Shown here: positions 1-62,526 of the stretch, piece by piece
Layout: the number at the start of each line of letters is the position of its first letter
Position numbering within the stretch: position 1 is the first letter of the stretch
Source of the DNA: an uncultured Candidatus Saccharibacteria bacterium
GTDB taxonomy: Bacteria > Patescibacteriota > Minisyncoccia > JBAYJV01
Length of the DNA: 62,526 nt
NCBI GenBank assembly: GCA_964398685.1
Contig: CAYNNF010000005.1
Coordinates: 1 to 62,526, forward strand
Direction of reading: 5' to 3'
Notes under the pieces: generated by a model
What the model was told of the DNA's origin: nothing
The model's database searches: none
The model's input: the letters and a program-made list of their open reading frames with translations, nothing else
Program-made: the position numbers and the translations under genes

Positions 1-764
1 TTACTATAACGGCAGATAAGAAAATAAAGAAAAGCGGAAAAGAATATATTTACTATTACTGCACCAAGAAAAATCCGCACCACAAATGCGCGCAAAATGT
101 ATTTACCAGAGAAGAAAAAATTTCATCTCAAATTAAAACCGAACTTCAAAAAGTTTCTTTGCCTGATGATTGTGCTGATTGGATGATCAAAGAAATTCAA
201 AAAGAGAAAATCCAATCAAGCAAATCATCAGACTTTTTTGTGCAAAAGACGGAAAAGGAACTTTCAAAACTTGATGAGAAATTGGAAAAACTAATGACCG
301 CTTATTTGGAAAGTGTCTTAAATATCAAAGAATACCAAAAAGCGAAAAATATTCTCATCAATAAAAAACAAGTTTTGAAAGATAAATTGAAGTCTTTTGA
401 ACAAAAAAGCAATAATCGGTTCGAACTCGCCGACAAATTCATAAAAGACAGTAAACAAGCCAAAATTATCGCTTCCAAAGAAAATCCCGAAGGGATTCGG
501 GATTTTCTAAAAAAGATTGGTTCGAACTTCCAAATCCAAAACCAAAACATTTCTTTTTCGCCACGCGGAGCGTGGCAAATCGTTGCAAAATCAGCCCTTT
601 CCGTCCCGCCCGCAGGCGGGGCTACCGCACCGCAGGTGCGTAAAACTTCCGAAAACTCTGAAATTGTAAATTGGCAGGGGCGGAGAGATTCGAACTCTCA
701 GCACGACTTTTGGAGAGTCGCCGCTTACCAGTTAACGGACGCCCCTTTAGTAACCATTAATTAA
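1..764 (+). CDS. Large serine recombinase, C-terminal part (5' end outside window)
   Basis: Frame 3 is open from the window edge. Translation TITADKKIKKSGKEYIYYYCTKKNPHHKCAQNVFTREE shows a Cys-pair zinc-ribbon. A long coiled-coil-like segment follows (KELSKLDEKLEKLMTAYLESVLNIKEYQKAKN...), as in the C-terminal half of large serine recombinases. The only in-frame stop is at 762-764, after the frame reads antisense through GC hairpins and tRNA-Trp. Confidence 0.7.
   Translation, partial: TITADKKIKKSGKEYIYYYCTKKNPHHKCAQNVFTREEKISSQIKTELQKVSLPDDCADWMIKEIQKEKIQSSKSSDFFVQKTEKELSKLDEKLEKLMTAYLESVLNIKEYQKAKNILINKKQVLKDKLKSFEQKSNNRFELADKFIKDSKQAKIIASKENPEGIRDFLKKIGSNFQIQNQNISFSPRGAWQIVAKSALSVPPAGGATAPQVRKTSENSEIVNWQGRRDSNSQHDFWRVAAYQLTDAPLVTIN
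672..746 (-). tRNA. tRNA-Trp (anticodon CCA), CCA end encoded
   Basis: The reverse complement folds as a cloverleaf: acceptor AGGGGCG/CGCCCCU, D stem CGUU/AGCG, anticodon stem CGACU/AGUCG with loop CUCCAAA, T arm GAGAG-UUCGAAU-CUCUC. It is close to the E. coli tRNA-Trp sequence. Confidence 0.9.
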
Positions 765-779
765 TAATTATTAAAGAAC

Positions 780-938
780 TTATTTTTTTGTTTCTTTGTG
801 TAATGTGTGTTTTTTGCACCACTTGCAATATTTTTTAAATTCTAATTTCCTTTGAACGGTTTTTTTATTTTTTTGAGTATAATAATTTACTTTCCCACAT
901 TCTTTGCATTTTAATTTAATTAAGTTTTTCTGTGCCAT
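780..938 (-). CDS. rpmG: 50S ribosomal protein L33
   Basis: 52-codon ORF, too short for the supplied track: [52 protein letters not shown]. It has the two CxxC pairs and length typical of L33, and lies next to tRNA-Trp as in many bacteria. Confidence 0.85.
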
Positions 939-966
939 AATATAATATTAATTGATAATTATGAAT

Positions 967-1413
967 TTAATAGGCCGGCAACCATTGACCTTTGTCGTTT
1001 TTGTTATAAATTATCAGCGCCGCCCCAAAATAGATATCTTTTCCTGAAATTAACTCCCACATATCTTTGCCCTGTTTGAAATAGGCCAAAATTTTCCATG
1101 TGTTGTTTAGCTGTTCTATCAAAATCCGCCGCAAAATATGTCCATCTTCGTATTCTACATAAAGATGATTCGCGTCTACGAATTCAAAACGTAATACTTG
1201 CCAACTTCCTCCCAAAATTGCTTTTTCAGGAGAAAGGTCGGTGATATTTTCAACAATATAATTTATTGTTTCTATAAAATGGGGATTAATATTTTTTTCT
1301 TCAGGAAACAGATCTGAAGAGATGTTTTCTTCCTTAACTCGCCTTAATCCGTAAACAGCCCCAACAATAATTATAATGATAACAACGAAAATAGCTATAT
1401 TTCTTTTTGGCAT
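967..1413 (-). CDS. Hypothetical membrane-anchored protein
   Basis: 148-aa ORF with one N-terminal hydrophobic helix (IAIFVVIIIIIVGAVYGL). No recognisable family motif. Confidence 0.5.
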   Translation of the reverse strand: MPKRNIAIFVVIIIIIVGAVYGLRRVKEENISSDLFPEEKNINPHFIETINYIVENITDLSPEKAILGGSWQVLRFEFVDANHLYVEYEDGHILRRILIEQLNNTWKILAYFKQGKDMWELISGKDIYFGAALIIYNKNDKGQWLPAY

Positions 1414-1432
1414 ATTTTATTAGCTTACGGTT

Positions 1433-1504
1433 AGCCAGAGATGGGAATTGAACCCATGACTTCCATCTTACCAAGATGGCGTTCTACCACTGAACTACCC
1501 TGGC
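1433..1504 (-). tRNA. tRNA-Thr (anticodon GGU)
   Basis: Reverse complement GCCAGGG-UA-GUUC-AGUGGUA-GAAC-G-CCAUC-UUGGUAA-GAUGG-AAGUC-AUGGG-UUCAAUU-CCCAU-CUCUGGC-U forms a full cloverleaf. Confidence 0.9.
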
Positions 1505-1557
1505 GCATTAAAGAACGGCATTTTATCGCTGAATTACACGAACTTCCATCTTTCTTT

Positions 1558-1639
1558 TGGGCGGTGAGGGACTCGAACCCCCGTAGTCCGAAGACGCGTG
1601 GTCTACAGCCACGTGCAATTGCCACTATGCGAACCGCCC
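1558..1639 (-). tRNA. tRNA-Tyr (anticodon GUA) with long variable arm
   Basis: The reverse complement has acceptor GGGCGGU/ACCGCCC, anticodon stem CGUGG/CCACG with loop CUGUAGA, a long extra arm (GUC-UUCG-GAC) and T loop UUCGAGU. Confidence 0.9.
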
Positions 1640-2254
1640 ATATTTACATTGCATTTCATTAATTTCTTTGTTAATAAGATTAAGTAGTTTCCCGTCTGCA
1701 TAACGCACATGAATCATTCCGTGTTCCATCGATCTTTTAGTCTTTTTAATCTTCTTGCGAATATATGGTTTTGTAAATTGATTTTCAGGGACTTTAGTAA
1801 TCCCACTCCAATATTTGATAAATTTTTTAACCTTCCATTCATCATGACAATAAAGATAAATGCGTATCTTTTTTTTGTCAACTCGATAAAACTTTACTAA
1901 AAATTTACTAAAAACTCTTATCATCTCGGGGTCACTATTAGCAAAATCAACTGTGTAATTTTTGGATGTAGTCCCTATCTTTGCTCCTTCTGCCCAATAC
2001 AAAGCCAGTCCCAACATTTTAAAAGCTAACTCTTCTTTGTTTTTTGGGAGTTGGGGACAAAAGGTTTTCGGTTTTCTCTGATAAACAATATTATTTGTTT
2101 CTTTCGCTGAACGACGCTTAAGGTGCTCAGCTTTCATTTTGCGATATACAGTTGTCATATGAATTCCCAATCTTTCAGCTACTTCACGAGCACTAAATAA
2201 GTCCTTGTAATAAAGAGTTTTAATTTGGTTTATATCAATATCTTTCTTGGTCAT
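1625..2254 (-). CDS. HTH-domain protein with LAGLIDADG-like (xFDAEGx-type) motif; possible free-standing homing endonuclease
   Basis: 209-aa ORF. The N-terminus has a helix-turn-helix pattern (SAREVAERLGIHMTTVYRKMK). Then comes LGLALYWAEGAK, resembling the LAGLIDADG catalytic motif variant ending in EG. The last 5 codons overlap the 5' end of tRNA-Tyr. Confidence 0.45.
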   Translation of the reverse strand: MTKKDIDINQIKTLYYKDLFSAREVAERLGIHMTTVYRKMKAEHLKRRSAKETNNIVYQRKPKTFCPQLPKNKEELAFKMLGLALYWAEGAKIGTTSKNYTVDFANSDPEMIRVFSKFLVKFYRVDKKKIRIYLYCHDEWKVKKFIKYWSGITKVPENQFTKPYIRKKIKKTKRSMEHGMIHVRYADGKLLNLINKEINEMQCKYGRFA

Positions 2255-2373
2255 GAATAGATTTTATCAAAGAACAAACCTTATAGCAACAGGTTTTCGT
2301 TGGTTTAATCATTTTTTTATTAAAACCCAAGAATAATTCTTATTTTATCTTATTATTCTGTCATCCATTGAAA

Positions 2374-2390
2374 AGCCGACGGAGGGATTC
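2374..2390. repeat. 17-nt exact duplicate of the 3' end of tRNA-Thr(UGU)
   Basis: agccgacggagggattc occurs at 2374-2390 and again at 2408-2424, where it is the tRNA 3' acceptor/T-arm on the minus strand. Confidence 0.85.
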
Positions 2391-2407
2391 CTGCCCGCCA
2401 AAGCATG

Positions 2408-2480
2408 AGCCGACGGAGGGATTCGAACCCACGACCTTCACTTTACAAAAGTGTTGCTCTACCAACTGAGCTACGTCGGC
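2408..2480 (-). tRNA. tRNA-Thr (anticodon UGU)
   Basis: Reverse complement GCCGACG-UA-GCUC-AGUUGGUA-GAGC-A-ACACU-UUUGUAA-AGUGA-AGGUC-GUGGG-UUCGAAU-CCCUC-CGUCGGC-U. There is one mismatch at the top of the anticodon stem. Confidence 0.85.
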
Positions 2481-2484
2481 AAAC

Positions 2485-3645
2485 TTATTTTTTTTCGCAC
2501 TCGTTTAATAAATCCTTAATCTTTCTATCTCCTGAACCAAGTTTTATGGCTGCCTTGAAACACTCTTCAGCATAGCGATATTTGTCTTGATTATAATAAA
2601 CTTTGCCCAGTTTTTTATAAGCTTCTATGTTTTTAGGATCTTCCAATATTTCTGAAATTAGCTTATTCTCTATTTTCTTAATTGCTTCTTTAGAAATTTC
2701 AATGTTAGAAAAGTCCGAAAATTGTTTGTCTTCTTTTGCTGCTTGTGTTTTCTCTCCAATCTCTTCTTTTGTGAAAATTTTATCTTCTTTCTTTCTTTCT
2801 TTTAATGTTTTTGTCTTTTCTCTTTTCCTGTTTCTCGCATCTTTAATAATTTTTATAATGTTTATTCTTTTTATAAGTTTTATCAATTTTATTATTTTTG
2901 TATTCTTTTTTGTCACAGGCTTATTTAAAGAGCTTTTGCTAACATCATTTTGAGAAGATAAACCGTCTGTTTCTCTTGAAACAATTTTATCTTCTTCTTT
3001 TCTCTTTAAAAGTTCTCCAAGATAAGATTCGGGGTTTATTATGGATTCCTTGGTTCTATTGAGCTGTTTTTTTATTTTTTGATCTTCTTCTGAAATAAAA
3101 CGAATTTTCACCTTTTTAATGCCTCTTTTCGTTTTTAGAACTAGAGATGAAAAAAATCTTTTGCCTTTTTTGTCGTGAGGAATTTCAAGATTAGTTTCGT
3201 TTTTTTCTAAAAATTTTGTCTCAAAAAGCGGTTTGTCTTGGGAAGCTTTTGAAAACTTAACTTTTTTGATAATTTTTACCACTCTTTGAGCTGTTTTTTT
3301 TAAGGCATTGCCCATAATGCTTATTCTGTTCTTCGCTTTTATTTTCAATTTCTTTGCAAAAATAAAAATTCTATGAATTTTTTCTCTTTTAAAGAATTCT
3401 TTGATGGTTATAAAATTAATCTTTTTAATCTTGCCTAAAATATTTTTTATTCTCAATTGCTTGCATTTTCCAGGAATTTGCTTAAAACGCGCAATTAATC
3501 GTTGTAACGCCCTTTTAATGATAACGTTAGAAAATTTAATTGAAGGCGAATCTTCTTTCTGAATTTGAGACCATTTCTTATAAATAAGAAAAACAAAACA
3601 GCCTATTCCTGAACCAATCAAAATATAAAGAATAATATTAAGCAT
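2485..3645 (-). CDS. Lys-rich membrane-anchored protein with C-terminal TPR-like repeat
   Basis: 386 aa with an N-terminal TM helix (ILYILIGSGIGCFVFLIY) and a very basic low-complexity middle. The C-terminus EAYKKLGKVYYNQDKYRYAEECFKAAIKLG is TPR-like. Confidence 0.55.
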   Translation of the reverse strand: MLNIILYILIGSGIGCFVFLIYKKWSQIQKEDSPSIKFSNVIIKRALQRLIARFKQIPGKCKQLRIKNILGKIKKINFITIKEFFKREKIHRIFIFAKKLKIKAKNRISIMGNALKKTAQRVVKIIKKVKFSKASQDKPLFETKFLEKNETNLEIPHDKKGKRFFSSLVLKTKRGIKKVKIRFISEEDQKIKKQLNRTKESIINPESYLGELLKRKEEDKIVSRETDGLSSQNDVSKSSLNKPVTKKNTKIIKLIKLIKRINIIKIIKDARNRKREKTKTLKERKKEDKIFTKEEIGEKTQAAKEDKQFSDFSNIEISKEAIKKIENKLISEILEDPKNIEAYKKLGKVYYNQDKYRYAEECFKAAIKLGSGDRKIKDLLNECEKK

Positions 3646-3655
3646 AAAGAATCAA

Positions 3656-4243
3656 CTAAATTTGATAGCGCGCGAAACGTTTGATTTGAATATTTTCTCC
3701 TAAACGCGCAATTGCTATTTTAATTAAATCTTCAATAGTTTTTTTCTCGTCCTTAAAATAAGGTTGAGACAATAATGAATTTTCTTTTTTGAATTTTTCT
3801 AATTTTGATTGAACAGCTTTTTCTAGTTTTTCGCCTGTTAATTTTCGCCCGCCAAATTCATCTCGATAAAGCATTTCCTGTTTTTTAAGATCGGCTTTAG
3901 CAATATAATCTGGAGATATATAGCAAGGGTCATACCCCGCCACTTGAATGACTAATTCCTTGCAAAGATCTTGAAACTCTTTATTTTTGGCCACAAAATC
4001 AGTTTCACAATGAACTTCAATCATAGCGCCAATCTTTAAATTATTGTGAATATATGATGCAATAATGCCTTGATGAGTTTCGCGAGTAAGTTTCTTGGCG
4101 GCTATTTTTTCGCCCTGTTCCCTAAGATGCTTTTTTGCTTCCTTAAAATCTCCATTCGTTTTCATAAGAGCATTCTTACACATCATAATGGATATGCCTG
4201 TTTCTTCTCGAAGTTTTTTAACATCTTGCGCTGATGTTTTCAT
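3656..4243 (-). CDS. tsf: Elongation factor Ts (short form)
   Basis: The N-terminal UBA-like motif VKKLREETGISIMMCKNALMKTNGDFKEAKKHLREQG and CETDFVAKN are hallmark EF-Ts sequences. It sits directly downstream of rpsB. Confidence 0.9.
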   Translation of the reverse strand: MKTSAQDVKKLREETGISIMMCKNALMKTNGDFKEAKKHLREQGEKIAAKKLTRETHQGIIASYIHNNLKIGAMIEVHCETDFVAKNKEFQDLCKELVIQVAGYDPCYISPDYIAKADLKKQEMLYRDEFGGRKLTGEKLEKAVQSKLEKFKKENSLLSQPYFKDEKKTIEDLIKIAIARLGENIQIKRFARYQI

Positions 4244-4265
4244 AATTTTACGCTTAATTGATAAA

Positions 4266-4985
4266 TTAGTTTTTAGCTTTATTAATTGCTTCTACAACTT
4301 CACCCATAATATATTTAATAGCAGGCAAAGCATCGTCATTGGCTGGAATAAGATAATCTATTTGACTAATATTAGCATCTGTATCACAAATTCCAATAGT
4401 ATGAAGGCCTTTGTTTTTTGCCTCTTTGATAGCTAAATAATTATTGGGAACATCAAGGAGAAATAAGGCGTCTGGCAGTTTGGTCATTTCTTTGAGTCCA
4501 GCCCAAGATTTATCAAGTTTTTCTATTTCTTTAGTTATTTGACGCCTTTCTTTCTTAGAAAGTTTTTTAAAGTCATCGCTTTTTTCTTTTATTTCCAATT
4601 CCTTATAATAATCAAGGCGTTTTTTAATGGTGTTGAAATTCGTTAAAGTTCCTCCGATCCACCTATTGATAATATAAAAAAGATTGTTTTCTTTGGCTAT
4701 TTTTTCTAAATATTTCTTCACATTCGGCTTAGTGCCAACAAAAACTATTTTTTTATCATCTTTAATTAAAGATTGAATAAATTTTAATGCTTCCTGAAGT
4801 TTCTCCTGAGATTTCTCAATATCAATAATGTACATATCGTTGCGCTTACCATAAATATAAGGCATCATACTAGGATGACAGCGAGATTTTTTATGGCCAA
4901 ACTGAATACCCAATTTAAGCAACGCATCAATCTTGTCCTGATTCTTTTTTTCGTTTTTGTCTTTTGTTTTTATTGTTGTTTTCAT
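4266..4985 (-). CDS. rpsB: 30S ribosomal protein S2
   Basis: LLKLGIQFGHKKSRCHPSMMPYIYGKRNDMYIIDIEKS and IGICDTDANISQIDYLIPANDDA match conserved S2 blocks. The rpsB-tsf gene order is canonical. Confidence 0.9.
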   Translation of the reverse strand: MKTTIKTKDKNEKKNQDKIDALLKLGIQFGHKKSRCHPSMMPYIYGKRNDMYIIDIEKSQEKLQEALKFIQSLIKDDKKIVFVGTKPNVKKYLEKIAKENNLFYIINRWIGGTLTNFNTIKKRLDYYKELEIKEKSDDFKKLSKKERRQITKEIEKLDKSWAGLKEMTKLPDALFLLDVPNNYLAIKEAKNKGLHTIGICDTDANISQIDYLIPANDDALPAIKYIMGEVVEAINKAKN

Positions 4986-5213
4986 TTTCTTCTAAATAAT
5001 ACAAAATTATAGCTAATTAACTGTTATAGAACTAATTAGCTTATGCGACAACTAAGAGTATAACAAAATCCTTAATAAATGCAAGGATTTTGAATTTGAT
5101 TATTTTGAGAAAAAAATTCTTTTTATTTTGATTATATTAAATATTGCTTTGATTTAGCTCTTGTATTTTTTATTTGGTTGTGTTATTTTTACATAAAATG
5201 TATTTTAAATATT

Positions 5214-5492
5214 ATGAAAAAAGATATTCATCCAAAATATAATTCTGAAGTTGAAGTGCATTGCGATTGTGGCGCTCAATTTACCATTGGCTCAACGGCC
5301 GATAAAATTCATACCGAAATTTGTTATCAATGCAATCCTCTTTATACCGGAGAAAAAAGAATTGTTGATACAGCAGGCCGAGTAGAAAAATTCAGGCAAA
5401 GGATAGAAAAAACTAAAGCTTTTAAGGTTAAAAAACCTTCTAAGGTTCAAAAGGATAAGAAACAAATTAAATCTAATAAGAAAGCCAAATGA
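5214..5492 (+). CDS. rpmE: 50S ribosomal protein L31
   Basis: [28 protein letters not shown]...[27 protein letters not shown] is canonical L31 with a Lys-rich tail. The ATG at 5214 is preferred over the track's upstream TTG extension. Confidence 0.9.
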
Positions 5493-6226
5493 ACCCAAAA
5501 ATTATAGTTATGGAAATAAGGCCAGGAACTGGCGGAAACGAAGCTGCTATTTTTGCCGCAGATCTTTTAAGGATGTATCAAAAGTATGCTGAAAGGAAAG
5601 GTTGGAATGTGAGTTTTGAAGGATTAGAAAAGACTTCATTGGGAGGTATAAAAAATGCTGTTTTAGTCGTTAAGGGAGAAGGGGCTTCTGAGCTCTTGGT
5701 TTATGAAGGTGGAGTTCATCGCGTTCAAAGAATTCCCAGAACCGAGAAAAGCGGTAGGATTCATACCTCAACAGCCAGCATTGCTATTTTACCCCAAGTT
5801 GAAGAATTGAATGAAATAAAAATTAATCCGGCAGACCTTAAAATAGACACTTACAGATCATCGGGCGCAGGCGGTCAGCATGTTAATGTTACTGATTCGG
5901 CTATTCGCATTACTCATTTGCCAACCGGCTTAGTGGTTACTTGTCAAGATGAGCGATCTCAGCATAAAAACAAAGAGAAGGCGCTAAAAAATTTAAAGAC
6001 TAGATTGTTATCTCTGAAAAAGACGCAAGGAGGAAAAGAAGTTAGAGATCTTCGACGTTCACAAATAAAAGACGCTGATCGTTCAGATAAAATTAGAACA
6101 TATAACTTTCCCCAGAATCGCATTACAGATCACCGTATTGGCAAATCTTGGCAGAATCTTAGCGATGTTATGGAGGGAAACTTAGATAAAATTGTTAGCA
6201 CTTTAAAAAAGAAAATCCATCATTGA
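5489..6226 (+). CDS. prfA: Peptide chain release factor 1 lacking N-terminal domain 1
   Basis: 245 aa. It begins at the block equivalent to E. coli RF1 ...EIRAGTGGDEAALFA. It contains a PxT-type tripeptide ([14 protein letters not shown]), the GGQ motif ([10 protein letters not shown]) and the RF1-type [15 protein letters not shown]. The ATG overlaps the rpmE stop (ATGA). Confidence 0.85.
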
Positions 6227-6346
6227 TAATGTATGTTTGGGTATTTATCTTTCAATTCTTTTGATTTTTTTAATTAAAAGACGCTCTAAGAAATTATTAA
6301 ACTTTATTATATTTGTAAAAAGGAGGGAGCTTTAATTTGAAAGGGG

Positions 6347-7054
6347 GTGAAAAAAGTGGCCAAAAAAAATAAAAAGAGCTCTCATAAAAAAATTGAAGAA
6401 AAAGAGTTTGACTTGCCAGAAGGATTAGAATTGCTTGAGGGTAACGGTTGGGGATCAAAGGCTGCCAAATGGATTAAAAATAATTTTTCAGCAATTATTC
6501 TTCCGATTATTGCTTTAATAATTTTAGGCGGTGGAATTTATCTCTACTCACAACAGAAAGGCGAAGGATTAGACCTTACTCAAAAAGAATTAGAGACTGG
6601 CATTACTACTATAGACTTAGGAGAAACTGAATCTATTACAGAAACTGAACCCGCCGAAGAAGAAGAATTAAACAAAGAAGAGCCTGCAACACAGGTCCCA
6701 GAAGAGGAAGTAACGACTGTTGCCGGACAAGATAAAGAAGATATCGTTGTTTCCCAAATTGATAAAAATATTTATCAAGAAAAAGCAGACTCAGGCGAAG
6801 GCATTACTCATCTTGCGCGTAAAGCGCTTAAGGAATACCTGTCAGATAAGAATCTTAAATTAACTGCCGAACATAAAATCTTTATTGAAGATTATATGCA
6901 GAATAGAACAGGAACAAGATCGCTTAGTTTGAACGAAGAAGTTACTTTTTCCCATAGCTTGATTGAAGAAGCAATCGGCCAGGCGCAACAATTAACAGAC
7001 TTGCAGCTTCATAACCTGGAACAATATTCTCACTTAGTTCCTTCTCTTAATTAA
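6347..7054 (+). CDS. Hypothetical membrane protein with acidic extracytoplasmic region
   Basis: 235 aa starting at GTG. It has a basic N-terminus, one TM helix (AIILPIIALIILGGGIYLY) and a Glu/Thr-rich linker. Confidence 0.5.
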   Translation: MKKVAKKNKKSSHKKIEEKEFDLPEGLELLEGNGWGSKAAKWIKNNFSAIILPIIALIILGGGIYLYSQQKGEGLDLTQKELETGITTIDLGETESITETEPAEEEELNKEEPATQVPEEEVTTVAGQDKEDIVVSQIDKNIYQEKADSGEGITHLARKALKEYLSDKNLKLTAEHKIFIEDYMQNRTGTRSLSLNEEVTFSHSLIEEAIGQAQQLTDLQLHNLEQYSHLVPSLN

Positions 7055-7181
7055 ATGAATTAATATCAAGATCCCGCAATCTGATTACGGGTAACCGAAA
7101 GTTAAGTTCTTTTAGATAAATAATATTAAAGTTCTTTCAATAATAAAAACTCGCGCAAATTTATACGCGCGGCAAACCATA

Positions 7182-7208
7182 AAAACCCTTCTCTTGGAGA
7201 AGGGTTTT
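7182..7208. terminator. Bidirectional intrinsic terminator between convergent genes
   Basis: aaaa-cccttctc-ttg-gagaaggg-tttt: an 8-bp GC-containing stem flanked by an A-run and a T-run. Confidence 0.7.
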
Positions 7209-7233
7209 GTGGTATTAAATGATATATGCGATC

Positions 7234-8556
7234 TTACGATTCTTTTCCTTGTTCCAAAATATCTACTTGTTTTTGGAATTGAGTTGCCAGTTCCATAACA
7301 GAATCACCATAGAAGTAATAGCTTGGATTATTCCAACGCCTGCCGGCAAAATATACTTGCGCTGCTTTCCATTCAGCATCATAGGTCTGAGCCCCCGCGC
7401 CTGCTTGCGCCAACTTATAAGCGCATGCCACAAACGCATCACCAATATCCCAAGGATTGGGAGGATTGTGTCCAGTCAGACGGGCTATATCTTCTTCATA
7501 CGAGAGCCATGTTTGGGGCAAAAATTGCGCTGGCCCCATTGCTCCGCCCCAACCATAAGACGGCTTGCGGGAAACAGGAGTGGTGTCAGGATTAAGTCCT
7601 AATTTTGCGGTAATTTCTATAAAAGCCTCGTGATCTCTTGGATGCATGTCTTCGCGCCAAGTCCCAGTTCCAACATTAGTGCCCCATTCAGACTCTTTTT
7701 TGAGCATGGCAAGCAATAAAGCCGCCCTTGTTCCTGTCTTAACCGTCGCAATTTGGGCATATTTTAAAGCATCGCCAAACTTGAGAGAAACCCCTAATCC
7801 TTCTAATTGATAAAGCTGGTTTCTGATTGCTTCCATGGTAGCGTTAGATACTTCTACTTGGTCAATTAATTTATTCTTAGTATCTTGAGTTTGCGCCAAA
7901 AGTCCATCTTTGCTTTGCTTATTTTGATTTAAACTTGTTGTCTGAACCTTTTGCGCTTTTTTAAGATTATTTAACTCTTCTTCTCTTTCCTCAATTAATA
8001 TTTTTTCTTCTTCAAGTTTCAGTTTTAAATTTCTAATTTCATTTAAAGACGAGAGAAGTGATTCTTGAATTTCTTCAATTGCTTTCACGTCAGCAAAAAT
8101 ATCTGATAATTTTCCTTTTTTAAAAAATACTTCAACATAATTAAGGCTGTCGTTTTCGTAAATTATTTTGACTGTCCTAGAAAGTATTTTCTTTTCGCTT
8201 ATAATATTTTGCTCAATCACTTGAGTAGTGTTTTTAATAATATCAAGCCGCTTATTAGTATCCGCGATAGCCAAGGTCAAACTTTCAATTTCAAGGTTAA
8301 GTTTTTTAATTTTGTTTTCTAAAAGATCTATTTGTCCTTTAAGCGATTGCTCTTGTTGAGATGCAGTTTTTATTTCTTCCCTATATTGATTTACTTGTAG
8401 TTGAATCTGTTGCAATTTTTCTCTTAATTTTGCTTTTTCTTCTTCCGAATCCTGGGCAAAAAGAAAATGCGGAAATATAATTTCCGCCACAAACAAACCT
8501 AAAAACATTAACCTTAAAAAGCTAACTACAATATTAGATTTCAAAAATTTACTCAT
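7234..8556 (-). CDS. Secreted coiled-coil protein with C-terminal lytic transglycosylase (MltB/SLT_2-like) domain
   Basis: The C-terminus contains SYGWGGAMGPAQFLPQTW, the GAMGxxQFxPxTW block of MltB-type lytic transglycosylases. The N-terminal half is heptad-rich. The start is placed at MSKFLKSNIVVSFLRLMFLGLFVA (signal-like), because the longer track ORF overlaps rplY. Confidence 0.7.
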   Translation of the reverse strand: MSKFLKSNIVVSFLRLMFLGLFVAEIIFPHFLFAQDSEEEKAKLREKLQQIQLQVNQYREEIKTASQQEQSLKGQIDLLENKIKKLNLEIESLTLAIADTNKRLDIIKNTTQVIEQNIISEKKILSRTVKIIYENDSLNYVEVFFKKGKLSDIFADVKAIEEIQESLLSSLNEIRNLKLKLEEEKILIEEREEELNNLKKAQKVQTTSLNQNKQSKDGLLAQTQDTKNKLIDQVEVSNATMEAIRNQLYQLEGLGVSLKFGDALKYAQIATVKTGTRAALLLAMLKKESEWGTNVGTGTWREDMHPRDHEAFIEITAKLGLNPDTTPVSRKPSYGWGGAMGPAQFLPQTWLSYEEDIARLTGHNPPNPWDIGDAFVACAYKLAQAGAGAQTYDAEWKAAQVYFAGRRWNNPSYYFYGDSVMELATQFQKQVDILEQGKES

Positions 8557-8572
8557 ATTTTTTCTAATTTGG

Positions 8573-9268
8573 CTATTCTGTTTTTTTATCAGACGGCGCG
8601 GACTCCTCTTTGTCTTTTGCTTCTTCAGAACCTGTTTCTTCTTTCTCAGCCACTCCTTCAACCTGTTCAACGTCTTCTTTAACCTCTTCATCAAGTGCTT
8701 CAATTTCTTCTTGCGTGCGGGGCGCTTTGATTAAAGCAATAAAATCGTCCAAATCTGTTAAAATTTCTACTTTTTCTGAAATCGGTAAATCGCTAACTTT
8801 AATATGATCATTAAAGTTTTTCAACGATGAAAGATCCACTTTAATGTCGTGAGGAAGGTCTTTGGAAAGAGCTTTTACTTTGATAGCTCTAAGATTTGTG
8901 ATCAAAATTCCTCCCAAATATTCAACAGCGGGACTAATATTTTCAAAAATCAAAGAAATTTCCGTTGTTATTGCTTCATCCGCCTTAATGCGGTAAAAAT
9001 CAATATGTAAAATTTCTTCCGATACGGGATCGCGTAACATGTCATGAATTAAGACATCATAAATTTTGTCTCCCTCAATTTCTAATTTAATTACCGTGCT
9101 TTCGCCTGCTTTTTTTAAAATAATTAAAAAATTATTGCGATTAATTTTGAGAGGAATGTTTTTAAATTTATGACCATAAATAACTGCCGGTATAAACCCC
9201 TCTTTTCTCAGTTTTTTTACCTGTTTGCCAAGTATCTCTCTTTTTTGAGCTTTAAGATTAAATTCCAT
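8573..9268 (-). CDS. rplY: 50S ribosomal protein L25 / general stress protein Ctc form
   Basis: The N-terminus LKAQKREILGKQVKKLRKEGFIPAVIYGH is typical L25. A long two-domain Ctc-type body and an acidic tail follow. Confidence 0.85.
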   Translation of the reverse strand: MEFNLKAQKREILGKQVKKLRKEGFIPAVIYGHKFKNIPLKINRNNFLIILKKAGESTVIKLEIEGDKIYDVLIHDMLRDPVSEEILHIDFYRIKADEAITTEISLIFENISPAVEYLGGILITNLRAIKVKALSKDLPHDIKVDLSSLKNFNDHIKVSDLPISEKVEILTDLDDFIALIKAPRTQEEIEALDEEVKEDVEQVEGVAEKEETGSEEAKDKEESAPSDKKTE

Positions 9269-9286
9269 AATAACAATGAAAAAATA

Positions 9287-10180
9287 CTAATAAATTGTTT
9301 TATCATTACTTCCAAATAACTTAATTTTATATTCTACTATTTTTCTGAGTTTGTTTATAGGTTCTTTAAGATATTTATAGGGAACGATTTGCTCTTTATT
9401 TTTTTTGAGTTCTGCCCTTAATGCTTCGGTATATGCGTTTCTAAGGTCAGTATTGATATTAATTTTTACTATGCCTGCGCTTCTGGCTTGTTTTAAGTCA
9501 TCCTCGCTCGTGCCTGAACCTCCGTGGAGAACAAGAAAAGTATTTTTTAGCTTACTGTTAATTTCTTGGATACGATTAATATCTAAGGGAGGGTTATTTT
9601 CTTTGTTTTTTAGGGCTCCGTGAATATTCCCTACTGAAATTGCTAAAAGATCTATCTGGGTTTCTTTGACAAATTTTTCGGCTTGATCTGGGTCCGTATA
9701 ATCTTTCTGAGATACAAAAGGGGATTCTTCATACACATTAGAAGAACCTCTTAAATAGCCTAATTCTCCCTCAACTAACACGCCGCAACACTGAGCATAG
9801 TCTACTACTTCTTTAGTTTTTGTCAAATTCTCCTCAAAGCTCAATCTTGATCCATCAAATTGAACCATATCATAACCAGAGTTTATCGCTTGTTTAATAA
9901 TATTAATTTCTTTGCCATGATCAAGGTTTAAAAAAGCCGAAACATTATATCTCTTGCGAAAAACTTTTACTGCCCCTACCGTCAAATCTATTCCTAAAAA
10001 ATCAGTTTCGCCTGGAGATGTCTGAACAATAATTGGGCTCTTGAGTGTGTTTGCTGCTTCAAAAATTGCTCTCAATTGTTCAAGAGTTGAAAAATTAAAC
10101 GCTCCAACGGCAAATTTCTTTTCTTGGGCTTTTTTTAAGATCTCTTCAAAATTGTTCTTTCTTAATTTCACGTTTCTCAT
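9287..10180 (-). CDS. fba: Class II fructose-1,6-bisphosphate aldolase
   Basis: FAVGAFNFSTLEQL..., PIIVQTSPGE, LNLDHG and LVLHGGSG are the class II FBA/tagatose-BP aldolase signature blocks. Confidence 0.85.
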   Translation of the reverse strand: MRNVKLRKNNFEEILKKAQEKKFAVGAFNFSTLEQLRAIFEAANTLKSPIIVQTSPGETDFLGIDLTVGAVKVFRKRYNVSAFLNLDHGKEINIIKQAINSGYDMVQFDGSRLSFEENLTKTKEVVDYAQCCGVLVEGELGYLRGSSNVYEESPFVSQKDYTDPDQAEKFVKETQIDLLAISVGNIHGALKNKENNPPLDINRIQEINSKLKNTFLVLHGGSGTSEDDLKQARSAGIVKININTDLRNAYTEALRAELKKNKEQIVPYKYLKEPINKLRKIVEYKIKLFGSNDKTIY

Positions 10181-11448
10181 TTTAAATTTTTCGTCACTCT
10201 AATATATCCTTTATAGATATTATCTAAGGTCATTTTTTCTAATTCTTTGTCACCGCCAACATAGCCCTCAAAAATCCTATTCCATAATGCCTCTTGTTGA
10301 TGATAAAGATATTTAATTAATTCTTTCTCTTGAACCAAGCTCATAATGTTATCTACTAAATCAAAACTAACCAAAATCTCTCCCTCTTTTTCACTATGAT
10401 AAAAATCTCCTATCCAGTCAAAGTCCTGCCAAAAAAGATCTTCCCAAAAACCCATTTCAATTTCTGGAAATTCTTTGCCAAACTGCGCTAAGATTCTTTC
10501 GGCCTTTTTCCAGTGAATTACTTCAGGATTAATATGGGGAGACAAGAGGCGCGGATCCTGTTTGTCATTCTTCGCTAAATATCTTTGAACAATCATCCAA
10601 TCATCATCCTTAAGCCCTTTCCTACTTTTCGCAACATTTCCCCGAAGAAGTGAAATTAATTTTTCGCCAAAATTATCGGACTCTGAGTAACGTTTAATTA
10701 ATTTACTGTAAAAAGAAAGCTCATTTAAATAATGCAAGCTTAGAGAAAAAAGACGAAAATTTTCTCCATTCGCATGATCGGTCATCGGCAAAACAAAAAC
10801 TACTCCCAATTCTTTAAGGTGGCTTAGATTATGATATTTTTTCTCAATAAATTTCATCGCTATCTCAAGCCATCTTCGGTTAAGAATTATAAATTTTACC
10901 TCTCGTTCTTCAAAATCATCCGCCTTAAGATTTTTATATTCATTGAGAAAAACATCATTCATCCATTTACTGTCTTCCAAAAGCCTTAAATTAGCGTAAA
11001 TTTCATAAATATTTTCCTTTTTAATTAAGTCGTTAACATTGCGATACTCGCCTACTTTAAGCAGATTGGGCGGTGGATTTTTCCTTAATAAATTTTCGGC
11101 AACCTCTTCTTTTAGATAAAATCCCCTTTTTTCTCTTGTTAATTCTAAAGCTTTTTTTATCATCGGCTTGAAGCTTTCGGGTTTAATAAAATTAGGACGG
11201 CCAAAATAATCTGATAAAGTTTTGTCTGCTCTTCTTAGTCGGTTGATTAATGAAAAAAATATTTCCTCGCTGCTTTTTGTTTTAACTTTAAGTTTTTTAA
11301 GAGCGATTTCAAGAATTCTCTGATTAGTTTCGTATATTTCATCAATAACTTTCTTTTTTCCCGTTTTCTCACTCATTGATTTATCCAATGCCTTTAATAA
11401 TGCCGGCTCAACCCTCAAAATTTTGGCAATATTATCTATAGCTTTCAT
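10177..11448 (-). CDS. Conserved-looking hypothetical protein, translationally coupled to fba
   Basis: 423-aa soluble-looking ORF with no motif I can assign. Its TGA overlaps the fba ATG (ATGA at 10177-10180). Confidence 0.6.
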   Translation of the reverse strand: MKAIDNIAKILRVEPALLKALDKSMSEKTGKKKVIDEIYETNQRILEIALKKLKVKTKSSEEIFFSLINRLRRADKTLSDYFGRPNFIKPESFKPMIKKALELTREKRGFYLKEEVAENLLRKNPPPNLLKVGEYRNVNDLIKKENIYEIYANLRLLEDSKWMNDVFLNEYKNLKADDFEEREVKFIILNRRWLEIAMKFIEKKYHNLSHLKELGVVFVLPMTDHANGENFRLFSLSLHYLNELSFYSKLIKRYSESDNFGEKLISLLRGNVAKSRKGLKDDDWMIVQRYLAKNDKQDPRLLSPHINPEVIHWKKAERILAQFGKEFPEIEMGFWEDLFWQDFDWIGDFYHSEKEGEILVSFDLVDNIMSLVQEKELIKYLYHQQEALWNRIFEGYVGGDKELEKMTLDNIYKGYIRVTKNLK

Positions 11449-11578
11449 GTGTTTTAAATTTTTAAATAATTAAACAATCTAATTAAAAACTGCTAGTAGA
11501 ATTTTAGCGCTTTTTTCATTATAACATAACTTAATTTTTTATAAATAACTTTTTTCAACAAATTCTTATGTGCAGATA

Positions 11579-11601
11579 GTGTAGAGGTTAGACCTCTACA
11601 C
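11579..11601 (-). terminator. Hairpin family copy 1 (gtgtagagg-ttaga-cctctacac), probable terminator after abiEii
   Basis: 9-bp perfect stem with T-runs on both sides, 30 nt downstream of the AbiEii stop. The same hairpin occurs at 19106 and 22041. Confidence 0.6.
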
Positions 11602-11630
11602 TTTTAAACTTTTAAGTTTGTTTGGCGAGA

Positions 11631-12335
11631 TTAATCCTCTGAATTATTCCTATAATTATCTATTTCCTTCACTGTTTCAGTAACAAGATGATCTTTTGCC
11701 CAACTTTTCTGACCCTCGTCTAAAATCTCGCCCAGCCCCTGAAGAATATTTTTAGAGTTATAATTCTTGATAATAAATTTCTTAAGATACTCAAGGTACT
11801 CCTTTAAAGTCTTACCTGTCCTTTCTTTAATTAACTTCTCATTAAGTGAGTAGCCCAGCTTTATAAAATGATAGATATCAAAAAGATCTCTGGCCGCCAA
11901 TGTTCTACGTTCGCTCAAAGCAACCATCTTATTGGAAAACATTGTTTTTTTGTCAGCAATTTTTATCTCTACACCCAAAAACCAAACTGTTTTATAGCTG
12001 TTATTTTTCCAGATCCTTTTATTGAATTCTATTTTTATATTAGGATAATTCGCTTCATAATCTAATAAAAAGAAAAGGGCAAATCTTTTATTTCTGGATT
12101 CTCTGACCTCGCCATGTTTTTTTAAAATGATTTTTAGAGTATCAATTTCTTCCTCTCTTAATTCTTCTAAAAGGTCAAAATCTAAATCAAGAGACATCCG
12201 TGATAAATTATAAAACATCATAGCTGCCGTCCCACCTTTAAAAACTACCTTGCCATTGAGATACTTGATAATATCTATCAAAATTTCGATTAAAATCCTT
12301 TTGTGCCTATCTATTTCAAAACTTTTTTTGGTCAT
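11631..12335 (-). CDS. AbiEii/AbiGii-family nucleotidyltransferase toxin (type IV TA)
   Basis: The N-terminal block KVVFKGGTAAMMFYNLSRMSLDLDFDL matches the KGGTAL...R.S.DIDF signature of AbiEii. It overlaps the upstream antitoxin-like gene by 4 nt. Confidence 0.8.
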   Translation of the reverse strand: MTKKSFEIDRHKRILIEILIDIIKYLNGKVVFKGGTAAMMFYNLSRMSLDLDFDLLEELREEEIDTLKIILKKHGEVRESRNKRFALFFLLDYEANYPNIKIEFNKRIWKNNSYKTVWFLGVEIKIADKKTMFSNKMVALSERRTLAARDLFDIYHFIKLGYSLNEKLIKERTGKTLKEYLEYLKKFIIKNYNSKNILQGLGEILDEGQKSWAKDHLVTETVKEIDNYRNNSED

Positions 12336-12898
12336 AATTTTAAATTTCTTACTCTTTCTTGAACGCTCAAAGGATAATTTTTGGCAAGTTTGTTCAGATA
12401 AGTTTTATTTATTTTTTCCCAGTCATCTATATTAACCACCGCGCCAAAATAAAATGAGTCAAGCAAAGCTCTTTCTGGACTCGCAACTGAGATATTATTT
12501 TTAAAATTAATCCCTTCAACATTAAAAAACAAATCTTTTTTTATTGATTGATATTTATAAATCTTGTCTCCTATTTGTTTTTGATAATTTAAAAGAGAAA
12601 CTGACTGTACTGTATCGTTTAATTGAAAACAAACGCCCCAAAAAAACAGAGCGGAATTAAAAGAGACGTACGAGGGAGAGATAATCAAGTTTGCTAATTC
12701 ATAAACATTGTATTCTTTATTAAGCGCGTAATAACCTTTTGCTAATTTCAAGATTAAATTCTTGGCCACCATTCTTTTAGCATAAATAACTGTGTTTCTG
12801 GAGCTTTCCTCCCACAAACTCTGTAAGTCTTTAGTGCAAAATACTGTTTTTTTGCTTTCTGTAAGAATCTTGAGTTTTTGAGTAATGTTTTTTGCCAT
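12332..12898 (-). CDS. AbiEi-family antitoxin / transcriptional regulator
   Basis: 188 aa. It has a winged-helix-like N-terminus ending in LAKGYYAL, then SPSYVSFNSALFFWGV, both typical of AbiEi. It is paired with AbiEii. Confidence 0.75.
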   Translation of the reverse strand: MAKNITQKLKILTESKKTVFCTKDLQSLWEESSRNTVIYAKRMVAKNLILKLAKGYYALNKEYNVYELANLIISPSYVSFNSALFFWGVCFQLNDTVQSVSLLNYQKQIGDKIYKYQSIKKDLFFNVEGINFKNNISVASPERALLDSFYFGAVVNIDDWEKINKTYLNKLAKNYPLSVQERVRNLKL

Positions 12899-12909
12899 AC
12901 ATTTAACAC

Positions 12910-12931
12910 AAGTATACAGATATGTATACTT
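12910..12931. promoter_or_regulatory. 22-bp palindrome immediately upstream of abiEi (candidate operator)
   Basis: aagtataca-gata-tgtatactt has perfect 9-bp arms and begins 12 nt upstream of the abiEi start codon. Confidence 0.5.
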
Positions 12932-13009
12932 CTATTGTACATAATAACTGCGCGCCGTCAAGATATTAATGGCCTATCGTATATTCTCTATCACTAAATC
13001 ACGAAATCT

Positions 13010-13957
13010 TTAACCACCGATGGCTTTAAGAATTCCTTCCTTATCTATTCCGTATTTTTCCCAAAGTTCTTTATATTTTCCTGATTCACCAAAGCTATTG
13101 TTTACCCCTAAGCGCTTCAATGGCACATTAATGTTGTTATCTGTTAAAACTTCTGAAATTGCCGATCCTAAGCCACCAATAATTTGATGATCTTCAACAG
13201 TAATTACTAATTTGGCATCCTTGACAAATTTTTTAATTGTTTCTTTGTCTAACGGTTTTATTGTATGAACATTCAGAACAGCTACTGATTTTCCTTGCTC
13301 CTTTAGTGTTTCAGCTGCCAATAAGGCCTCGTAAACCGAAAGTCCTGTGGCAAAAATAACAATATCTTTGCCTTGTTTTACAATATTAATCTTGCCAATT
13401 TCAAAAGGAGTATTTTTATCAGTAATAATGGGCGTCTCAGGACGCGCCAATCTGATATAAACCGGTCCATTAATTTTGCTTGCCGCGATTGTTGCTTGAT
13501 ACGCTTCGTTAGCGTCACAAGGCGCAACTACCGTCATATTGGGCAATACTCTCATTAGCGCCAAATCTTCTAGCATTTGATGAGTTGCTCCATCCTCCCC
13601 AGTGGCTAATCCCGCGTGAGAGCCAATTAGTTTCACATTGACATTATTATAGCAAACATCAATTCTAATTTGTTCCCATGCTCTGCCTGTCAAAAATTCA
13701 GCAAAACTGGCAACAAATGGTATTTTACCAGAAATCGCCAATCCCGCGGCTATTCCTACCATGTTTTGTTCAGCCACTCCACATTCAATAAACTGATCCG
13801 GTAATTCTTTTCTAACGCTTTCAATTCTCAGTGAAGGACTCAGATCAGCGCTCAAGATGAGAACATTGCGATTAGATTTTGCTAAATTAAAAACTGCTTC
13901 ACCAAATCCATCGCGTAGTGAACGAAGCTCTAATTTTTTGTTTTCAATACCGTCCAT
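13010..13957 (-). CDS. Transketolase, C-terminal subunit (pyrimidine-binding + C-terminal domains)
   Basis: 315 aa. FIECGVAEQNMVGIAAGLA and GATHQMLEDLALMRVLPNMTV are conserved transketolase blocks. It follows the N-terminal subunit gene. Confidence 0.85.
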   Translation of the reverse strand: MDGIENKKLELRSLRDGFGEAVFNLAKSNRNVLILSADLSPSLRIESVRKELPDQFIECGVAEQNMVGIAAGLAISGKIPFVASFAEFLTGRAWEQIRIDVCYNNVNVKLIGSHAGLATGEDGATHQMLEDLALMRVLPNMTVVAPCDANEAYQATIAASKINGPVYIRLARPETPIITDKNTPFEIGKINIVKQGKDIVIFATGLSVYEALLAAETLKEQGKSVAVLNVHTIKPLDKETIKKFVKDAKLVITVEDHQIIGGLGSAISEVLTDNNINVPLKRLGVNNSFGESGKYKELWEKYGIDKEGILKAIGG

Positions 13958-14010
13958 TGAATTAATTTCAATATTTAATTTGTCTAAAAAATTGTTAAGA
14001 GATTAAATAA

Positions 14011-14871
14011 TCAAACAATATTTTTGTTCTTTAAGTTTTGAAACTGAATATTAAGCTCTTCTAAGGCCTTTTTTGTTTCTTCTGCGTTAGGGGCTTTTCC
14101 GTGCCATCTCCATTTGCCCTCCATAAAGCCCACTCCTTTTCCAGATATAGTTTTTGCCAAAATTACACAAGGACCATCCTGATAATTTTTAGCTTCTTGG
14201 AGTATTTTTATTAGATCCTCAATATTATGGCCGTCAACTTCAAAAACCTGCCAACCAAAGGATTCATATTTTTGCTTAAGCGGATTTATCGGCATAATAT
14301 TGTCTATGTCTCCGCTTAATTGAATATTATTGCGATCAACAATCACTTTAAGGTTATCAAGCTGATTTCTGGCGCCAAACATAGTCGCTTCCCATACTGA
14401 ACCTTCTTGGTGTTCAGCATCTGACATTAAGCACCAAATAGCATATTGTTTACCTTCTTTCTTTGCTGTCAAAGCCATGCCTGCCGCCACTGAAAGTCCA
14501 TGACCTAAGGAGCCGCTAGACGCTTCCACTAACGAAAAATCCTTTTTAGAAGGATGGCCTTGAAGCTTGTTGCCGAGCTGCCTTAAATTGTTTAACTCCT
14601 CAGGCGGAAAATAGCCCGCTCTTGCCAAAGTGGCGTATAGAATAGGACAAATATGGCCATTGGATAAAATTACCCGGTCTCTTTCTATCCAGTCAGGCAT
14701 TTCAGGATTATGAGATAAAACCTTAAAATAGAGCGCTGTAAAAACATCAGCCATTCCTAAAGAACCGGCTGGATGTCCTGAACCAGCCTTGGCAATCATC
14801 GTAACAACATCCCGCCGAAGAAGATTGGCAATTTCTTTTAATTGTTCAGTTGAGTATTCAGCCAAAGACAT
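14011..14871 (-). CDS. Transketolase, N-terminal (TPP-binding) subunit
   Basis: 286 aa. GSGHPAGSLGMADVFTALY, LSNGH and GSLGHGLSVAAGMA are transketolase TPP-binding motifs. This is a split-gene arrangement. Confidence 0.85.
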   Translation of the reverse strand: MSLAEYSTEQLKEIANLLRRDVVTMIAKAGSGHPAGSLGMADVFTALYFKVLSHNPEMPDWIERDRVILSNGHICPILYATLARAGYFPPEELNNLRQLGNKLQGHPSKKDFSLVEASSGSLGHGLSVAAGMALTAKKEGKQYAIWCLMSDAEHQEGSVWEATMFGARNQLDNLKVIVDRNNIQLSGDIDNIMPINPLKQKYESFGWQVFEVDGHNIEDLIKILQEAKNYQDGPCVILAKTISGKGVGFMEGKWRWHGKAPNAEETKKALEELNIQFQNLKNKNIV

Positions 14872-14886
14872 GAGGAAAAATTAAAA

Positions 14887-15558
14887 CTATAATGTAAAAT
14901 TAAAAGCTTTGAGTTCTTGAACGATTTTTTTTATATTTTTTTCTTTCCATAAAAAACCTCCTATGTAAACCCTATCAATTCCCGCTTCGGCAATTTCTTT
15001 AATATTTTTATTGTTTACTCCTCCATCAATGCCAATTTTTATATCTTTTTTAAAGTTTTTTAAAAAATTAACTTTTTCTAAAACTTTCGCTTCAAACTTT
15101 CGTCCTTGTTTTCCTGGATTAACTCCTAAAAGTAAAATTTCATCTATCCTGTTTAAATATTCCACAATATGGCTTGGTGAAGTTTCGGGATTAATCGCAA
15201 TGCCCACTTCTATGTTCTGATCTTTTATTTTTTTTATTAAATTATTTATCGCAAATGCTCGCGTTTTCTTCTTGGCTTTATAAAATGCTTCATAATGAAA
15301 AGTAATTTTTTTAAAACCCGGATTTACTAAATCAGAAATCATCTTCCATGGTTTTTCAACCATAATATGAGCTTCTAATTTTAATTTTGTTTTTATTTTT
15401 TCAAATTTTTCTATACACCCAAGCTTATCAGACACAAATCTTTCGTCGCCAAAATCAATCTGGACCTTTTTAAAATAAGGTTCAAGCTTCTTTATCTTTT
15501 TTTTAATTTCAATAAAGTCTTTCTCTAAAATCGCTGGAATAATTTCAACAGTAGCCAT
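14887..15558 (-). CDS. rpe: Ribulose-phosphate 3-epimerase (divergent)
   Basis: 223 aa with a TIM-barrel pattern (IIPAIL..., QIDFGDERFV, EAHIMV, IDGGVN). It lies in a context with tkt and rpiB. The sequence is divergent, so the call is moderate. Confidence 0.65.
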   Translation of the reverse strand: MATVEIIPAILEKDFIEIKKKIKKLEPYFKKVQIDFGDERFVSDKLGCIEKFEKIKTKLKLEAHIMVEKPWKMISDLVNPGFKKITFHYEAFYKAKKKTRAFAINNLIKKIKDQNIEVGIAINPETSPSHIVEYLNRIDEILLLGVNPGKQGRKFEAKVLEKVNFLKNFKKDIKIGIDGGVNNKNIKEIAEAGIDRVYIGGFLWKEKNIKKIVQELKAFNFTL

Positions 15559-15605
15559 AGAATATAAAGGCCGGAAGGATATAAAATAATAATGGAACTC
15601 AGAAG

Positions 15606-16598
15606 CTATCTTTTTTTAGATAATGCTTTAGTTTTTTTCAGATCCCATCGGACAAAAACAATAATTCCGCCAAGAACAAAAACGAATATGATTACCACCC
15701 CAATAATAAACCATTTTTCTAAAGCAAACTGGGATTTAGCATATTTGCCTTCAACAATAAAACTTTCTAAGGGATCTAGTCCTGATGTGCTTTTTGTATA
15801 ACCTGGCACATATTGAATATCGCGAGAAAAATTACTAATTGCTACATCTTGGACTCCTTCTAATGCCAATGGCGCTTTTTGAAGGGAATAAGTAGTTGAA
15901 CTGGGTAGATAATCGGTTTTTGCTTCGCCTCCCTCAAGATAAAGACCTTCTTGAACATTAATAGCGACTCGCACGCTTTCAACGTCATAAGGAATTTTTA
16001 ATGTTTCGTAATTAAAATAGGAAATTCCCATCTTTTCTTGGACATACCCGCTAGCTTTGTAATAAAGGAGAATACTGATTGTTTCCTGTGGCAAAACTGG
16101 CTCGGGCAAATTAAAAGTAAATTGGACTGATTTTGATAGCTGTTCTTTTTCAAATTTCAGAGTATAGTAGCGCGGACCAGAAGCATACGGATACCATTCC
16201 ATGCACTGTTGACTAATGCTTTGAGGCATTGTTATTGAACCTTCCTCATAATCCATAGGCATGGGTATTGGTTCCCATCGGCGACACTGCCTTGACGACT
16301 GCGCGGATATCTCTTGAATCGCTTTAATCATTCTGACATCATTTCCCGGAATTTCAACCATAAATTTATCAATGTTTTTATCTATGTCTATATTCTCTAA
16401 ATTCAATTTAGCATTAACCGCCGCTTCTCCTTCTCCGTCAAAAATCACCGAATAATATTGGCTTTGTCCAAAGACAGAATCTGTTGCGGTTACAGAAGTG
16501 ATTGATTTAGGCAAGGGTTCGGCGTAAATCGGCGCAAGAGGCATCATCGCCACAAGTAAAACAGCAAAATAAGCTAAGATTAATCTAATTTTTTTCAT
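15606..16598 (-). CDS. Secreted protein with C-terminal membrane anchor (hypothetical surface protein)
   Basis: It has a signal peptide (LILAYFAVLLVAMMPLAPIYA), then a C-terminal TM helix (WFIIGVVIIFVFVLGGIIVFV) plus a basic tail. Confidence 0.6.
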   Translation of the reverse strand: MKKIRLILAYFAVLLVAMMPLAPIYAEPLPKSITSVTATDSVFGQSQYYSVIFDGEGEAAVNAKLNLENIDIDKNIDKFMVEIPGNDVRMIKAIQEISAQSSRQCRRWEPIPMPMDYEEGSITMPQSISQQCMEWYPYASGPRYYTLKFEKEQLSKSVQFTFNLPEPVLPQETISILLYYKASGYVQEKMGISYFNYETLKIPYDVESVRVAINVQEGLYLEGGEAKTDYLPSSTTYSLQKAPLALEGVQDVAISNFSRDIQYVPGYTKSTSGLDPLESFIVEGKYAKSQFALEKWFIIGVVIIFVFVLGGIIVFVRWDLKKTKALSKKR

Positions 16599-16610
16599 TT
16601 TATTAAATTA

Positions 16611-16815
16611 CAAACAACTTATTAATATTTCTATTTTTACTAAAACAGAAATTAATATTTCTATTTGCTGAAACAGAAACTAATGTTTCTATTTGATAAA
16701 ACAGAAACTAATGTTTCTATATTTACTAAAACAGAAATTAATGTTTCTATATTTACTAAAACAGAAATTAATATTTCTATTTGCTGAAACAGAAACTAAT
16801 GTTTCTATATTTTAG
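16611..16815. repeat. Tandem array of 28-30-bp units, each carrying the 16-bp palindrome AGAAAYTAATRTTTCT
   Basis: Palindromes start at 16647, 16675, 16703, 16733, 16763 and 16791, plus a degenerate half-site at 16623-16632. A 57-nt block (16636-16692) is repeated exactly at 16752-16808. Confidence 0.9.
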
Positions 16816-16863
16816 GTAACATAAATAGAATTCAAATCAAGAACAATATTATAACTAAATTAT

Positions 16864-17475
16864 TTAATTTTCAATTTGCGGATTTTTTTTGGCTCCTTGG
16901 CGCATTTCCCATTTTGTCTGAACATAAAAACCCAACACAGAAACAATCGCCAATGTAAAAATCAGAACAATATATATTCCTAATCTTTCAAAACGATTGA
17001 TGACATATCCGCCCGTTTCCCCTAAAAGACGGATTAAAAGAATTGTTGAAGCAATACAGTAAGGAACAGTTAGCATCTGTATTTTTGCGCCTTTGCTTTT
17101 GGCCCATTGATAAACAAAAAGAGCAACGACAAATAAAGGCAGAGCAAAAGCAGCGTGCGCTAAAAGAGGTTTTACGCCATAGCGAAAAATATCATAATAA
17201 TAACGACTCAAATTTTCTCCTGTTACGGCTCGTGTTATGTCATACCAAATCGCGTTCAAAAGCATAACGGCAGTTACCGTCAGAATAAGTGATAAAATAG
17301 CGTTAAGAGGTGAAATTTTTGGCGCGCGCTCTTTAAGTTTTGGCATTTTGCGCGAAACTAATGTCCAAATTCCCAAAAGAACAAGCCCAAAAATCCCCCA
17401 GCCAATTAAGGAAGGCAAAATATTGTAAGACATATTTTTAAATAAATACAATTTACTATTTAATTTTTCGACCAA
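16864..17475 (-). CDS. Hypothetical polytopic membrane protein
   Basis: 203 aa with about 5-6 hydrophobic segments and no family motif recognised. An alternative start exists at MSYNIL. Confidence 0.5.
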   Translation of the reverse strand: MVEKLNSKLYLFKNMSYNILPSLIGWGIFGLVLLGIWTLVSRKMPKLKERAPKISPLNAILSLILTVTAVMLLNAIWYDITRAVTGENLSRYYYDIFRYGVKPLLAHAAFALPLFVVALFVYQWAKSKGAKIQMLTVPYCIASTILLIRLLGETGGYVINRFERLGIYIVLIFTLAIVSVLGFYVQTKWEMRQGAKKNPQIEN

Positions 17476-17513
17476 TTATAATTTACAATGAACATTCATA
17501 AACTTATGTAAGT

Positions 17514-17948
17514 TTAAGTGTCTATTTTTTTGAGCCGTCTTAGTCTTTTCTCTTCCCCCGTAAATTCTGTTTTAAGCCATACCTTAATAATTTCTTCGGC
17601 CTTTTTTTCACTTAGAAAATTAGCTCCCAAAGATAAAACATTAGTATCATCGTCTTTTCTTGACGAAACTGCCAATTCAGAGGTTGGAGCCAATACCGAT
17701 CTTACGCCTTTAAAGCGATTAGCTGTTATATCCATACCAACGCCAGAACCGCAAATTAAAATACCCTGATCTTTATTGGGATTCTCGGAAACCTTTTGAG
17801 CAACCAATTTTCCAAAATCAGTATAGTCATCATCTTTGTCATATTTATAATTTCCCAAATCCTGATATTCTAAATCAATTTCATTTAAAAAGTTTTTAAT
17901 TCTTTCCTTGAGTTGGTACCCCCTGTGGTCTGCTCCAATGTATATCAT
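17514..17948 (-). CDS. rpiB: Ribose-5-phosphate isomerase B
   Basis: MIYIGADHRGYQLKERI... and GILICGSGVGMDITANRFKGVR are RpiB/LacAB signature blocks. Confidence 0.85.
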   Translation of the reverse strand: MIYIGADHRGYQLKERIKNFLNEIDLEYQDLGNYKYDKDDDYTDFGKLVAQKVSENPNKDQGILICGSGVGMDITANRFKGVRSVLAPTSELAVSSRKDDDTNVLSLGANFLSEKKAEEIIKVWLKTEFTGEEKRLRRLKKIDT

Positions 17949-17955
17949 AAATATA

Positions 17956-18972
17956 CTATTGACAAATTTTTAATATATGTTCAACTAAAGTTGCGCAATA
18001 TCCCCATTCGTTATCATACCAAACAAGAATTTTAACTAAATCACCGTCCACCACTTTCGTAAAAGATAAGTCAACGGTTGCGGCATAAGGATCTTTGATA
18101 ATATCGGTTGATACGATTGACTCTTTGGTAGTTTTTAGAATTTTTTTCCATTGCTCTTCTCTCTCCGCTTGTTGAAAAATTTTGTTAATTTCTTCCGGCG
18201 ATGTTTGTCTCCCCGCAACAAAAGTAATGTCTGCCAAAGAACCGCAAATCACCGGCACTCTGGTCGCCATGCCATCAAATTTATCTTTAAGTTCTGGCAC
18301 AACCTTGCTCACAACTTGGGCCGCTCCTGTGGTGGTTGGCACAATATTTTGCGCTCCTGCTCTGCCCCGGCTCATTTTTTTATTAGGTCCATCAACAATA
18401 TTCTGACCAGCGGTATACGCATGGATTGTATTTAAGACCGCTTTTCTAACACCGATTGTTTCAGCTAGAATGTTCATAACTGGAGCAACTGCATTGGTTG
18501 TACAGGAACCATTTGAAGTAATTTTACCTAAATCTTTTTTTTCAAACAACTCATCGCTCACGCCCAATAAAAGGTGTTCAATTTCGTCTTTCGCAGGCGC
18601 GCTAATCACGACTCGTTTTGCGCCAGCTTTAAGGTGTTTTGACGCTCCTTCAAGGTCAATAAAAACACCCGTAGATTCAACAACCATATCAATTTCCAAT
18701 TCTTTCCAGGGCAATTTCTCGGGATCTCTCTCGGTTAAACTCAATATTTTCTTGCTGTCTATCTCTAAATATTTTTTGCCGTTTTCTGAAACGGGCTTAA
18801 CTGTTTTTTCATAGCGTCCATAAACAGTATCGTATTTTAAAAGATAGGCGAGGGTTTCTTCGTCAGTTAAGTCATTGATAGCTATGATTTCAATGTCTGG
18901 ATTTTCAAAAGCAATTTTGAGAAATGATCTGCCTATTCTCCCAAAACCATTAATGGCAATTTTAATTGGCAT
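17956..18972 (-). CDS. gap: Glyceraldehyde-3-phosphate dehydrogenase
   Basis: IAINGFGRIGRSF (Rossmann), the active-site block SNGSCTTNAVAP, and the C-terminal WYDNEWGY. Confidence 0.9.
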   Translation of the reverse strand: MPIKIAINGFGRIGRSFLKIAFENPDIEIIAINDLTDEETLAYLLKYDTVYGRYEKTVKPVSENGKKYLEIDSKKILSLTERDPEKLPWKELEIDMVVESTGVFIDLEGASKHLKAGAKRVVISAPAKDEIEHLLLGVSDELFEKKDLGKITSNGSCTTNAVAPVMNILAETIGVRKAVLNTIHAYTAGQNIVDGPNKKMSRGRAGAQNIVPTTTGAAQVVSKVVPELKDKFDGMATRVPVICGSLADITFVAGRQTSPEEINKIFQQAEREEQWKKILKTTKESIVSTDIIKDPYAATVDLSFTKVVDGDLVKILVWYDNEWGYCATLVEHILKICQ

Positions 18973-19013
18973 AATGTAAATAAATTACAAAAATTAGAAA
19001 TCTCCTTTATAAC

Positions 19014-19055
19014 ATTATATCTTATATTGTGTCTTTTTTTAAGTGGATAAATAAA
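19014..19055 (-). promoter_or_regulatory. Conserved promoter-like module A (upstream of gap)
   Basis: The minus strand reads TTTATTTATCCACTTAAAAAAAGACACAATATAAGATATAAT. TATAAT lies at a fixed 23-nt distance from TTATCCAC. The same architecture is found at 20534 and 21956. Confidence 0.5.
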
Positions 19056-19059
19056 AATG

Positions 19060-19078
19060 ACGGAGATCGTATCTCCGT
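19060..19078. terminator. Hairpin acggagat-cgt-atctccgt with flanking T/A runs
   Basis: 8-bp stem followed by atcttttttttt on the plus strand and cattttt on the minus strand. An identical copy lies at 22003-22021. Confidence 0.5.
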
Positions 19079-19105
19079 ATCTTTTTTTTAAATTTTAAAT
19101 TAAAA

Positions 19106-19128
19106 GTGTAGAGGTTAGCCCTCTACAC
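19106..19128 (-). terminator. Hairpin family copy 2 (gtgtagagg-ttagc-cctctacac)
   Basis: 9-bp stem with T-runs on both sides, downstream of the Cys-rich protein gene stop. Confidence 0.6.
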
Positions 19129-19138
19129 TTTTTGTTTT

Positions 19139-19164
19139 GTCATTCTGAACAAAGTGAAGAATCT
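19139..19164. repeat. Solo copy of dispersed 26-27-nt motif GTCATYCTGAAC..AGTGAAGRATCT
   Basis: gtcattctgaacaaagtgaagaatct matches 22 of 26 nt of the left arm at 25713-25739. Confidence 0.7.
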
Positions 19165-19174
19165 TAAGCCATCC

Positions 19175-20479
19175 CTATTCAATCACATTTCCTTCTTGAT
19201 AGGTATTCATTTCCATTTCATTAACAGGCGCAATCTTTGTCCAGTCATATCCCAAACGATTGAATGCTTCTGCTGTTTTTATCCATTGCTTAATGCCATT
19301 TTTCAATTCATAAACCTTGGAGTTACCTTTTTGTATAATAAGGTTGTTGTCTTTGTAAGAATTGATGACATTTTCATCTACTTCTACAACATCTTCCCAT
19401 TGGTCACCGTAAGAATTAAAGACCTGTTCCGAAGGAATGTGGCGCTTCATTCCCGATTCGGTGATATAGTAAATCATCGGGCTGTTTTTTAGTTTCAAAA
19501 GCTTTGTTTGGGGCGATAAATATTCTGAGTAACTGTTAACTGTTTCAGCTGTTATTTCTTGAACATTTTCCCATTTATAGCCCTGTTGTTGGAATTCTTC
19601 CGGACTTTTTATCCATTGCTTTTGACTGCCCTTTATCACATAAATCTTGGGGTCATTGGGAATCTTAATAAGGGTACCTTCAGGAAGATGAGCAATTGGC
19701 TGTTTTACGCACGCCCCATTTTGACAGCCGTTGGGACAGAGATATTTTTCTCTATTTTTACCAATGTCTTCCGAATTACTACAAAATCTTTCAAGTAAAT
19801 AATCTTTATTTAAACAAATATCCTGTTCTTCTGTTACCCCATAAGGATTATTTTTATAATTTAATTTTCCTTTAACATAATAATCTTTCCCTGAGTCTGA
19901 ATCTACACAAGTAGGAACCGTATTTGTCTGTCCTTCTTTAAGACACTGGCCGTTCATACATCCATAAGGACATTGATAATACTCATAATTTGCATCGTCA
20001 GAACCAACACAATAATATTCATTAACGGCCCCTGTAATAGGGTCGCAAGTATCAGTATAGGCGCCTTGAAAAGCTGAAGACTTTTTAAAGCTTGGTGTAT
20101 CAACGGTGCCTTTTTTATAATAATCCTTTCCGTCATCTGAGTCAGTACATACTGTTTCTGATTGAGCTTCTTCCTTAATGCATGCACCGTTTTCACAACC
20201 ATTGGGGCAAACATAACTTTCTACCTTTATTTCGTTGTTATCACAGTATACTTCGCCGAGGAAAGAATAGTCATTAATGGTTCCGCAAGAATCGACAAAT
20301 GTAATATAGTCAATAGTTGGATCTGTGCCATAACCATATGTATAATAATCTTTCCCTCCGTCAGAATCAGTGCAAGTTGAAGCATACGCATTTTCAGTAT
20401 TTATCAATACGCTTGCCAATCCTAAAAATAAAATTAGACTAAAAGAAAAAAACAAAAACTTTTTAATATTTTTAAACAT
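19175..20479 (-). CDS. Secreted Cys-rich repeat protein with C-terminal triple ~50-aa repeat
   Basis: It has a signal peptide (FLFFSFSLILFLGLASVLI). Three ~70-aa six-Cys modules follow, each starting C[TV]DSDxGKDYY and ending CPxGCxNGxC. Then come three repeats of the type K[IV]Y.I..G.K..I.S.E.F...GY.W..V. These repeats also occur in the protease at 25881-27647. Confidence 0.7.
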   Translation of the reverse strand: MFKNIKKFLFFSFSLILFLGLASVLINTENAYASTCTDSDGGKDYYTYGYGTDPTIDYITFVDSCGTINDYSFLGEVYCDNNEIKVESYVCPNGCENGACIKEEAQSETVCTDSDDGKDYYKKGTVDTPSFKKSSAFQGAYTDTCDPITGAVNEYYCVGSDDANYEYYQCPYGCMNGQCLKEGQTNTVPTCVDSDSGKDYYVKGKLNYKNNPYGVTEEQDICLNKDYLLERFCSNSEDIGKNREKYLCPNGCQNGACVKQPIAHLPEGTLIKIPNDPKIYVIKGSQKQWIKSPEEFQQQGYKWENVQEITAETVNSYSEYLSPQTKLLKLKNSPMIYYITESGMKRHIPSEQVFNSYGDQWEDVVEVDENVINSYKDNNLIIQKGNSKVYELKNGIKQWIKTAEAFNRLGYDWTKIAPVNEMEMNTYQEGNVIE

Positions 20480-20533
20480 ATTATTTTAATCAAAAGACTA
20501 AGTGTTATAAAAGTTAAATTGCTTATTGTTTAT

Positions 20534-20575
20534 ATTATACTTTAAAAAGTATCTTTTTTTAAGTGGATAAATAAA
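20534..20575 (-). promoter_or_regulatory. Conserved promoter-like module B (upstream of Cys-rich protein gene)
   Basis: The minus strand reads TTTATTTATCCACTTAAAAAAAGATACTTTTTAAAGTATAAT, with the same spacing as modules A and C. Confidence 0.5.
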
Positions 20576-20629
20576 GTACTTTTGAGAGATTTTTTTTTAA
20601 TATTATTACTTAAGTTGAATTAAATAATA

Positions 20630-21841
20630 TTAACATAACTTAATATCGTCCGCTATATATGATAATCTCTCTTGCGCAAAATCAATCCATTGCTTAATAA
20701 CTTCATCTTCAGCTGTTTGTAAATTTAAGCTGTAATAAACGGCTCGTCCAACTCCACGTTTTTTGAGCAACTGATTTTCAACTGCTTTTTGTAAATAAGA
20801 AACAAAAGTTTGTCGAGAAATCTTCTTTTTAGAAAATTTAAACAAAGTATTAAATTGTAATTCATGCCGTTTTATTAATGGTTTAAAAACTAATTTGATT
20901 TTTTTATCCTCTATCTTTTTTTCTAAAAATTCAGCGCGCTTAGCTTCTAAACTTGCTTTAAGAACTGAAATAATAGATAAAACAACAGCTTCTAATACAA
21001 AAGAGGTGAAATGATTTAAGTTTTTCCTTTCCAAAGAATAAAGTAAATATTTATAGTATCTGTCTTTTTGTTGATGGTAATAATATGAAGTGCTATAAAG
21101 ATTTTTAGAATTAATATCTAAACTACGCAACAAAATATGTTCTAAAACTCGGCATACTCTTTTATTGCCATTGTTAAAAGGGTGGAGAGCGTAGAGGGCA
21201 GTGTGAAATATACCCACGCTAGTAATTGAATTGTTTGCTCTAAGCCAAGATATAAGTTCTTTGATGCCTCCAGGTATTTTCTTATAAGATGGGGGTTTAT
21301 AACTGCCAACTCGAATAGCGTCATTGTCTCGCCACTTGCCAGATTTATAAACGGTGAAACCAGGCAAGTGTCTATGAAACACATCTAATCCCTGACTTAA
21401 TTGAAAGTGAACATCTTTGATGAGATTAGGAGTTAATTTATCTATTTTAAATCGCTCTTGGTTTAATTTTTTAAAGGTCTTGGCAATATTGAAAAATTCT
21501 AATTTTTCATAATCCTTTTGGGTTAATTTCTTTTTGTTTTTGATTTTTTTTCTAATAAAATCGTAACCCTGATTATTTAATATTACATTATATACATCTT
21601 TAGCCTCTTTTAGGGACAGAGAAGATGCCTCGGCTTTAGAAATAGCAAAAGAGGCCAGTAGCTCATTTTTACTGATCAAATTCTTTTCTACATCAGGATT
21701 CATAAATAACTGTTCGTATTCTGATAATTCTTTATCTAGCTTAACGATTTCTTTGTCCTTAAAAGGCAGTAACTCGGGGGTTAATATAAATTCTTTCAGA
21801 AAATCTTGAGAAAATAGATTTTTTGTAATTTTCTTATTCAT
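20630..21841 (-). CDS. Fic-family protein (non-canonical active-site motif)
   Basis: 403 aa. The core motif is HPFNNGNKRVCR, against the consensus HxFx(D/E)GNGRxxR. A C-terminal winged-helix-like region is present. Confidence 0.8.
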   Translation of the reverse strand: MNKKITKNLFSQDFLKEFILTPELLPFKDKEIVKLDKELSEYEQLFMNPDVEKNLISKNELLASFAISKAEASSLSLKEAKDVYNVILNNQGYDFIRKKIKNKKKLTQKDYEKLEFFNIAKTFKKLNQERFKIDKLTPNLIKDVHFQLSQGLDVFHRHLPGFTVYKSGKWRDNDAIRVGSYKPPSYKKIPGGIKELISWLRANNSITSVGIFHTALYALHPFNNGNKRVCRVLEHILLRSLDINSKNLYSTSYYYHQQKDRYYKYLLYSLERKNLNHFTSFVLEAVVLSIISVLKASLEAKRAEFLEKKIEDKKIKLVFKPLIKRHELQFNTLFKFSKKKISRQTFVSYLQKAVENQLLKKRGVGRAVYYSLNLQTAEDEVIKQWIDFAQERLSYIADDIKLC

Positions 21842-21854
21842 ATAATTAATCTAG

Positions 21855-21890
21855 AATTGGTCTAATAATTAGTCCAATTATTGGTCTAAT
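21855..21890. promoter_or_regulatory. Three alternating 9-mers TTGGTCTAA / TTAGTCCAA / TTGGTCTAA in the fic leader
   Basis: The half-sites lie at 21857-21865, 21869-21877 and 21881-21889, 12 bp apart, between the predicted -10 (21956-21961) and the fic start (21841). Confidence 0.45.
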
Positions 21891-21955
21891 TTAAGTATAT
21901 CAATATTACAAATAAAGTCAATGCTTCACCAAAAAACTAAATTACCTATGTTTGT

Positions 21956-21997
21956 ATTATACTTCAAAATGTGTCTTTTTTTAAGTAGATAAATAAA
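21956..21997 (-). promoter_or_regulatory. Conserved promoter-like module C (upstream of fic)
   Basis: The minus strand reads TTTATTTATCTACTTAAAAAAAGACACATTTTGAAGTATAAT, with the same spacing as modules A and B. Confidence 0.5.
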
Positions 21998-22002
21998 AAA
22001 TG

Positions 22003-22021
22003 ACGGAGATCGTATCTCCGT
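22003..22021. terminator. Second copy of hairpin acggagat-cgt-atctccgt
   Basis: Identical 19-nt hairpin to 19060-19078, in the same position relative to the promoter module. Confidence 0.5.
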
Positions 22022-22040
22022 ATATCTATCTTTTATTAAA

Positions 22041-22063
22041 GTGTAGAGATTAGACCTCTACAC
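22041..22063 (-). terminator. Hairpin family copy 3 (gtgtagaga-ttaga-cctctacac), terminator after secA
   Basis: 8-bp stem followed by a T-run, starting 8 nt beyond the secA stop. Confidence 0.6.
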
Positions 22064-22070
22064 TTTTTAA

Positions 22071-24863
22071 TCAGCTATATTTCTCCAAACAACATTTTTT
22101 ATACTTTTTGCCAGAACCGCACGGACAAGGATCATTTCTGCCAACATGCCTAAATTCAGGTGGAATTTCTTGAGCAATATTTTGCTGTTGTTCTTGTTCT
22201 TTGGCAAATTCTTCAATCGGTGTTTTTTGAGATAATTGAGGTATAGTCGGCGCTTTTTGATCCTGGGTTTTGGCTGCTCCCCTAAGAATAAGCGGCGCTT
22301 GGCTCCTAGAAAAACTCGTCGGCATTTCTTCTCTAATCTCAATATGCAAAACACGTTTAAGGACTTCTCTTCTTGTCTTGCTCAAAAATTCTTTAAATCT
22401 TTGATACCCTTCGTTTTTATATTCAACCAAAGGATCTTTTTGTCCATAAGCTCGCAAACCAACGCTATCCCGCAAATAACTCATTCCATCCAAATGTTCC
22501 ATCCAAAACATATCAATCGTTGATAAAAGCAAAGCTCGCGATAAATTGATAAAATTCTCTCTATCAATTGCCTTTTTAATTTTGTCAATTTTCTCATCAA
22601 AAAGCCCGCCAATTAGTTTTTTTATTTTTTCCTTTCTTTTTAGCGGCAATATATTTTCTTTTCTTATTTCAAGAAGCAAATTATGAATATTCTTGTCTTG
22701 ATTAAGCAGTGTTTTTACTTCTTCAGAAACCTCTTCTATGTCCCATAATCTTTCATCTTTATTGGGTAAAAGAGCGTCAAGAATTTCGTCAATTTCTTTT
22801 TCCGCGTATTCTTTAAAAATTTTATCCAGTTCTTGTTTCTCTAAAATTTCATTTCTTTTTCTATAAATCGTTTCGCGATGAATATTCATAACATCGTCAT
22901 ATTCCAAGATATGTTTTCTTGCGTCAAAGTGAAAACCTTCAATTTTTGCCTGAGCTGATTCAAGCGCTTTAGAAATCATTTTATTTTCAATGGGCTGATC
23001 TTCAGGTATGCCGAATTTCCCCATCAGATTTTTAATTCTATCCGACCCAAAGATTCTCATTAAATCATCTTCCAGAGAAACAAAGAATTGAGATTCGCCC
23101 GGATCGCCTTGTCTGCCTGAGCGACCTCTTAACTGATTATCAATTCGGCGCGCCTCGTGGCGCTCTGTGCCAATGACGCACAGGCCTCCCGCCTCCTTAA
23201 CTTTTTCGGCCTCTTCCGGACTGGGAGGATTTCCCCCAAGAACAATGTCAACACCGCGGCCAGCCATATTTGTCGCTATCGTAACAGCGCCCAGGCGGCC
23301 TGTTTGAGCAATAATTTGACCTTCTTTTTCGTGTTGTTTTGCATTTAAAAGATTATGTTGAATGCCTTCTTTTTTAAGCAAAGACCCTAAATATTCATTT
23401 TTCTCAATAGAAATTGTGCCAACTAAAACTGGCTGACCTTTTTGATTGCATTCCTTAATTTTTCTAATAATAGCCGTGAATTTGCCTTTTTCTGTTTGGT
23501 AAATGCTGTCTGGCCTATCTTTGCGAATTAAGGGTTTGTGAGTGGGAATAGCAGTTACATCAAGCTTATAAACTTTATGAAATTCTTCGGCGCTTGTTAA
23601 CGCGGTGCCAGTCATACCTGCAAGTTTTTCATAAAGCCGAAAATAATTCTGAAAAGTAATTGTTGCCAATGTGCGCGATTCTTTTTTAATCTCAACTCCC
23701 TCTTTTGCCTCAATTGCTTGGTGAAGACCTTCTGAATAGCGGCGTCCCGGCATAAGGCGACCAGTAAAATCATCAACAATAATAACCTCGCCATCTTTTA
23801 CAACATAATTTTTATCCCTTTTAAAAAGAATATTTGCTTGAAGAGCTTGTTCTATATGATGCAGAATATCAAGATTTTCGCCATCATAAATATTTTTTAT
23901 TCCCAATAATTTTTCTATCCGATCTATTCCTCCTTCCGTTAAGCTCACCGCTCTCATTTTTTCATCAACATTATAATCTGATCCTTCTTTGAGGCGCGGA
24001 GCAGTTTGAGCAAGAGTTTTATAAAGTTCGCTTGAACGCGTATCAGCCCTAGAAATAATCAAGGGCGTACGCGCTTCGTCAATTAAAATTGAATCAACTT
24101 CATCCACAATAGCGTAATGATGCCCTCTTTGGCTTTTTTGGGATAAATCGTACACCATATTATCACGCAAATAATCAAAGCCAAATTCATTGTTAGTGCC
24201 ATAAGTGATATCGGCATTATATGCTTCTTTTCTTAAACAAGGTTTTAAAAATTCTTGGACAACCTTAAAAGATCCTAATTCATCCCTTTCTTCGTCTAAT
24301 TCTTCTCCTTCGCGCGTCTCATTTTTATATGCCGGATCATAGATAAATGATTGATTTTGTTGTTGAATAGAACCGACAGAAAGCCCCAAAAAATAATAAA
24401 TTTGTCCCATCCAAACGGCATCTCTTCTTGCCAAATAATCGTTAACCGTCACAACATGAACACCTTTGCCCGAAAGCGCGTTTAGATAAACCGCCAAAGT
24501 AGCAGCCAAAGTTTTTCCCTCGCCAGTTTTCATTTCAATCACTTGTCCTTTATGAAGCGCAATAGCACACATTAATTGCTCGTCAAAATGGCGTTGATTT
24601 AATGTTCTCTTCGCCGCTTCTCTAACCAAAGCAAAAGCAAGGGGCAGGACTTCGTTAATGCTTGGCGCTTGCTTGTCCGCCGAAACCCTGGTGGAGGAGG
24701 AACTTTTGACATCTGACCTTAATTGCTCAGATCTTTTTTTAATTTCTGTATCGGAAAGCTTCTCAAGTTTTTTTTCAAGTTCATTAATTTCACCTATAAT
24801 CGGGTTAAGATTTTTTAAATATTTTTCGTTCGCATCGCCAAAAATTTTAGAAAAAATAGACAT
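22071..24863 (-). CDS. secA: Preprotein translocase ATPase SecA
   Basis: 930 aa. It has Walker A MKTGEGKTL, DEVDSILIDEARTPLIIS and TNMAGRGVDI. The C-terminal zinc-binding tail is CPCGSGKKYKKCC. Confidence 0.95.
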   Translation of the reverse strand: MSIFSKIFGDANEKYLKNLNPIIGEINELEKKLEKLSDTEIKKRSEQLRSDVKSSSSTRVSADKQAPSINEVLPLAFALVREAAKRTLNQRHFDEQLMCAIALHKGQVIEMKTGEGKTLAATLAVYLNALSGKGVHVVTVNDYLARRDAVWMGQIYYFLGLSVGSIQQQNQSFIYDPAYKNETREGEELDEERDELGSFKVVQEFLKPCLRKEAYNADITYGTNNEFGFDYLRDNMVYDLSQKSQRGHHYAIVDEVDSILIDEARTPLIISRADTRSSELYKTLAQTAPRLKEGSDYNVDEKMRAVSLTEGGIDRIEKLLGIKNIYDGENLDILHHIEQALQANILFKRDKNYVVKDGEVIIVDDFTGRLMPGRRYSEGLHQAIEAKEGVEIKKESRTLATITFQNYFRLYEKLAGMTGTALTSAEEFHKVYKLDVTAIPTHKPLIRKDRPDSIYQTEKGKFTAIIRKIKECNQKGQPVLVGTISIEKNEYLGSLLKKEGIQHNLLNAKQHEKEGQIIAQTGRLGAVTIATNMAGRGVDIVLGGNPPSPEEAEKVKEAGGLCVIGTERHEARRIDNQLRGRSGRQGDPGESQFFVSLEDDLMRIFGSDRIKNLMGKFGIPEDQPIENKMISKALESAQAKIEGFHFDARKHILEYDDVMNIHRETIYRKRNEILEKQELDKIFKEYAEKEIDEILDALLPNKDERLWDIEEVSEEVKTLLNQDKNIHNLLLEIRKENILPLKRKEKIKKLIGGLFDEKIDKIKKAIDRENFINLSRALLLSTIDMFWMEHLDGMSYLRDSVGLRAYGQKDPLVEYKNEGYQRFKEFLSKTRREVLKRVLHIEIREEMPTSFSRSQAPLILRGAAKTQDQKAPTIPQLSQKTPIEEFAKEQEQQQNIAQEIPPEFRHVGRNDPCPCGSGKKYKKCCLEKYS

Positions 24864-24924
24864 AACTTAATTTCACAAAATATACTTCATTGTACATCTA
24901 AATACTTAAAATTAAAAGAAAAAA

Positions 24925-24948
24925 CCCGCCACAATGCTGTGTGGCGGG
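24925..24948 (-). terminator. Strong intrinsic terminator (minus strand) about 60 nt upstream of secA
   Basis: cccgccaca-n6-tgtggcggg is a 9-bp GC-rich stem. On the minus strand it is followed by TTTTTTCTTTT. Confidence 0.75.
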
Positions 24949-24953
24949 AATTA

Positions 24954-25226
24954 CTACCTTAGGTGCTGATATTTCTCCATCCTAAGCAAGATTTTTTTCT
25001 GAAAAGTAAGAGGTATTATCCAAACAATCGCCTCCCAGATAAAATCTCCAAAATCTAGATATTCCGAGGCCCTGTATATAAATACAATGTTTCTTAAGAA
25101 AGCTTCTTTTCTTTTTAGCCGCCAGATATAAAACTTAATACGAATTAAGTGAATCCTGTTGCTTACTAAGAAAACTGTCGTCCACTCTTTCTTTCTAAAA
25201 TATATTGGAGGCTCAGCCTCCAACAT
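24954..25226 (-). CDS. Doubtful 90-codon ORF between two terminators
   Basis: This is the only ORF in the hpf-secA spacer. Its ATG lies just upstream of (5' to) the hpf terminator hairpin, so the first codons run through it, and its stop is 5 nt before the next terminator. No recognisable motif. Confidence 0.2.
   Translation of the reverse strand: MLEAEPPIYFRKKEWTTVFLVSNRIHLIRIKFYIWRLKRKEAFLRNIVFIYRASEYLDFGDFIWEAIVWIIPLTFQKKILLRMEKYQHLR
25204..25222 (-). terminator. Terminator hairpin after hpf
   Basis: ttggaggc-tca-gcctccaa is an 8-bp stem. On the minus strand it is followed by an AT/T-rich tract. Confidence 0.6.
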
Positions 25227-25265
25227 ATTTTATTGATTCGTTAAAGATTCGCGCCAATTCGCGAC

Positions 25266-25676
25266 CTATATCCCTTCTTCTCTATTTCTTCCTCCTTTTT
25301 TTCTAACAAAAGATAAAGGAGAAAAATGTGTCATCGCTTTCCATATTCTTGCTTGTCTTCTTTCTTTGGCAAAAAATTTGTCTTTATAATGTTTTAATTC
25401 TCTAATCATTCTTATTTCCATTTTATCAATCGCACCAAAAATACTTTCACTCCTTTCTTCGGAATGAATTGTTCTGTTTTTAAGAATAATATCAATCTTC
25501 GCTTCAAAATAATTGCCCTTATGATGATGTCGAGTAGTTTTAGAAAGCTCAATCCAAACTTCATTCTTTCCCTTAACATAAGGCAAAAGTTTTTTGATAG
25601 TTTTGAGTTTCTTGTTCAAATAATTTTCAATGCCCTGAGACAATGTAAAGCCAGTAGCTTTTGTATGAATATTCAT
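25266..25676 (-). CDS. hpf: Ribosome hibernation promoting factor / RaiA family
   Basis: MNIHTKATGFTLSQGIENYLNKKL...EAKIDIILKNRTIHSEERSESIFGAIDKM follows the S30AE/HPF beta-alpha-beta-beta-beta-alpha pattern. Confidence 0.8.
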   Translation of the reverse strand: MNIHTKATGFTLSQGIENYLNKKLKTIKKLLPYVKGKNEVWIELSKTTRHHHKGNYFEAKIDIILKNRTIHSEERSESIFGAIDKMEIRMIRELKHYKDKFFAKERRQARIWKAMTHFSPLSFVRKKGGRNREEGI

Positions 25677-25712
25677 AGTGAGTAAAATTCAAATGACAAA
25701 ATGACACATAGT

Positions 25713-25787
25713 GTCATCCTGAACGGAGTGAAGGATCTCCCATTTTTTTCTTCTTGCCATGAGATTCTTCGTTTCGCTCAGAATGAC
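25713..25787. repeat. Imperfect 27-nt inverted repeat pair (dispersed GTCATYCTGAAC..AGTGAAGRATCT motif) forming a long hairpin
   Basis: The left arm gtcatcctgaacggagtgaaggatctc is at 25713-25739. The right arm gagattcttcgtttcgctcagaatgac is at 25761-25787, with a 21-nt spacer. A related solo arm lies at 19139-19164. Confidence 0.8.
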
Positions 25788-25880
25788 CTTATTCTCGTTT
25801 AGTCATTTAACACTTAACATTGATTTAATATTTAATATTTGGATTTTGAAATTAGCTCATAACACAAAATTAAATTAGTT

Positions 25881-27647
25881 TTATAACAGAACATCCTCTC
25901 CTAACAAATAAAAATCTCTCTCAGCTTTGTTAATAATATAAACACTATTCCAATCTCGTTCCGAATTAATAAATTCTTCGCCTGAAATATTAAGCCAGTG
26001 TTTTTGTCCCATTTCATCAATTTCGTAAACTTTTTTATCACCGTCAGTTCGGATTAAATTACTTTCTTTATAAAGATTTAATTCATAGCGTGAAATTTCT
26101 TTAACAATCCCCCAGTTTAGGTGTTCGTAAAAACCAAAGATTTCTCCTGACTCAATGTGCCGCTTGTATTCTCCCTTAATAATGTACACTTTATAATCTC
26201 CTTTTGCCCGAACCAAATCACCGTCAGAGAGGGAAGAATAAAACGCGGTTTGCGTTGCATTATTTTGTGTTTCATTAATTGTTGTTCCATTCGCAGCAAG
26301 AACCTCCTGATTCTTGTTTTGAGCTTCTATAATAAAAGTAAAGTTGTTATAATCCAATGTTTCGTCTTGATATTGCCCTTCGTATGACACATAAGGTATA
26401 ACGATTATTTTTTGAATGTCATTGCCAAAACCCGATATCAAGATCTCGCCTTGATTATTTTCATTGAGAGGCCAATCGCTGACAACATAATTATTGCTGA
26501 AATCTATTTTTATAGTTTTAATTTTAAAATTACCTCTTGCGGGCGTTCCAGAAAAATTTAACTTTATATTTCCAATTTCTCCTTGTCCCGGCTCAATTTC
26601 ATACCAAAATGGACTCCACTCTTTCATTAGCGCAGCTCTTTGGATTATTAAGTTTCCAAAAATTTCATAAGTAGCAGTAGGATTAATCTTAAGATTTTTT
26701 AGGAGTGGATTTGTGTAGCCATAAAGCGCGCCTTTTTCTGTATTATTAATATAACAAGCCACTACCCAATCCGAGAAAACTTCATCAAATGTTTTTTCTA
26801 TTCCAATAGCATTTAAGGCATCGTTGACGGCTTTAATGCCCGACTTATCGCTTTCAATAAGTTCTCTAAAAAATTGCTTGCCATAATGATCGGCCATATA
26901 TTGTCCCAACATATTTATTGAAGAATAATCGTAAATCCTTCCTCGCCATTCCGTCAATGAATCAGATGAATATTGCTCAAATTTATCAACCCTTATTTTT
27001 AGATTTGAATTCTGATAATCTTCCGCGTCATAACCCAAATAGGTAGAAACATATTCACTCCTCAATTCATTGAGCCAAATATCATCTGCAATATTATGAA
27101 TTTTTTCTTTTTGGTTATAGCTAATAAGGTGTTGGAATTCGTGGGCAACATAAGATTTAAGGCGATTATCTAAAATATAGTCTGTATTAATATAAATCAT
27201 CTCTCTTTCGTTTGAATCGGAAACATTGTCAGAATCATATTCATTGCTTGGATCAAAGTATCCGCCCACGCCACCCATAAGGCGCGAAAAGAGGATAGTG
27301 ATTTTTGAATCATTGTCAATACCAGGATTCCAAACATCGCCAAAAAGATCAGTCAGTTTGGGATAGATGTTCTCGTCAAATTCTTTACTTAGTGTTTTAA
27401 TTTTTCTCTCAACAAGCAATTTATCTGCTCTATTGATTCTATCCAGATAAGAGTTTTCAATATAAAAATAAGCTTGATCCGATTCATAAAATAATTCTGC
27501 TTCTATCTCTTCGCGGCTTGAAATATCATAAAAAGCGTCAACATAAAAATTAGTCGATGTTGTTGCTTTTGCCGGCGCGGCAAAAACTATCAACCCAAAA
27601 AGGAAGATATAAGTAATTGCAGTAAATTTATAAAAAGTTTTTCTCAT
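25881..27647 (-). CDS. Secreted gluzincin-type (MA clan) zinc metallopeptidase with C-terminal repeat domain
   Basis: It has a signal peptide (ITYIFLFGLIVFAAPAKA). HEFQH is followed 20 residues later by WLNELRSE, giving an HExxH...E pattern. The C-terminus carries two copies of the K[IV]Y.I..G.K..I repeat shared with 19175-20479. Confidence 0.65.
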   Translation of the reverse strand: MRKTFYKFTAITYIFLFGLIVFAAPAKATTSTNFYVDAFYDISSREEIEAELFYESDQAYFYIENSYLDRINRADKLLVERKIKTLSKEFDENIYPKLTDLFGDVWNPGIDNDSKITILFSRLMGGVGGYFDPSNEYDSDNVSDSNEREMIYINTDYILDNRLKSYVAHEFQHLISYNQKEKIHNIADDIWLNELRSEYVSTYLGYDAEDYQNSNLKIRVDKFEQYSSDSLTEWRGRIYDYSSINMLGQYMADHYGKQFFRELIESDKSGIKAVNDALNAIGIEKTFDEVFSDWVVACYINNTEKGALYGYTNPLLKNLKINPTATYEIFGNLIIQRAALMKEWSPFWYEIEPGQGEIGNIKLNFSGTPARGNFKIKTIKIDFSNNYVVSDWPLNENNQGEILISGFGNDIQKIIVIPYVSYEGQYQDETLDYNNFTFIIEAQNKNQEVLAANGTTINETQNNATQTAFYSSLSDGDLVRAKGDYKVYIIKGEYKRHIESGEIFGFYEHLNWGIVKEISRYELNLYKESNLIRTDGDKKVYEIDEMGQKHWLNISGEEFINSERDWNSVYIINKAERDFYLLGEDVLL

Positions 27648-27708
27648 TTTAATTAAAATTTTTATATAGTATAAATGTCCGACATCTACATTATTGTATT
27701 TTTGATCA

Positions 27709-29556
27709 TTAACTAAAGAAACGGCCTTTTAACGCCACAATCCATATTCCAAAAAGAATTGAGGAAATAGCTGTTGTCAAAAAAAGAATTATTTTCGGCT
27801 TTAATCTTATTATTTTAGCCAATCCTGTCGTGCTTATTAATTTATTTTTATTTAACGATATTTTTTTGATAGAATTATTTAAATCATTTACTGCAAACTG
27901 CGCTAAATAATCATTTTGAGCAAACACCTCTTTAATGCGAAAACTTTCATCTAAATCGGCTAATGTTGGCAATTTAACATTATAGCCAAATGAATTTATG
28001 AGTAAATTAAGAGAAATTCTTTTTTTGGGTAGGGCAACTTCAGCTTCAGCGCCTAATAAATAATGGCTGGATTCTGACAATTTTTCTTTTATTTCTTTGG
28101 CATTTTGCTGGCTTAAATTTTTTGTAATGTTTTCTGAGAAAATTAAATTTTGAATTCCCGGCGTAGGCAGTTCTGTCCAAAAAAAATTTTCTCCTTTTTT
28201 AGCAGCCGCGCACCCTGCATTGACATCTTCGTAACTCACTTCGTCAGCTATTTCTCCCATTGGGTAGAGAAGCCGCACTTGGTCATTGTCGTTATTAAGC
28301 GCTATTTTTGTAACACTCCGCCTCAAAACCAAATAACTGTTTGGCGCCATAAACGAGTGTTCCGGAAAAACGAAAGGCGACGAACCTCCATCTTCATCGT
28401 CTAATTTCCAGCCTGATAGGTCAATAACTTCGTGAGAATTATTCCAAAGTTCTATCCATTCGCCTTCTTCGTCTTTGCCTTCAGGATCGGGTAATAATTC
28501 TGAAATATAAACTTCGCTTGGGTAGACCGTAACTATAATATTGTCATTGTTGCGCCATTGTCCATCAAAAACTTCAAGCGTTACCAAGTATTCACCAGAA
28601 TAAAAATAAGTATAATCGAAACTTGCGCCCTTTTCAAAACTTCCATCTCCCAAATTCCAAAGATAAGTTAGGTCTTCGCCGTCTGGATCAGAGGAAGCAG
28701 AACCGTCAAAATGAATTAAAGCGCCAACATTTGTGATAATATCGTCTCCAGCATCGGCTATCGGAGCAATATTTAAATTAGAAACTGAACTTCCTTGCGC
28801 GGTTTCGCCCGCTGTTTGATCGTCTTGACCGTCTCCATTTTGTTCATCTCCGCCTTCTTCTTGTTGATTATCTTCTTCATCCTGTGATACATAAGAACTG
28901 TTCTCTTTTCCTGGACTTCCTTTCTCAATCGCACCCATAATAAAACCCTGAGAATCAGTAGCTGTATGCCAATTCTCTGCTAAAGAACCATCATTAGGAG
29001 GAGTATTGCGTTCCATTGAACAATAAATTCCCTCGCTTTTTGTATATGTTCCAGCTGCCCATTTATCGCCTTTCGCTGTGTCAATTTTCTTCCCTCCGCT
29101 GTCTTTCAAGACTAGATCACCATTATTGACGTTGGCTAAAGAAATATTTCTCATATTTATCACCCGCCAGCTCACAATCACATCCAATACTGTAAAATCA
29201 GAACCATCAGCGATTGAATAGTAGGAGATTAGATAAAAATTATTTGCAGGAATAATATGTTCACTACCGTCTTCGGGAATCATAAGATCGCCACCCCCAG
29301 AAGACCCTCCTTCAATTATCCATCCTGAAATATCTATATCCTGAGAAGTCATATTTTTCAATTCTATCCATTCGTCCTTAGAAGAGGCGCTTGAACCCAT
29401 CCAGGCAATTTCGTTAATCACCACATCTCCGGGCTCAGCTGCTTGAACAGTATCTCCAAAAACAAAAAGTCCGCTCAAACAAAATATTAACAGAAGCAAG
29501 CTTGACGGAAGATTGAGCAGACCTTTAGACATAAATAATATAAACCTGGATGACAT
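27709..29556 (-). CDS. Surface protein with two lamin-tail domains, a PKD domain and a C-terminal TM anchor
   Basis: LTD signatures are VVINEIAWMGSSASSKDEWIELKN...ISGW and VYISELLPDPEGKDEEGEWIELWN...LSGWKL. The PKD-like block is FDGSASSDPDGEDLTYLWNLGDG...YTYFYSGEYLVTLEVFD. There is an N-terminal signal and a C-terminal helix. Confidence 0.75.
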   Translation of the reverse strand: MSSRFILFMSKGLLNLPSSLLLLIFCLSGLFVFGDTVQAAEPGDVVINEIAWMGSSASSKDEWIELKNMTSQDIDISGWIIEGGSSGGGDLMIPEDGSEHIIPANNFYLISYYSIADGSDFTVLDVIVSWRVINMRNISLANVNNGDLVLKDSGGKKIDTAKGDKWAAGTYTKSEGIYCSMERNTPPNDGSLAENWHTATDSQGFIMGAIEKGSPGKENSSYVSQDEEDNQQEEGGDEQNGDGQDDQTAGETAQGSSVSNLNIAPIADAGDDIITNVGALIHFDGSASSDPDGEDLTYLWNLGDGSFEKGASFDYTYFYSGEYLVTLEVFDGQWRNNDNIIVTVYPSEVYISELLPDPEGKDEEGEWIELWNNSHEVIDLSGWKLDDEDGGSSPFVFPEHSFMAPNSYLVLRRSVTKIALNNDNDQVRLLYPMGEIADEVSYEDVNAGCAAAKKGENFFWTELPTPGIQNLIFSENITKNLSQQNAKEIKEKLSESSHYLLGAEAEVALPKKRISLNLLINSFGYNVKLPTLADLDESFRIKEVFAQNDYLAQFAVNDLNNSIKKISLNKNKLISTTGLAKIIRLKPKIILFLTTAISSILFGIWIVALKGRFFS

Positions 29557-29565
29557 TGGATCAAA

Positions 29566-29853
29566 TCACTTCTCCTTTTTTATTTCTTTTAATAATGATT
29601 GTACTTCCTCTTTGTTCTCTTCAAAAATCTTTTTAATCTGATCTTTGTGTTTAAGAAGGGCGGGAAGAGAATCAAGCTTTAAATTTTTTAGCGCGGGGTG
29701 TTTGCCAATAAATTCCTTAAATTTTCCTTGCATCTTGACTAAATCTTTAGGTGAAATACCCGAGAGATCAACGTTAAGTTGAGCATTATCTACTCCCCAA
29801 TCTTTAAGTCCTTTTTTAATTTTTCTCTGAACAATTTTATCAAAAATTTTCAT
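29566..29853 (-). CDS. Small hypothetical protein
   Basis: 95-aa Lys-rich soluble ORF packed tightly between neighbours on the same strand. Confidence 0.45.
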   Translation of the reverse strand: MKIFDKIVQRKIKKGLKDWGVDNAQLNVDLSGISPKDLVKMQGKFKEFIGKHPALKNLKLDSLPALLKHKDQIKKIFEENKEEVQSLLKEIKKEK

Positions 29854-29876
29854 ATTTTTAAATGAAACAAATATAT

Positions 29877-32063
29877 TTATTCTATTTTTATGCCCATGTT
29901 TTCTATCCCCTCTCTGTTATCAGGATTAATTTCCATCGCCTTTTTAATATGGAAAAGGGCTTTTTCTTTATCAATGGCAACATAAAGTCCTGCTAAAATA
30001 AGATGGAACTTATCCTCTCTATCCTCTATTTTGGATAATTTTTCAAAGATTTTAATAAACCATTCTCTATCATCTTGTTCTAAAAAATTTGCGCCAAAAA
30101 GGAAACTCCAGGGAAATCTATCCTGACTAATAGCTCGCGCTAAAAGAATTCTTCCCTGTTCCTTCTGTCCTCCAAGGAAATGAATTTTAGCCGCTTCCCA
30201 AAACGAACGATAATAATTGGGATTAAGATTGATAGCTTTATTCATATATTCCAGCATTTTTTCATATTCACCGCGTCTAAAGTTTATATTAGTCAACTCA
30301 TAATACGGTTCAAATTTATTAGGAGCATCTTCTAAAAACGATTGATATATTTTTTCTGCTTTATCAACATAGCTTGGTTCTAAACTGCTTTTTGATTGAT
30401 AAAGAGAAGCAAGAATAAGGTTGTTTTTTAAATCGCGCGGCTGTTTTTGGTATATTTTTTCTTCTTCCTGAATAGCGAAATCAAGATAAGGAAGCAATCC
30501 TTCATCTCCTAATTTCTGATGAACAAGATTAAGCCCCTTGGCCATTTCGCTAATAATTTCCTGATTGCCAAGAGTATTTAATTTTAACGCCGACTGATAT
30601 ATGGGGAGAACAATGTTAGCTGGCTGTCCTTGGTATTCTAATCTAAGTCCGTCAACTCCGCGCCGCGCCGCCATCATGGGCTTAACGCTTCCTTGAATAA
30701 AAGCAAATCCCAGAATAACGCTTCCGATTAAAAGAATTACTGTGTAGATAAATTTTTCTTCTTGATTCTTTTTGTCTTTTTGTTTGTTCTCCCGAAAACT
30801 AATATAGCCAATAAATCCTAATGTGGAATACCACCAGAGATATGATCCTTGACTGTCAAATAAAAAAGCATTTTGGATAAAATAGGCCACGATAAACGCA
30901 ATTAGGGCAAGACGAGAATCAGACAATGATTTTCTTTTTTTCCACAAAATAACAACTGCTCCGCCAAGAATCGTAAGATAAGCAAGAAGGCCGAAAATGC
31001 CTGAATCCCCGCCCACCTCAAATATTTTACTATGGGGCTTATCAAACCAAACATCTTCGTAAGAAGCTGTTTCGGGATCGTAATACCTGGCAAAAGTGTA
31101 ACCATTAGAACTCCTGCCCCAGCCAAACCAAAGTTTATCTTTCCATGCCTCCCAACTTATTTTCCAAACATATCCTCTAGTCTCAAGCGAAGCTGAATGA
31201 GCAAAAACATTAAAACGGCTAGGGATAACTTTAGTAACCGCCCAATTAGGATGAGAAAAGACAAAAGCGCTTAAAGCTAACAAGATGCCAAGTCCCGCAA
31301 AAATTCCAAGATAAATTTTTCTTCTTTCAGAAAAAAGTCCGCCTAATATTAAAAAAATAACTGTGCCCAAAAATACCGCCAACAACGATCCTCTTGTCTG
31401 GCTGATTAAAATTGCCATCGCGCCCAAGATTCCATTGCCAAAATACAAAAGGCGCCACCAAAAATCTCTGTCCGCCAAAAAGAGAAACAAGGCAAGAAAT
31501 ATTTGAAATACTCCCATTGTCCCAAGATAAGTGGCATTGCCTAAGGTAGAAAATGCTCTTACGCCGCCAAACTGCGCTAAATAGGAAAAACCCATTTTTT
31601 GTAAAAGCCCCAAAAAATCTATAAAGATGAAGGTGACTAAAATAAGGCGCAAAAACCAGAGCCATTCTTTTTTAGTTCTAAGCACATTGCTAAGCACCAA
31701 AAAATACGCCCCAAAATGGTATAGGTTAAAAAGACCGTCCATCCGTTCATAGTTAGACCAAAAGCTAAAAGAGAAATCAAAGCCAAAAATACTGGAAGCC
31801 GTAACAATGGCAAAATATATTAAAATAGCCCAAGTTAAAAAATTAAATCTTGGCCTATATTTGGGCGCGATAATAATCAAAATAAGATACAACAATGAAA
31901 CAATTTCAACGAGAATTTGAAAAGCAATCGCCTTGCCGACAACAAAAGGAAAATAAGTAGATACGCTAATAAAAAGCGGAGTTAGGAGGGTTAATCCTAA
32001 TCCTAACTTAATAGCAATCGCTAAAAATTTTTCCAAATTAGAATTGTTAAATTGTTGTTTCAT
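29877..32063 (-). CDS. Wzy_C (O-antigen ligase/polymerase-like) polytopic membrane protein fused to C-terminal TPR repeats
   Basis: 728 aa with more than 10 TM segments. It has the SQTRGSLLAVFLG block typical of the Wzy_C domain. The C-terminal ~250 aa carry TPR-like repeats (e.g. YYELTNINFRRGEYEKMLEYMNKAINLNPNY). Confidence 0.7.
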   Translation of the reverse strand: MKQQFNNSNLEKFLAIAIKLGLGLTLLTPLFISVSTYFPFVVGKAIAFQILVEIVSLLYLILIIIAPKYRPRFNFLTWAILIYFAIVTASSIFGFDFSFSFWSNYERMDGLFNLYHFGAYFLVLSNVLRTKKEWLWFLRLILVTFIFIDFLGLLQKMGFSYLAQFGGVRAFSTLGNATYLGTMGVFQIFLALFLFLADRDFWWRLLYFGNGILGAMAILISQTRGSLLAVFLGTVIFLILGGLFSERRKIYLGIFAGLGILLALSAFVFSHPNWAVTKVIPSRFNVFAHSASLETRGYVWKISWEAWKDKLWFGWGRSSNGYTFARYYDPETASYEDVWFDKPHSKIFEVGGDSGIFGLLAYLTILGGAVVILWKKRKSLSDSRLALIAFIVAYFIQNAFLFDSQGSYLWWYSTLGFIGYISFRENKQKDKKNQEEKFIYTVILLIGSVILGFAFIQGSVKPMMAARRGVDGLRLEYQGQPANIVLPIYQSALKLNTLGNQEIISEMAKGLNLVHQKLGDEGLLPYLDFAIQEEEKIYQKQPRDLKNNLILASLYQSKSSLEPSYVDKAEKIYQSFLEDAPNKFEPYYELTNINFRRGEYEKMLEYMNKAINLNPNYYRSFWEAAKIHFLGGQKEQGRILLARAISQDRFPWSFLFGANFLEQDDREWFIKIFEKLSKIEDREDKFHLILAGLYVAIDKEKALFHIKKAMEINPDNREGIENMGIKIE

Positions 32064-32073
32064 TATTCAATGT

Positions 32074-33960
32074 TCAACATTTTAGAGGATAAGCTTTTTC
32101 GCAATAATCTTTGGCTTCTTTTTCATTTCCCAATAAATTTTCTGTTTGAGCTAATTCACGATAGAAATCTACTCTTTTGGGAAATTTGTCAAGACCATCT
32201 AAAAGAGTTTTTTTTGCTAAGTTGGTATATTTGGCATCGCCAGTAGTCACTCCCAAAAGCTGATATACCTTAGCAAGACCAAAATAAGATTTAATGCTTA
32301 GGGGATAATCAGTTAAATTTTTCTTAAGTTCCACGTCCAAAGACGCAAGAACTTCTTCGTCTTGAAATCTTGCATCGCCTTCAATGGCCAAATTAGCAAT
32401 TCTTTCTGTCATAAGCAAGCGAAACTGATGAGAATTTTGAGGAAAAATATTTAATATTTCTTGATAGGTTTTTATGATTTCCTTTCCTGATATTTGGGTT
32501 TGCGCTGGTAAATTAAGTGTCACCTCAAAAAGACGAGACGACTTAATCGCCTTCCAATTGTATTGATAAAGACTAGCGCATAATAAAACAATTAAAATGA
32601 TACAAAAGCTTTTTTCGGCAACTGACAAATCTTTAGTTTTAAGTTTTTGTTCTTGGACTTTTGGTTTCCCAATAACCTGATATTCAAAATCCAAAAAGCT
32701 AATAACGCTGAAGAAAATCAGATAAGTTGCTGGCGTGTCAAATGCAAAAATATTTTGAAAAAGATAAGCAATAACAAGCCCGCTAAAAAACACTGTTACG
32801 GTCTTTCTTTTTCGGAAAAGCGACTTAAGATAAAATACCAGCGTTCCTATGATGCTTAAATAGGCTAATAACCCCAATATCCCCGATCCGGTTAATATTT
32901 CAAGATATTTATTGTGGGGCTTATCAAACCAAGATTGCTCATAGCGAAAAAGTTCCGGCTTGAAATGTTGGCTGAAGGCGGCCTCAAAATTTTCCTGCCC
33001 CCAACCCAAGATCGGCTTTGCCCGCCACGCTGATAAGCTAATTTCCCAAGTAATAATTCTAGCCTGATCAATTTTTAAATCTATGACCCTTCCAAGCGCA
33101 GTTCTTTCGAGCAGTGGTGAACTTCTAAAGCCGTACGCTGTTCCGCCTAATAAAATCAGAATTAAAAAGCTGAGTTCCATCGCGGTTTTTATTCTTTTTG
33201 AGGGCTTTAATATAAAAATAGCTAAAAAACTTAATCCCAGTAACCCAATAATAACACCGATAAATGGTCCTCGCGAACCTGATAAAACTACCAAAATAAA
33301 ATAAAAAATAGTCGCTACGCCAAAAAACATCCGCCAAATCTTTCTTTTTTCGCAGAAGAAAAACCATGCTCCAATAAATGTTGAGAAAGTAAAGAAAGCA
33401 CCTAAGTAAATTGGATTGCCAAATATGCCGGCAATTCTTCCAACGGTTTCCCCCGGAGAAAGTAAAGAAATAATTCCTACGATTAAACTTATTCCCAAAA
33501 ACATCTGCCAAAATATCTTCCAATCTTTTTCTTCAAAAAAACTTCGTAAAAGTAAAAAGTAAACAAAAAGATGAATTAAGAAAAACAATCCATCCATCCT
33601 CTCAAAGTTTGACCAAAAACTTTGGGTGAAATTAACGCCAAAGACAGCGGCTAAAAAATTGACAACAACAAAAGCTAAAAGCGTCCAAAACAACGGCGTT
33701 TTCCATTTGAATTTATTTTCTTGCGCGCGATATCCAAACAACAGATAAATAAGCCAAAGGATTGTTAATATCTCCACTATTATCTGAAAAAAGATCGCTT
33801 TTGAAAAGAAAAAAGGATAGATAACGCTCCTAAAAACAATAAGCGGCGTTAAAAGAGTTGAATAAAGCCCAATTTTAATTATTGTCTTTAACTTTTTGGA
33901 AATCTCTAAAGAATTCATTGTTCTGTTTTTAATTTTATCAGAAAAAATTCCATAGTACAA
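32074..33960 (-). CDS. Second Wzy_C-like membrane protein with C-terminal TPR repeats (paralog)
   Basis: 628 aa with the same architecture (SGSRGPFIGVIIGLLGL block, shared WFDKPHNKYLE / WFDKPHSKIFE motif, TPR-like tail). An alternative start at MNSLE (33918) is possible. Confidence 0.7.
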   Translation of the reverse strand: MYYGIFSDKIKNRTMNSLEISKKLKTIIKIGLYSTLLTPLIVFRSVIYPFFFSKAIFFQIIVEILTILWLIYLLFGYRAQENKFKWKTPLFWTLLAFVVVNFLAAVFGVNFTQSFWSNFERMDGLFFLIHLFVYFLLLRSFFEEKDWKIFWQMFLGISLIVGIISLLSPGETVGRIAGIFGNPIYLGAFFTFSTFIGAWFFFCEKRKIWRMFFGVATIFYFILVVLSGSRGPFIGVIIGLLGLSFLAIFILKPSKRIKTAMELSFLILILLGGTAYGFRSSPLLERTALGRVIDLKIDQARIITWEISLSAWRAKPILGWGQENFEAAFSQHFKPELFRYEQSWFDKPHNKYLEILTGSGILGLLAYLSIIGTLVFYLKSLFRKRKTVTVFFSGLVIAYLFQNIFAFDTPATYLIFFSVISFLDFEYQVIGKPKVQEQKLKTKDLSVAEKSFCIILIVLLCASLYQYNWKAIKSSRLFEVTLNLPAQTQISGKEIIKTYQEILNIFPQNSHQFRLLMTERIANLAIEGDARFQDEEVLASLDVELKKNLTDYPLSIKSYFGLAKVYQLLGVTTGDAKYTNLAKKTLLDGLDKFPKRVDFYRELAQTENLLGNEKEAKDYCEKAYPLKC

Positions 33961-34048
33961 CTAAGATTTCTACTTAAGTTTTAACAATTTTAACGCTAAA
34001 ACCTTAATTTGCCTTGATTTTTGCAAGGAAGGCGATAGAATAAAAACA

Positions 34049-35428
34049 ATGCTCAATTTTATTAAAAAACACAAAATGTCTTCCTTAATATTTGGAGATA
34101 TTTTAATCCTCTATTTTTCTCTTTTTATCACCCTTTTCGTAAGACACCCAAGTGGCTTCACTTTTACGCTTTGGCGGCAGCATTTTTATCCTTTTAGTGT
34201 TATTTATATAATTTGGTTGTTCGTTTTTTACTTAAATGGACTCTACGATATTAATTTATATAAAGAATCGCTTAAATTTCTCAAAAAATTCTCGCAAGCA
34301 ATTTTAGTGAATCTTGCGTTTGCCGTAGGATTTTTTTATTTGTTCTCAGGCAACATTAGTCCCAAAAGAAATTTGTTTCTTACGCTTATCTTTTTTAGTA
34401 TTCTTTTCTATCTCTGGCGGCATATTTTTTATCTTTTTATCAAATCATCATTGCTTAAAACCAATATTGCTTTTGTCGGCATTAATCAAGAAGTTTTAGA
34501 AATTTTAGAACATCTTTCTAAAAATCCCCACCTGGGCTATAAAACAATTTTTCTTTTAACTGGAAAAAAAGAGAATTCTCTCTTAAAAAAAATTCCCGAG
34601 CAAATTAAAGTTTATCAAGGTTTTTCAAAACTAAATAACCTTTTGAAAGAATCTCTTCTTTCAAAAATAATAATCGCCATGAAGCCGGAAGATAATCCCG
34701 TGCTTGCCAAAGAACTTTACCATTCATCATCTAATATTGAATTTGTTTATTTTCCTAATTTTTATGAGGAAATAACTTCTAAAATTCCTCTGGAGATGAT
34801 TAATCGTTTCTGGCTTCAACAATCCCACGATGGAAAGGTGCATATTTTTTTCAAGCGAATCTCTGATATTGGTTTGGCTTGTATAGGAGGAATTTTATTG
34901 ATTGCGCTATTTCCTTTTTTACTGTCCGCTTATCTTTTAACGGACGGCTTTCCTATTTTCTTTGTCCAAGATCGTGTTGGCAAAAATGGAAAAAGATTTA
35001 AAATTTTAAAATTAAGAACAATGATAAAAACAGCCGAAAGAGAAAAACCCCTTTGGGCTGAAAAAAATGATATTCGCGTTACCCGGCTTGGCAAATTTTT
35101 AAGAAAGAGTTATGTTGATGAACTTCCCCAATTTGTTAATATTTTAAAAGGAGAGATGTCTGTTATCGGACCTCGTCCCGAACGGCCAGAATTTGTAAAA
35201 ACATTAGAAAAAGAAATTCCCTTTTATCCTTTGCGCCATATTATAAATCCAGGCGTTACGGGCTGGGCTCAGATTAATTCTTTTTATGCAAGGTCAATTG
35301 ATGACAGTGTGGAAAAAACCCGCTACGACCTCTTTTATGTAAAAAATCACTCTCTTCTTTTTGATATAAATATATTGTTGCAAACAATTAAAATGATCTT
35401 TTCAAAGAGAGCAAAGCAGAACTATTAA
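34049..35428 (+). CDS. Polyprenyl-phosphate glycosyl-1-phosphate transferase (WbaP/EpsL-type bacterial sugar transferase), priming enzyme
   Basis: N-terminal TM segments are followed by a C-terminal catalytic block: RVGKNGKRFKILKLRTM...DELPQFVNILKGEMSVIGPRPERPEF. Confidence 0.85.
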   Translation: MLNFIKKHKMSSLIFGDILILYFSLFITLFVRHPSGFTFTLWRQHFYPFSVIYIIWLFVFYLNGLYDINLYKESLKFLKKFSQAILVNLAFAVGFFYLFSGNISPKRNLFLTLIFFSILFYLWRHIFYLFIKSSLLKTNIAFVGINQEVLEILEHLSKNPHLGYKTIFLLTGKKENSLLKKIPEQIKVYQGFSKLNNLLKESLLSKIIIAMKPEDNPVLAKELYHSSSNIEFVYFPNFYEEITSKIPLEMINRFWLQQSHDGKVHIFFKRISDIGLACIGGILLIALFPFLLSAYLLTDGFPIFFVQDRVGKNGKRFKILKLRTMIKTAEREKPLWAEKNDIRVTRLGKFLRKSYVDELPQFVNILKGEMSVIGPRPERPEFVKTLEKEIPFYPLRHIINPGVTGWAQINSFYARSIDDSVEKTRYDLFYVKNHSLLFDINILLQTIKMIFSKRAKQNY

Positions 35429-35529
35429 AAATATTATATTGAGGTAGAATAAAAAGAATAATCCACATGTACTTGTGTGGATAAAAATATCTATTCTTAA
35501 TCGAAACTGCCATCCGAACACCGCCAAAT

Positions 35530-35550
35530 GCCCTGAACATAGGGCTTTTT
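35530..35550 (+). terminator. Weak terminator-like hairpin
   Basis: gccct-gaacat-agggc followed by ttttt. The stem is only 5 bp. Confidence 0.35.
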
Positions 35551-35634
35551 CTAAATTCAATAATAGGCGTTTGTTTAAATAAGTTAAATCTTTAAAATAA
35601 GTATAGGTGTTAAGTTTTAAGTTTTACGCATAAC

Positions 35635-36324
35635 ATGAAGGTTATTATATTAGCCGGTGGTCAAGGAACACGATTGCCAATATCTGCGAAAGGCATTCCT
35701 AAGCCACTCATAAAAATTAATAATAAAACTCTTTTGGATTATCAAATTAATCTTTTAGAGCGCAATGGTTTTTCAGATATTAGACTTAGCTTGGGTTATA
35801 TGGCCGACCAAATCATAGATCATATGAAGGAAAATTATCCTGGCAAATATGAATGGGTTATTGAAAAAGAAAAGCTCGGCACGGGTGGCGGCATTAAATT
35901 TGCTTCGCGCGATTTAAATGAAGATTTTTTGGCCCTTAATGTTGATGATTTTCCCAAAATAAACTTCAATGATTTCGTTAAATTTCACGAAGGACACGAT
36001 ATAGAAAACACTATCGCAATTTATGAAGTTGAGGATGCAAGAGATTTTGGCTTAGTAGAACATGCTAACGGTTTAATTAAAGATTTTTTAGAAAAGCCGA
36101 AAACAAAAAGATCCGGCCATATTAATACTGGATTTTATATTTTAAATCCCGGAATTTTTCAAGCTTTTCCAGATAAATATTTTTCAATAGAAAGAGATGT
36201 CTTTCCTGTTTTGGCCAAAAATAAAAAACTGGCCTGTTATCAAAACATCTCTCATTGGTTTACAACTGGCACAGAAGAAAGATTAAAACAGGCGAAGAAA
36301 TTTTTAAAAAACATATTTGATTAA
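35635..36324 (+). CDS. Sugar-1-phosphate nucleotidylyltransferase (GDP-mannose pyrophosphorylase-like)
   Basis: MKVIILAGGQGTRLPISAKGIPKPLIKI is the NTP_transferase G-loop; LGTGGG lies downstream. Confidence 0.75.
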   Translation: MKVIILAGGQGTRLPISAKGIPKPLIKINNKTLLDYQINLLERNGFSDIRLSLGYMADQIIDHMKENYPGKYEWVIEKEKLGTGGGIKFASRDLNEDFLALNVDDFPKINFNDFVKFHEGHDIENTIAIYEVEDARDFGLVEHANGLIKDFLEKPKTKRSGHINTGFYILNPGIFQAFPDKYFSIERDVFPVLAKNKKLACYQNISHWFTTGTEERLKQAKKFLKNIFD

Positions 36325-36329
36325 AAAAT

Positions 36330-37112
36330 ATGCAGAAATTTTTAAATATTAATCCAGAAAAAACATCACAAAAAATTATTAATTTTTTAAAAAAAGAGTT
36401 TAGCGAAAGACAAAAAAGGACGGCTATTCTCGCTATTTCTGGAGGAATTGATTCTGCTGTTTGCGCCTTTCTGTGCAAAGAAGCTGGTTTAAAACTTTAT
36501 GCAATTAATCTTCCCTACAAAAAACAAAGCATTAGCGACAGTTTATTAATTGAAAAATCTCTAAATCTACCCAAAAAACAAACTATAACTATTAATATAG
36601 GTAGTTCTGTTGATGCTCAAATAAAAAAACTGAAAGAACATATTAATATAGATGCGCTTGATAAAGGGAATATTATGGCAAGACAAAGAATGATTATTCA
36701 ATATGCCTTAGCAAAAAAATTAAATGGTCTTGTTGTCGGCACAGAAAACTTAAGCGAATACTATTTGGCGTATTTTACTCTTTATGGAGATCAGGCCTGC
36801 GACATTAGGCCTATTGCGAACTTATTTAAAACCCATATTTATCAGTTGGCAAAATATTTTAAAATACCTGAAAAAATAATTAAAAAAGCCCCTTCTGCCG
36901 ATCTTTGGAAAGAACAAACTGATGAAAAGGAATTGGGTTTCAGCTATAAAGAAGCTGATCCAATTATTTATTTTAAAATGATTAAAAAATTCACTAAAGA
37001 AAAAATATTAAAAAATAATAAATTCAACAAATCACTTGTAAATAAAGTTATTAAAAGGATTGACTCAACAGAATACAAACGAGAAAATCCTCCAAAATGT
37101 ATTTTTTGTTAA
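36330..37112 (+). CDS. nadE: NH3-dependent NAD+ synthetase
   Basis: It has the PP-loop ISGGIDSAV, GNIMARQRM, VVGTENLSEYYLAYFTLYGDQACDIRPI and KAPSADLW..QTDE, which are canonical NadE blocks. Confidence 0.75.
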   Translation: MQKFLNINPEKTSQKIINFLKKEFSERQKRTAILAISGGIDSAVCAFLCKEAGLKLYAINLPYKKQSISDSLLIEKSLNLPKKQTITINIGSSVDAQIKKLKEHINIDALDKGNIMARQRMIIQYALAKKLNGLVVGTENLSEYYLAYFTLYGDQACDIRPIANLFKTHIYQLAKYFKIPEKIIKKAPSADLWKEQTDEKELGFSYKEADPIIYFKMIKKFTKEKILKNNKFNKSLVNKVIKRIDSTEYKRENPPKCIFC

Positions 37113-37117
37113 CAATT

Positions 37118-38440
37118 ATGAAAACAAAACTAAAATTATCTGTCATCGGTCTTGGAAAATTAGGCATTTGCGCAGCCGTTTGCCCCGCGTATAAGGGATA
37201 TAAGGTGATTGGTCTTGATATTGATAAAAAAACAGTCGCGCTCGTTAATAAAGGAAAAGCGCCCGTGATTGAACCGGGACTTCAGGTCCTATTAAACAAG
37301 GCAAAAAAGAATTTACGCGCCACTCAAGATTCAGAAAAAATAATTAAAGAATCTAATGTCACTTTTTTAATTGTCCCAACGCCCTCAAAACCGGATGGGC
37401 ATTTTTCAGACAAGCTCCTTTTGAGCGCTTTAATCCCCTTGTCAAAGTCCTTAAGGCATAAAAATAGTTATCATCTTTTTGTGATTACATCAACTGTTTC
37501 ACCGGGAACAATTGAATCAAGTTTGATTCCCTTGATTGAAAAATATTCCGGCAAAATTTTGAATAAAGATTTTGGCATTTGTTATAATCCGGAATTTATC
37601 GCACTTGGAAGTGTTATTCATGACACCCTAAATCCTGATATGGTTTTAATCGGAGAGTCAAATAAAAAAGCGGGAGATATTTTAGAAAAATTTTATAAAA
37701 ATCTTTGCGACAATAAACCGTACATCGCAAGAATGTCTATTATATCCGCTGAAATTGCAAAGATTAGCTTGAATGCTTATATCACTATGAAAATTAGTTT
37801 TGCCAATACTCTGGGAAATCTTTGTGAAAGAATCTCTGGCGCAGAAGTTGATAAAATCAGCAAAGCTTTAGGCGCCGATAAAAGAATTGCGCCGTCTTAT
37901 CTCAGGGCAGGGTTAGCATACGGCGGTCCCTGTTTTCCGCGCGATGGTCGTGCTTTTACGGCTTTTGCCAAAAAATATTTTTATGATGCCAAACTCGTTA
38001 AAGCAACCGACGCAATTAATAAGTTGCAAATAGAATTGATTACTAAAAAAGTTCAAAATATTTTTAAAAATTCACACAGCAACACTGTTTCAATTTTAGG
38101 ACTTTCTTTTAAACCAGATACTCCTGTTATTGAAGAATCGGCCGCTATTTTTCTTATTAAGGAACTGCTTAAAAGTAAAGCCGAAATTACTGTTTATGAT
38201 CCGTTGGCAATAGAAAACACAAAACGAGTTTTTAAAAATAAAATTAAGTATGCTGATTCTCTCAAAAAATGCGTTGGGTCGTCTTTCATTGTTATAATAA
38301 CAACTCCAGATAAGAAATTTTATAAAATTAATAAAAACAATTTTACAAAAAAAACAATCGTTATTGATTGTTGGAGAATTTTAGAGAATAAATATTTAGG
38401 AGAAAATGTGACCTATGAAGCAATCGGAAAAAGCAAATAA
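37118..38440 (+). CDS. Nucleotide-sugar 6-dehydrogenase (UDP-glucose/GDP-mannose dehydrogenase family), canonical
   Basis: It has the Rossmann motif VIGLGKLG and the catalytic-Cys block AYGGPCFPRDG. The start is moved to MKTKLKL (37118), just after the nadE stop. Confidence 0.8.
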   Translation: MKTKLKLSVIGLGKLGICAAVCPAYKGYKVIGLDIDKKTVALVNKGKAPVIEPGLQVLLNKAKKNLRATQDSEKIIKESNVTFLIVPTPSKPDGHFSDKLLLSALIPLSKSLRHKNSYHLFVITSTVSPGTIESSLIPLIEKYSGKILNKDFGICYNPEFIALGSVIHDTLNPDMVLIGESNKKAGDILEKFYKNLCDNKPYIARMSIISAEIAKISLNAYITMKISFANTLGNLCERISGAEVDKISKALGADKRIAPSYLRAGLAYGGPCFPRDGRAFTAFAKKYFYDAKLVKATDAINKLQIELITKKVQNIFKNSHSNTVSILGLSFKPDTPVIEESAAIFLIKELLKSKAEITVYDPLAIENTKRVFKNKIKYADSLKKCVGSSFIVIITTPDKKFYKINKNNFTKKTIVIDCWRILENKYLGENVTYEAIGKSK

Positions 38441-39245
38441 AATAAACAGGGTAAAACAATATTGGAATGACCGCCCTTGCAATGTTCGTCATTCGCAAAG
38501 CAAATTTGGCACAAAAAAATATTTTGAAGAAGTTGAAAAAAGAAAATATTTTGTTGAACCCCATATCCCTGCGTTTGCTCAATTTAAAAAATGGAAAGGA
38601 AAAAAGGTTTTAGAGCTCGGTTGTGGTATCGGGACCGACTCAATTAATTTTGCAAAAGCAGGAGCTGAATTAACCGTTGTTGAGCTGTCTAAAAAAAGCC
38701 TTGAAATTACTCGCAGAAGATTTAAAACTTACAACCTCAAGGCGAAATTCTTTGAAGGAAATATTGAAGAGCTAAGTGAGTTTTTGCCAAAAGAAAAATA
38801 TGATTTGATTTATTCATTTGGTGTTATTCACCACACGCCAAATCCAGAAAAAGTTTTTGAAGAAATTAAAAAATATTGTAAGCCAGAAACAGAATTAAGA
38901 ATTATGCTTTACTCAAAGTGGTGTTGGAAAGTGTTTTGGATTATTATGGGCTATGGCAAGGGAAAATTTTGGAAGATAAAAAAACTCGTCCCCCAATATT
39001 CGGAAGCCCAAACTGGATCGCCGGTAACATATATTTATTCTAAAAAAGAAATTTATCGCCTAATGAAAGATTTTGATATCGTCAAAATATATAAAGACCA
39101 TATTTTCCCCTATGTGATTGATGATTATAAAAAATACCGTTATAAAAAAGTTTGGTATTTCAGATACTTGCCGCATTTTTCCTTTAGATGGCTTGAAAAA
39201 AAATTGGGCTGGCACACTTTAATTGTGGCAAAGCCAAAAAGATAA
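38415..39245 (+). CDS. Class I SAM-dependent methyltransferase
   Basis: Motif I is VLELGCGIGTDSINFAKAG, and the post-I/II spacing is typical. Confidence 0.8.
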   Translation: MKQSEKANKINRVKQYWNDRPCNVRHSQSKFGTKKYFEEVEKRKYFVEPHIPAFAQFKKWKGKKVLELGCGIGTDSINFAKAGAELTVVELSKKSLEITRRRFKTYNLKAKFFEGNIEELSEFLPKEKYDLIYSFGVIHHTPNPEKVFEEIKKYCKPETELRIMLYSKWCWKVFWIIMGYGKGKFWKIKKLVPQYSEAQTGSPVTYIYSKKEIYRLMKDFDIVKIYKDHIFPYVIDDYKKYRYKKVWYFRYLPHFSFRWLEKKLGWHTLIVAKPKR

Positions 39246-40471
39246 TGAAAATCTTCTTTATACAACCAACGGGCGACAAAATGGGCCATTATGGCATCTA
39301 CACTACTCATGTCTGCCAAGAAATAGCTAAACAGGGCGCCGACATAACCCTTTTTACCAATAAAATTTACCCGGAAAAATACATTGAAGAAAAACCTCTT
39401 TTTAATATTGTTGAATTTAAAAATGGCAAATATGGTTTTGAAAAATTTGACCGTCTTAAAAAGAAATTGCCTTTTTTGTATTTATATGCTTACTTAAGAA
39501 ATTCTTTTGTGGCTATTCGTGAGGCGATTAAGTATTTGAAAAAAAATGATTTTGATATTGTTTTTGTGATGGATACAGAATACGGAATTCTCTCCTTGCT
39601 CCTTAAATTATTTGGCAGAAAAATACCGCCGTTAATTTTAATGGTTCAAGCGGCTAATTTTTCCTTTAAAAAGTTTGCGGGAAATTTTCTTTTTAAAACT
39701 TATAAGGTTCTTCAAAAACAAATTTTAAAGAGCGCTGTTAAAAAAAGAATTAAAGCATTTTTAGTTTTAGGAGAGTTTCATAAAGAAGAATTAAAAAAAC
39801 AACTTAAGTTAAAAAATGATTTTCCAATTAGAGTCGTATATGACGGCGCTGATCCGCCAAAAGAATTTCTGGACAAGATTAGCGCTCGAAAAAAAATAAA
39901 TATAAAATGCGATGGACCGCTTTTTCTCTTTTTCGGGATGCTTAGAAAAGATAAGGGCATTGAATATCTTTTAAAAGCTGTTTCTCTGTTGAAAAACGAA
40001 AATTTTAAACTGGTTATTGCCGGCTCTTTGTTTGAATACAGTGAGGATGAAATCAAAAAACTAATCAAAAAATTAAATATAGAAGAAAAAATTATTCTTC
40101 GGCTTGGGTATGTGGAAGATAAAAATGTTCCTCTCTATTTTTTCTCAAGTGATGCCGCAGTTTTTCCTTATAGAAAAATCTATACCGGTGGAAGCGGACC
40201 CTTGTTAAAAGAAGCGGCGATTTATAAAACACCGGTTATAGCAAGCGATGTGTCCGAAATGGGCAGATTGGTTAAAAAACATAAAATGGGTTTAGTAACG
40301 GAGCCGGAAAATCCAGAAGATTTGGCAAATAATATGAAAAAGTTTTTATCTATGAATAACCAAGAAAAAAAAGAGCTCTCAGACAATGTGGCAAAAGCGG
40401 CAAACACTTGGGAAAAAATAGGAAAAGAATATTTAGCTTTCTTTAAAGAAATTATCAATGAAAAGAATTAG
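39245..40471 (+). CDS. Glycosyltransferase, GT4-like (GT-B fold)
   Basis: The 408-aa length, the C-terminal ...GGSGPLLKEAAIYKTPVIASDV... and the E-x7-E-like region are typical of Glycos_transf_1. Confidence 0.7.
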   Translation: MKIFFIQPTGDKMGHYGIYTTHVCQEIAKQGADITLFTNKIYPEKYIEEKPLFNIVEFKNGKYGFEKFDRLKKKLPFLYLYAYLRNSFVAIREAIKYLKKNDFDIVFVMDTEYGILSLLLKLFGRKIPPLILMVQAANFSFKKFAGNFLFKTYKVLQKQILKSAVKKRIKAFLVLGEFHKEELKKQLKLKNDFPIRVVYDGADPPKEFLDKISARKKINIKCDGPLFLFFGMLRKDKGIEYLLKAVSLLKNENFKLVIAGSLFEYSEDEIKKLIKKLNIEEKIILRLGYVEDKNVPLYFFSSDAAVFPYRKIYTGGSGPLLKEAAIYKTPVIASDVSEMGRLVKKHKMGLVTEPENPEDLANNMKKFLSMNNQEKKELSDNVAKAANTWEKIGKEYLAFFKEIINEKN

Positions 40472-41909
40472 AAATTTTCTCTTTAAAAATACTAGTCAAA
40501 AACAAACAATTTTCAAGAATACCTTTTGGCTTTCTTTTTCTGAAGTTATCGTCAGATTGTTAAAATTAAGTTTAATTATTTATGTCGCGCGTATTCTGGG
40601 AGCAACTGAATACGGAAAATTTACTTTTGCCTTTGCTTTTATTTCTTTATTCGCGATTTTTTCTGATTTAGGCATCTCCCCAATTGTCGCGCGAGACATT
40701 GCAAAAGATAAAGAAAAAGAAAAAGAGTTTTCTTCTGTTCTCTCTCTTAAGATTCTTTTGGCAATAGGAGGAATGGTTGCTGTTTTCGTCGGTTCATTTT
40801 TTATTACTTCTGATCCTTTAATTCGCAAGCTGATTTGGGTTTTGGGAATTTATGCTTCAAGTGCTAGTTTTAGCAGTATCATTTATGCGTTCTTGCAGGC
40901 AAGACAAAGAATGGAATATCAGGCATGGATTGTTGTTTTTCAAACATTCTTAGTCACAGGCGCTGGATTTTTTGTTCTTTTCAATTTCCCTTCTGTCCGA
41001 AATTTGGGTTTGGCTTACTTATTCGCCAGTTTAGCTTCTTTAATTCTTCTTCTTTTCATTTTCAACTTTAAATTTGTTCGCTTAAAACTGTCTTTTAATA
41101 AAACTGTTTGGAAAAATCTTATAAAAGTATCTTGGCCTTTGGCTCTCGCGGGCATGTTTGCTACTGTTTATAATTCCATTGACTCTGTTATGATGGGCTA
41201 CTGGGGACAAATTACAGAAACTGGCTGGTATAATGCTTCTTATAAAATCATCGGTATAACACTTATTCCCATGGGACTTATCGGTCAAGTTTTTTATCCG
41301 GCCTTAAGCAGGTTTTCTAAAAAATCAAAAGAAAGCTTTCAAAACATCTGGAATAAGCAAATGGAAATGATGATTATTTTAGCTGTTCCAATAATGGTGG
41401 GAGGTATTGCTCTTGCTCCTAAAATTATTAAACTTATTTATAGTGAAAGCTTTCTCCCCGCCACTCTCTCTCTTAAAATTTTACTTATTATGACAGCCAT
41501 TCTATTTTTGTCTAACCCAATTCAACAGGCCATAGTTGTGTTTAATCAACAAAAAAAACTTTTTTGGATTACGATGACGGGGGCAATAATAAATATATTC
41601 TTAAATTTTCTCTTAATTCCAAAGTATAGTCTCAACGGTGCCGCCATCGCTACGCTCATAACCTATGCAATAGTTTTCTTTTTATTGATTAAGCTTGTCG
41701 TAAAATTCAACCCGATTCATCCTATAAATTTAAAGTTTTTTTCGGCATTAACTGTGGCTATCATTGCCAGCATTCCAATGTATTTTGTCATAACCTATTC
41801 TAAGATTTATAATTTAAATGTTATCTTTTCTGTTATAATCGGAACTATGATTTATTTTTTATTTATACTTAGCGCGAAAAAAATTCTAAAAAAGAATAGG
41901 ATGTTTTAG
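40458..41909 (+). CDS. wzx: Wzx-type oligosaccharide flippase (MOP superfamily)
   Basis: 483 aa with about 12-14 TM segments. The N-terminal KNTFWLSFSEVIVRLLKLSLIIYVARILGATEYGKF is typical of polysaccharide-biosynthesis (Wzx) proteins. Confidence 0.75.
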   Translation: MKRIRNFLFKNTSQKQTIFKNTFWLSFSEVIVRLLKLSLIIYVARILGATEYGKFTFAFAFISLFAIFSDLGISPIVARDIAKDKEKEKEFSSVLSLKILLAIGGMVAVFVGSFFITSDPLIRKLIWVLGIYASSASFSSIIYAFLQARQRMEYQAWIVVFQTFLVTGAGFFVLFNFPSVRNLGLAYLFASLASLILLLFIFNFKFVRLKLSFNKTVWKNLIKVSWPLALAGMFATVYNSIDSVMMGYWGQITETGWYNASYKIIGITLIPMGLIGQVFYPALSRFSKKSKESFQNIWNKQMEMMIILAVPIMVGGIALAPKIIKLIYSESFLPATLSLKILLIMTAILFLSNPIQQAIVVFNQQKKLFWITMTGAIINIFLNFLLIPKYSLNGAAIATLITYAIVFFLLIKLVVKFNPIHPINLKFFSALTVAIIASIPMYFVITYSKIYNLNVIFSVIIGTMIYFLFILSAKKILKKNRMF

Positions 41910-41918
41910 CTTTAAAAA

Positions 41919-42029
41919 ATGAATGATTGTGAAAATATTTCCATAATTATCCTCGTCGCAAGAACAAACACAAGATTTAATCGCAACAATAATAATTTGT
42001 TTAAACAATTTCTTAAAATCGATTTTTAA
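41919..42029 (+). CDS. 36-codon ORF upstream of the radical SAM gene (peptide or GT2 gene remnant)
   Basis: It encodes MNDCENISIIILVARTNTRFNRNNNNLFKQFLKIDF. It starts 10 nt after the wzx stop and ends 15 nt before the radical SAM start. ISIIILV resembles the first beta-strand of GT2 enzymes. Confidence 0.25.
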   Translation: MNDCENISIIILVARTNTRFNRNNNNLFKQFLKIDF

Positions 42030-42044
42030 AATTAATCAAAAAAA

Positions 42045-43118
42045 ATGGATATTAAAAAAATAAGCAGAGTTAGTAAAAACTCTCTAAAAAGTGCTAAAAA
42101 TTTAGCTATCAGAAATTCTGGCAAACCTATGAAACCACGCTGGCTCGTTTTTATGCCGACAGGCAACTGCAATTCGCACTGCCAGCATTGCAATATCTGG
42201 CAAAATCCTCCCAAGTCTAAACCGTTAAGCTTGAAGGAAATTACTCAAGCTCTTCAAGATCCGTTATTCAAAAATATTTGTGAAATTATTAATACTGGTG
42301 GAGAAGTGAGCTTAAGGAACGATCTCGCTGAAATTATTTATATAGAACACAAGATTTTACCCAAGGCAAAACTCCAGATGAGCACTAATGCCCTTCTTCC
42401 TCAGAAAATTCTTGATGTTTCAAAACGGCTTTTAAAAAATAATATCCCTATTTCTATCGGCGTGTCTTTGGATGGCATAGGAGAAAAGCATGATAAAATT
42501 AGGGGCGTTCCAGGAAATTTTAAAAAAGCTGATTTTCTTCTAAAGGAATTGGTAAGCTTAAGAAAAAAATATAGTAAAAACCTTGAATTTGCTATTGGCT
42601 TCACTCTTTCGGATTTAACGCTTGAATCTCTTAATGAAGTTAATGACTATGGCAAAAAATTAGACATTGATGTTTTGGTTCAATACTACAACCAATCGCC
42701 TTTTTATGGTAATAACAATAGTCAGTTAAACATAAATAAAAAATTATATAATGCGGTAGCTTCTTTTGAGCCGTCTTTCTTAAAAGAAATGTGGCTTTCT
42801 TCGTTGAAGGGAAAATTTTTCAAGTTTCCTTGTTTTGCATTGAATACTTTTTTTGTCTTGACATGGGCTGGCGATATTGTTCCTTGCCTTAATTATTTTG
42901 ATATTTCAGCCGGCAATATCAGAGAAAAAAGCCCTTCGGAAATTTGGAAAAGCAAAGAAGCTCAGCAGATAAGAAAAATGGCAAAACGCTGTAAGGGGTG
43001 TCTCAATCAATGGGCTTACGGTTGGAGCTTAGAATCATGTACTTTCCCTGTTTTCTCTTTCTATCTTAAAAATCCAAAAAAACTGATAGAAAGATTTAAG
43101 CAGAGAGGAATAGAATAA
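42045..43118 (+). CDS. Radical SAM enzyme with C-terminal SPASM/twitch-like Cys-rich domain
   Basis: The CxxxCxxC cluster is in GNCNSHCQHCNIW. The C-terminal pattern is CFALNTFFVLTWAGDIVPC...GNIREKSPSEIW...CKGC. Confidence 0.8.
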   Translation: MDIKKISRVSKNSLKSAKNLAIRNSGKPMKPRWLVFMPTGNCNSHCQHCNIWQNPPKSKPLSLKEITQALQDPLFKNICEIINTGGEVSLRNDLAEIIYIEHKILPKAKLQMSTNALLPQKILDVSKRLLKNNIPISIGVSLDGIGEKHDKIRGVPGNFKKADFLLKELVSLRKKYSKNLEFAIGFTLSDLTLESLNEVNDYGKKLDIDVLVQYYNQSPFYGNNNSQLNINKKLYNAVASFEPSFLKEMWLSSLKGKFFKFPCFALNTFFVLTWAGDIVPCLNYFDISAGNIREKSPSEIWKSKEAQQIRKMAKRCKGCLNQWAYGWSLESCTFPVFSFYLKNPKKLIERFKQRGIE

Positions 43119-44197
43119 TGAAAATTACTTTTATTACTTCTGGCCTTGGCCTTTCTGGTGGCAATAAAGCAATTTTTGAACTTGCCAATTGCTTGACAGA
43201 TCGCGGCCATCAAGTTTTTGTTGTTTGTTCTTTAACTCCGTTTATATTTCAAGACAAATGGTTTAATCCGTTCAATGTCTTAACTAAGCTTTTGAGAATA
43301 TTCAAAAAATCAAAGGGTTGCGGAGTTTTTGTTAAATGGTTTGACTTGAAAGCGACGGTATTGTCGGTTCCTTCTCTTCGAGAAAAATATATTCCAGATG
43401 CAGATATTATTTTGTCTACTTGGTGGGAGACAGCTTATTTTGTAAAAAAATATAGCAAGCAAAAAGGTGAAAAATTTTACTTTGTTCAAGATTATGAAGA
43501 TTGGGTTAGTAAGACAGGGCGTGTACGCAAAAGCTATCAGCTTGGTCTTAAGCATATAGTTAATTCAAGCTGGCTCAAAAAAACGCTCAAAAAAATGGCA
43601 GGCACAAACGTAGAATCAATTATTTTACACGCGCCAGACCATAAACAATTTTATCCTCAAAAAATTAAAAGAAAGAAAGGTATAATACGGATTTTAATGC
43701 CCTATAGAGATGAAGCGCGAAAAGGCACACAAGAAGGGTTAAAAATTATAGAGCTCGTGCAAAAAAAATACCCGAACATCCAACTTGTATTATTTGGAAA
43801 AAGAAAACCAGAACATATTTCTCGCCTATTGGATAAAGCCGAATTTCATCTTTGTCCAGTAAAAGATGAATTGAGAAAATTATATAATTCATGCGATATA
43901 TTTCTTTATCCTTCGCTTAAAGAGGGCTTTGGAATGCCGCCAATGGAAGCAATGGCTTGTTGTATTCCGGTTGTAACTACAAATGCTGGCGCGATTTCTG
44001 AATATACTTTGCCAGGAAAAACCGCTTTAGTTTCAGAGCCCGGAGATATTAAAAAAATGGCAAAAGATATTATTGGTCTTATAGAAAATCCTAAGAAAAG
44101 AAAACAAATCGCCTGTGCTGGGCAGAAATATATTCAAAATTTTCGCTGGGAAAAAGCAACTAAAGAATTAGAAGCTGTTTTTAAAAAATATTTATGA
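43118..44197 (+). CDS. Glycosyltransferase, GT4-like
   Basis: EGFGMPPMEAMACCIPVVTTNAGAISE is the Glycos_transf_1 signature. Confidence 0.8.
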   Translation: MKITFITSGLGLSGGNKAIFELANCLTDRGHQVFVVCSLTPFIFQDKWFNPFNVLTKLLRIFKKSKGCGVFVKWFDLKATVLSVPSLREKYIPDADIILSTWWETAYFVKKYSKQKGEKFYFVQDYEDWVSKTGRVRKSYQLGLKHIVNSSWLKKTLKKMAGTNVESIILHAPDHKQFYPQKIKRKKGIIRILMPYRDEARKGTQEGLKIIELVQKKYPNIQLVLFGKRKPEHISRLLDKAEFHLCPVKDELRKLYNSCDIFLYPSLKEGFGMPPMEAMACCIPVVTTNAGAISEYTLPGKTALVSEPGDIKKMAKDIIGLIENPKKRKQIACAGQKYIQNFRWEKATKELEAVFKKYL

Positions 44198-45210
44198 AGA
44201 TTTTGTACCACATAAAACAACCCAGAGGCATGGGAGCCCATCGATTTATATATGATGGATATAAAAATGCTTGGCAAGATTTGGGACATGAATTCTTGCC
44301 CCTTACAGATAAAGATAATTTAAAACAAAAACTCATTGGCACAAAGCCAGATCTATTTTTCGCATCACTTGACTACCTCCATTTCCCCCAAGATATTAAG
44401 ACAATTAAGAAAGCTCGTTCTTTGGGAATAAAGGTCTTTATGGGAGTCGGTCACTTATTTGACAGAGACCCAAATATTTTAAAAATTATGCAAGATCCTG
44501 AATTTGCCGATTTATATTACGGAGAAAAAGAGCCAGAATGTATGGCACATTTTAAAAAATTAATTGGCAAAGATTACCATACCATTGCTCACGCAGCTGA
44601 TAAATTGCATCATTTTCCTGTCGCCCCATCAAAAAAATATGCTTATGATATTGCCTTTCTCGGCGCAAAATTACCCATGAAAAAATGGTTTTTTGATGAA
44701 ATACTAATTCCTTTAACCAAAAAGTACAAAGTTGGAATATTCGGACCATATTGGACAATTAAAGATAATTTTCTGAGAGCCATACAAGCGGGAACAAGAA
44801 AAATAAAATTAGCTCGCACTTCTGATTTTATAAACAAACTGAGAATCACTCTGCCAATTGAAGATGAGTCGCTACTGTATTCATCAGCAAAAATTTCCCT
44901 TAACTTCCACGAGAGAGAATCTGACGGAAGCCAACCAAACTATATTTTAAACCAAAGAACTTTTAAAATTCCCGCTTGTGGCGGATTTGAGATTTGTGAT
45001 GATGTGCCAGCGCTCAGAAAATATTTTAAAGAAGATGAAATGGTCATAGCTAAGCTCAGCGCAAAAGAATGGTTTGAGAAAATTGATTATTATTTGACCC
45101 ACGATAAAGAAAGAGAAAAAATAAAAAAAGCCGGAACTAAAAGAGCGCTTAAAGATCACACATATCACAACAGAGTTGAACAAATTATTAAAATGTATAA
45201 AACAATATGA
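44194..45210 (+). CDS. CgeB-like glycosyltransferase (Glyco_trans_1_2-type)
   Basis: The C-terminal block ISLNFHE...NQRTFKIPACGGFEICDD...EREKIKKAGTKRALKDHTYHNRVEQI resembles CgeB/spore-maturation-type GTs. Confidence 0.55.
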   Translation: MKILYHIKQPRGMGAHRFIYDGYKNAWQDLGHEFLPLTDKDNLKQKLIGTKPDLFFASLDYLHFPQDIKTIKKARSLGIKVFMGVGHLFDRDPNILKIMQDPEFADLYYGEKEPECMAHFKKLIGKDYHTIAHAADKLHHFPVAPSKKYAYDIAFLGAKLPMKKWFFDEILIPLTKKYKVGIFGPYWTIKDNFLRAIQAGTRKIKLARTSDFINKLRITLPIEDESLLYSSAKISLNFHERESDGSQPNYILNQRTFKIPACGGFEICDDVPALRKYFKEDEMVIAKLSAKEWFEKIDYYLTHDKEREKIKKAGTKRALKDHTYHNRVEQIIKMYKTI

Positions 45211-45386
45211 TTAAATTTACGAAACACGCGATTGAAAGAATTAAGCAAGACGGGATTAAGCAATCTTATTTTAGACTCGGCAGAAGATCTGCTCAAAGCT
45301 ATCTGAGACTAAAAAAGAACATCATAGTTAAATCAATTAAAATTTTCCGATCTAAGAGGGGGGGTATGTTGTCAAAAAAGTATTAA
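45207..45386 (+). pseudogene. 5' fragment of an FkbM-family methyltransferase gene, out of frame with 45479-46186 at a G7 tract
   Basis: Its ATG overlaps the upstream stop (ATGA at 45207-45210). The frame ends ...FRSKRGGMLSKKY* shortly after the G7 run. One extra G would join it to the frame encoding GGGYVVKKVLNNKFILNLKDKGIT...GDIVIDIGANIGYY. Confidence 0.65.
45358..45364 (+). repeat. Poly-G tract (7 G) at a frameshift point
   Basis: ctaagaGGGGGGGtatg. A homopolymeric G run in an AT-rich genome, located exactly where the two reading frames of the FkbM gene meet. Confidence 0.9.
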
Positions 45387-45478
45387 ATAATAAATTCATT
45401 TTAAACTTAAAAGACAAGGGAATAACTTGCGACCTTCTTTTATCCGGTATTCGCGAACCCTTCTCAACTAAAACAGTT

Positions 45479-46186
45479 ATGAAAGAAATTAAAAAGGGGG
45501 ATATAGTTATCGATATTGGAGCGAATATAGGATATTACGCTCTTATGGAAGCTAATCTTGTTGGTAGTAAGGGAAAAATATATGCCATTGAGCCTGTTCC
45601 TCAAAATTTCAAACTTCTAGAACACAATATTGCTCTGAATAACTACACAAATATAGAAACTTTCAATTTAGCTATTGGCGCAAAGAATATGATAAACCCC
45701 ATATATTTAACTCCTCATTGCAACTGCTGTTCAATGATAAAAGATGAATCAAAAATTACTGAAAAAATAATGGTAAAAACCGTAATCTTAGACAAGTTTT
45801 TGAAAGATAAACCCACACCAAATTTTATTCGTATGGATACAGAAGGTTATGAATTTGAAATCATTCAGGGTATGAAAAAAACATTAGCCGTTAAAAAACC
45901 ACTTAGAATTTTTATAGAAATACATCCTACAATCATTAAAAACAAGGTCGTAGAATTATTAGATATTTTGGAGCAACATGGGTTTGAGGTAAAAAGAGCC
46001 GCTTGGGAAATGGATCCACTCTTAATTAGGGAAGTTGGATTGGTCAAAATAATTTATAATTATTTTTCATCAAAAATTAATTCTCCTAATTTACATCCCG
46101 GTTATTTTAATACAAACATAAAAGAGCTTAAAAAAATTCTAATAAAATCTGAGTCTGCTTGTCATGTATTCTTTGAAAAAAAATAG
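45479..46186 (+). CDS. FkbM-family SAM-dependent methyltransferase (catalytic part; frame open from 45356)
   Basis: It has DIGANIGYYAL (motif I) and RMDTEGYEFEI, the FkbM signature. Confidence 0.75.
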   Translation: MKEIKKGDIVIDIGANIGYYALMEANLVGSKGKIYAIEPVPQNFKLLEHNIALNNYTNIETFNLAIGAKNMINPIYLTPHCNCCSMIKDESKITEKIMVKTVILDKFLKDKPTPNFIRMDTEGYEFEIIQGMKKTLAVKKPLRIFIEIHPTIIKNKVVELLDILEQHGFEVKRAAWEMDPLLIREVGLVKIIYNYFSSKINSPNLHPGYFNTNIKELKKILIKSESACHVFFEKK

Positions 46187-46189
46187 TCT

Positions 46190-46879
46190 ATGAGCTTACA
46201 AAACAAAAAAACAAAACTAAGGCAGATTTTAAGAAAGCTTATTAGTAAAGTTTTAGAAGAACGCCTTAATCGTACTTTCGTAAGGTTGGATAAAAACATA
46301 CTCCGACTATCCAAGAAACTTATTAATTATAAAATCATCGCCCTTAATTATCATGAAATACAAATACTATTTCAGTTGATTGGCTTAATCAATAATATAA
46401 AGGGAGATATAGCAGAATTAGGAGTCTATAGGGGGGGAAGTGCAAAAGTTATATGCGAAGCAAGAACGAAAAATAAAACACTACACTTATTCGATACTTT
46501 TGACGGTATGCCTACCCCGAGCGAGATAGATAATGATATTTTTTACAAAGGATCTTTTACTACAAATCTTACAACAGTAAAAAAATTATTAAAGCGACAC
46601 AAACAAATTAAGTATCACATCGGTGTTTTCCCGGAAACAGCCAAAGAAGTAGGTAAAATAAAATTTTCTTTCGTTCATTTAGATGCTGATATTTATGAAA
46701 GCACGAAATCTGGACTTGAGTTTTTCTGGCCGAAAATAAATAAAGGTGGCATTGTTTTAATTCATGACTATCCTTGCGCCCTTGGTGTTAAAAAAGCTGT
46801 TGAAGAATTTTTTCAAGATAAACCTGAGTATATTATCAGAATCTCTCATCATCAAGCATTAATTGTTAAATTTTTATAA
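46190..46879 (+). CDS. TylF/MycF-family (macrocin-type) O-methyltransferase
   Basis: GDIAELGVYRGGSAKVI, LFDTFDGMP and VHLDADIYESTKSGLEFFWPKINKGGIVLIHDY are TylF-class blocks. Confidence 0.75.
   Translation: MSLQNKKTKLRQILRKLISKVLEERLNRTFVRLDKNILRLSKKLINYKIIALNYHEIQILFQLIGLINNIKGDIAELGVYRGGSAKVICEARTKNKTLHLFDTFDGMPTPSEIDNDIFYKGSFTTNLTTVKKLLKRHKQIKYHIGVFPETAKEVGKIKFSFVHLDADIYESTKSGLEFFWPKINKGGIVLIHDYPCALGVKKAVEEFFQDKPEYIIRISHHQALIVKFL
46431..46437 (+). repeat. Second poly-G tract (7 G), currently in frame
   Basis: tataGGGGGGGaag encodes the RGG of the SAM-binding loop GVYRGGS. Confidence 0.9.
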
Positions 46880-46942
46880 CACAGGAAAAAATAAATTCAG
46901 GTTTATTTATTATGTATTTTTTGAAAAAAATATTAATATTCT

Positions 46943-47869
46943 ATGAATTTGAAAAATAAAAAAATATTAGTTACTGGTGGCGCTGGCTTTATTGGCTCTC
47001 ATACAGTTGACGCTTTAATAAAAAAAGGTGCGAGAGTTGTTGTCGTTGATAATTTGTCAACCGGCAGAAAAGAAAACCTAAATCCTGCCGCAAAATTTTA
47101 TAAGCTAAATATCAATAGTCCAAAAATAGAAGAAATTATTAAAAAAGAAAAACCGGAAATCATTTATCATTTTGCCTTTTATGTTAAGGTTCCAAAATCA
47201 GTTCAAGACCCCATGCTTGATATGGATTGCCTTATCGGTTCGATAAGAATTTTAAAAGCAGCGAGAGAGTTAAAGAATTTTAAAAAATTTATTTTCGCTT
47301 CATCCGGATTCCTTTACAAAGACAGCAAAAATCTTTCCATACAAGAAGGCGCTCCAATAGATCCAATATCTCCTTATATTATTGCCAAGCGGGCTGTTGA
47401 AGATTATGTCGGTTTCTTTAAAAACGCCTTTGGCGTACCTTATGTAGTTATGCGCTATACGACTACTTACGGCCCTCGCCAGACAACCGGCGCTATGGCA
47501 GATTATATTAAAAAGTTATCACAGGGAAAACAGGCTGAAATTTGGGGGGACGGAACAAAGATTAGAGATTATCTTTATGTCAAGGACGCAGTCCGCGCAA
47601 ATCTCAAGGCGCTTAATATAAAAAACGATTATCCTAATCCTGTTTTTAATGTCAGTACAGGTATTGAAACTACATTAAACGACCTTTATCATAAGATTGC
47701 GCGCCTTTTAGGAAAAAAAGCTAAACCGATTTATTATCCTGATAGACCGAGCGAACGAATGCGCTGCGCTCCCGACGCATCAAAAATTAAAGAAGAATTA
47801 GGATGGAAACCGACAGTTTCGTTAGATGAAGGACTTATTAAGCTGCTCAAGTTTTGGCATTTGCTCTAA
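46943..47869 (+). CDS. NAD-dependent nucleotide-sugar epimerase/dehydratase (GalE-like extended SDR)
   Basis: It has ILVTGGAGFIGSH and the catalytic YxxxK (SPYIIAKRA). Confidence 0.75.
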   Translation: MNLKNKKILVTGGAGFIGSHTVDALIKKGARVVVVDNLSTGRKENLNPAAKFYKLNINSPKIEEIIKKEKPEIIYHFAFYVKVPKSVQDPMLDMDCLIGSIRILKAARELKNFKKFIFASSGFLYKDSKNLSIQEGAPIDPISPYIIAKRAVEDYVGFFKNAFGVPYVVMRYTTTYGPRQTTGAMADYIKKLSQGKQAEIWGDGTKIRDYLYVKDAVRANLKALNIKNDYPNPVFNVSTGIETTLNDLYHKIARLLGKKAKPIYYPDRPSERMRCAPDASKIKEELGWKPTVSLDEGLIKLLKFWHLL

Positions 47870-47905
47870 AGAAAAATCAATTTTTTAACATAAATAAACA
47901 TATAT

Positions 47906-49003
47906 ATGAAAAAAGCTTTAATTACCGGCATTACAGGACAAGACGGCTCGTATCTCGCCGAATTCCTTTTAGACAAAGGGTATACAGTTTATGGAATCAA
48001 GCGCCGTTCTTCTTCTTTTAATACGGCGCGGATTGACCACATCTATCAAGACCCCCATGAAAGAAAAAAAAGACTGATCCTTTATTATGGAGACATCACA
48101 GATATGGCAAATATTATTAATATTGTTCAGCAAGTTAAGCCAGATGAGATTTACAATCTTTCTGCCCAAAGCCACGTTAAAGTTTCCTATGAAACGCCGC
48201 TTTATACAACCGACACTGATGCTCTTGGAACATTAAGAATTTTAGAAGCTATTCACATATTGGGGCTTGAAGATAAAACCAAATTTTATCAAGCATCTAC
48301 CAGTGAAATGTTTTCGGGCGATCCGAAAGAAATTCCTCAAAATGAAAAAACGCCTTTTCATCCTCGCAGCCCTTACGGAGTTGCTAAGTTATACGCCCAT
48401 TGGATAACAGTTAATTATAGGGAAGCATACAATATCTTTGCCTGTTCTGGGATATGTTTCAATCACGAAAGTTCCCGCAGAGGAGAGACATTTGTTACTC
48501 GAAAAATTACCAGGGCGGCTTCAAGAATTAGTCTCGGTCTCCAAGATAAGCTCTATTTGGGCAACTTAAACAGTAAAAGAGACTGGGGCCATGCCAAAGA
48601 TTATGTCAAGGCAATGTGGCTCATTCTTCAGCAAAAAAAACCAGACGATTATGTTATCGCCACTGGTAAACAACATTCAGTAAGATATTTTTGCGAAACT
48701 GCTTTTCGAGAGCTTGGCATTGAGCTCAAATGGCAAGGCAAGGGAGTAGACGAAAAAGGAATAGATAAAAAAACAAAAAAAGTTTTAATAGAAATTGACC
48801 AAAGACAATTCCGTCCCGCCGAAGTAGATTCATTAATGGGAAATAGCGCTAAGGCAAGGCAAAGGTTAGGATGGCAGCCCGAAATAAATTTCAAGGAATT
48901 GGTAAAAGAAATGGTTGGCGCTGATTTGGAAGAAGCAAAAAAAGATGTTCATTTAACAAATGGAGGATTTAAGATTAAAAGTAATTTTGAACAATATGAT
49001 TAA
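47906..49003 (+). CDS. gmd: GDP-mannose 4,6-dehydratase
   Basis: [47 protein letters not shown]... and [18 protein letters not shown] are highly characteristic Gmd blocks. Confidence 0.9.
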
Positions 49004-49928
49004 TTTGGCTAAAAAGAAAATTTTAATCACCGGCGCTCATGGCTTTCTGGGAAAAGAGTTAGCTAAATTACTGCTGGCTAAAAAAGTCCCAAAAAAAAAT
49101 CTATTTTTGCCAACAGCAAAAGATTTAGATTTAAGAAAATGGGGAAACTGCCAAAAGGCGGTCAGGAACCAAGAAATTGTTATTCACCTTGCCGCAAAAG
49201 TTGGCGGCATTGGATTTAATCAAGAAAATCCAGGAGAGCTATTCTACGATAATGCCATAATGGGCATCCAGTTAATGGAAGCGGCTCGAAAAGCAGGTAT
49301 TGAAAAATTTGTCGCCATAGGCACGATTTGCTGCTACCCCAAATTTACTCCTGTGCCTTTTAAAGAAGAAAAAATCTGGGATGGCTATCCTGAAGAAACA
49401 AATGCTCCCTACGGTTTGGCAAAAAAAATGCTTTTAGTCCAATCTCAGGCCTATAGATCGCAATACGGATTTAATTCAATTTTTTTGATGCCTGTTAATA
49501 TGTATGGTCCAGGTGATAATTTTGATCCCAAAAGCTCTCATGTTATCCCCGCGATTATTAAAAAATGTTTAGACGCCAAAAAGGATAATGAAAAAGAGGT
49601 GGTTCTCTGGGGAAGCGGAAAAGCGACAAGAGAATTTTTGTATATTGAAGATGCCGCAAAAGGAATTGTCCTTGCCACAAAAAAATATAACAAAACTGAT
49701 CCAATCAATTTAGGTTCTGGAAAAGAAATTTCAATTAAAAATCTTGCCCTTTTAATAAAAGAATTGACGGGCTTCAGTGGCAAAATAGTATGGAATAAGG
49801 CTAAGCCAGATGGCCAACCACGCCGGTGCCTTGATGTTAAAAAAGCAAAAGAAGAGTTTGGATTTGAAGCAAATACTGATTTTAAAAAGGGTCTTAAAAA
49901 AACTATTCAGTGGTATATAAATGACTAG
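48996..49928 (+). CDS. fcl: GDP-L-fucose synthase (GDP-4-keto-6-deoxymannose 3,5-epimerase/4-reductase)
   Basis: It has [36 protein letters not shown] and [12 protein letters not shown]. The start at MINLAKKK overlaps the gmd stop. The gmd-fcl order is canonical. Confidence 0.85.
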
Positions 49929-50796
49929 TATGACTAAAATTTGTGCAGTAATCATCAGTTATAATCCCGACAAGCTTATTGAAAAATGCGCATTTTCTGT
50001 TGTTAGTCAGGTAGATAAATTATTGATTATAGATAATGGATCTAAAAAAGAAAAAATTGAGATTTTGAAACGACCAAAAAAAAAGTTCGAGAAAATAAAA
50101 CTAATATTAAATAAAGAAAATTTGGGTATAGCCACCGCCCTTAATCAGGGAGCAAGATATGCTATAAAAAACAAATACAACTGGCTCTTAACCCTTGATC
50201 AGGACAGCATCCTTGAAAAAGATATGATTAAAAAAATGTTAAATACCTATGGTCAACTAAGTCAGAAAGATAAAGAGAAAATTGGCATTTTGGCGCCAAA
50301 TTATAAAACTGCCAAGGGCTTAACTTATAAAGAAAAACCTGCTATACAAGTTGTACCAGTCGCTATTACTTCTGGTCAATTAGTCAAAATAAGTCTTTTT
50401 AAAAAGATTGGAAATTATAAAGATGATTTGTTCATAGAGTGTGTTGATAATGAATTTTGTCTAAGGGCTAAAAAAGAAGGTTACGAAACAATCATTATTT
50501 CTAGGGCAGTCCTCTCTCAAAAAATTGGCGACAATCCAAAAACAAAAAAATTGTTTGGCAAAAGGTTTATTGTTAGCGGTCATTCGCCCATTAGATTTTA
50601 TTATATTTTTAGAAATAGTATTTACTTATATAAAAAATTTTTTTTTAATTCTCCTAAATGGGTTTTTGGTAATATTTTTTCTAATACAAAATTAGTATTT
50701 AAAATAATCTTTTTTGAAGATAAAACTTTAAAAAAGATTTCCATGGCCTTAAAAGGGGTTGTTCATGGATTAGCAAATCATTATGGAAAATATTAA
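49921..50796 (+). CDS. Glycosyltransferase family 2 (rhamnosyltransferase-like)
   Basis: It has AVIISYNPD, IIDNGS and LTLDQDS (DxD-type). Confidence 0.75.
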   Translation: MTSMTKICAVIISYNPDKLIEKCAFSVVSQVDKLLIIDNGSKKEKIEILKRPKKKFEKIKLILNKENLGIATALNQGARYAIKNKYNWLLTLDQDSILEKDMIKKMLNTYGQLSQKDKEKIGILAPNYKTAKGLTYKEKPAIQVVPVAITSGQLVKISLFKKIGNYKDDLFIECVDNEFCLRAKKEGYETIIISRAVLSQKIGDNPKTKKLFGKRFIVSGHSPIRFYYIFRNSIYLYKKFFFNSPKWVFGNIFSNTKLVFKIIFFEDKTLKKISMALKGVVHGLANHYGKY

Positions 50797-50872
50797 GAAA
50801 CATAGGAACAGTGATCCAGATTTTATTTTATTTTATCGTCCTTCGTAAAAATGTTTAATTATAATCTTTATA

Positions 50873-51757
50873 ATGAAATCAAATAATTTATTAGAGGCAT
50901 GCATAATTTTAATTCAAAACCCAAAATTATTTTTAAGGTATGTAAATTACAAAATTAAACGAAAAAGTAAAAAATGGAAAAATGCCCCAACAAAAAAATT
51001 TAGAAAAATTATTGGCGGTATAAAAATCAATTATGATTTTAAAAATGTAGATTATGGAGAAATGTACCTTAAACAAATATACTTTGATGAATACGAAATG
51101 CCTGTTGTAGAAATGATTAAACGATATTTAAAGCCAGGCGATACATTCATTGATGTGGGTGCTAATATAGGATATATCACTGCAGTAGCCGCCAATGAAG
51201 TTGGGGAAAACGGCGAAGTACATACTTTTGAACCTGTACCAATTTACTTTCACTATCTAGAAAAAATAGCTATTTTTAATAAAAAATATAAGATTTTTAC
51301 CAACAAGGTCGCATTAGGGAACAAAAAACAAATAGCAAAAATGCAGATAACCCTTCCACCGCACACGGGTGGCAGCAGTTTGATTTTAAATAATTCAAGT
51401 GCCAAAATTACAAAAAAAATTATTAAAGTTCCAGTTGTAAGACTTGATGATTACATTAAAAATAATAGTTTAAGCAAAATTTCTTTGATAAAAATTGATG
51501 TAGAAGGATTTGAATTTCAAGTATTGCAAGGTCTCGAAAACTACCTAAATTCAAAAAATAAAAAACCTGTTATTATTATGGAATTTACACAGAATGTTTA
51601 TGGTTCTTCTATTGTTTTAAGAAATTTCGAAAACTTTATAACAAAACACGGCTACACCGCACGATCTATTTACAATTACAAAAAACATATAAATATTCGA
51701 CGAATTAAAAGAACTGGGGATATATTACTTGTACCAAACAATAAACTCATAATTTAA
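50873..51757 (+). CDS. FkbM-family methyltransferase (intact paralog)
   Basis: It has FIDVGANIGYITA and KIDVEGFEFQVL. Its N-terminal ~90 aa resemble the split gene at 45207-46186 in layout. Confidence 0.75.
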   Translation: MKSNNLLEACIILIQNPKLFLRYVNYKIKRKSKKWKNAPTKKFRKIIGGIKINYDFKNVDYGEMYLKQIYFDEYEMPVVEMIKRYLKPGDTFIDVGANIGYITAVAANEVGENGEVHTFEPVPIYFHYLEKIAIFNKKYKIFTNKVALGNKKQIAKMQITLPPHTGGSSLILNNSSAKITKKIIKVPVVRLDDYIKNNSLSKISLIKIDVEGFEFQVLQGLENYLNSKNKKPVIIMEFTQNVYGSSIVLRNFENFITKHGYTARSIYNYKKHINIRRIKRTGDILLVPNNKLII

Positions 51758-51766
51758 TAAATCATT

Positions 51767-52753
51767 ATGGAAAATAAGATGGCAAAAAATCCTTTGGTTT
51801 CTATTATTATCCCTGCGTATAATGCAGAAAATTATATCCGAAGAGCGATTGAAAGCGCACTTAATCAAACCTATAAAAATATAGAAATTTTTGTTATTGA
51901 TGATGGGTCAACCGACAATACGGCCAAGATTATTAAGTCTTACAAAGACCCACGACTCATTTATTTGTATCAGAAAAATCAGGGACAAGGAAGAGCGCGT
52001 AATTACGCTATCGGCAAAAGCAAAAGAGAGTACATTACATTTTTAGACGCTGATGATATTTATCTTCCGGAAAAAGTTGAAAAAGAAGTTCGGTTTTTAT
52101 TAGACAATCCTCGGTATCAAATTGCTTATTGCAATATGTTGCATTTTTATGCTGATAAGCCCGATCAGTTTTTTAGAAAAAAACATCCATACTATTCGGG
52201 AGATCTTTTGGATGATTTGTTAAATTCGGTTTTTTTAAACTTGAGCACAATAATGATCTCTCAAGAACTTTGGAAAAAAGTAGTTGGCGCATTGAACGAG
52301 AAAAAATATTATTCAGAAGATTGGGAAATGTTCCTAAAAATAGCAATTAATGGCTTTCTCTTCGGATATATAGATGAGGATTTAGTTAAAGTTGAGATTA
52401 GAAAAGACGGCAATACTAGATTAGAAAATCAATGGATGGTAAAAGAAAACGCTATAAAAATTTTAGAAAAGATCTACCCAAAAATTCCCAAAGAAAGAAT
52501 TAGAAAAAATCAAATGGAAAAAATCTTTAGAAAAATGGAGTTTAAACTTGCTATTGCTTATTTGTTGGTCGGAAAGAAAAAAGAATTTTATAAAACTTTT
52601 GTTAATTTATTGGCTCAGCCATTAAAAATTCTCCTTTATATTCCGGCAATAGTTTTAATTGCAATTCCTTCTTTTATTTTAAAGCCCCTTCTTAAAAAAA
52701 TATGGTTAATAAATCAGTTGCGTAATTCCTATTCAGAGAAAAATGAAAAATAA
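51767..52753 (+). CDS. Glycosyltransferase family 2
   Basis: VSIIIPAYNAENYIRRAIESALNQTYKNIEIFVIDDGSTD and FLDADD are classic GT2 motifs. Confidence 0.85.
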   Translation: MENKMAKNPLVSIIIPAYNAENYIRRAIESALNQTYKNIEIFVIDDGSTDNTAKIIKSYKDPRLIYLYQKNQGQGRARNYAIGKSKREYITFLDADDIYLPEKVEKEVRFLLDNPRYQIAYCNMLHFYADKPDQFFRKKHPYYSGDLLDDLLNSVFLNLSTIMISQELWKKVVGALNEKKYYSEDWEMFLKIAINGFLFGYIDEDLVKVEIRKDGNTRLENQWMVKENAIKILEKIYPKIPKERIRKNQMEKIFRKMEFKLAIAYLLVGKKKEFYKTFVNLLAQPLKILLYIPAIVLIAIPSFILKPLLKKIWLINQLRNSYSEKNEK

Positions 52754-53774
52754 CAAAAAACAAAATTCATTGCCATTGATTTCTGTGATAATGCCCGTTA
52801 GAAATGAAGAGAATTTTATCAAAAGTTGCGTAGAAAAAATCTTGTCTCAATCATACCCGCTAAATAAAATAGAGGTATTAGTTATAGATGGAATGAGCGA
52901 GGATAAAACTCGTACAAAAATTGAAGAACTTATCAAGACAAATTCCGGAACTAATATTAAAATTTTTGATAATCACAAAAAGGCAAGATCTTCTGCCTTA
53001 AATATTGGTATTAGAAATGCCAAGGGAGAAATTGTTATAAGAATAGACGCAAGGACAATTATCTCCAAAGATTATATTCGCAAATGTGTTATAACTCTAC
53101 TTAAAACTGGAGCCGATAATGTTGGGGGCATCCAGAGACCCATGCCAACCAAGGGAACGCAACAAGCCATAGGACTGGTCATGTCACATCCTTTTGGCGT
53201 AGGCAATGCCCAATTTCGTTTGGGCAAAAAAAGCAGTTTTGTGGATAGTGTTTATCTTGGCTGTTTCAAAAAAGATATTTTTAAAAAAATAGGGTTTTTT
53301 GATGAAAGTTCGGGCATTATTAGCGAGGATTCTGACATTAACTACCGCATTAAAAAAGCAGGCGGCAAGGTTTATTTAAACAAAGATGTTATTGCTTACT
53401 ATTATCCTAGAGATAATTTTAAGGATTTATGGAAACTTTATTTCCGTTATGGCGGATCCAGAGCAGGTAATTTTTACAAACATAAAGTTTTAAAAGCACG
53501 CCAATTTATTCCGCTTATATTTTTAATAAGTCTTGCGCTAACAGGCATTCTCTCTTTTTTCAGTTCATACTTTTTTATACTTTTCTGCATAATATTGATA
53601 AGTTATTTTGTAGCTGATTTCGTTTCATCATTATCTATTACTAGACGAATTAAAAACATTAAATTACTTCCAAGTCTATTCATCTCTTTTCCCTGTATGC
53701 ATTTTTCCTGGTCGCTGGGATTTATTACAAGATTATCTTTGGGACCATGTTATAAAAAAGATTGGAAATACTAA
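52743..53774 (+). CDS. Glycosyltransferase family 2 with C-terminal TM segments
   Basis: It has ISVIMPVRNEENFI, VIDGMSEDKT and RIDAR, plus C-terminal hydrophobic helices. Confidence 0.8.
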   Translation: MKNNKKQNSLPLISVIMPVRNEENFIKSCVEKILSQSYPLNKIEVLVIDGMSEDKTRTKIEELIKTNSGTNIKIFDNHKKARSSALNIGIRNAKGEIVIRIDARTIISKDYIRKCVITLLKTGADNVGGIQRPMPTKGTQQAIGLVMSHPFGVGNAQFRLGKKSSFVDSVYLGCFKKDIFKKIGFFDESSGIISEDSDINYRIKKAGGKVYLNKDVIAYYYPRDNFKDLWKLYFRYGGSRAGNFYKHKVLKARQFIPLIFLISLALTGILSFFSSYFFILFCIILISYFVADFVSSLSITRRIKNIKLLPSLFISFPCMHFSWSLGFITRLSLGPCYKKDWKY

Positions 53775-53816
53775 ACTCAAATTTTTATAATTTTAGTCAA
53801 ATAATTAATTACTAAT

Positions 53817-54749
53817 ATGAAAATTCTTATTACAGGGGTTGCTGGTTTTATCGGAAGCAACCTTGCTGATCGCTTAATCAAAGAAGGTCATCAGGTTGTT
53901 GGTATAGATAATCTTTCTTATGGTGTTAAGGAACAAGTGCCCAAAAAAGTTAAATTTCATAAATTAGATATCAGGTCAAAAAAAATTTATCCTTTGTTTA
54001 AAAACATAGATTTTGTTTTTCACTTAGCTGCTAAAAATTGCATTGCGGATTGTCAGGAAAATCCCGTCGAGACCTCAAGCATCAATGTCGCTGGCACTGT
54101 CAATGTTTTTGAAGCCTCAAGATGTTCTAAGGTTAAAAAAATAATTTACGCAGAATCAGCAGCAATTTACGAAGGAAGTAAAACACTGCCTACGCCAGAA
54201 TATGATGAAAAACCAGAAAGTTTTTACGCGATTAGCAAATTGTCTTCCGCTCTGTTCGCCAAAGCTTATAATCATTTTTACGGACTCAATTTTACCGCTC
54301 TTCGTTATTTCTGTGTTTACGGTCCCCGCCAAGATTACAGAAGAACCATTCCTCCAGTAATGAGCGCTTTTATCATTAAGCTCCTTAAGAATGAAAAGTC
54401 TATAATTTATGGATCAGGAAAGAAACGAAGAGATTTTATTCATATAGACGATATTAATGACTTTCATCTTCTCTGTATTAAAGACGCAAAAACTGATAAC
54501 AAAGTTTTTAATTTAGGTAATGGGAAAAGCTATTCAGTTTTAGAAATTTATGATATGGTCAGTAAGATATTAAAAAAGAATATCTCTCCAGTTTTTAAAA
54601 AGAATTTGCCGGGAGAAGCCCAGGAAACTTTGGCTGATATCCGCTTAGCTCAAAAAATTGGCTGGAAACCAAAAATAAATATTGAAACAGGCATCAAGGA
54701 TATGATTGAATATATTAAAGAAGAAATCAAAAAAAATAACATTAAATAA
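53817..54749 (+). CDS. NAD-dependent nucleotide-sugar epimerase/dehydratase
   Basis: It has ILITGVAGFIGSNL and YxxxK (SFYAISKLS). Confidence 0.75.
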   Translation: MKILITGVAGFIGSNLADRLIKEGHQVVGIDNLSYGVKEQVPKKVKFHKLDIRSKKIYPLFKNIDFVFHLAAKNCIADCQENPVETSSINVAGTVNVFEASRCSKVKKIIYAESAAIYEGSKTLPTPEYDEKPESFYAISKLSSALFAKAYNHFYGLNFTALRYFCVYGPRQDYRRTIPPVMSAFIIKLLKNEKSIIYGSGKKRRDFIHIDDINDFHLLCIKDAKTDNKVFNLGNGKSYSVLEIYDMVSKILKKNISPVFKKNLPGEAQETLADIRLAQKIGWKPKINIETGIKDMIEYIKEEIKKNNIK

Positions 54750-54752
54750 AAT

Positions 54753-55463
54753 ATGAAAGCTATTTTACTCGCCGCAGGTAAAAGCGCTAGGTTGGGAAAA
54801 ATTACCAAAAATATTCCCAAACCAATGCTTAAGATTAAAAATGAAATTGTTTTAGCGCACAATATTGAATGGCTTAAAAAATACAATATAAAAGATATTT
54901 ACATTAATCTTCATTACCTTCCAGATATTATTAAAAGCTATTTTGGAGATGGCAGTAAATGGAAAGTTAAAATTAATTATTCTTATGAGAAAAATATTCT
55001 TGGAACCGCAGGTGGTGTAAAAAAAATTATTAATATTTATGAAAAAGATAATTGGAAAGAAGATTTTTTAGTGGTCTATGGCGACAGTTTTTACCCCTTT
55101 AGTTATAACATAGATAAATTGATTGATTTTCAAAAAGAGAAAAACGCGTTAGTATCAATGGGATTATACAAAAGGAAAAGCGAGATTTGGAAAAGTGGCG
55201 TGGCTCTCATTGCAGATAATGGACGAATTAAAAAATTTGTTGAAAAGCCCGATCCAAAAAAGATTAATAGCAATTTGGTTAATACAGGAATATACATTGT
55301 CCACCCTAAGATAGTTAAATATATTCCCGATGGATTTTCTGATTTTGCTCAAGATATTTTTCCAAAATTGTTAAGAGAAAAATTACCAATTTATGGCTAT
55401 GTTTTTGGCGAAGGATTAATCCCTATTGATACGCCAAAATTACTTAAAAAAGCTAATAGATAA
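54753..55463 (+). CDS. hddC: Sugar-1-phosphate nucleotidylyltransferase, probable D-glycero-alpha-D-manno-heptose-1-phosphate guanylyltransferase
   Basis: It has the NTP_transferase G-loop AILLAAGKSARLGKITKNIPKPML. The specific assignment rests on adjacency to hddA and on gmhA/gmhB in the same block. Confidence 0.6.
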   Translation: MKAILLAAGKSARLGKITKNIPKPMLKIKNEIVLAHNIEWLKKYNIKDIYINLHYLPDIIKSYFGDGSKWKVKINYSYEKNILGTAGGVKKIINIYEKDNWKEDFLVVYGDSFYPFSYNIDKLIDFQKEKNALVSMGLYKRKSEIWKSGVALIADNGRIKKFVEKPDPKKINSNLVNTGIYIVHPKIVKYIPDGFSDFAQDIFPKLLREKLPIYGYVFGEGLIPIDTPKLLKKANR

Positions 55464-55467
55464 AATT

Positions 55468-56469
55468 ATGATTATCACTCGAACACCGTTTAGAATTACT
55501 CTGGGAGGAGGAGGCACAGATTTGCCAGCATATTATTCAAAATACGGCGGTTTTATTTTTGCCGCAGGGATTGATAAATATATGTTTATTGTCCTTAATC
55601 GTTCTGCCGTTGATGATTTAGTAAGATTAAAATACAGCCAATCAGAAACAGTAAATTATTGTAGCGAGTTAAAGCATGAAATTGCTCGCGAAGCGCTAAA
55701 GATGATGAACATTGAGAATGGAATAGAGATATCCTCGCTAGCAGATATACCCGCGGGAACAGGACTCGGCTCATCAAGCTGTTACGCTGTGGGACTTTTA
55801 AACGCGCTGCACGCCTTTAAAAAAAGCAAAATTACCCCCGGGCAGCTCGCTGAAAAAGCCTGTAATCTTGAGATTGACATTCTAAAAAAACCCATCGGCA
55901 AGCAAGATCAATATATGGCAACTTTCAGTGGTCTGACAGTTTTAGATATCAATAAGGATGGCAGGGTTAAGGTAAGACACGCGGATATTTCTGGAGAAAC
56001 AATAAATAGCTTGAATCGCAATATGTTAATGTTCTATACAAACACTTCAAGAGACGCTAATATAATTCTTTCTGAACAAAGCAATGGAGCAAAACAACAG
56101 AAAAAAAATGTTATAGAGAATATGCACTATATTAAAGAAATTGGCTATCAAATTTTGGACGCTACAGAAAGTGGAAACATTACCGATATCGGACTTTTAT
56201 TTGATAAACATTGGCAACATAAGAAAAAAATCTCAACAAAAATGTCTAATCCTAGGTTTAATAAAATTTATGATATTGCTAAAGAAAATGGCGCTTTGGG
56301 AGGAAAAATTTCTGGCGCTGGCGGAGGCGGTTTCTTTGTGTTTTATATAGAGAAAAAACACAAAAAATTCATAGACACGATGGAAAAATTGGGATTACGA
56401 GAAATGAAATACAGTTTTGATTTTGAAGGCACAAGAGTATTGGCTAATTTTGGAGATATTGCAAAATAA
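55468..56469 (+). CDS. hddA: GHMP kinase, probable D-glycero-alpha-D-manno-heptose-7-phosphate kinase
   Basis: MIITRTPFRITLGGGGTDLPAYY and the GHMP motif IPAGTGLGSSS, with C-terminal GKISGAGGGGFF. The start is placed after the upstream stop. Confidence 0.7.
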   Translation: MIITRTPFRITLGGGGTDLPAYYSKYGGFIFAAGIDKYMFIVLNRSAVDDLVRLKYSQSETVNYCSELKHEIAREALKMMNIENGIEISSLADIPAGTGLGSSSCYAVGLLNALHAFKKSKITPGQLAEKACNLEIDILKKPIGKQDQYMATFSGLTVLDINKDGRVKVRHADISGETINSLNRNMLMFYTNTSRDANIILSEQSNGAKQQKKNVIENMHYIKEIGYQILDATESGNITDIGLLFDKHWQHKKKISTKMSNPRFNKIYDIAKENGALGGKISGAGGGGFFVFYIEKKHKKFIDTMEKLGLREMKYSFDFEGTRVLANFGDIAK

Positions 56470-56473
56470 ATAT

Positions 56474-57793
56474 ATGGCAACTCATCAAAAAAAAATTGGA
56501 ATAATTGGTCTTTGGCATCTTGGCTGTGTTGCCGCTTCTTCTCTTGCTGATATTGGACATAATGTTATCGGCGTAGATTTTGATCAAAAAATATTAAAAG
56601 GCCTAAAGGACGGAAAAGCGCCCATTCAAGAACCAGGACTACAGGACTTACTTGATAAAAATATCAGAAAGGGCACTCTTGTTTTTACAAGCTCTTTCCA
56701 GCAAGCGCTAAGTAATGCCGATTTTATATTAATAACCTTTGACACTCCGGTAGACAATAATGACAGATTGAACTTATCGCTCATTTATAGAGCATGTGAT
56801 TCAATCGCTAAATACGCGCCTAAGAAATTCACATTAGTGATTATGAGCCAAATCCCTGTCGGCACCTCAAGAGAACTGAAAAAAATTATTTTAAACAAAA
56901 ATAAGAATTTATCTTTTGACATTATTTATAGTCCTGAAAATCTCAGACTGGGTGAGGCATTAAAAATATTTAATAATTCAGAAAGAATTATTGTTGGCTT
57001 AGAAAAACACAGCACAAAACAAAAAGCAGAAAAATTATTTTCTTTTACAGAAGCTCCTAAAATATATATGGACTTAGAAAGCGCCGAAATGACAAAACAC
57101 GCCATCAATGCTTATTTGGCTAGTTCTATCAGTTTTGTCAACGAGCTGGCAAGTTTGTCTGAAGTTTTAAATGCCGACATAGGAAAGGTAGTGGAAGGGA
57201 TGAAAAGCGATAGCCGAATTGGAAGGCATGCTTTTCTAAATCCAGGGCTAGGCTTCGCCGGAGGAACATTAGGTCGAGATATTCAAGTTTTGAGAAGTTT
57301 TGGAAAAAAATTCGGAATTAAAACTGAGTTTATAAATGCTGTATTAAAAATTAACAGGAATAGAAAAAAAATGTTGTTTAAAAAGATTGACGATATCTTT
57401 CCTTCTCTTAATGGACTAAACATTGGCTTACTTGGACTTACTTATAAGGCAGGAACCGATACTTTGAGACGGTCTGTGTCTCTGGAAGTAGCAAAAAAAA
57501 TGATTAGCAAGAACGCTCATGTTAGCGCCTTTGATCCAATGATTAATGAAAAAATTGATGTGATTAAAAAATTAACTATTGCAAAAGATCCATACGAGAT
57601 TGCCATGGATGCAGACTTATTAGTGTTAATGACAGATTGGCCAGAGTTTAAAAATCTGGATTTTGCCAAAATTAAAAAAATAATGAAAAAACCAATTATT
57701 ATTGATATGAGAAATTTTCTAAACGCCGAGGTGCTTAAAAAATTATCTTTTGATTATTACGGTGTCGGTATAAAAAATATTAATATAAAATAA
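56474..57793 (+). CDS. UDP-glucose/GDP-mannose dehydrogenase-family protein with altered catalytic and Rossmann motifs
   Basis: The family fold is clear (KAPIQEPGLQDLL, three-domain length). However, the catalytic block reads NPGLGFAGGTLGRD, with Thr where the conserved Cys sits in GxGGxCxxKD. The first Gly-rich loop reads GLWHLG instead of GxGxxG. Confidence 0.7.
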   Translation: MATHQKKIGIIGLWHLGCVAASSLADIGHNVIGVDFDQKILKGLKDGKAPIQEPGLQDLLDKNIRKGTLVFTSSFQQALSNADFILITFDTPVDNNDRLNLSLIYRACDSIAKYAPKKFTLVIMSQIPVGTSRELKKIILNKNKNLSFDIIYSPENLRLGEALKIFNNSERIIVGLEKHSTKQKAEKLFSFTEAPKIYMDLESAEMTKHAINAYLASSISFVNELASLSEVLNADIGKVVEGMKSDSRIGRHAFLNPGLGFAGGTLGRDIQVLRSFGKKFGIKTEFINAVLKINRNRKKMLFKKIDDIFPSLNGLNIGLLGLTYKAGTDTLRRSVSLEVAKKMISKNAHVSAFDPMINEKIDVIKKLTIAKDPYEIAMDADLLVLMTDWPEFKNLDFAKIKKIMKKPIIIDMRNFLNAEVLKKLSFDYYGVGIKNINIK

Positions 57794-57839
57794 GAACCCC
57801 CCGGTGAACCTTGATACTTATCTTTAATAAAATAAATTT

Positions 57840-58703
57840 ATGACTTTACTCAAAAATAATTCTACGAATTTAAAGAATAAAATAGCCGTTATTACGGGGG
57901 GCACAGGAGGAATCGGAAGTGTTATCGCATCCCTTTTCGCCGAGGAAAGCGCAAAAGTAATAATTCTTGATATTAATCAAAAGAAAATTAATGCTTTAGT
58001 CAAGGAAATAGGAAGAAAATCTATCGGTATAAAAGCAGATGTTCGTAATCTTGCTCAAATAAAAAAAGCCGTAAATGGAATTACCAAAAAATTCAAAAAA
58101 ATTGACATTTTAATAAACGCTGCAGGCGTCTATGGACCAATCGGTCTTTTAGTTGACAGCGATTTGGATAATTGGTTTAATAATATTAAAATCAATTTGT
58201 TAGGAACCGTTAATTTTTGCAAAGCTGTCTTGCCCCTAATGATTAAGAATAGAGGCGGTAGAATTGTCAATTTTTCAGGCGGTGGCGCAACATTTTCCAG
58301 GCCGCATTTTTCCGCTTATGCAGTTTCTAAAACCGCTGTTGTAAAATTTACTGAAACCTTAGCCGATGAAGTAAAAAAATATAACATTTATGTTAACTCT
58401 ATCGCCCCGGGAGCAATCAATACAAATATGTTAAAAGAAGTTTTACAAGATAGAAAGGGCGCGGGTAAAGAAGAATTTGAAAAAGCCCAAGAGAGACAAA
58501 AAACCGGTGGTACGCCAGTTGAGTTAGTTGCTGAATTGGTATTATTTTTGGCCTCAGAAAAATCACACAATCTCACGGGCAAACTTATAAGCGCTCCTTG
58601 GGATAATTGGAAAAAATGGAATAAAAAAGATATAAATCAAATTAATAAAACCGCAAAATACACATTGAAAAGGATAGATAATAAGTATTTTAAAGAAATT
58701 TAA
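57840..58703 (+). CDS. Short-chain dehydrogenase/reductase (classical SDR)
   Basis: It has VITGGTGGIGS (TGxxxGxG), NAAG and YAVSK (YxxxK). Confidence 0.8.
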   Translation: MTLLKNNSTNLKNKIAVITGGTGGIGSVIASLFAEESAKVIILDINQKKINALVKEIGRKSIGIKADVRNLAQIKKAVNGITKKFKKIDILINAAGVYGPIGLLVDSDLDNWFNNIKINLLGTVNFCKAVLPLMIKNRGGRIVNFSGGGATFSRPHFSAYAVSKTAVVKFTETLADEVKKYNIYVNSIAPGAINTNMLKEVLQDRKGAGKEEFEKAQERQKTGGTPVELVAELVLFLASEKSHNLTGKLISAPWDNWKKWNKKDINQINKTAKYTLKRIDNKYFKEI

Positions 58704-58706
58704 AAC

Positions 58707-59702
58707 ATGAATATAGGAATAATTGGAGCCGGCCTAATTGGCAACAAACGCGCTCAATCTATCAAAGAAATTGACAAAGATATAATTGTTGCTATTGCTG
58801 ATACTGATAAAAGCAAGGTGTTAGAGTTTTCAAAAAAATATAACTGCCAAGGACTGGACAAATGGCAGAAAATGGTTAGAATAAACAATATTGACGCCAT
58901 TGTTATTGCTGTTCCTAATAAGTTTGTCGCGCCTATGGCAATTGCAGCTCTAAAACAAAGAAAACATATTCTTTGCGAAAAACCATTCGGTCGAAATTCA
59001 AAAGAATCTCGGAAGATTTTAGAAACAGCTAAAAGATTTCAACGACTTGTAAAGGTTGGTTTTAATCATAGATTTCATCCAGCCATATTGAAAGCAAAAA
59101 AAATATTAGAAGCAGATGGTATTGGTAAAATTATTTTTATCAGAGGTCGTTATGGCCACGGAGGAAGATTGGGAATGGAAAAAGAATGGCGGACGAACAA
59201 AGATATTTCTGGAGGAGGCGAATTATTAGATCAGGGCGTACACATAATTGATCTTTGTCGATATTTCGGTGGAGAATTTAAGGAAGTTTTTGGTACTGTT
59301 GGAACTAAGTTCTGGAAAATAAACGTTGAAGATAATGCTTTTGTAATAATGAAGAATGCTCGGATTACAGTTCAATTTCAAACCAGTTGGACAAATTGGA
59401 AAAATATTTTCTCTCTTGAAATTTATGGCACCGATGGATTTTTGCAAATTGAAGGATTAGGCGGAAGCTATGGAAAAGAGAAATTAATTTTTGGTAAAAG
59501 AAAAAAAGAGTTCGGTGTTCCAATTATCAAAGAATATCTTTTTGAACAAGATATTAGTTGGCAAGAAGAATGGAAAAATTTTCGCAACGCTATTCTCAAT
59601 AAAGAAGAAATGAATGGAGATGGTACTGATGGATTAATAGCTAATCAAATTGTAGAAGCAATCTATAAGTCAAGTAAAACTAAAAAAAATATCCGACTAT
59701 GA
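58707..59702 (+). CDS. Gfo/Idh/MocA-family oxidoreductase
   Basis: MNIGIIGAGLIGNKR is the Rossmann motif and ILCEKP the conserved EKP motif. The length is typical of the family. Confidence 0.8.
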   Translation: MNIGIIGAGLIGNKRAQSIKEIDKDIIVAIADTDKSKVLEFSKKYNCQGLDKWQKMVRINNIDAIVIAVPNKFVAPMAIAALKQRKHILCEKPFGRNSKESRKILETAKRFQRLVKVGFNHRFHPAILKAKKILEADGIGKIIFIRGRYGHGGRLGMEKEWRTNKDISGGGELLDQGVHIIDLCRYFGGEFKEVFGTVGTKFWKINVEDNAFVIMKNARITVQFQTSWTNWKNIFSLEIYGTDGFLQIEGLGGSYGKEKLIFGKRKKEFGVPIIKEYLFEQDISWQEEWKNFRNAILNKEEMNGDGTDGLIANQIVEAIYKSSKTKKNIRL

Positions 59703-60223
59703 AAAAACAAAGAGCTCTTTTTATAGATAGGGATGGCATACTTAATCACACAGTTCGTCGTGATGGAAAATGTGTTTCTCCAAGAACATTTAAAGAATTT
59801 CGACTCAAAGAGGGGATTAAAGAATTTACCCAAGAAATAAAAAAAAAGTTTTTAATAATTGTCGTAACTAATCAGCCAGATATTGCCCGCGGATTCATGA
59901 AGACAGAAGATCTGGACAAAATGCATCATCTCTTATTGAAAGATTGTCTTGTTGATAAAATCTTCGTTTGCCCTCATGATGATAAAGATAATTGTTCCTG
60001 CCGCAAGCCAAAGGCGGGAATGTTGATAGAAGCTGCAGAGAAATGGCAAATTGATTTAAAAAAATCATTCATCGTAGGAGATTCTTGGAAAGATATCGGG
60101 GCTGGAAAAAATGCTGGATGCAAGACTATCCTTTGGCAAACAGATTATAACCAAGATACTATTGCAGATTTTTATGTAACTTCTTTTAGAGAAATTTTGA
60201 AAATTATTAAAACCAATGATTGA
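59699..60223 (+). CDS. gmhB: D,D-heptose 1,7-bisphosphate phosphatase (HAD-IIIA)
   Basis: It has LFIDRDGILN (DxD nucleophile motif), VVTNQPDIARG, the Zn-site Cys pattern CPHDDKDNCSCRKP and GDSWKDIGAG. Confidence 0.8.
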   Translation: MKKQRALFIDRDGILNHTVRRDGKCVSPRTFKEFRLKEGIKEFTQEIKKKFLIIVVTNQPDIARGFMKTEDLDKMHHLLLKDCLVDKIFVCPHDDKDNCSCRKPKAGMLIEAAEKWQIDLKKSFIVGDSWKDIGAGKNAGCKTILWQTDYNQDTIADFYVTSFREILKIIKTND

Positions 60224-60238
60224 ACATAAAAAAATACT

Positions 60239-60958
60239 ATGACAAAAAAAAATACCGATTTTAAAATTAAAATCTTTGCTGATGGCGCGGATAAATCTAG
60301 TATAATGGAACTTTCAAAAAAACGGTGGATTAGTGGCTTCACCACTAATCCAACTTTAATGAGAAAAGCTGGAGTAAAAAATTATAAAAAGTTTGCGAAA
60401 GAAATATTGAGCATCGTAAAGAAAAAACCAATTTCTTTTGAAGTCTTTTCTGATAATTTTGAAGAGATGGAACGCCAGGCTCAACTCATTAATTCTTGGG
60501 GTAAAAATGTATATATTAAAATTCCTATCACTAATACAAAAGGAGATTCGGCTTTTTTTCTTGTAAAAAAATTGTCTCAAGATGGTATTAAGGTAAATGT
60601 TACTGCCATCTTCACCTTAGAACAAATAAGGCATATCCTTAAAGCATTGTCTTTCGGAACGCCTGCTGTTATTTCAGTTTTTGCTGGTCGTATTGCTGAC
60701 ACAGGAAAAGACCCTATGCCTATTATGAAACAGGCATCAAAGATGCTCTCTAAATATCCAGAGATTGAACTTCTTTGGGCAAGCCCACGAGAGTTATTAA
60801 ATATTTTTCAAGCTGAGTCAGTGGGTTGTGATATTATTACAGTTCAACCAGATATCCTTAAAAAAATTAATACTATTGGAAAAAATCTTGAAGCTTTTTC
60901 TTTGGATACGGTAAAAATGTTTTGTGAAGATGCTAAGGCTGCTGGTTACAAGCTTTGA
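60239..60958 (+). CDS. tal: Transaldolase-family protein (short, Fsa/TalC-like)
   Basis: KIFADGADKSSIMEL...ISGFTTNPTLMRKAG and VYIKIPIT are blocks of the short transaldolase/fructose-6-P aldolase subfamily. Confidence 0.75.
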   Translation: MTKKNTDFKIKIFADGADKSSIMELSKKRWISGFTTNPTLMRKAGVKNYKKFAKEILSIVKKKPISFEVFSDNFEEMERQAQLINSWGKNVYIKIPITNTKGDSAFFLVKKLSQDGIKVNVTAIFTLEQIRHILKALSFGTPAVISVFAGRIADTGKDPMPIMKQASKMLSKYPEIELLWASPRELLNIFQAESVGCDIITVQPDILKKINTIGKNLEAFSLDTVKMFCEDAKAAGYKL

Positions 60959-61028
60959 ACTTAACGGGAGATTATTACGAACCTTTCGCTACGCTCAAGA
61001 ACCTTGATAGAAAAATTATAAACAAAAA

Positions 61029-61604
61029 ATGAATTATAAAATTCAAAAAAATTATATTAATAAGTATTTAAAGGAGGTAAAAATTCTCCTTGAGATTATT
61101 GATCGTGAAGAAATCCTTGCGGTTTTAAAAATACTAATCAAGCTAAAAGCAAAAAATGGTCGTCTCTTTGTTTTGGGGATTGGTGGTTCTGCGGCCAATG
61201 CTTCTCATGCTGTTAATGATTTTCGCAAGATTTGCAATATTGAAACTTACGCCCCGACAGATAATGTTGCTGAATTGACTGCTTGGACCAATGATAACGG
61301 TTTTGAATATATTTTTATTAAATGGCTTCATGGTTCTCGTCTTAATAAAAACGATGCCCTACTAATATTGTCTGTGGGCGGAGGAAGTAATACTACTTCT
61401 AGGAATTTAGTTTTGGCAATGCGCTATGCTAAAAAAGTAGACGCTAAGATTTTGGGCATTGTCAGTCGAGATGGTGGCCAAACAAGAAAACTATCCGATG
61501 CTTGTGTTTTAATCCCTCCGATTACGCCAGAACGCATTACGCCCCACGCCGAAGAGTGGCAAAGTATTATTCTTCACTTGATTGCAAACGCTTTGATTTT
61601 ATAG
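61029..61604 (+). CDS. gmhA: SIS-domain sedoheptulose-7-phosphate isomerase
   Basis: GRLFVLGIGGSAANASHAVNDF, ALLILSVGGGS and a C-terminal HAEEWQ-type block are typical GmhA features. Confidence 0.75.
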   Translation: MNYKIQKNYINKYLKEVKILLEIIDREEILAVLKILIKLKAKNGRLFVLGIGGSAANASHAVNDFRKICNIETYAPTDNVAELTAWTNDNGFEYIFIKWLHGSRLNKNDALLILSVGGGSNTTSRNLVLAMRYAKKVDAKILGIVSRDGGQTRKLSDACVLIPPITPERITPHAEEWQSIILHLIANALIL

Positions 61605-61636
61605 TCGTGTTGTATTTGTGTATTTTATTTTAATTT

Positions 61637-62526
61637 ATGTCCAAACAAAAAAAAATTTTAGTTACAGGTGCTGGCGGTTTTATCGGCCATCACCTGGTTC
61701 GTTTTTTAAAAAAGAAAGGATATTGGGTTAGAGGAGCCGATATCAAATACCCTGAATTTAGTCCAAAAAATGAAGCAGATGAGTTTTTGAAAGTTGACCT
61801 TCGTGATCCAAAAAATTGCTTAAAGGCAACAAAAGGAATTGACGAGGTCTATAACTTAGCCGCTAATATGGGAGGAATAGGTTTTATTACATTTCATACT
61901 TCTGATGTTTTGCACGATAATGTTTTAATTAATACCAATATGGCAGAAGCGTGCAAACAAAATAAAGTTAAGAAAATCTTTTACTCATCTTCCGCTTGTA
62001 TTTATCCAATCGCTAAACAAAAAAATCCTAAAGTAATTGCTTTGAAAGAATCAGATGCTTATCCCGGAGATCCTGACAATGAATATGGTTGGGAAAAGCT
62101 ATTTTCAGAACGGCTTTATACCTCATATAAAGAGTTTTATAAAGTGAGAATTGCTCGCTTTCATAACATCTTTGGTGAAGAAGGAACTTATGAAGGAGGA
62201 AGAGAAAAAGCGCCAGCTGCAATTTGTCGTAAGGTTGCTTTAGCTAAAGATAGTGGAACGCTTGAAATATGGGGAGATGGGAAACAAACAAGGTCATTTT
62301 GCTATATTAATGATTGTTTGGAAGCAATTTATAGTCTGATGAAATCTAGTCATGATCAGCCAATTAATATTGGTTCAGATAGATTGGTAACCATTAATCA
62401 GCTCGTAGATATTGTCTCTAAGGTTTCTGGCAAAAAATTTAAAAAGAAACATCTTCTCAATAAACCTCAGGGAGTTAGGGGCAGAAATTCAGACAATACC
62501 TTGTTTAAAAAACAATTTGGCTGGGC
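61637..62526 (+). CDS. GDP-mannose 3,5-epimerase-like extended SDR (3' end outside window)
   Basis: It has KILVTGAGGFIGHHL. The block YEGGREKAPAAICRKVA...EIWGDGKQTRSF closely resembles the GGREKAPAAFCRK region of GDP-mannose 3,5-epimerases. There is no stop before the window end. Confidence 0.65.
   Translation, partial: MSKQKKILVTGAGGFIGHHLVRFLKKKGYWVRGADIKYPEFSPKNEADEFLKVDLRDPKNCLKATKGIDEVYNLAANMGGIGFITFHTSDVLHDNVLINTNMAEACKQNKVKKIFYSSSACIYPIAKQKNPKVIALKESDAYPGDPDNEYGWEKLFSERLYTSYKEFYKVRIARFHNIFGEEGTYEGGREKAPAAICRKVALAKDSGTLEIWGDGKQTRSFCYINDCLEAIYSLMKSSHDQPINIGSDRLVTINQLVDIVSKVSGKKFKKKHLLNKPQGVRGRNSDNTLFKKQFGW

Follow-up and report, generated by a model that had tools for sequence, protein, structure and literature searches.

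A likely Wzx/Wzy-type heteroglycan assembly locus in a Parcubacteria (CPR) bacterium

Gene content and extent of the locus

A glycan locus of ~33 kb lies at positions 29877 to ~62593 of the window (the whole 62,526-nt stretch of DNA analysed). It consists of two minus-strand genes and 29 consecutive plus-strand genes (34049-62526), identified from the open reading frame (ORF) listing and Pfam/NCBIfam scans. The Pfam scan covered all 29 plus-strand genes and 30 other larger ORFs; three short ORFs beside secA (90-136 aa) were scanned against NCBIfam only. The plus-strand genes encode one priming transferase, two NTP transferases, two dehydrogenases of the UDP-glucose dehydrogenase (UGDH) family, Wzx, six glycosyltransferases (GTs), four methyltransferases, one radical SAM/SPASM enzyme, Gmd, Fcl, three further extended SDRs, one classical SDR, one Gfo/Idh/MocA oxidoreductase, and one each of a GHMP kinase, a HAD-IIIA phosphatase, a SIS isomerase and a transaldolase. 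The sole gene outside sugar pathways is nadE.

29877..32063, -, Wzy_C-family polytopic membrane protein with C-terminal TPR, 728 aa (PF04932, 76.6 bits, cut-off 31.7)
32074..33960, -, second Wzy_C-family membrane protein, 628 aa (PF04932, 68.2 bits)
34049..35428, +, polyprenyl-phosphate hexose-1-phosphate transferase, large WbaP/WcaJ type (TIGR03025, 347.8 bits, cut-off 295.55)
35635..36324, +, sugar-1-phosphate nucleotidylyltransferase 1 (PF00483, 102 bits)
36330..37112, +, nadE, NH3-dependent NAD+ synthetase (NF010587, 261.7 bits, cut-off 255)
37097..38440, +, nucleotide-sugar 6-dehydrogenase 1, UDP-glucose dehydrogenase type (TIGR03026, 347 bits, cut-off 190)
38415..39245, +, class I SAM methyltransferase (PF13649, PF08241 and related, E about 1e-17 to 1e-19)
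39245..40471, +, GT4 glycosyltransferase a (PF00534, 100.9 bits; PF13439)
40458..41909, +, Wzx-type flippase, MOP superfamily (PF01943, 128.5 bits, cut-off 28.2; PF13440)
42045..43118, +, radical SAM enzyme with SPASM/twitch C-terminal domain (PF04055, PF13186)
43118..44197, +, GT4 glycosyltransferase b, conserved radical SAM partner (PF00534, 105 bits)
44194..45210, +, CgeB-like glycosyltransferase, Glyco_trans_1_2 (PF13524, 88.3 bits)
45479..46186, +, FkbM-family methyltransferase 1 (TIGR01444, 101 bits, cut-off 37.7)
46190..46879, +, TylF-type methyltransferase, macrocin O-methyltransferase family (PF05711, 76.2 bits, cut-off 23)
46943..47869, +, GalE-like extended SDR, UDP-hexose or UDP-hexuronate 4-epimerase type
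47906..49003, +, Gmd (TIGR01472, 580 bits, cut-off 415)
48960..49928, +, GDP-L-fucose synthase, Fcl/GMER family (NF047922, 280 bits, below cut-off 500)
49921..50796, +, GT2 glycosyltransferase a, rhamnosyltransferase-like (PF00535; TIGR01556, 154 bits, below cut-off 200)
50873..51757, +, FkbM-family methyltransferase 2 (TIGR01444, 100 bits, cut-off 37.7)
51767..52753, +, GT2 glycosyltransferase b (PF00535, 136.8 bits)
52743..53774, +, GT2 glycosyltransferase c (PF00535, PF13641, PF13632)
53817..54749, +, GalE-like extended SDR 2 (best PDB match 4zrm, E = 1.6e-55)
54753..55463, +, sugar-1-phosphate nucleotidylyltransferase 2, HddC candidate (PF00483, 117.5 bits)
55468..56469, +, GHMP kinase, D-glycero-D-manno-heptose 7-phosphate kinase (HddA) type
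56474..57793, +, nucleotide-sugar 6-dehydrogenase 2 (TIGR03026, 370 bits, cut-off 190)
57840..58703, +, classical SDR oxidoreductase in the heptose block (PF00106, 181.7 bits)
58707..59702, +, Gfo/Idh/MocA oxidoreductase in the heptose block (PF01408, PF22725)
59699..60223, +, HAD-IIIA phosphatase, GmhB type (TIGR01656, 130 bits, cut-off 84; TIGR01662)
60239..60958, +, transaldolase, short, Staphylococcus type (TIGR02134, 333 bits, cut-off 282)
61029..61604, +, SIS-domain isomerase, GmhA (sedoheptulose-7-P isomerase) type (TIGR00441, 54 bits, below cut-off 209)
61637..62526, +, GME (GDP-mannose 3,5-epimerase), last locus gene

A sequence-only reading had described a single-strand glycan assembly locus here. 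The priming transferase, Wzx, six GTs and four methyltransferases are indeed all present, as is every other enzyme class that it listed at 34049-62526; the run and its coordinates stand, but the count of 28 genes omitted nadE. Most junctions are, as it stated, short gaps or overlaps, with the exception of three gaps of 135-268 bp (after genes 1, 7 and 10), and the apparent overlaps of -38 and -53 nt are a product of TTG starts, the two genes starting with ATG at 55468 and 56474 in the public contig. The left boundary had been set too far right, as the two Wzy_C genes (29877-33960) directly upstream belong to the locus. Nor does the locus run on beyond the window, as had been claimed: the window tail matches its source contig (JGI Ga0265594_1000089) over 12288 nt with 0 mismatches, and in that contig GME ends just 67 nt past the window and is followed by an AAA_14/DUF4143 ATPase and then by minus-strand genes. 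Promoter and terminator scans gave results at chance level and so do not establish an operon structure.

Host lineage and related loci

By SecA similarity the uncultured, ultra-small host is a Parcubacteria/Paceibacterota CPR bacterium, which bears out the earlier suggestion of a CPR-like host. The closest SecA relatives are Paceibacterota/Parcubacteria MAGs: one CPR MAG, which its submitter labelled Candidatus Saccharibacteria, shares 90% identity, and a Paceibacterota MAG shares 74%; the remaining matches are mostly MAGs labelled Parcubacteria/Patescibacteria.

A divergent pair of priming transferase and Wzy_C-TPR genes near hpf-secA recurs across Parcubacteria. Among 50 CPR loci anchored on SecA and extending at least 6 kb upstream of it, 21 have a priming transferase and/or Wzy_C gene, and divergent pairs with gaps of 55-90 bp are found in L026, L027, L033 and L053 and also in a complete Nealsonbacteria genome. 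A 769-kb CPR contig keeps the order Wzy_C-Wzy_C / PGT-NTPtr-NadE-UGDH-MT-GT4-Wzx-rSAM-GT4-GT at 51-78% identity; the 3' half of the locus is rearranged there, with gains and losses. Dehydrogenase 2 occurs in the present locus only and is missing from the related locus L086, and a second GHMP kinase, a second SIS isomerase, an extra GT and a Wzz-like gene, which comes after GME, occur in the relative only.

Nucleotide-sugar pathways

The assignment of Gmd is secure, its score lying above the equivalog cut-off. The top 18 PDB matches of Fcl are all GDP-fucose synthases (best E = 6.8e-63), and the aligned Cys of GxxCxYP, the YxxxK motif and the His of SSHV are kept, in agreement with the gmd-fcl pair proposed earlier; the true start of Fcl is probably about 15 codons downstream of 48960. 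The last gene, which the sequence-only reading did not recognise, is by alignment a GDP-mannose 3,5-epimerase, predicted to make GDP-L-galactose/gulose. Against Arabidopsis GME (2c59) the full 318-aa protein, taken from L001, scores 325 bits (E = 3.7e-96), and the diagnostic residues S143, C145, Y174, K178, N203, K217, R243 and R306 (list from PMC8787198) are all conserved.

Nucleotidylyltransferase 1 is a candidate Man-1-P or Glc-1-P enzyme, its top NCBIfam matches being Man-1-P guanylyltransferase (112 bits) and AglF (93 bits), all below cut-offs. Dehydrogenase 1 contains three of three UDPG_MGDP_dh domains. The first GalE-like SDR (46943..47869) best matches UDP-glucose 4-epimerase 4zrm (E = 3e-68) and scores below the GalE and RmlB equivalog cut-offs; the PDB matches of the second also include UDP-GlcNAc and UDP-GlcA 4-epimerases.

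The enzymes read earlier as gmhA/hddA/gmhB/hddC do have heptose enzymes as their best matches, but fall short of the equivalog cut-offs (54/209, 167/600, 115/250 and 92/300 bits). The 13 best PDB matches of the isomerase are all phosphoheptose isomerases (top 1tk9, E = 7.6e-13), and those of the kinase are WcbL (4usm/4usk), 3k85 and 4n3o (putative HddA), at E of about 1e-38 to 1e-40, against only 1e-18 for fucokinase; for both proteins the structures agree with the heptose assignment. The kinase scores 167 bits with NF049969 (cut-off 600), the phosphatase 118 and 115 bits with GmhB models (cut-offs 178 and 250), and nucleotidylyltransferase 2 91.5 bits with the HddC model (cut-off 300). Nucleotidylyltransferase 2 lies directly upstream of the kinase, a gene pair also found in L086, where the four heptose genes and the transaldolase are likewise clustered and the classical SDR and Gfo/Idh/MocA genes keep their position. 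The top NCBIfam matches of the Gfo/Idh/MocA protein are IolG and UDP-GlcNAc 3-dehydrogenase, both below cut-offs. We infer that the transaldolase feeds or balances the pool of sedoheptulose 7-phosphate; the window also encodes transketolase, Rpe and RpiB, at 13-18 kb. Since the four enzymes score below curated equivalog cut-offs, a GDP-heptose route is probable, not proven, and, as Fcl also scores below its cut-off, the substrates of these enzymes could differ.

Glycosyltransferases and tailoring enzymes

GT2 a is a candidate 6-deoxyhexosyltransferase, and GT2 c has two C-terminal hydrophobic segments (residues 249-286). FkbM1 is shortened at its 5' end: homology to the L083 orthologue extends 36 codons upstream of the ATG, a stretch that contains no start codon. 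The radical SAM enzyme has CxxxCxxC at residues 42-49, and Foldseek searches with its AF2 model (pLDDT 92.6) found SkfB, SuiB and anSME, with the top TM score for BlsE and further matches to BtrN, DesII and viperin. Its gene sits in glycan loci in all seven contexts examined, and its substrate is probably a sugar or nucleotide sugar. Glycan loci from several lineages share the pairing of a radical SAM gene with a GT4: in L083, L084 and L085 the neighbour is a homologous GT4 of about 345-380 aa and 29-61% identity, whereas a GT4 with an identical Pfam domain set adjoins the radical SAM gene in L106 and lies at a distance of one or two genes in L107 and L108.

The nadE gene is followed directly by UGDH in the window and in L083/L090, L091, L093, L094 and L095. 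The class I methyltransferase gene accompanies both in L083 and in L088, which keeps the trio in a different gene order. This recurrent association would suit an ATP-dependent amidotransferase: the UGDH product, or a hexuronate already bound in the glycan, would be turned into a uronamide, and the methyltransferase next door would modify that same residue. NadE chemistry, carboxylate adenylation followed by amidation, also suits such a reaction. We nevertheless consider an amidotransferase quite improbable: the protein passes the equivalog cut-off for NAD+ synthetase, contains the canonical PP-loop SGGIDS and is about 45% identical to its best PDB match, P. horikoshii NadE (E = 9.5e-47), and equally close homologues lie beside unrelated genes, namely a 2-hydroxyacid dehydrogenase and a histidine kinase (L092, L097) or YcaO (L098). 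Most likely, nadE encodes a genuine NAD+ synthetase that travels with the NAD-dependent UGDH.

The Wzy_C pair and the type of glycan

The priming transferase (PF02397, E = 1.1e-59) has five hydrophobic segments, and Wzx about 12 or more. Between the start of the 628-aa Wzy_C gene and the divergent priming transferase gene lie 88 bp. The 628-aa protein is 30% identical to the 728-aa paralogue over the whole length. The latter has about 11 hydrophobic segments and TPR matches at residues ~520-720, and aligns over its full length with a Nealsonbacteria Wzy_C-TPR protein whose gene adjoins that of the priming transferase. Wzy_C membership, judged from sequence alone, fits a polymerase, a ligase and an O-oligosaccharyltransferase (O-OTase) alike. 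The 628-aa protein is a candidate repeat-unit polymerase, and the 728-aa protein a candidate ligase or O-OTase, or a polymerase; the O-OTases WsfB and PglL are reported to share its combination of Wzy_C and C-terminal TPR (PMC2943079).

The locus is likely to be a Wzx/Wzy-type polyprenyl-phosphate-linked heteroglycan assembly system. Against this reading, neither the window nor the source contig has a chain-length regulator, an LCP ligase or an export component. It is possible, if rather doubtful, that the locus instead makes a wall-linked or free capsule or exopolysaccharide without protein glycosylation; both Wzy_C proteins would then be polymerases, for example for two repeat units, and their product would be set free, or an enzyme encoded elsewhere would couple it to peptidoglycan or a lipid. 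Wzy_C proteins are polymerases in many monoderm polysaccharide pathways, such as TuaE in that of teichuronic acid. Moreover, the teichuronic acid proteins TuaB, TuaC, TuaD and TuaG are among the NCBIfam matches of several locus proteins, and the Wzz-like co-polymerase in the related locus points to polymerisation. However, the 75-kb contig region examined has no genes for LCP, PCP/tyrosine kinase or export functions, and a C-terminal TPR such as that of the conserved paralogue is reported for O-OTases, not polymerases (PMC2943079). It is unlikely that the locus is a composite of two or more independent pathways placed head to tail, namely a conserved 5' module (the priming transferase to the 44194-45210 GT) and a variable 3' module with the fucose, heptose and L-galactose genes. 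The ten 5' genes keep the order seen in the relative, the 3' part differs by rearrangement, gains and losses, and a 268-bp gap and the degraded 5' end of FkbM1 lie between the two; yet the whole 33 kb has a single priming transferase and a single Wzx, and the 3' part, despite its GTs, lacks a flippase and an initiator of its own.

An LPS O-antigen cluster, in which one Wzy_C protein would be a WaaL ligating to the lipid A-core of a diderm cell, is highly improbable. Gene content resembles that of O-antigen clusters, Wzy_C is the Pfam family that also holds WaaL, and some CPR surveys label such genes 'LPS biosynthesis' (PMC6146748). The Parcubacteria host argues against it, CPR cells being described as monoderm with an S-layer (PMC6146748), as does the lack of lpx, kds and waa genes in domain scans of the 62.5-kb window, where lipid A, Kdo and core genes had already been reported missing, and among the genes called in the ~10 kb of source contig that follow it. 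The Wzy_C proteins gave no sequence match to solved WaaL structures at E <= 1. WaaL had been named beforehand as part of a find that would count against the fucose/heptose interpretation; its family is present twice, but does not imply LPS in a CPR host.

Proposed pathway and significance

The sequence data show gene content, family membership, the residues at the active sites of Gmd, Fcl and GME, the lineage of the host and the synteny with relatives; the sugars of the heptose branch, the functions of the Wzy_C pair, the acceptor and every tailoring step are inferred. In the heteroglycan system that we favour, GDP-mannose would be converted to GDP-L-fucose by Gmd and Fcl and to GDP-L-galactose or GDP-L-gulose by GME. 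Sedoheptulose 7-phosphate, drawn from the transaldolase and the pentose-phosphate genes within the window, would yield GDP-D-glycero-alpha-D-manno-heptose via the GmhA-like, HddA-like, GmhB-like and HddC-like enzymes, and the classical SDR and Gfo/Idh/MocA oxidoreductase may further tailor the heptose. The two UGDH enzymes would provide UDP-hexuronic acids, with the GalE-like 4-epimerases acting on UDP-sugars. The polytopic priming transferase would load hexose-1-P onto the lipid carrier, the six GTs would elongate the chain and the four methyltransferases would methylate it, and the radical SAM enzyme and its GT4 partner may introduce an added modification. Wzx would then flip the unit, one Wzy_C paralogue would polymerise it, and the Wzy_C-TPR paralogue would pass the glycan to its final acceptor, for which a surface or S-layer protein is the most likely candidate and an anchor in the wall or a lipid anchor the alternative.

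The sequence-only interpretation thus holds for the assembly locus, Gmd/Fcl and the CPR host, and missed the Wzy_C pair, nadE, GME and the locus end. Its description of the glycan as essentially uncharacterised biology fits our literature search, which found no chemically characterised CPR glycan; nucleotide-sugar and heptose pathways, however, are already on record for Paceibacteria from genome surveys (PMC9166423). In a group from which, in the literature searched, no sugar chain has been characterised, the machinery encoded here is of a familiar type.

Extent and boundaries of the glycan locus

The plus-strand run that begins at 34049 comes after a block of minus-strand genes and contains 29 consecutive genes in the ORF listing, rather than the 28 counted in the sequence-only reading, which had omitted the gene for an NH3-dependent NAD+ synthetase (nadE, 36330-37112). 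Pfam and NCBIfam scans of all genes bear out each of the gene classes assigned between 34049 and the window end, and detect neither an aminotransferase nor an acetyltransferase among the locus genes. Short gaps or overlaps had been described throughout; most junctions indeed measure a few bases or overlap, but three gaps are 135-268 bp long. Two seemingly long gene overlaps vanish once the genes are begun at the ATG codons that the public contig uses. Rfam and tRNA scans give no match inside the locus, and promoter and terminator scans, with counts no higher than in shuffled sequence, do not support an operon map; the single terminator-like hairpin within a gap lies at 35530-35545, after the priming transferase gene.

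The left boundary at 34049 has to be moved. Two genes directly upstream on the minus strand, divergent from the priming transferase gene across a gap of 88 bp, encode Wzy_C proteins:

32074-33960, minus strand: Wzy_C protein (PF04932), polytopic, 628 aa
29877-32063, minus strand: Wzy_C protein (PF04932), polytopic, 728 aa, with a C-terminal TPR region at about 520-720

Since this pair, together with the Wzx flippase, would supply polymerase- and ligase-type functions that are absent from the plus-strand run, we place the functional start of the locus at 29877. The right boundary can be read from the source metagenome contig (JGI Ga0265594_1000089, locus L001), which is identical to the window over the last 12,288 nt of the latter. 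The locus had been thought to continue past the window end; the last gene does so by its final 67 nt, but an AAA_14/DUF4143 ATPase gene and minus-strand genes come next, and therefore the locus itself does not. The ATPase gene (L001:12486-13742), 3' of the last locus gene, is missing from an otherwise near-identical contig from a second sample (L002), and is thus a strain-level insertion or deletion at the locus boundary.

Two further features of the run concern its composition. The 268-bp gap before the first FkbM methyltransferase gene (45211-45478) contains 36 codons with homology to a longer orthologue, that of L083 on a related 769-kb CPR contig, but no start codon, and stops lie further upstream; the gene appears to be 5'-truncated relative to that orthologue, with its methyltransferase domain intact. 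GC skew flips at the divergent junction near 34000 (negative over 1-34 kb, positive over 34-62 kb, cumulative minimum at about 34-36 kb), coinciding with the switch in coding strand. Because neither dnaA nor room for an origin in the 88-bp divergent gap is evident, the skew switch probably reflects coding-strand composition.

Host and remainder of the window

SecA was used as a taxonomic marker, and the other genes outside the locus are largely those of central metabolism and translation:

22071-24863, minus strand: SecA
Elsewhere in the window: HPF, a housekeeping gene like SecA
Elsewhere in the window: housekeeping genes (tRNAs, S2, EF-Ts, L31, release factor, L25)
Elsewhere in the window: carbon-metabolism genes (FBA, transketolase, Rpe, RpiB, GAPDH)

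The window SecA shares 90% identity with its counterpart in one CPR MAG, which was submitted under the label Candidatus Saccharibacteria, 74% with the one in a Candidatus Paceibacterota MAG, and 51-60% with those of dozens of MAGs labelled as Ryan-, Giovannoni-, Yanofsky-, Azambacteria and other members of the Parcubacteria group, as Patescibacteria or as Saccharibacteria. By these identities the host, for which a CPR-like nature had been raised as a condition, is a CPR bacterium of the Parcubacteria/Paceibacteria radiation.

An AbiEii-type toxin nucleotidyltransferase (11631-12335, minus strand) and a Fic-domain protein (20630-21841, minus strand) sit amid the housekeeping genes of this small genome. 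The peptide chain release factor gene (5489-6226, plus strand), which the L31 ORF directly precedes with a 4-nt overlap, encodes only 245 aa; its PCRF match starts at profile position 100, and the N-terminal domain seems to be missing.

Priming, flipping and putative polymerisation proteins

The first gene of the run encodes a priming transferase scoring 347.8 bits against a cut-off of 295.55 for TIGR03025 (PF02397, E = 1.1e-59), and the polytopic Wzx flippase of the MOP family (PF01943) scores 128.5 bits against 28.2. The two Wzy_C proteins are paralogous, with 30% identity over their full length. Both are polytopic members of a family that holds polymerases, ligases and O-oligosaccharyltransferases alike, and a PDB sequence search with the 728-aa protein returned TPR matches only and no WaaL. 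A Wzy_C domain followed by a C-terminal TPR region has been described for the O-oligosaccharyltransferases WsfB and PglL (PMC2943079), and the 728-aa protein matches this architecture. A chain-length regulator of the Wzz type, common in Wzx/Wzy-dependent clusters though not found in all of them, is not in evidence: no Wzz domain was found in any scanned gene, and tblastn with a Wzz-like protein from L086, another locus on the related contig, gave no hit in the window, L001 or L002.

Predicted GDP-L-fucose and GDP-L-galactose/gulose branches

The gmd-fcl pair had been recognized from the sequence. Gmd exceeds its NCBIfam equivalog cut-off (TIGR01472, 580 bits against 415), while Fcl, encoded by gene 15, keeps its catalytic residues yet scores 280 bits against 500. 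Its top 18 PDB matches are all GDP-L-fucose synthases (best E = 6.8e-63), and alignment with 8du0 shows the Cys, His, Tyr and Lys to be conserved, with Ser107 replaced by Thr. The likely product is GDP-L-fucose; a related 6-deoxyhexose is possible because of the score below the cut-off.

The last gene of the locus, taken at full length from L001, encodes GME, a GDP-mannose 3,5-epimerase that matches the Arabidopsis enzyme with E = 3.7e-96 and 325 bits. It conserves eight of the eight residues listed in PMC8787198 as separating GME from GalE and GMER: S143, Y174 and K178, the acid-base pair C145/K217, R306, R243 and N203. Thus, GDP-L-galactose and L-gulose join the predicted donor set. The similarity to the plant and Methylacidiphilum fumariolicum enzymes extends over the full length and includes all eight diagnostic residues, but, in contrast to them, the predicted enzyme of this locus stands at the end of a putative heptose operon. 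Only one bacterial GME had been characterised according to a 2022 review (PMC8787198). Homologues of the locus enzyme number 8000+ matches overall; they are 65-88% identical among the best 120 and are frequent in metagenomes, including MAGs named as Staskawicz- and Nealsonbacteria. As GME adjoins ManC in a complete Nealsonbacteria genome, GDP-mannose is the likely substrate rather than GDP-heptose. A specificity for GDP-heptose, considered because of the position at the end of the heptose operon, is not supported in view of how common the homologues are, the ManC neighbour in Nealsonbacteria, and a copy in L088, a further public-contig locus, that lacks heptose genes.

Probable heptose block and predicted uronic acids

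The GDP-heptose route (gmhA/hddA/gmhB/hddC) proposed earlier is probable: all four families are present, but all four enzymes score below their NCBIfam equivalog cut-offs, which is why the assignment goes no further. The GmhA-like SIS protein (TIGR00441, 54 bits against 209) has phosphoheptose isomerases as all 13 of its best PDB matches, to E = 7.6e-13, and the HddA-like GHMP kinase (NF049969, 167 against 600) is closest to WcbL, 3k85 and 4n3o at about 1e-39, compared with 1e-18 for fucokinase. The GmhB-like phosphatase passes the HAD-IIIA subfamily models and scores 118 bits against 178 and 115 against 250 for the GmhB equivalogs, and the HddC-like NTP transferase, whose gene adjoins that of the GHMP kinase, scores 91.5 bits against 300, anomer and nucleotide not being readable from sequence. 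The four genes (21, 22, 26 and 28) are co-located within 7 kb, and the block recurs in L086. A GHMP kinase and an NTP_transferase-type enzyme without a PfkB kinase suggest the GDP-heptose rather than the ADP-heptose route. The S-layer heptose of Aneurinibacillus thermoaerophilus is made by the GDP route. No PfkB kinase, the type to which HldE of the ADP route belongs, occurs in the locus, and its combination of enzymes therefore points to the GDP route.

A transaldolase gene, whose product is above its equivalog cut-off, lies between the phosphatase and isomerase genes. With this enzyme in the block and transketolase, Rpe and RpiB in the window, the enzymes that supply sedoheptulose-7-P are encoded nearby. 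In the window and in L086 alike, the block also encloses a classical SDR and a Gfo/Idh/MocA oxidoreductase, which suggests that they act in heptose tailoring. In addition, two UGDH-family enzymes are above the cut-off of their subfamily model, so that uronic acids are among the predicted sugars of the locus, and for two GalE-like SDRs the best PDB matches are 4-epimerases.

Predicted tailoring enzymes and the nadE gene

Four methyltransferases (one class I, two FkbM and one TylF type) are accompanied by a radical SAM enzyme with a CxxxCxxC motif and C-terminal cysteines, which belongs to a family of proteins of about 355 aa with 222 matches. A Foldseek search with its AF2 model (pLDDT 92.6) finds SPASM peptide maturases, but the top TM score goes to BlsE, and BtrN, DesII and viperin match too. 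These are radical SAM enzymes acting on sugars, nucleoside sugars or nucleotides, the substrate of BlsE being cytosylglucuronic acid. All seven gene contexts examined for the family (the window, L083-L085 and L106-L108) are glycan loci, and in five of them the radical SAM gene adjoins a GT4 gene of about 345-380 aa; one gene separates the two in L108, and in L107 the nearest is a GT4-GT2 fusion, with two small ORFs in between. We infer that the radical SAM enzyme modifies a sugar donor or intermediate for its partner GT4. On a Dehalococcoidia-labelled contig (L084:16640-17041), the pair occurs in a glycan locus beside an AglB/STT3-type oligosaccharyltransferase, and the module is thus not tied to Wzy_C-type transfer.

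The NadE protein scores 261.7 bits against a cut-off of 255 (NF010587), shares about 45% identity with the P. horikoshii enzyme, and carries the PP-loop SGGIDS in alignment with 2e18. UGDH directly follows nadE in six independent contigs, and L088 has a NadE-methyltransferase-UGDH trio in changed order. This recurrent adjacency would fit a role as a uronate amidotransferase, but the probability of such a role is low, as the protein is a canonical small NadE above its equivalog cut-off, and as equally close homologues lie in non-glycan contexts, adjoining a 2-hydroxyacid dehydrogenase and a histidine kinase, or YcaO. The simplest reading is that nadE is a housekeeping gene prone to travel with NAD-dependent dehydrogenases.

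Flanking surface proteins

Several putative surface proteins are encoded around the locus. The following lies between the Wzy_C genes and a conserved 588-aa protein, and shares 76% identity with its counterpart in L003, the closest relative:

27709-29556, minus strand: protein of 615 aa with two Lamin Tail Domains (LTD) and a PKD domain, a signal-like N-terminus and a C-terminal hydrophobic anchor

Downstream, L001 encodes a Big_2/fn3 protein and a protein with 29% Ser/Thr, secreted or anchored. Three secreted proteins (19175-20479, 25881-27647 and L001:14957-17053, all on the minus strand) have in common a C-terminal repeat of about 55 aa in 1-3 tandem copies, with a motif of roughly KVYE..G.K.W....AF...YDW..I..N. 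The repeat matches no Pfam family at E <= 10, and an HMM built from it identifies 19 ORFs from 17 sources, including the conserved 588-aa protein, which lies beside SecA in many Parcubacteria. The repeat may be a wall- or glycan-anchoring module.

Conservation across CPR bacteria

The window proteins were compared by tblastn with 80 SecA-anchored CPR loci, 50 of which had at least 6 kb of upstream flank. A priming transferase and/or Wzy_C gene lies upstream in 21 of these 50, and the divergent pair, with a gap of 55-90 bp, occurs in four SecA-anchored loci; frequent companions are a GalE-like SDR, the conserved secreted 588-aa protein and HPF. The order in a Nealsonbacteria genome is GME-ManC, priming transferase, Wzy_C-TPR, MurB and HPF, followed further on by SecA.

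The related contig Ga0272441_10000001 (768,753 bp; L083, L086 and L090) has the same divergent Wzy_C-Wzy_C/priming transferase layout. Collinearity with the window, at 51-78% identity, covers the two Wzy_C genes and the ten plus-strand genes that come first, nadE and the radical SAM-GT4 pair among them, and the same heptose block is present, with GME (90% identity) at its end. In its middle, in contrast, the locus is rearranged, and the remainder has similar content in another order, with a second GHMP kinase, a second SIS isomerase, an additional glycosyltransferase and a terminal Wzz-like gene; the second UGDH is missing. Within L086:8763-9977, the transaldolase (199 aa) and the GME-adjoining SIS isomerase (131 aa plus a 63-aa ORF) are all shorter than those of the window, and the second GHMP kinase and second SIS pair lie upstream of them, which may reflect pathway replacement or decay. 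Much as O-antigen and capsule loci do, these loci combine an anchor that is conserved with a cassette that is modular and evolving.

Proposed assembly, acceptor and relation to known systems

The most economical model has three steps. The single priming transferase and six glycosyltransferases would build, on a lipid, a repeat unit with at most about seven sugars; Wzx would flip the unit and one Wzy_C protein would polymerise it; and the second Wzy_C protein would transfer the glycan to an acceptor. As the end point we weakly favour protein O-glycosylation, because of the WsfB/PglL architecture of the Wzy_C-TPR protein and the surface proteins that flank the locus. We give almost the same weight to a polysaccharide that is linked to the wall or free. 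An LPS O-antigen cluster, on the other hand, is very unlikely, given the Parcubacteria host and the absence of lipid A, Kdo and core genes: as the sequence-only reading had it, no lpx, kds or waa domain occurs in the 62.5-kb window, nor among the genes called in the ~10 kb that follow it. CPR cells have been described as monoderm with an S-layer (PMC6146748).

Among the closest known systems are the S-layer glycan (slg) loci of Paenibacillus alvei, Geobacillus stearothermophilus and A. thermoaerophilus. These combine a monoderm S-layer host with WbaP-type priming, nucleotide-sugar genes, several glycosyltransferases, O-methylation and a Wzy_C-family O-oligosaccharyltransferase (WsfB, with C-terminal TPR; PMC2943079), and A. 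thermoaerophilus is known to have an S-layer glycan with heptose, according to the references of the same review. They are smaller, however, and lack GME, a radical SAM enzyme, a transaldolase and a second Wzy_C; G. stearothermophilus uses an ABC transporter in place of Wzx. The likeness is one of architecture only.

Enzyme families and lipid-linked logic are shared with the colanic acid cluster of E. coli (gmd-fcl, WcaJ, Wzx) and with the capsule heptose genes of Campylobacter jejuni and Burkholderia pseudomallei (HddA/WcbL, GmhA, HddC); the nearest relatives of the GHMP kinase are WcbL and 4n3o, a putative heptose-7-P kinase, and that of the SIS protein is the phosphoheptose isomerase 1tk9. 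Unlike these O-antigen and capsule systems, the host here is predicted to be without an outer membrane or LPS, Wza/Wzc and Kps export genes are absent from the locus, and the Wzy_C proteins have long C-terminal helical/TPR domains. None of the characterised clusters compared shows this gene set in combination with GME, nadE, transaldolase and radical SAM enzyme.

The Haloferax volcanii AglF/AglM/AglP module, made up of a UDP-glucose pyrophosphorylase, a UDP-glucose dehydrogenase and a methyltransferase, offers a further parallel: gene 2, an NTP transferase, matches AglF, the gene 4 UGDH has AglM as its second-best match, and gene 5 encodes a class I methyltransferase. AglP methylates a hexuronic acid, giving the methyl ester. 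The matches are, however, far below the equivalog cut-offs (93 bits against 400 and 313 against 670), and the Haloferax system is N-linked via AglB.

Significance

The locus had been called essentially uncharacterised biology. CPR bacteria, whose presumed way of life is attachment to other cells, are indeed without a chemically characterised surface glycan in the literature searched, but the pathway type itself is ordinary and all the enzyme families are known. Nucleotide-sugar genes in CPR bacteria have already been noted by genome surveys, and O-antigen sugar genes have been reported on CPR phages (PMC12911398). New relative to the descriptions found are the specific set of three combined GDP-sugar branches, the identification of GME, the conserved priming transferase/Wzy_C-TPR anchor beside hpf-secA, and the radical SAM-GT4 module.

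A joint reading of these elements, which we consider unlikely to hold as a whole, would make the priming transferase/Wzy_C-TPR pair near hpf-secA a Parcubacteria-wide glycosylation platform, for protein O-glycans or a wall glycopolymer, with lineage-specific cassettes. The present cassette would direct a methylated glycan of L-fucose, L-galactose/gulose, heptose and uronic acid, bearing a new radical SAM-dependent sugar modification delivered by a dedicated GT4. Such a glycan would chiefly determine how these episymbionts attach to host cells and are recognised by phages, and might be read by the ~55-aa C-terminal repeats of the neighbouring secreted proteins.

'LPS/O-antigen' and 'ADP-heptose' annotations in CPR surveys are better taken as monoderm surface-glycan pathways that use a probable GDP-heptose/GHMP-kinase route. 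The enzymes of the locus, above all the abundant, highly conserved bacterial GME and the radical SAM-GT4 pair, are candidates for biochemistry. The locus provides a testable parts list of three GDP-sugar branches, uronic acids, four methyltransferases and a radical SAM enzyme with its partner glycosyltransferase, and the priming transferase/Wzy_C-TPR pair beside hpf-secA provides a chromosomal anchor for finding and comparing equivalent loci across Parcubacteria.

Follow-up and report, generated by a model that had tools for sequence, protein, structure and literature searches.

We propose that two poly-G tracts, T1 and T2, are slipped-strand contingency switches in glycan-modifying methyltransferase genes of a surface-polysaccharide locus, and consider this the probable explanation of the alleles described below. 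The host is a Paceibacteria-like CPR bacterium, ultra-small and uncultivated, and the DNA analysed is a 62,526-nt stretch (hereafter the window). Replication slippage would shift the length of either tract by one base. At T1, G8 would give a full FkbM protein of 326 aa, and with G7 or G9 the product would end at 59 or 61 aa; for T2, G7 would give the full 229-aa TylF-type enzyme and G8 an end after 95 aa. The population would thus be a mixture in which a glycan, probably with a 6-deoxyhexose, receives one or two O-methyl decorations in some cells and goes without them in others. Slippage as the process, its high rate and its reversibility are inferred, as are the substrate glycan and the agent of selection (phage, host-cell recognition or grazing). 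With rather less assurance, we suggest that the two switches may produce combinatorial phase variation of surface-polysaccharide methylation, with the majority phasotype flipping between samples of the same environment in a nearly clonal population.

The locus contains genes for a polyprenyl glycosylphosphotransferase, a Wzx-type flippase, GT2/GT4 transferases and a radical SAM/SPASM protein, as well as gmd and epimerase/reductase genes and genes for a second FkbM protein, sugar nucleotidyltransferases and dehydrogenases. The coordinates are given in Table 1. Rfam and tRNA scans of the window returned four tRNAs alone, all of them distant from the glycan locus.

Table 1. Coordinates of the surface-polysaccharide locus, the two methyltransferase genes and their G tracts in the window
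Feature	Position	Strand	Remarks
Surface-polysaccharide locus	34049–62526	+	All genes on one strand
Upstream GT gene	44194–45210		TGA overlaps the FkbM ATG (45207) as ATGA
FkbM-family sugar/glycan methyltransferase gene	45207–46186	+	Frameshifted here (OFF); intact, 326 aa, at T1 = G8
5′ fragment ORF, 59 aa, from the G7 allele	45207–45386	+	First ~52 residues are the true FkbM N-terminus
Tract T1	45358–45364	+	G7 here (OFF); elsewhere G8 (ON) and G9 (OFF)
3′ remnant ORF, 235 aa	45479–46186	+	−1 frame, open from 45356; holds the Pfam domain
TylF/MycF/NovP-type O-methyltransferase gene	46190–46879	+	Intact here (ON); starts 4 nt past the FkbM stop
Tract T2	46431–46437	+	G7 here, in frame; G8 in two other assemblies, giving 95 aa
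G4 run in the GDP-mannose 4,6-dehydratase gene (47906–49003)	48585–48588	+	G5 in part of the second strain

An earlier note on this DNA had described an ORF that starts in an ATGA overlap and is split by T1 within an FkbM gene; its coordinates were confirmed, with one ORF of 59 aa and one of 235 aa. The G7 of T1 falls in codons 51–53 of the shorter ORF and is followed by MLSKKY and a stop codon. The note's further claim, that one extra G would join this start to the frame open from 45356, held up as well: the added base yields a 326-aa protein, reading ...SKRGGYVVKKVLNNKF...GDIVIDIGANIGYY, that matches homologues end to end. This repaired protein contains PF05050 (FkbM) at residues 103–261 (E 2e-25, 90.3 bits against a cut-off of 22.7) and also matches PF05575, V_cholerae_RfbT (33.6 bits against a cut-off of 27.9). 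Homologues of 320–333 aa span 97–100% of it and the invariant residues are kept. The domain score above the curated cut-off and the full-length collinearity place the predicted product in the FkbM family. The N-terminal residues of the 59-aa ORF align with full-length FkbM homologues, and because such homologues cover the entire repaired protein, this ORF is the real FkbM N-terminus. The 235-aa remnant is without the (near-)invariant family residues D70, G72, L77, R83, E84 and P85. Shine–Dalgarno motifs were checked before its internal ATG at 45479; as such motifs are nearly absent locus-wide, they are uninformative for a restart. The layout had also been likened to that of the intact paralogue at 50873, a parallel that proved loose, as the likeness lies in the catalytic domain (34% identity) and nowhere else.

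In the homologue alignment, T1 encodes KRGG in a non-conserved, variable and gapped linker. This segment is missing from the closest FkbM orthologue (contig L018, syntenic locus, 55% identity), which has no T1 tract; 17 kb of that contig are free of G/C runs that reach six. These observations bear on whether full-length FkbM could be made from the G7 allele itself, by −1 frameshifting on G GGG GGU or by transcriptional slippage, which we regard as very improbable. T1 formally has the form X XXY YYZ, and a shift of −1 would bring the reading back into frame. However, the 99-nt downstream fold has a z-score of −0.89, with 38 of 200 shuffles folding as well, the tract-free orthologue needs no recoding, and G8 and G9 alleles exist at the DNA level, of which G9 would need a different shift. 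G-only heptamers are not known to slip efficiently, and slippage by RNA polymerase has mainly been described for long A/T runs. A programmed −1 frameshift site at T1 was rejected, given that there is no significant structure, that the orthologue lacks the tract and that DNA alleles explain the frames.

The G7 of T2, 1,073 bp from T1, lies in frame within codons 81–83 of the TylF-type ORF (AGG GGG GGA), which encode the RGG of the SAM loop. This reading was already part of the earlier note and is confirmed by alignment, in which the loop ‘AELGVYRGGSA’ aligns with ‘AETGVWRGGA’ of the solved TylF-family O-methyltransferases 5i10 and 4cdz. Both the GV(W/Y)RGG SAM loop and the LD(A/G)D.YEST metal/substrate motif are conserved relative to these two structures, and the structure matches also include NovP (2wk1) and MycF (4x7v). 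With a PF05711 match besides (E 3e-21, 76.2 bits against a cut-off of 23), the predicted product fits the TylF/MycF/NovP family of sugar O-methyltransferases by its domain and both motifs.

Next, we considered the G/C runs of the window as a whole. Three further runs of six or more had been noted by eye, all inside the locus, and the count agrees: the window holds exactly five such runs, at 45358 (7), 46431 (7), 47544 (6), 57797 (C6) and 57896 (6). That all five fall in the glycan locus, some 45% of the window, departs only weakly from expectation (about 0.02, post hoc). An enrichment in number did not survive. The pair of G7 runs had a P of 0.05 under a mononucleotide shuffle, but Markov simulations of order 1–3 gave 4.7–6.5 expected runs of six or more and 0.9–1.2 of seven or more, with a probability of 0.25–0.32 for two or more G7 runs, and synonymous-codon shuffles of the coding DNA gave 3.4 and 0.6 runs respectively. 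Because these nulls explain the run counts, we dropped enrichment as evidence. Both tracts use the rarest codons, GGG (9% of Gly codons) and AGG (13% of Arg codons).

The case for switching rests instead on alleles, with tract lengths read from the consensus contigs of public assemblies of the same organism. These assemblies were located by exact-protein look-ups; scans of metagenome and genome contig collections with the 235-aa fragment gave none of them and returned distant relatives alone, at 30–51% identity (Nitrosopumilus and Chitinophaga MAGs). The 12–35 kb housekeeping flank collapses to one place across 24 contigs, and neighbouring proteins are mostly identical. A comparison of tract lengths among related assemblies had been suggested beforehand, and it was positive: T1 is G7 in most, G8 (intact gene) or G9 in others, and T2 is G7 in most or G8 (broken gene). 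By exact look-up, the T1 products were found on 12 contigs for G7, on 2–3 for the full-length G8 product and on 2–3 for G9; the T2 products were found on 14 contigs for G7 and on one for G8, to which contig L025 adds a second G8. Products of T1 with G4, 5, 6, 10, 11, 12 or 13, and of T2 with G5, 6, 9, 10 or 11, had no exact-look-up match. Lengths of G7–G9 are at the short end of the tracts known for fast switching.

The DNA around the variant tracts was nearly invariant. The exact 326-aa product (P0123) occurs on 2–3 contigs whose DNA is otherwise the same as the window; one of them (L013, ENA ERZ27248936) is identical over 20,981 bp and another (L014, Logan SRR8437245) over 15,289 bp, save that T1 is G8. 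The phase-variable reading of the earlier note thus gains support from a G8 FkbM allele on DNA identical to the window over 15–21 kb. For T2, contig L024 (JGI 3300028276) differs from the window over 20,372 bp by G8 and one SNP, and nothing else. T2 = G8 was found on two strain backgrounds, that of L024 and that of L025, which belongs to a second strain. The three assemblies with T1 = G9 (two JGI samples and an NCBI MAG) are all of the second strain. Of the four possible FkbM/TylF combinations, three were seen: OFF/ON, which is dominant and the window's own, ON/ON and OFF/OFF.

Judged by the properties expected of contingency loci (PMC11868660), an SSR lies inside a single-locus ORF in both cases (T1 in FkbM, T2 in TylF), and the tracts vary over 15–21 kb in which the surroundings do not, one SNP aside. 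At the level of the reading frame, a change of length is predicted to toggle each gene between ON and OFF. In the main strain, the two G runs that reach seven have both changed, against one SNP in more than 20 kb, which argues for localized hypermutation.

Homopolymers are error-prone, and, as the earlier note had proposed as its alternative, sequencing error could be at work: a single true tract length could in principle have been turned into G7, G8 and G9 by miscalls or by the bubble choices of an assembler. L025 begins just 16 nt upstream of T2, hinting at assembly trouble there, and the T1 = G8 records from ENA, Logan and JGI may be assemblies of the same reads. Such an artefact is nevertheless improbable in our view. 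Each variant length is present in at least two assemblies, from several sources (ENA, Logan, JGI and NCBI; for T2 = G8, two JGI samples), and two ENA assemblies whose contigs are named in one style and whose accessions lie close together, ERZ27248936 and ERZ27248954, give different lengths. Over the 20,980 bp compared, the two G runs of at least seven both varied, and not one of the 66 A/T runs of at least that length (20 of them reaching eight or more) did; no within-strain variation was seen at G6 and C6 runs. A noisy platform would have hit those runs as well; since no A/T homopolymer varies within the strain, platform or assembly noise is disfavoured. Moreover, a consensus contig follows the majority of its reads, which a low per-read error does not overturn.

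A more serious alternative, though one we consider distinctly less probable than not, is mutational decay. On this view the FkbM gene would have become a pseudogene recently, and the lesions in TylF and gmd would be sporadic losses of function under relaxed or diversifying selection; homopolymers would simply be the likeliest indel sites, and their lengths stable (sub-)strain alleles rather than a rapidly reversible switch. The predominance of OFF alleles is consistent with this: T1 was G7 in at least 22 of the 24 contigs read, and FkbM is OFF in ~90% of the assemblies compared. G9 at T1 is seemingly fixed in the second strain (3/3 assemblies), and neither G7 nor G9 keeps the frame, as would fit a dead gene that drifts slowly. 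Other changes in the second strain are mosaic SNP blocks, an A6 to A7 change in the second FkbM gene and, in gmd, a G4 to G5 change that frameshifts the gene into 254 + 129 aa, the 254-aa product being found on five contigs. The gmd change is an additional G-run indel of the glycan locus, but its run is too short for a classical switch, and such short-run frameshifts make the pattern in this strain more like decay than designed switching. The G-run counts, without statistical excess over the composition nulls, point the same way.

Against decay, the in-frame G8 of T1 sits on a background identical across 21 kb, so that a very recent loss or a reversion is needed. T2 = G8 arose independently on two backgrounds. 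Outside the tracts, the FkbM and TylF frames are undamaged, and neither has a SNP between strains.

Contingency switches built on poly-G are textbook knowledge for Campylobacter, Neisseria, Haemophilus and Helicobacter. The capsule poly-G switches of C. jejuni, G8-ON/G7-OFF, include the methyltransferase cj1426 and are combined into ‘phasotypes’ (PMC8437040), and the present locus likewise has more than one candidate switch. The same G8-ON/G7-OFF arithmetic as at T1 applies to the cj1426 heptose methyltransferase and to cj1139 (wlaN). Both genomes are small and AT-rich, so G/C runs of seven or more are conspicuous, and, leaving the methyltransferase families aside, the tracts in both lie within ORFs for enzymes that modify glycans and are grouped in a surface-polysaccharide locus. 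However, C. jejuni is a host-adapted pathogen with 29 tracts per genome, as opposed to two in 62 kb of an environmental CPR bacterium here.

A second likeness is to RfbT/WbeT (Ogawa/Inaba) of Vibrio cholerae O1, as the FkbM protein of the window passes the PF05575 cut-off. In V. cholerae, loss of this FkbM-related O-antigen methyltransferase alters a surface epitope and leaves the backbone untouched, but conversion to Inaba occurs by many different, mostly irreversible rfbT mutations and is not known to depend on a single dedicated repeat tract. In Mycobacterium tuberculosis, homopolymer phase variants such as the 7C tract of glpK (PMC10334774; reviewed in PMC11868660) resemble the present tracts in being coding G/C runs of ~7 nt whose frameshifts were detected by comparing many genomes and not by culture assays. 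They differ in affecting a metabolic/drug-tolerance gene, not a surface glycan, in a GC-rich genome and in being backed by tens of thousands of isolates and by experiments. Within CPR, a Gracilibacteria genome has a hypervariable 9-mer repeat gene attributed to slipped-strand mispairing (PMC6851277); it is the sole case of local hypervariation and slipped-strand mispairing that our literature search on CPR found. Unlike T1 and T2, it is a peptide-repeat array that stays in frame within a single large protein and shows nucleotide heterogeneity; it is not a homopolymer frameshift ON/OFF switch in enzyme genes. The search found no earlier repeat-mediated phase variation, poly-G included, for CPR.

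Most CPR/Patescibacteria have not been cultivated, and they are believed to live attached to host cells; their surface glycans are therefore likely interfaces with hosts and phages. The present data reveal a natural, nearly clonal population in which two glycan methyltransferase genes each occur as ON and OFF alleles among public metagenomes. They also carry a warning that MAG genes ‘frameshifted’ at G runs of seven or more should be neither silently repaired nor discarded as pseudogenes. The majority tract length may relate to sample, depth or time, or phage/host abundance. If switching is true, in-situ selection by phages or hosts on the CPR cell surface would be measurable from existing public reads.

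The layout that the earlier note had read around T1, the G7 tract of the FkbM gene, was recovered in the sequence (see the table): a short ORF overlapping the upstream gene runs through the tract and stops, and one added G restores a full-length protein. Residues 103-261 of the repaired protein matched Pfam PF05050 (E 2e-25), and the protein also hit V. cholerae RfbT (PF05575) above cut-off. Because full-length FkbM homologues (320-333 aa) align along the entire repaired protein, the 59-aa ORF is the real N-terminus of the FkbM protein. In the homologue alignment, the 235-aa FkbM remnant lacks D70, G72 and L77, which are invariant in the family, as well as the REP motif, and T1 falls in a linker that is gapped and not conserved. 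An orthologue with 55% identity, the closest one, lies in a syntenic locus on a contig of 768,753 bp; it has no tract at this position, and no G/C run of at least six was found in 17 kb. T1 was thus acquired specifically in this lineage, at a position that tolerates it, as contingency genes typically show. The loss of an RfbT-like methyltransferase is reminiscent of Ogawa/Inaba conversion in V. cholerae. The next gene encodes a TylF-type O-methyltransferase (PF05711, E 3e-21), which also matches NovP (2wk1) and MycF (4x7v). As the earlier note had read, its G7 tract T2 is in frame and encodes the RGG of 'AELGVYRGGSA', a segment that lines up with the loop 'AETGVWRGGA' in the TylF-family structures 5i10 and 4cdz.

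Coordinates of the features discussed
Feature	Position	Strand	Content
Flank (seen via L026)	~12000-34000	minus	Fic-domain protein; AbiEii-like toxin; two large Wzy_C (O-antigen-ligase-like) proteins, 614 and 728 aa; LTD/PKD-repeat surface protein
Surface-polysaccharide locus	34-62 kb (about 28 kb)	one strand	priming glycosylphosphotransferase, flippase, GT2 and GT4 enzymes; gmd, GDP-sugar epimerase/reductase, two FkbM, one TylF, sugar-nucleotide enzymes; both tracts
SNP block	36467-37058		NAD-synthase/QueC-like gene
SNP block	39013-39898		methyltransferase 3' end and GT4 gene
A8 run	42038		intergenic, just before start of radical SAM gene (42045)
Glycosyltransferase-like gene	44194-45210		
FkbM 5' ORF	45207-45386		starts in ATGA overlap; stop after 59 codons
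FkbM-domain frame	open from 45356		326 aa with one G added
T1	45358-45364		G7; codons 51-53 of FkbM 5' ORF
FkbM-TylF segment	45207-46879		
TylF-type gene	46190-46879		starts 4 nt past FkbM stop
T2	46431-46437		G7
gmd	47906-49003		
gmd G4 run	48585-48588		conserved RDWGH motif of GDP-mannose 4,6-dehydratase
Second FkbM paralogue	50873-51757		SNP cluster around 51494-51559 in L021
C/T SNP	56692		UDP-glucose dehydrogenase-like gene

Its SecA relatives put the organism within Patescibacteria/CPR and close to 'Candidatus Paceibacterota', at 74% identity; Giovannonibacteria and Niyogibacteria were at 57-58%. Shine-Dalgarno-like motifs were nearly absent in the glycan locus (four weak matches among the 20-nt stretches upstream of 29 plus-strand starts, 34049-61029) and many genes overlap or abut, so translation here seems to start without Shine-Dalgarno pairing. 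The minus-strand housekeeping flank encodes candidates for further surface or defence functions beside the glycan locus.

The window contains exactly the five G/C runs of at least six that had been listed beforehand, which is not more than chance by composition. Order 1-3 Markov simulations gave 4.7-6.5 such runs and ~1 of at least seven, and synonymous-codon reshuffling of 56 long ORFs gave 3.4 and 0.6 respectively, with no excess in either. As a post-hoc remark, both tracts use the rarest codons (GGG, 9% of Gly; AGG, 13% of Arg). From the sequence alone, this would count as an unremarkable frameshift; what is decisive is the comparison with other assemblies of the same organism.

By exact-protein look-up, about 30-39 blocks in the collection of public assemblies contain the locus. 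ENA ERZ27248954 was identical to the window around both tracts, whereas ENA ERZ27248936 (over 20,981 bp) and Logan SRR8437245 (over 15,289 bp) differed from it only by T1 = G8, and the FkbM gene is therefore intact there. JGI 3300028276 differed over 20,372 bp only by one SNP and T2 = G8, which shortens TylF to 95 aa. In a second strain, 1-2% diverged with SNPs concentrated in two blocks, T1 was G9 in three assemblies (JGI 3300022553, JGI 3300025824 and NCBI MAG GCA_007280065.1) and T2 was G8 in a fourth (JGI 3300025285); thus T2 = G8 arose on two strain backgrounds. Look-ups of all hypothetical products, together with the DNA, therefore gave three lengths for T1 (G7, G8 and G9), including the in-frame one, and two for T2 (G7 and G8), and no others. 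Programmed frameshifting or transcriptional slippage is a highly improbable explanation, as these DNA alleles account for the frames and no downstream structure was found. The FkbM/TylF combinations seen were OFF/ON (dominant, and the window's state), ON/ON and OFF/OFF. The earlier note had proposed phase-variable tracts and a comparison of related assemblies, and the differences in length support that interpretation.

A sequencing or assembly artefact, including the homopolymer error first offered as the alternative, is improbable, since every variant length was reproduced in at least two assemblies and control homopolymers were invariant. Across the 20,980 bp for which main-strain assemblies were compared, none of the 66 A/T runs of at least seven (20 of them at least eight) varied and G6 and C6 runs were constant, whereas both G runs of at least seven varied, a pattern that speaks against noise from platform or assembler and fits localized hypermutation of G tracts. 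The housekeeping flank (12-35 kb) collapsed to one place across 24 contigs, with mostly the same neighbouring proteins. Apart from a run in the second FkbM paralogue, the only A/T homopolymer difference seen was the intergenic A8, which is A7 in all three second-strain assemblies and looks fixed, not variable. The contig of JGI 3300025285 (Ga0208046_1002535) starts at 46415, 16 nt upstream of T2, and this break might be an assembly-graph split from mixed tract lengths in that sample.

Instead of a switch, the locus could contain a decaying young pseudogene or strain alleles that are stable, but this is rather unlikely. It would suit the dominance of OFF states, with G7 and G9 both OFF at T1, the apparently fixed G9 of the second strain and that strain's further short-run frameshifts in gmd and the second FkbM gene, but against it stand an ON allele whose background is identical, the recurrence of T2 = G8 and ORFs that show no other blemish. 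In JGI 3300022553 and JGI 3300025285 the gmd run is G5, which breaks the gene into 254 + 129 aa; five contigs carry the truncated product, and the second strain's NCBI MAG has the intact G4. In JGI 3300022553 (L021), an A6 to A7 insertion and clustered SNPs toward the 3' end of the second FkbM paralogue leave a product of 278 rather than 294 aa (three contigs). Nearly all of the ~220-234 second-strain SNPs lie in the two blocks and none in the FkbM-TylF segment, which suggests recombination mosaicism inside the locus. Within the otherwise identical main strain, position 56692 is C in the window and JGI 3300028191 and T in ERZ27248954 and JGI 3300028276, and could serve as a marker for recurrence of tract alleles on different backgrounds. 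JGI 3300028191 matches the window exactly from 55207 to 62526; past this point its last epimerase (323 versus 318 aa) and the gene after it differ from those of ERZ27248954, a sign that the distal edge of the locus varies in structure.

For phase variation in the formal sense, switching has to concern a single locus, be reversible and reach a minimal rate (PMC11868660). Each tract sits in a single locus, and ON and OFF T1 alleles occur on one background in consensus assemblies (ERZ27248936 and SRR8437245 versus the window); 'contingency locus', a weaker label denoting localized hypermutation without required reversibility, applies. T1 and T2 would work like the poly-G switches in C. jejuni capsule and LOS clusters, among which are cases of G8-ON/G7-OFF, the arithmetic also seen at T1, and a capsule methyltransferase, cj1426 (PMC8437040). 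Searches of the literature turned up no repeat-mediated phase variation in CPR/Patescibacteria/Saccharibacteria; what came nearest was a gene with 9-mer repeats in a Gracilibacterium (PMC6851277).

We propose that replication slippage at G7-G9 would shift the reading frame of either methyltransferase, with FkbM ON only at G8 and TylF ON at G7. As TylF starts so close to the FkbM stop, T1-OFF might, speculatively, also lower TylF translation. Judging by gmd and the relationship to TylF/MycF/NovP, a 6-deoxyhexose is probably part of the glycan. The population would then consist of cells with differing O-methylation of the same glycan, on which phage, host-cell recognition or grazing could plausibly exert selection.
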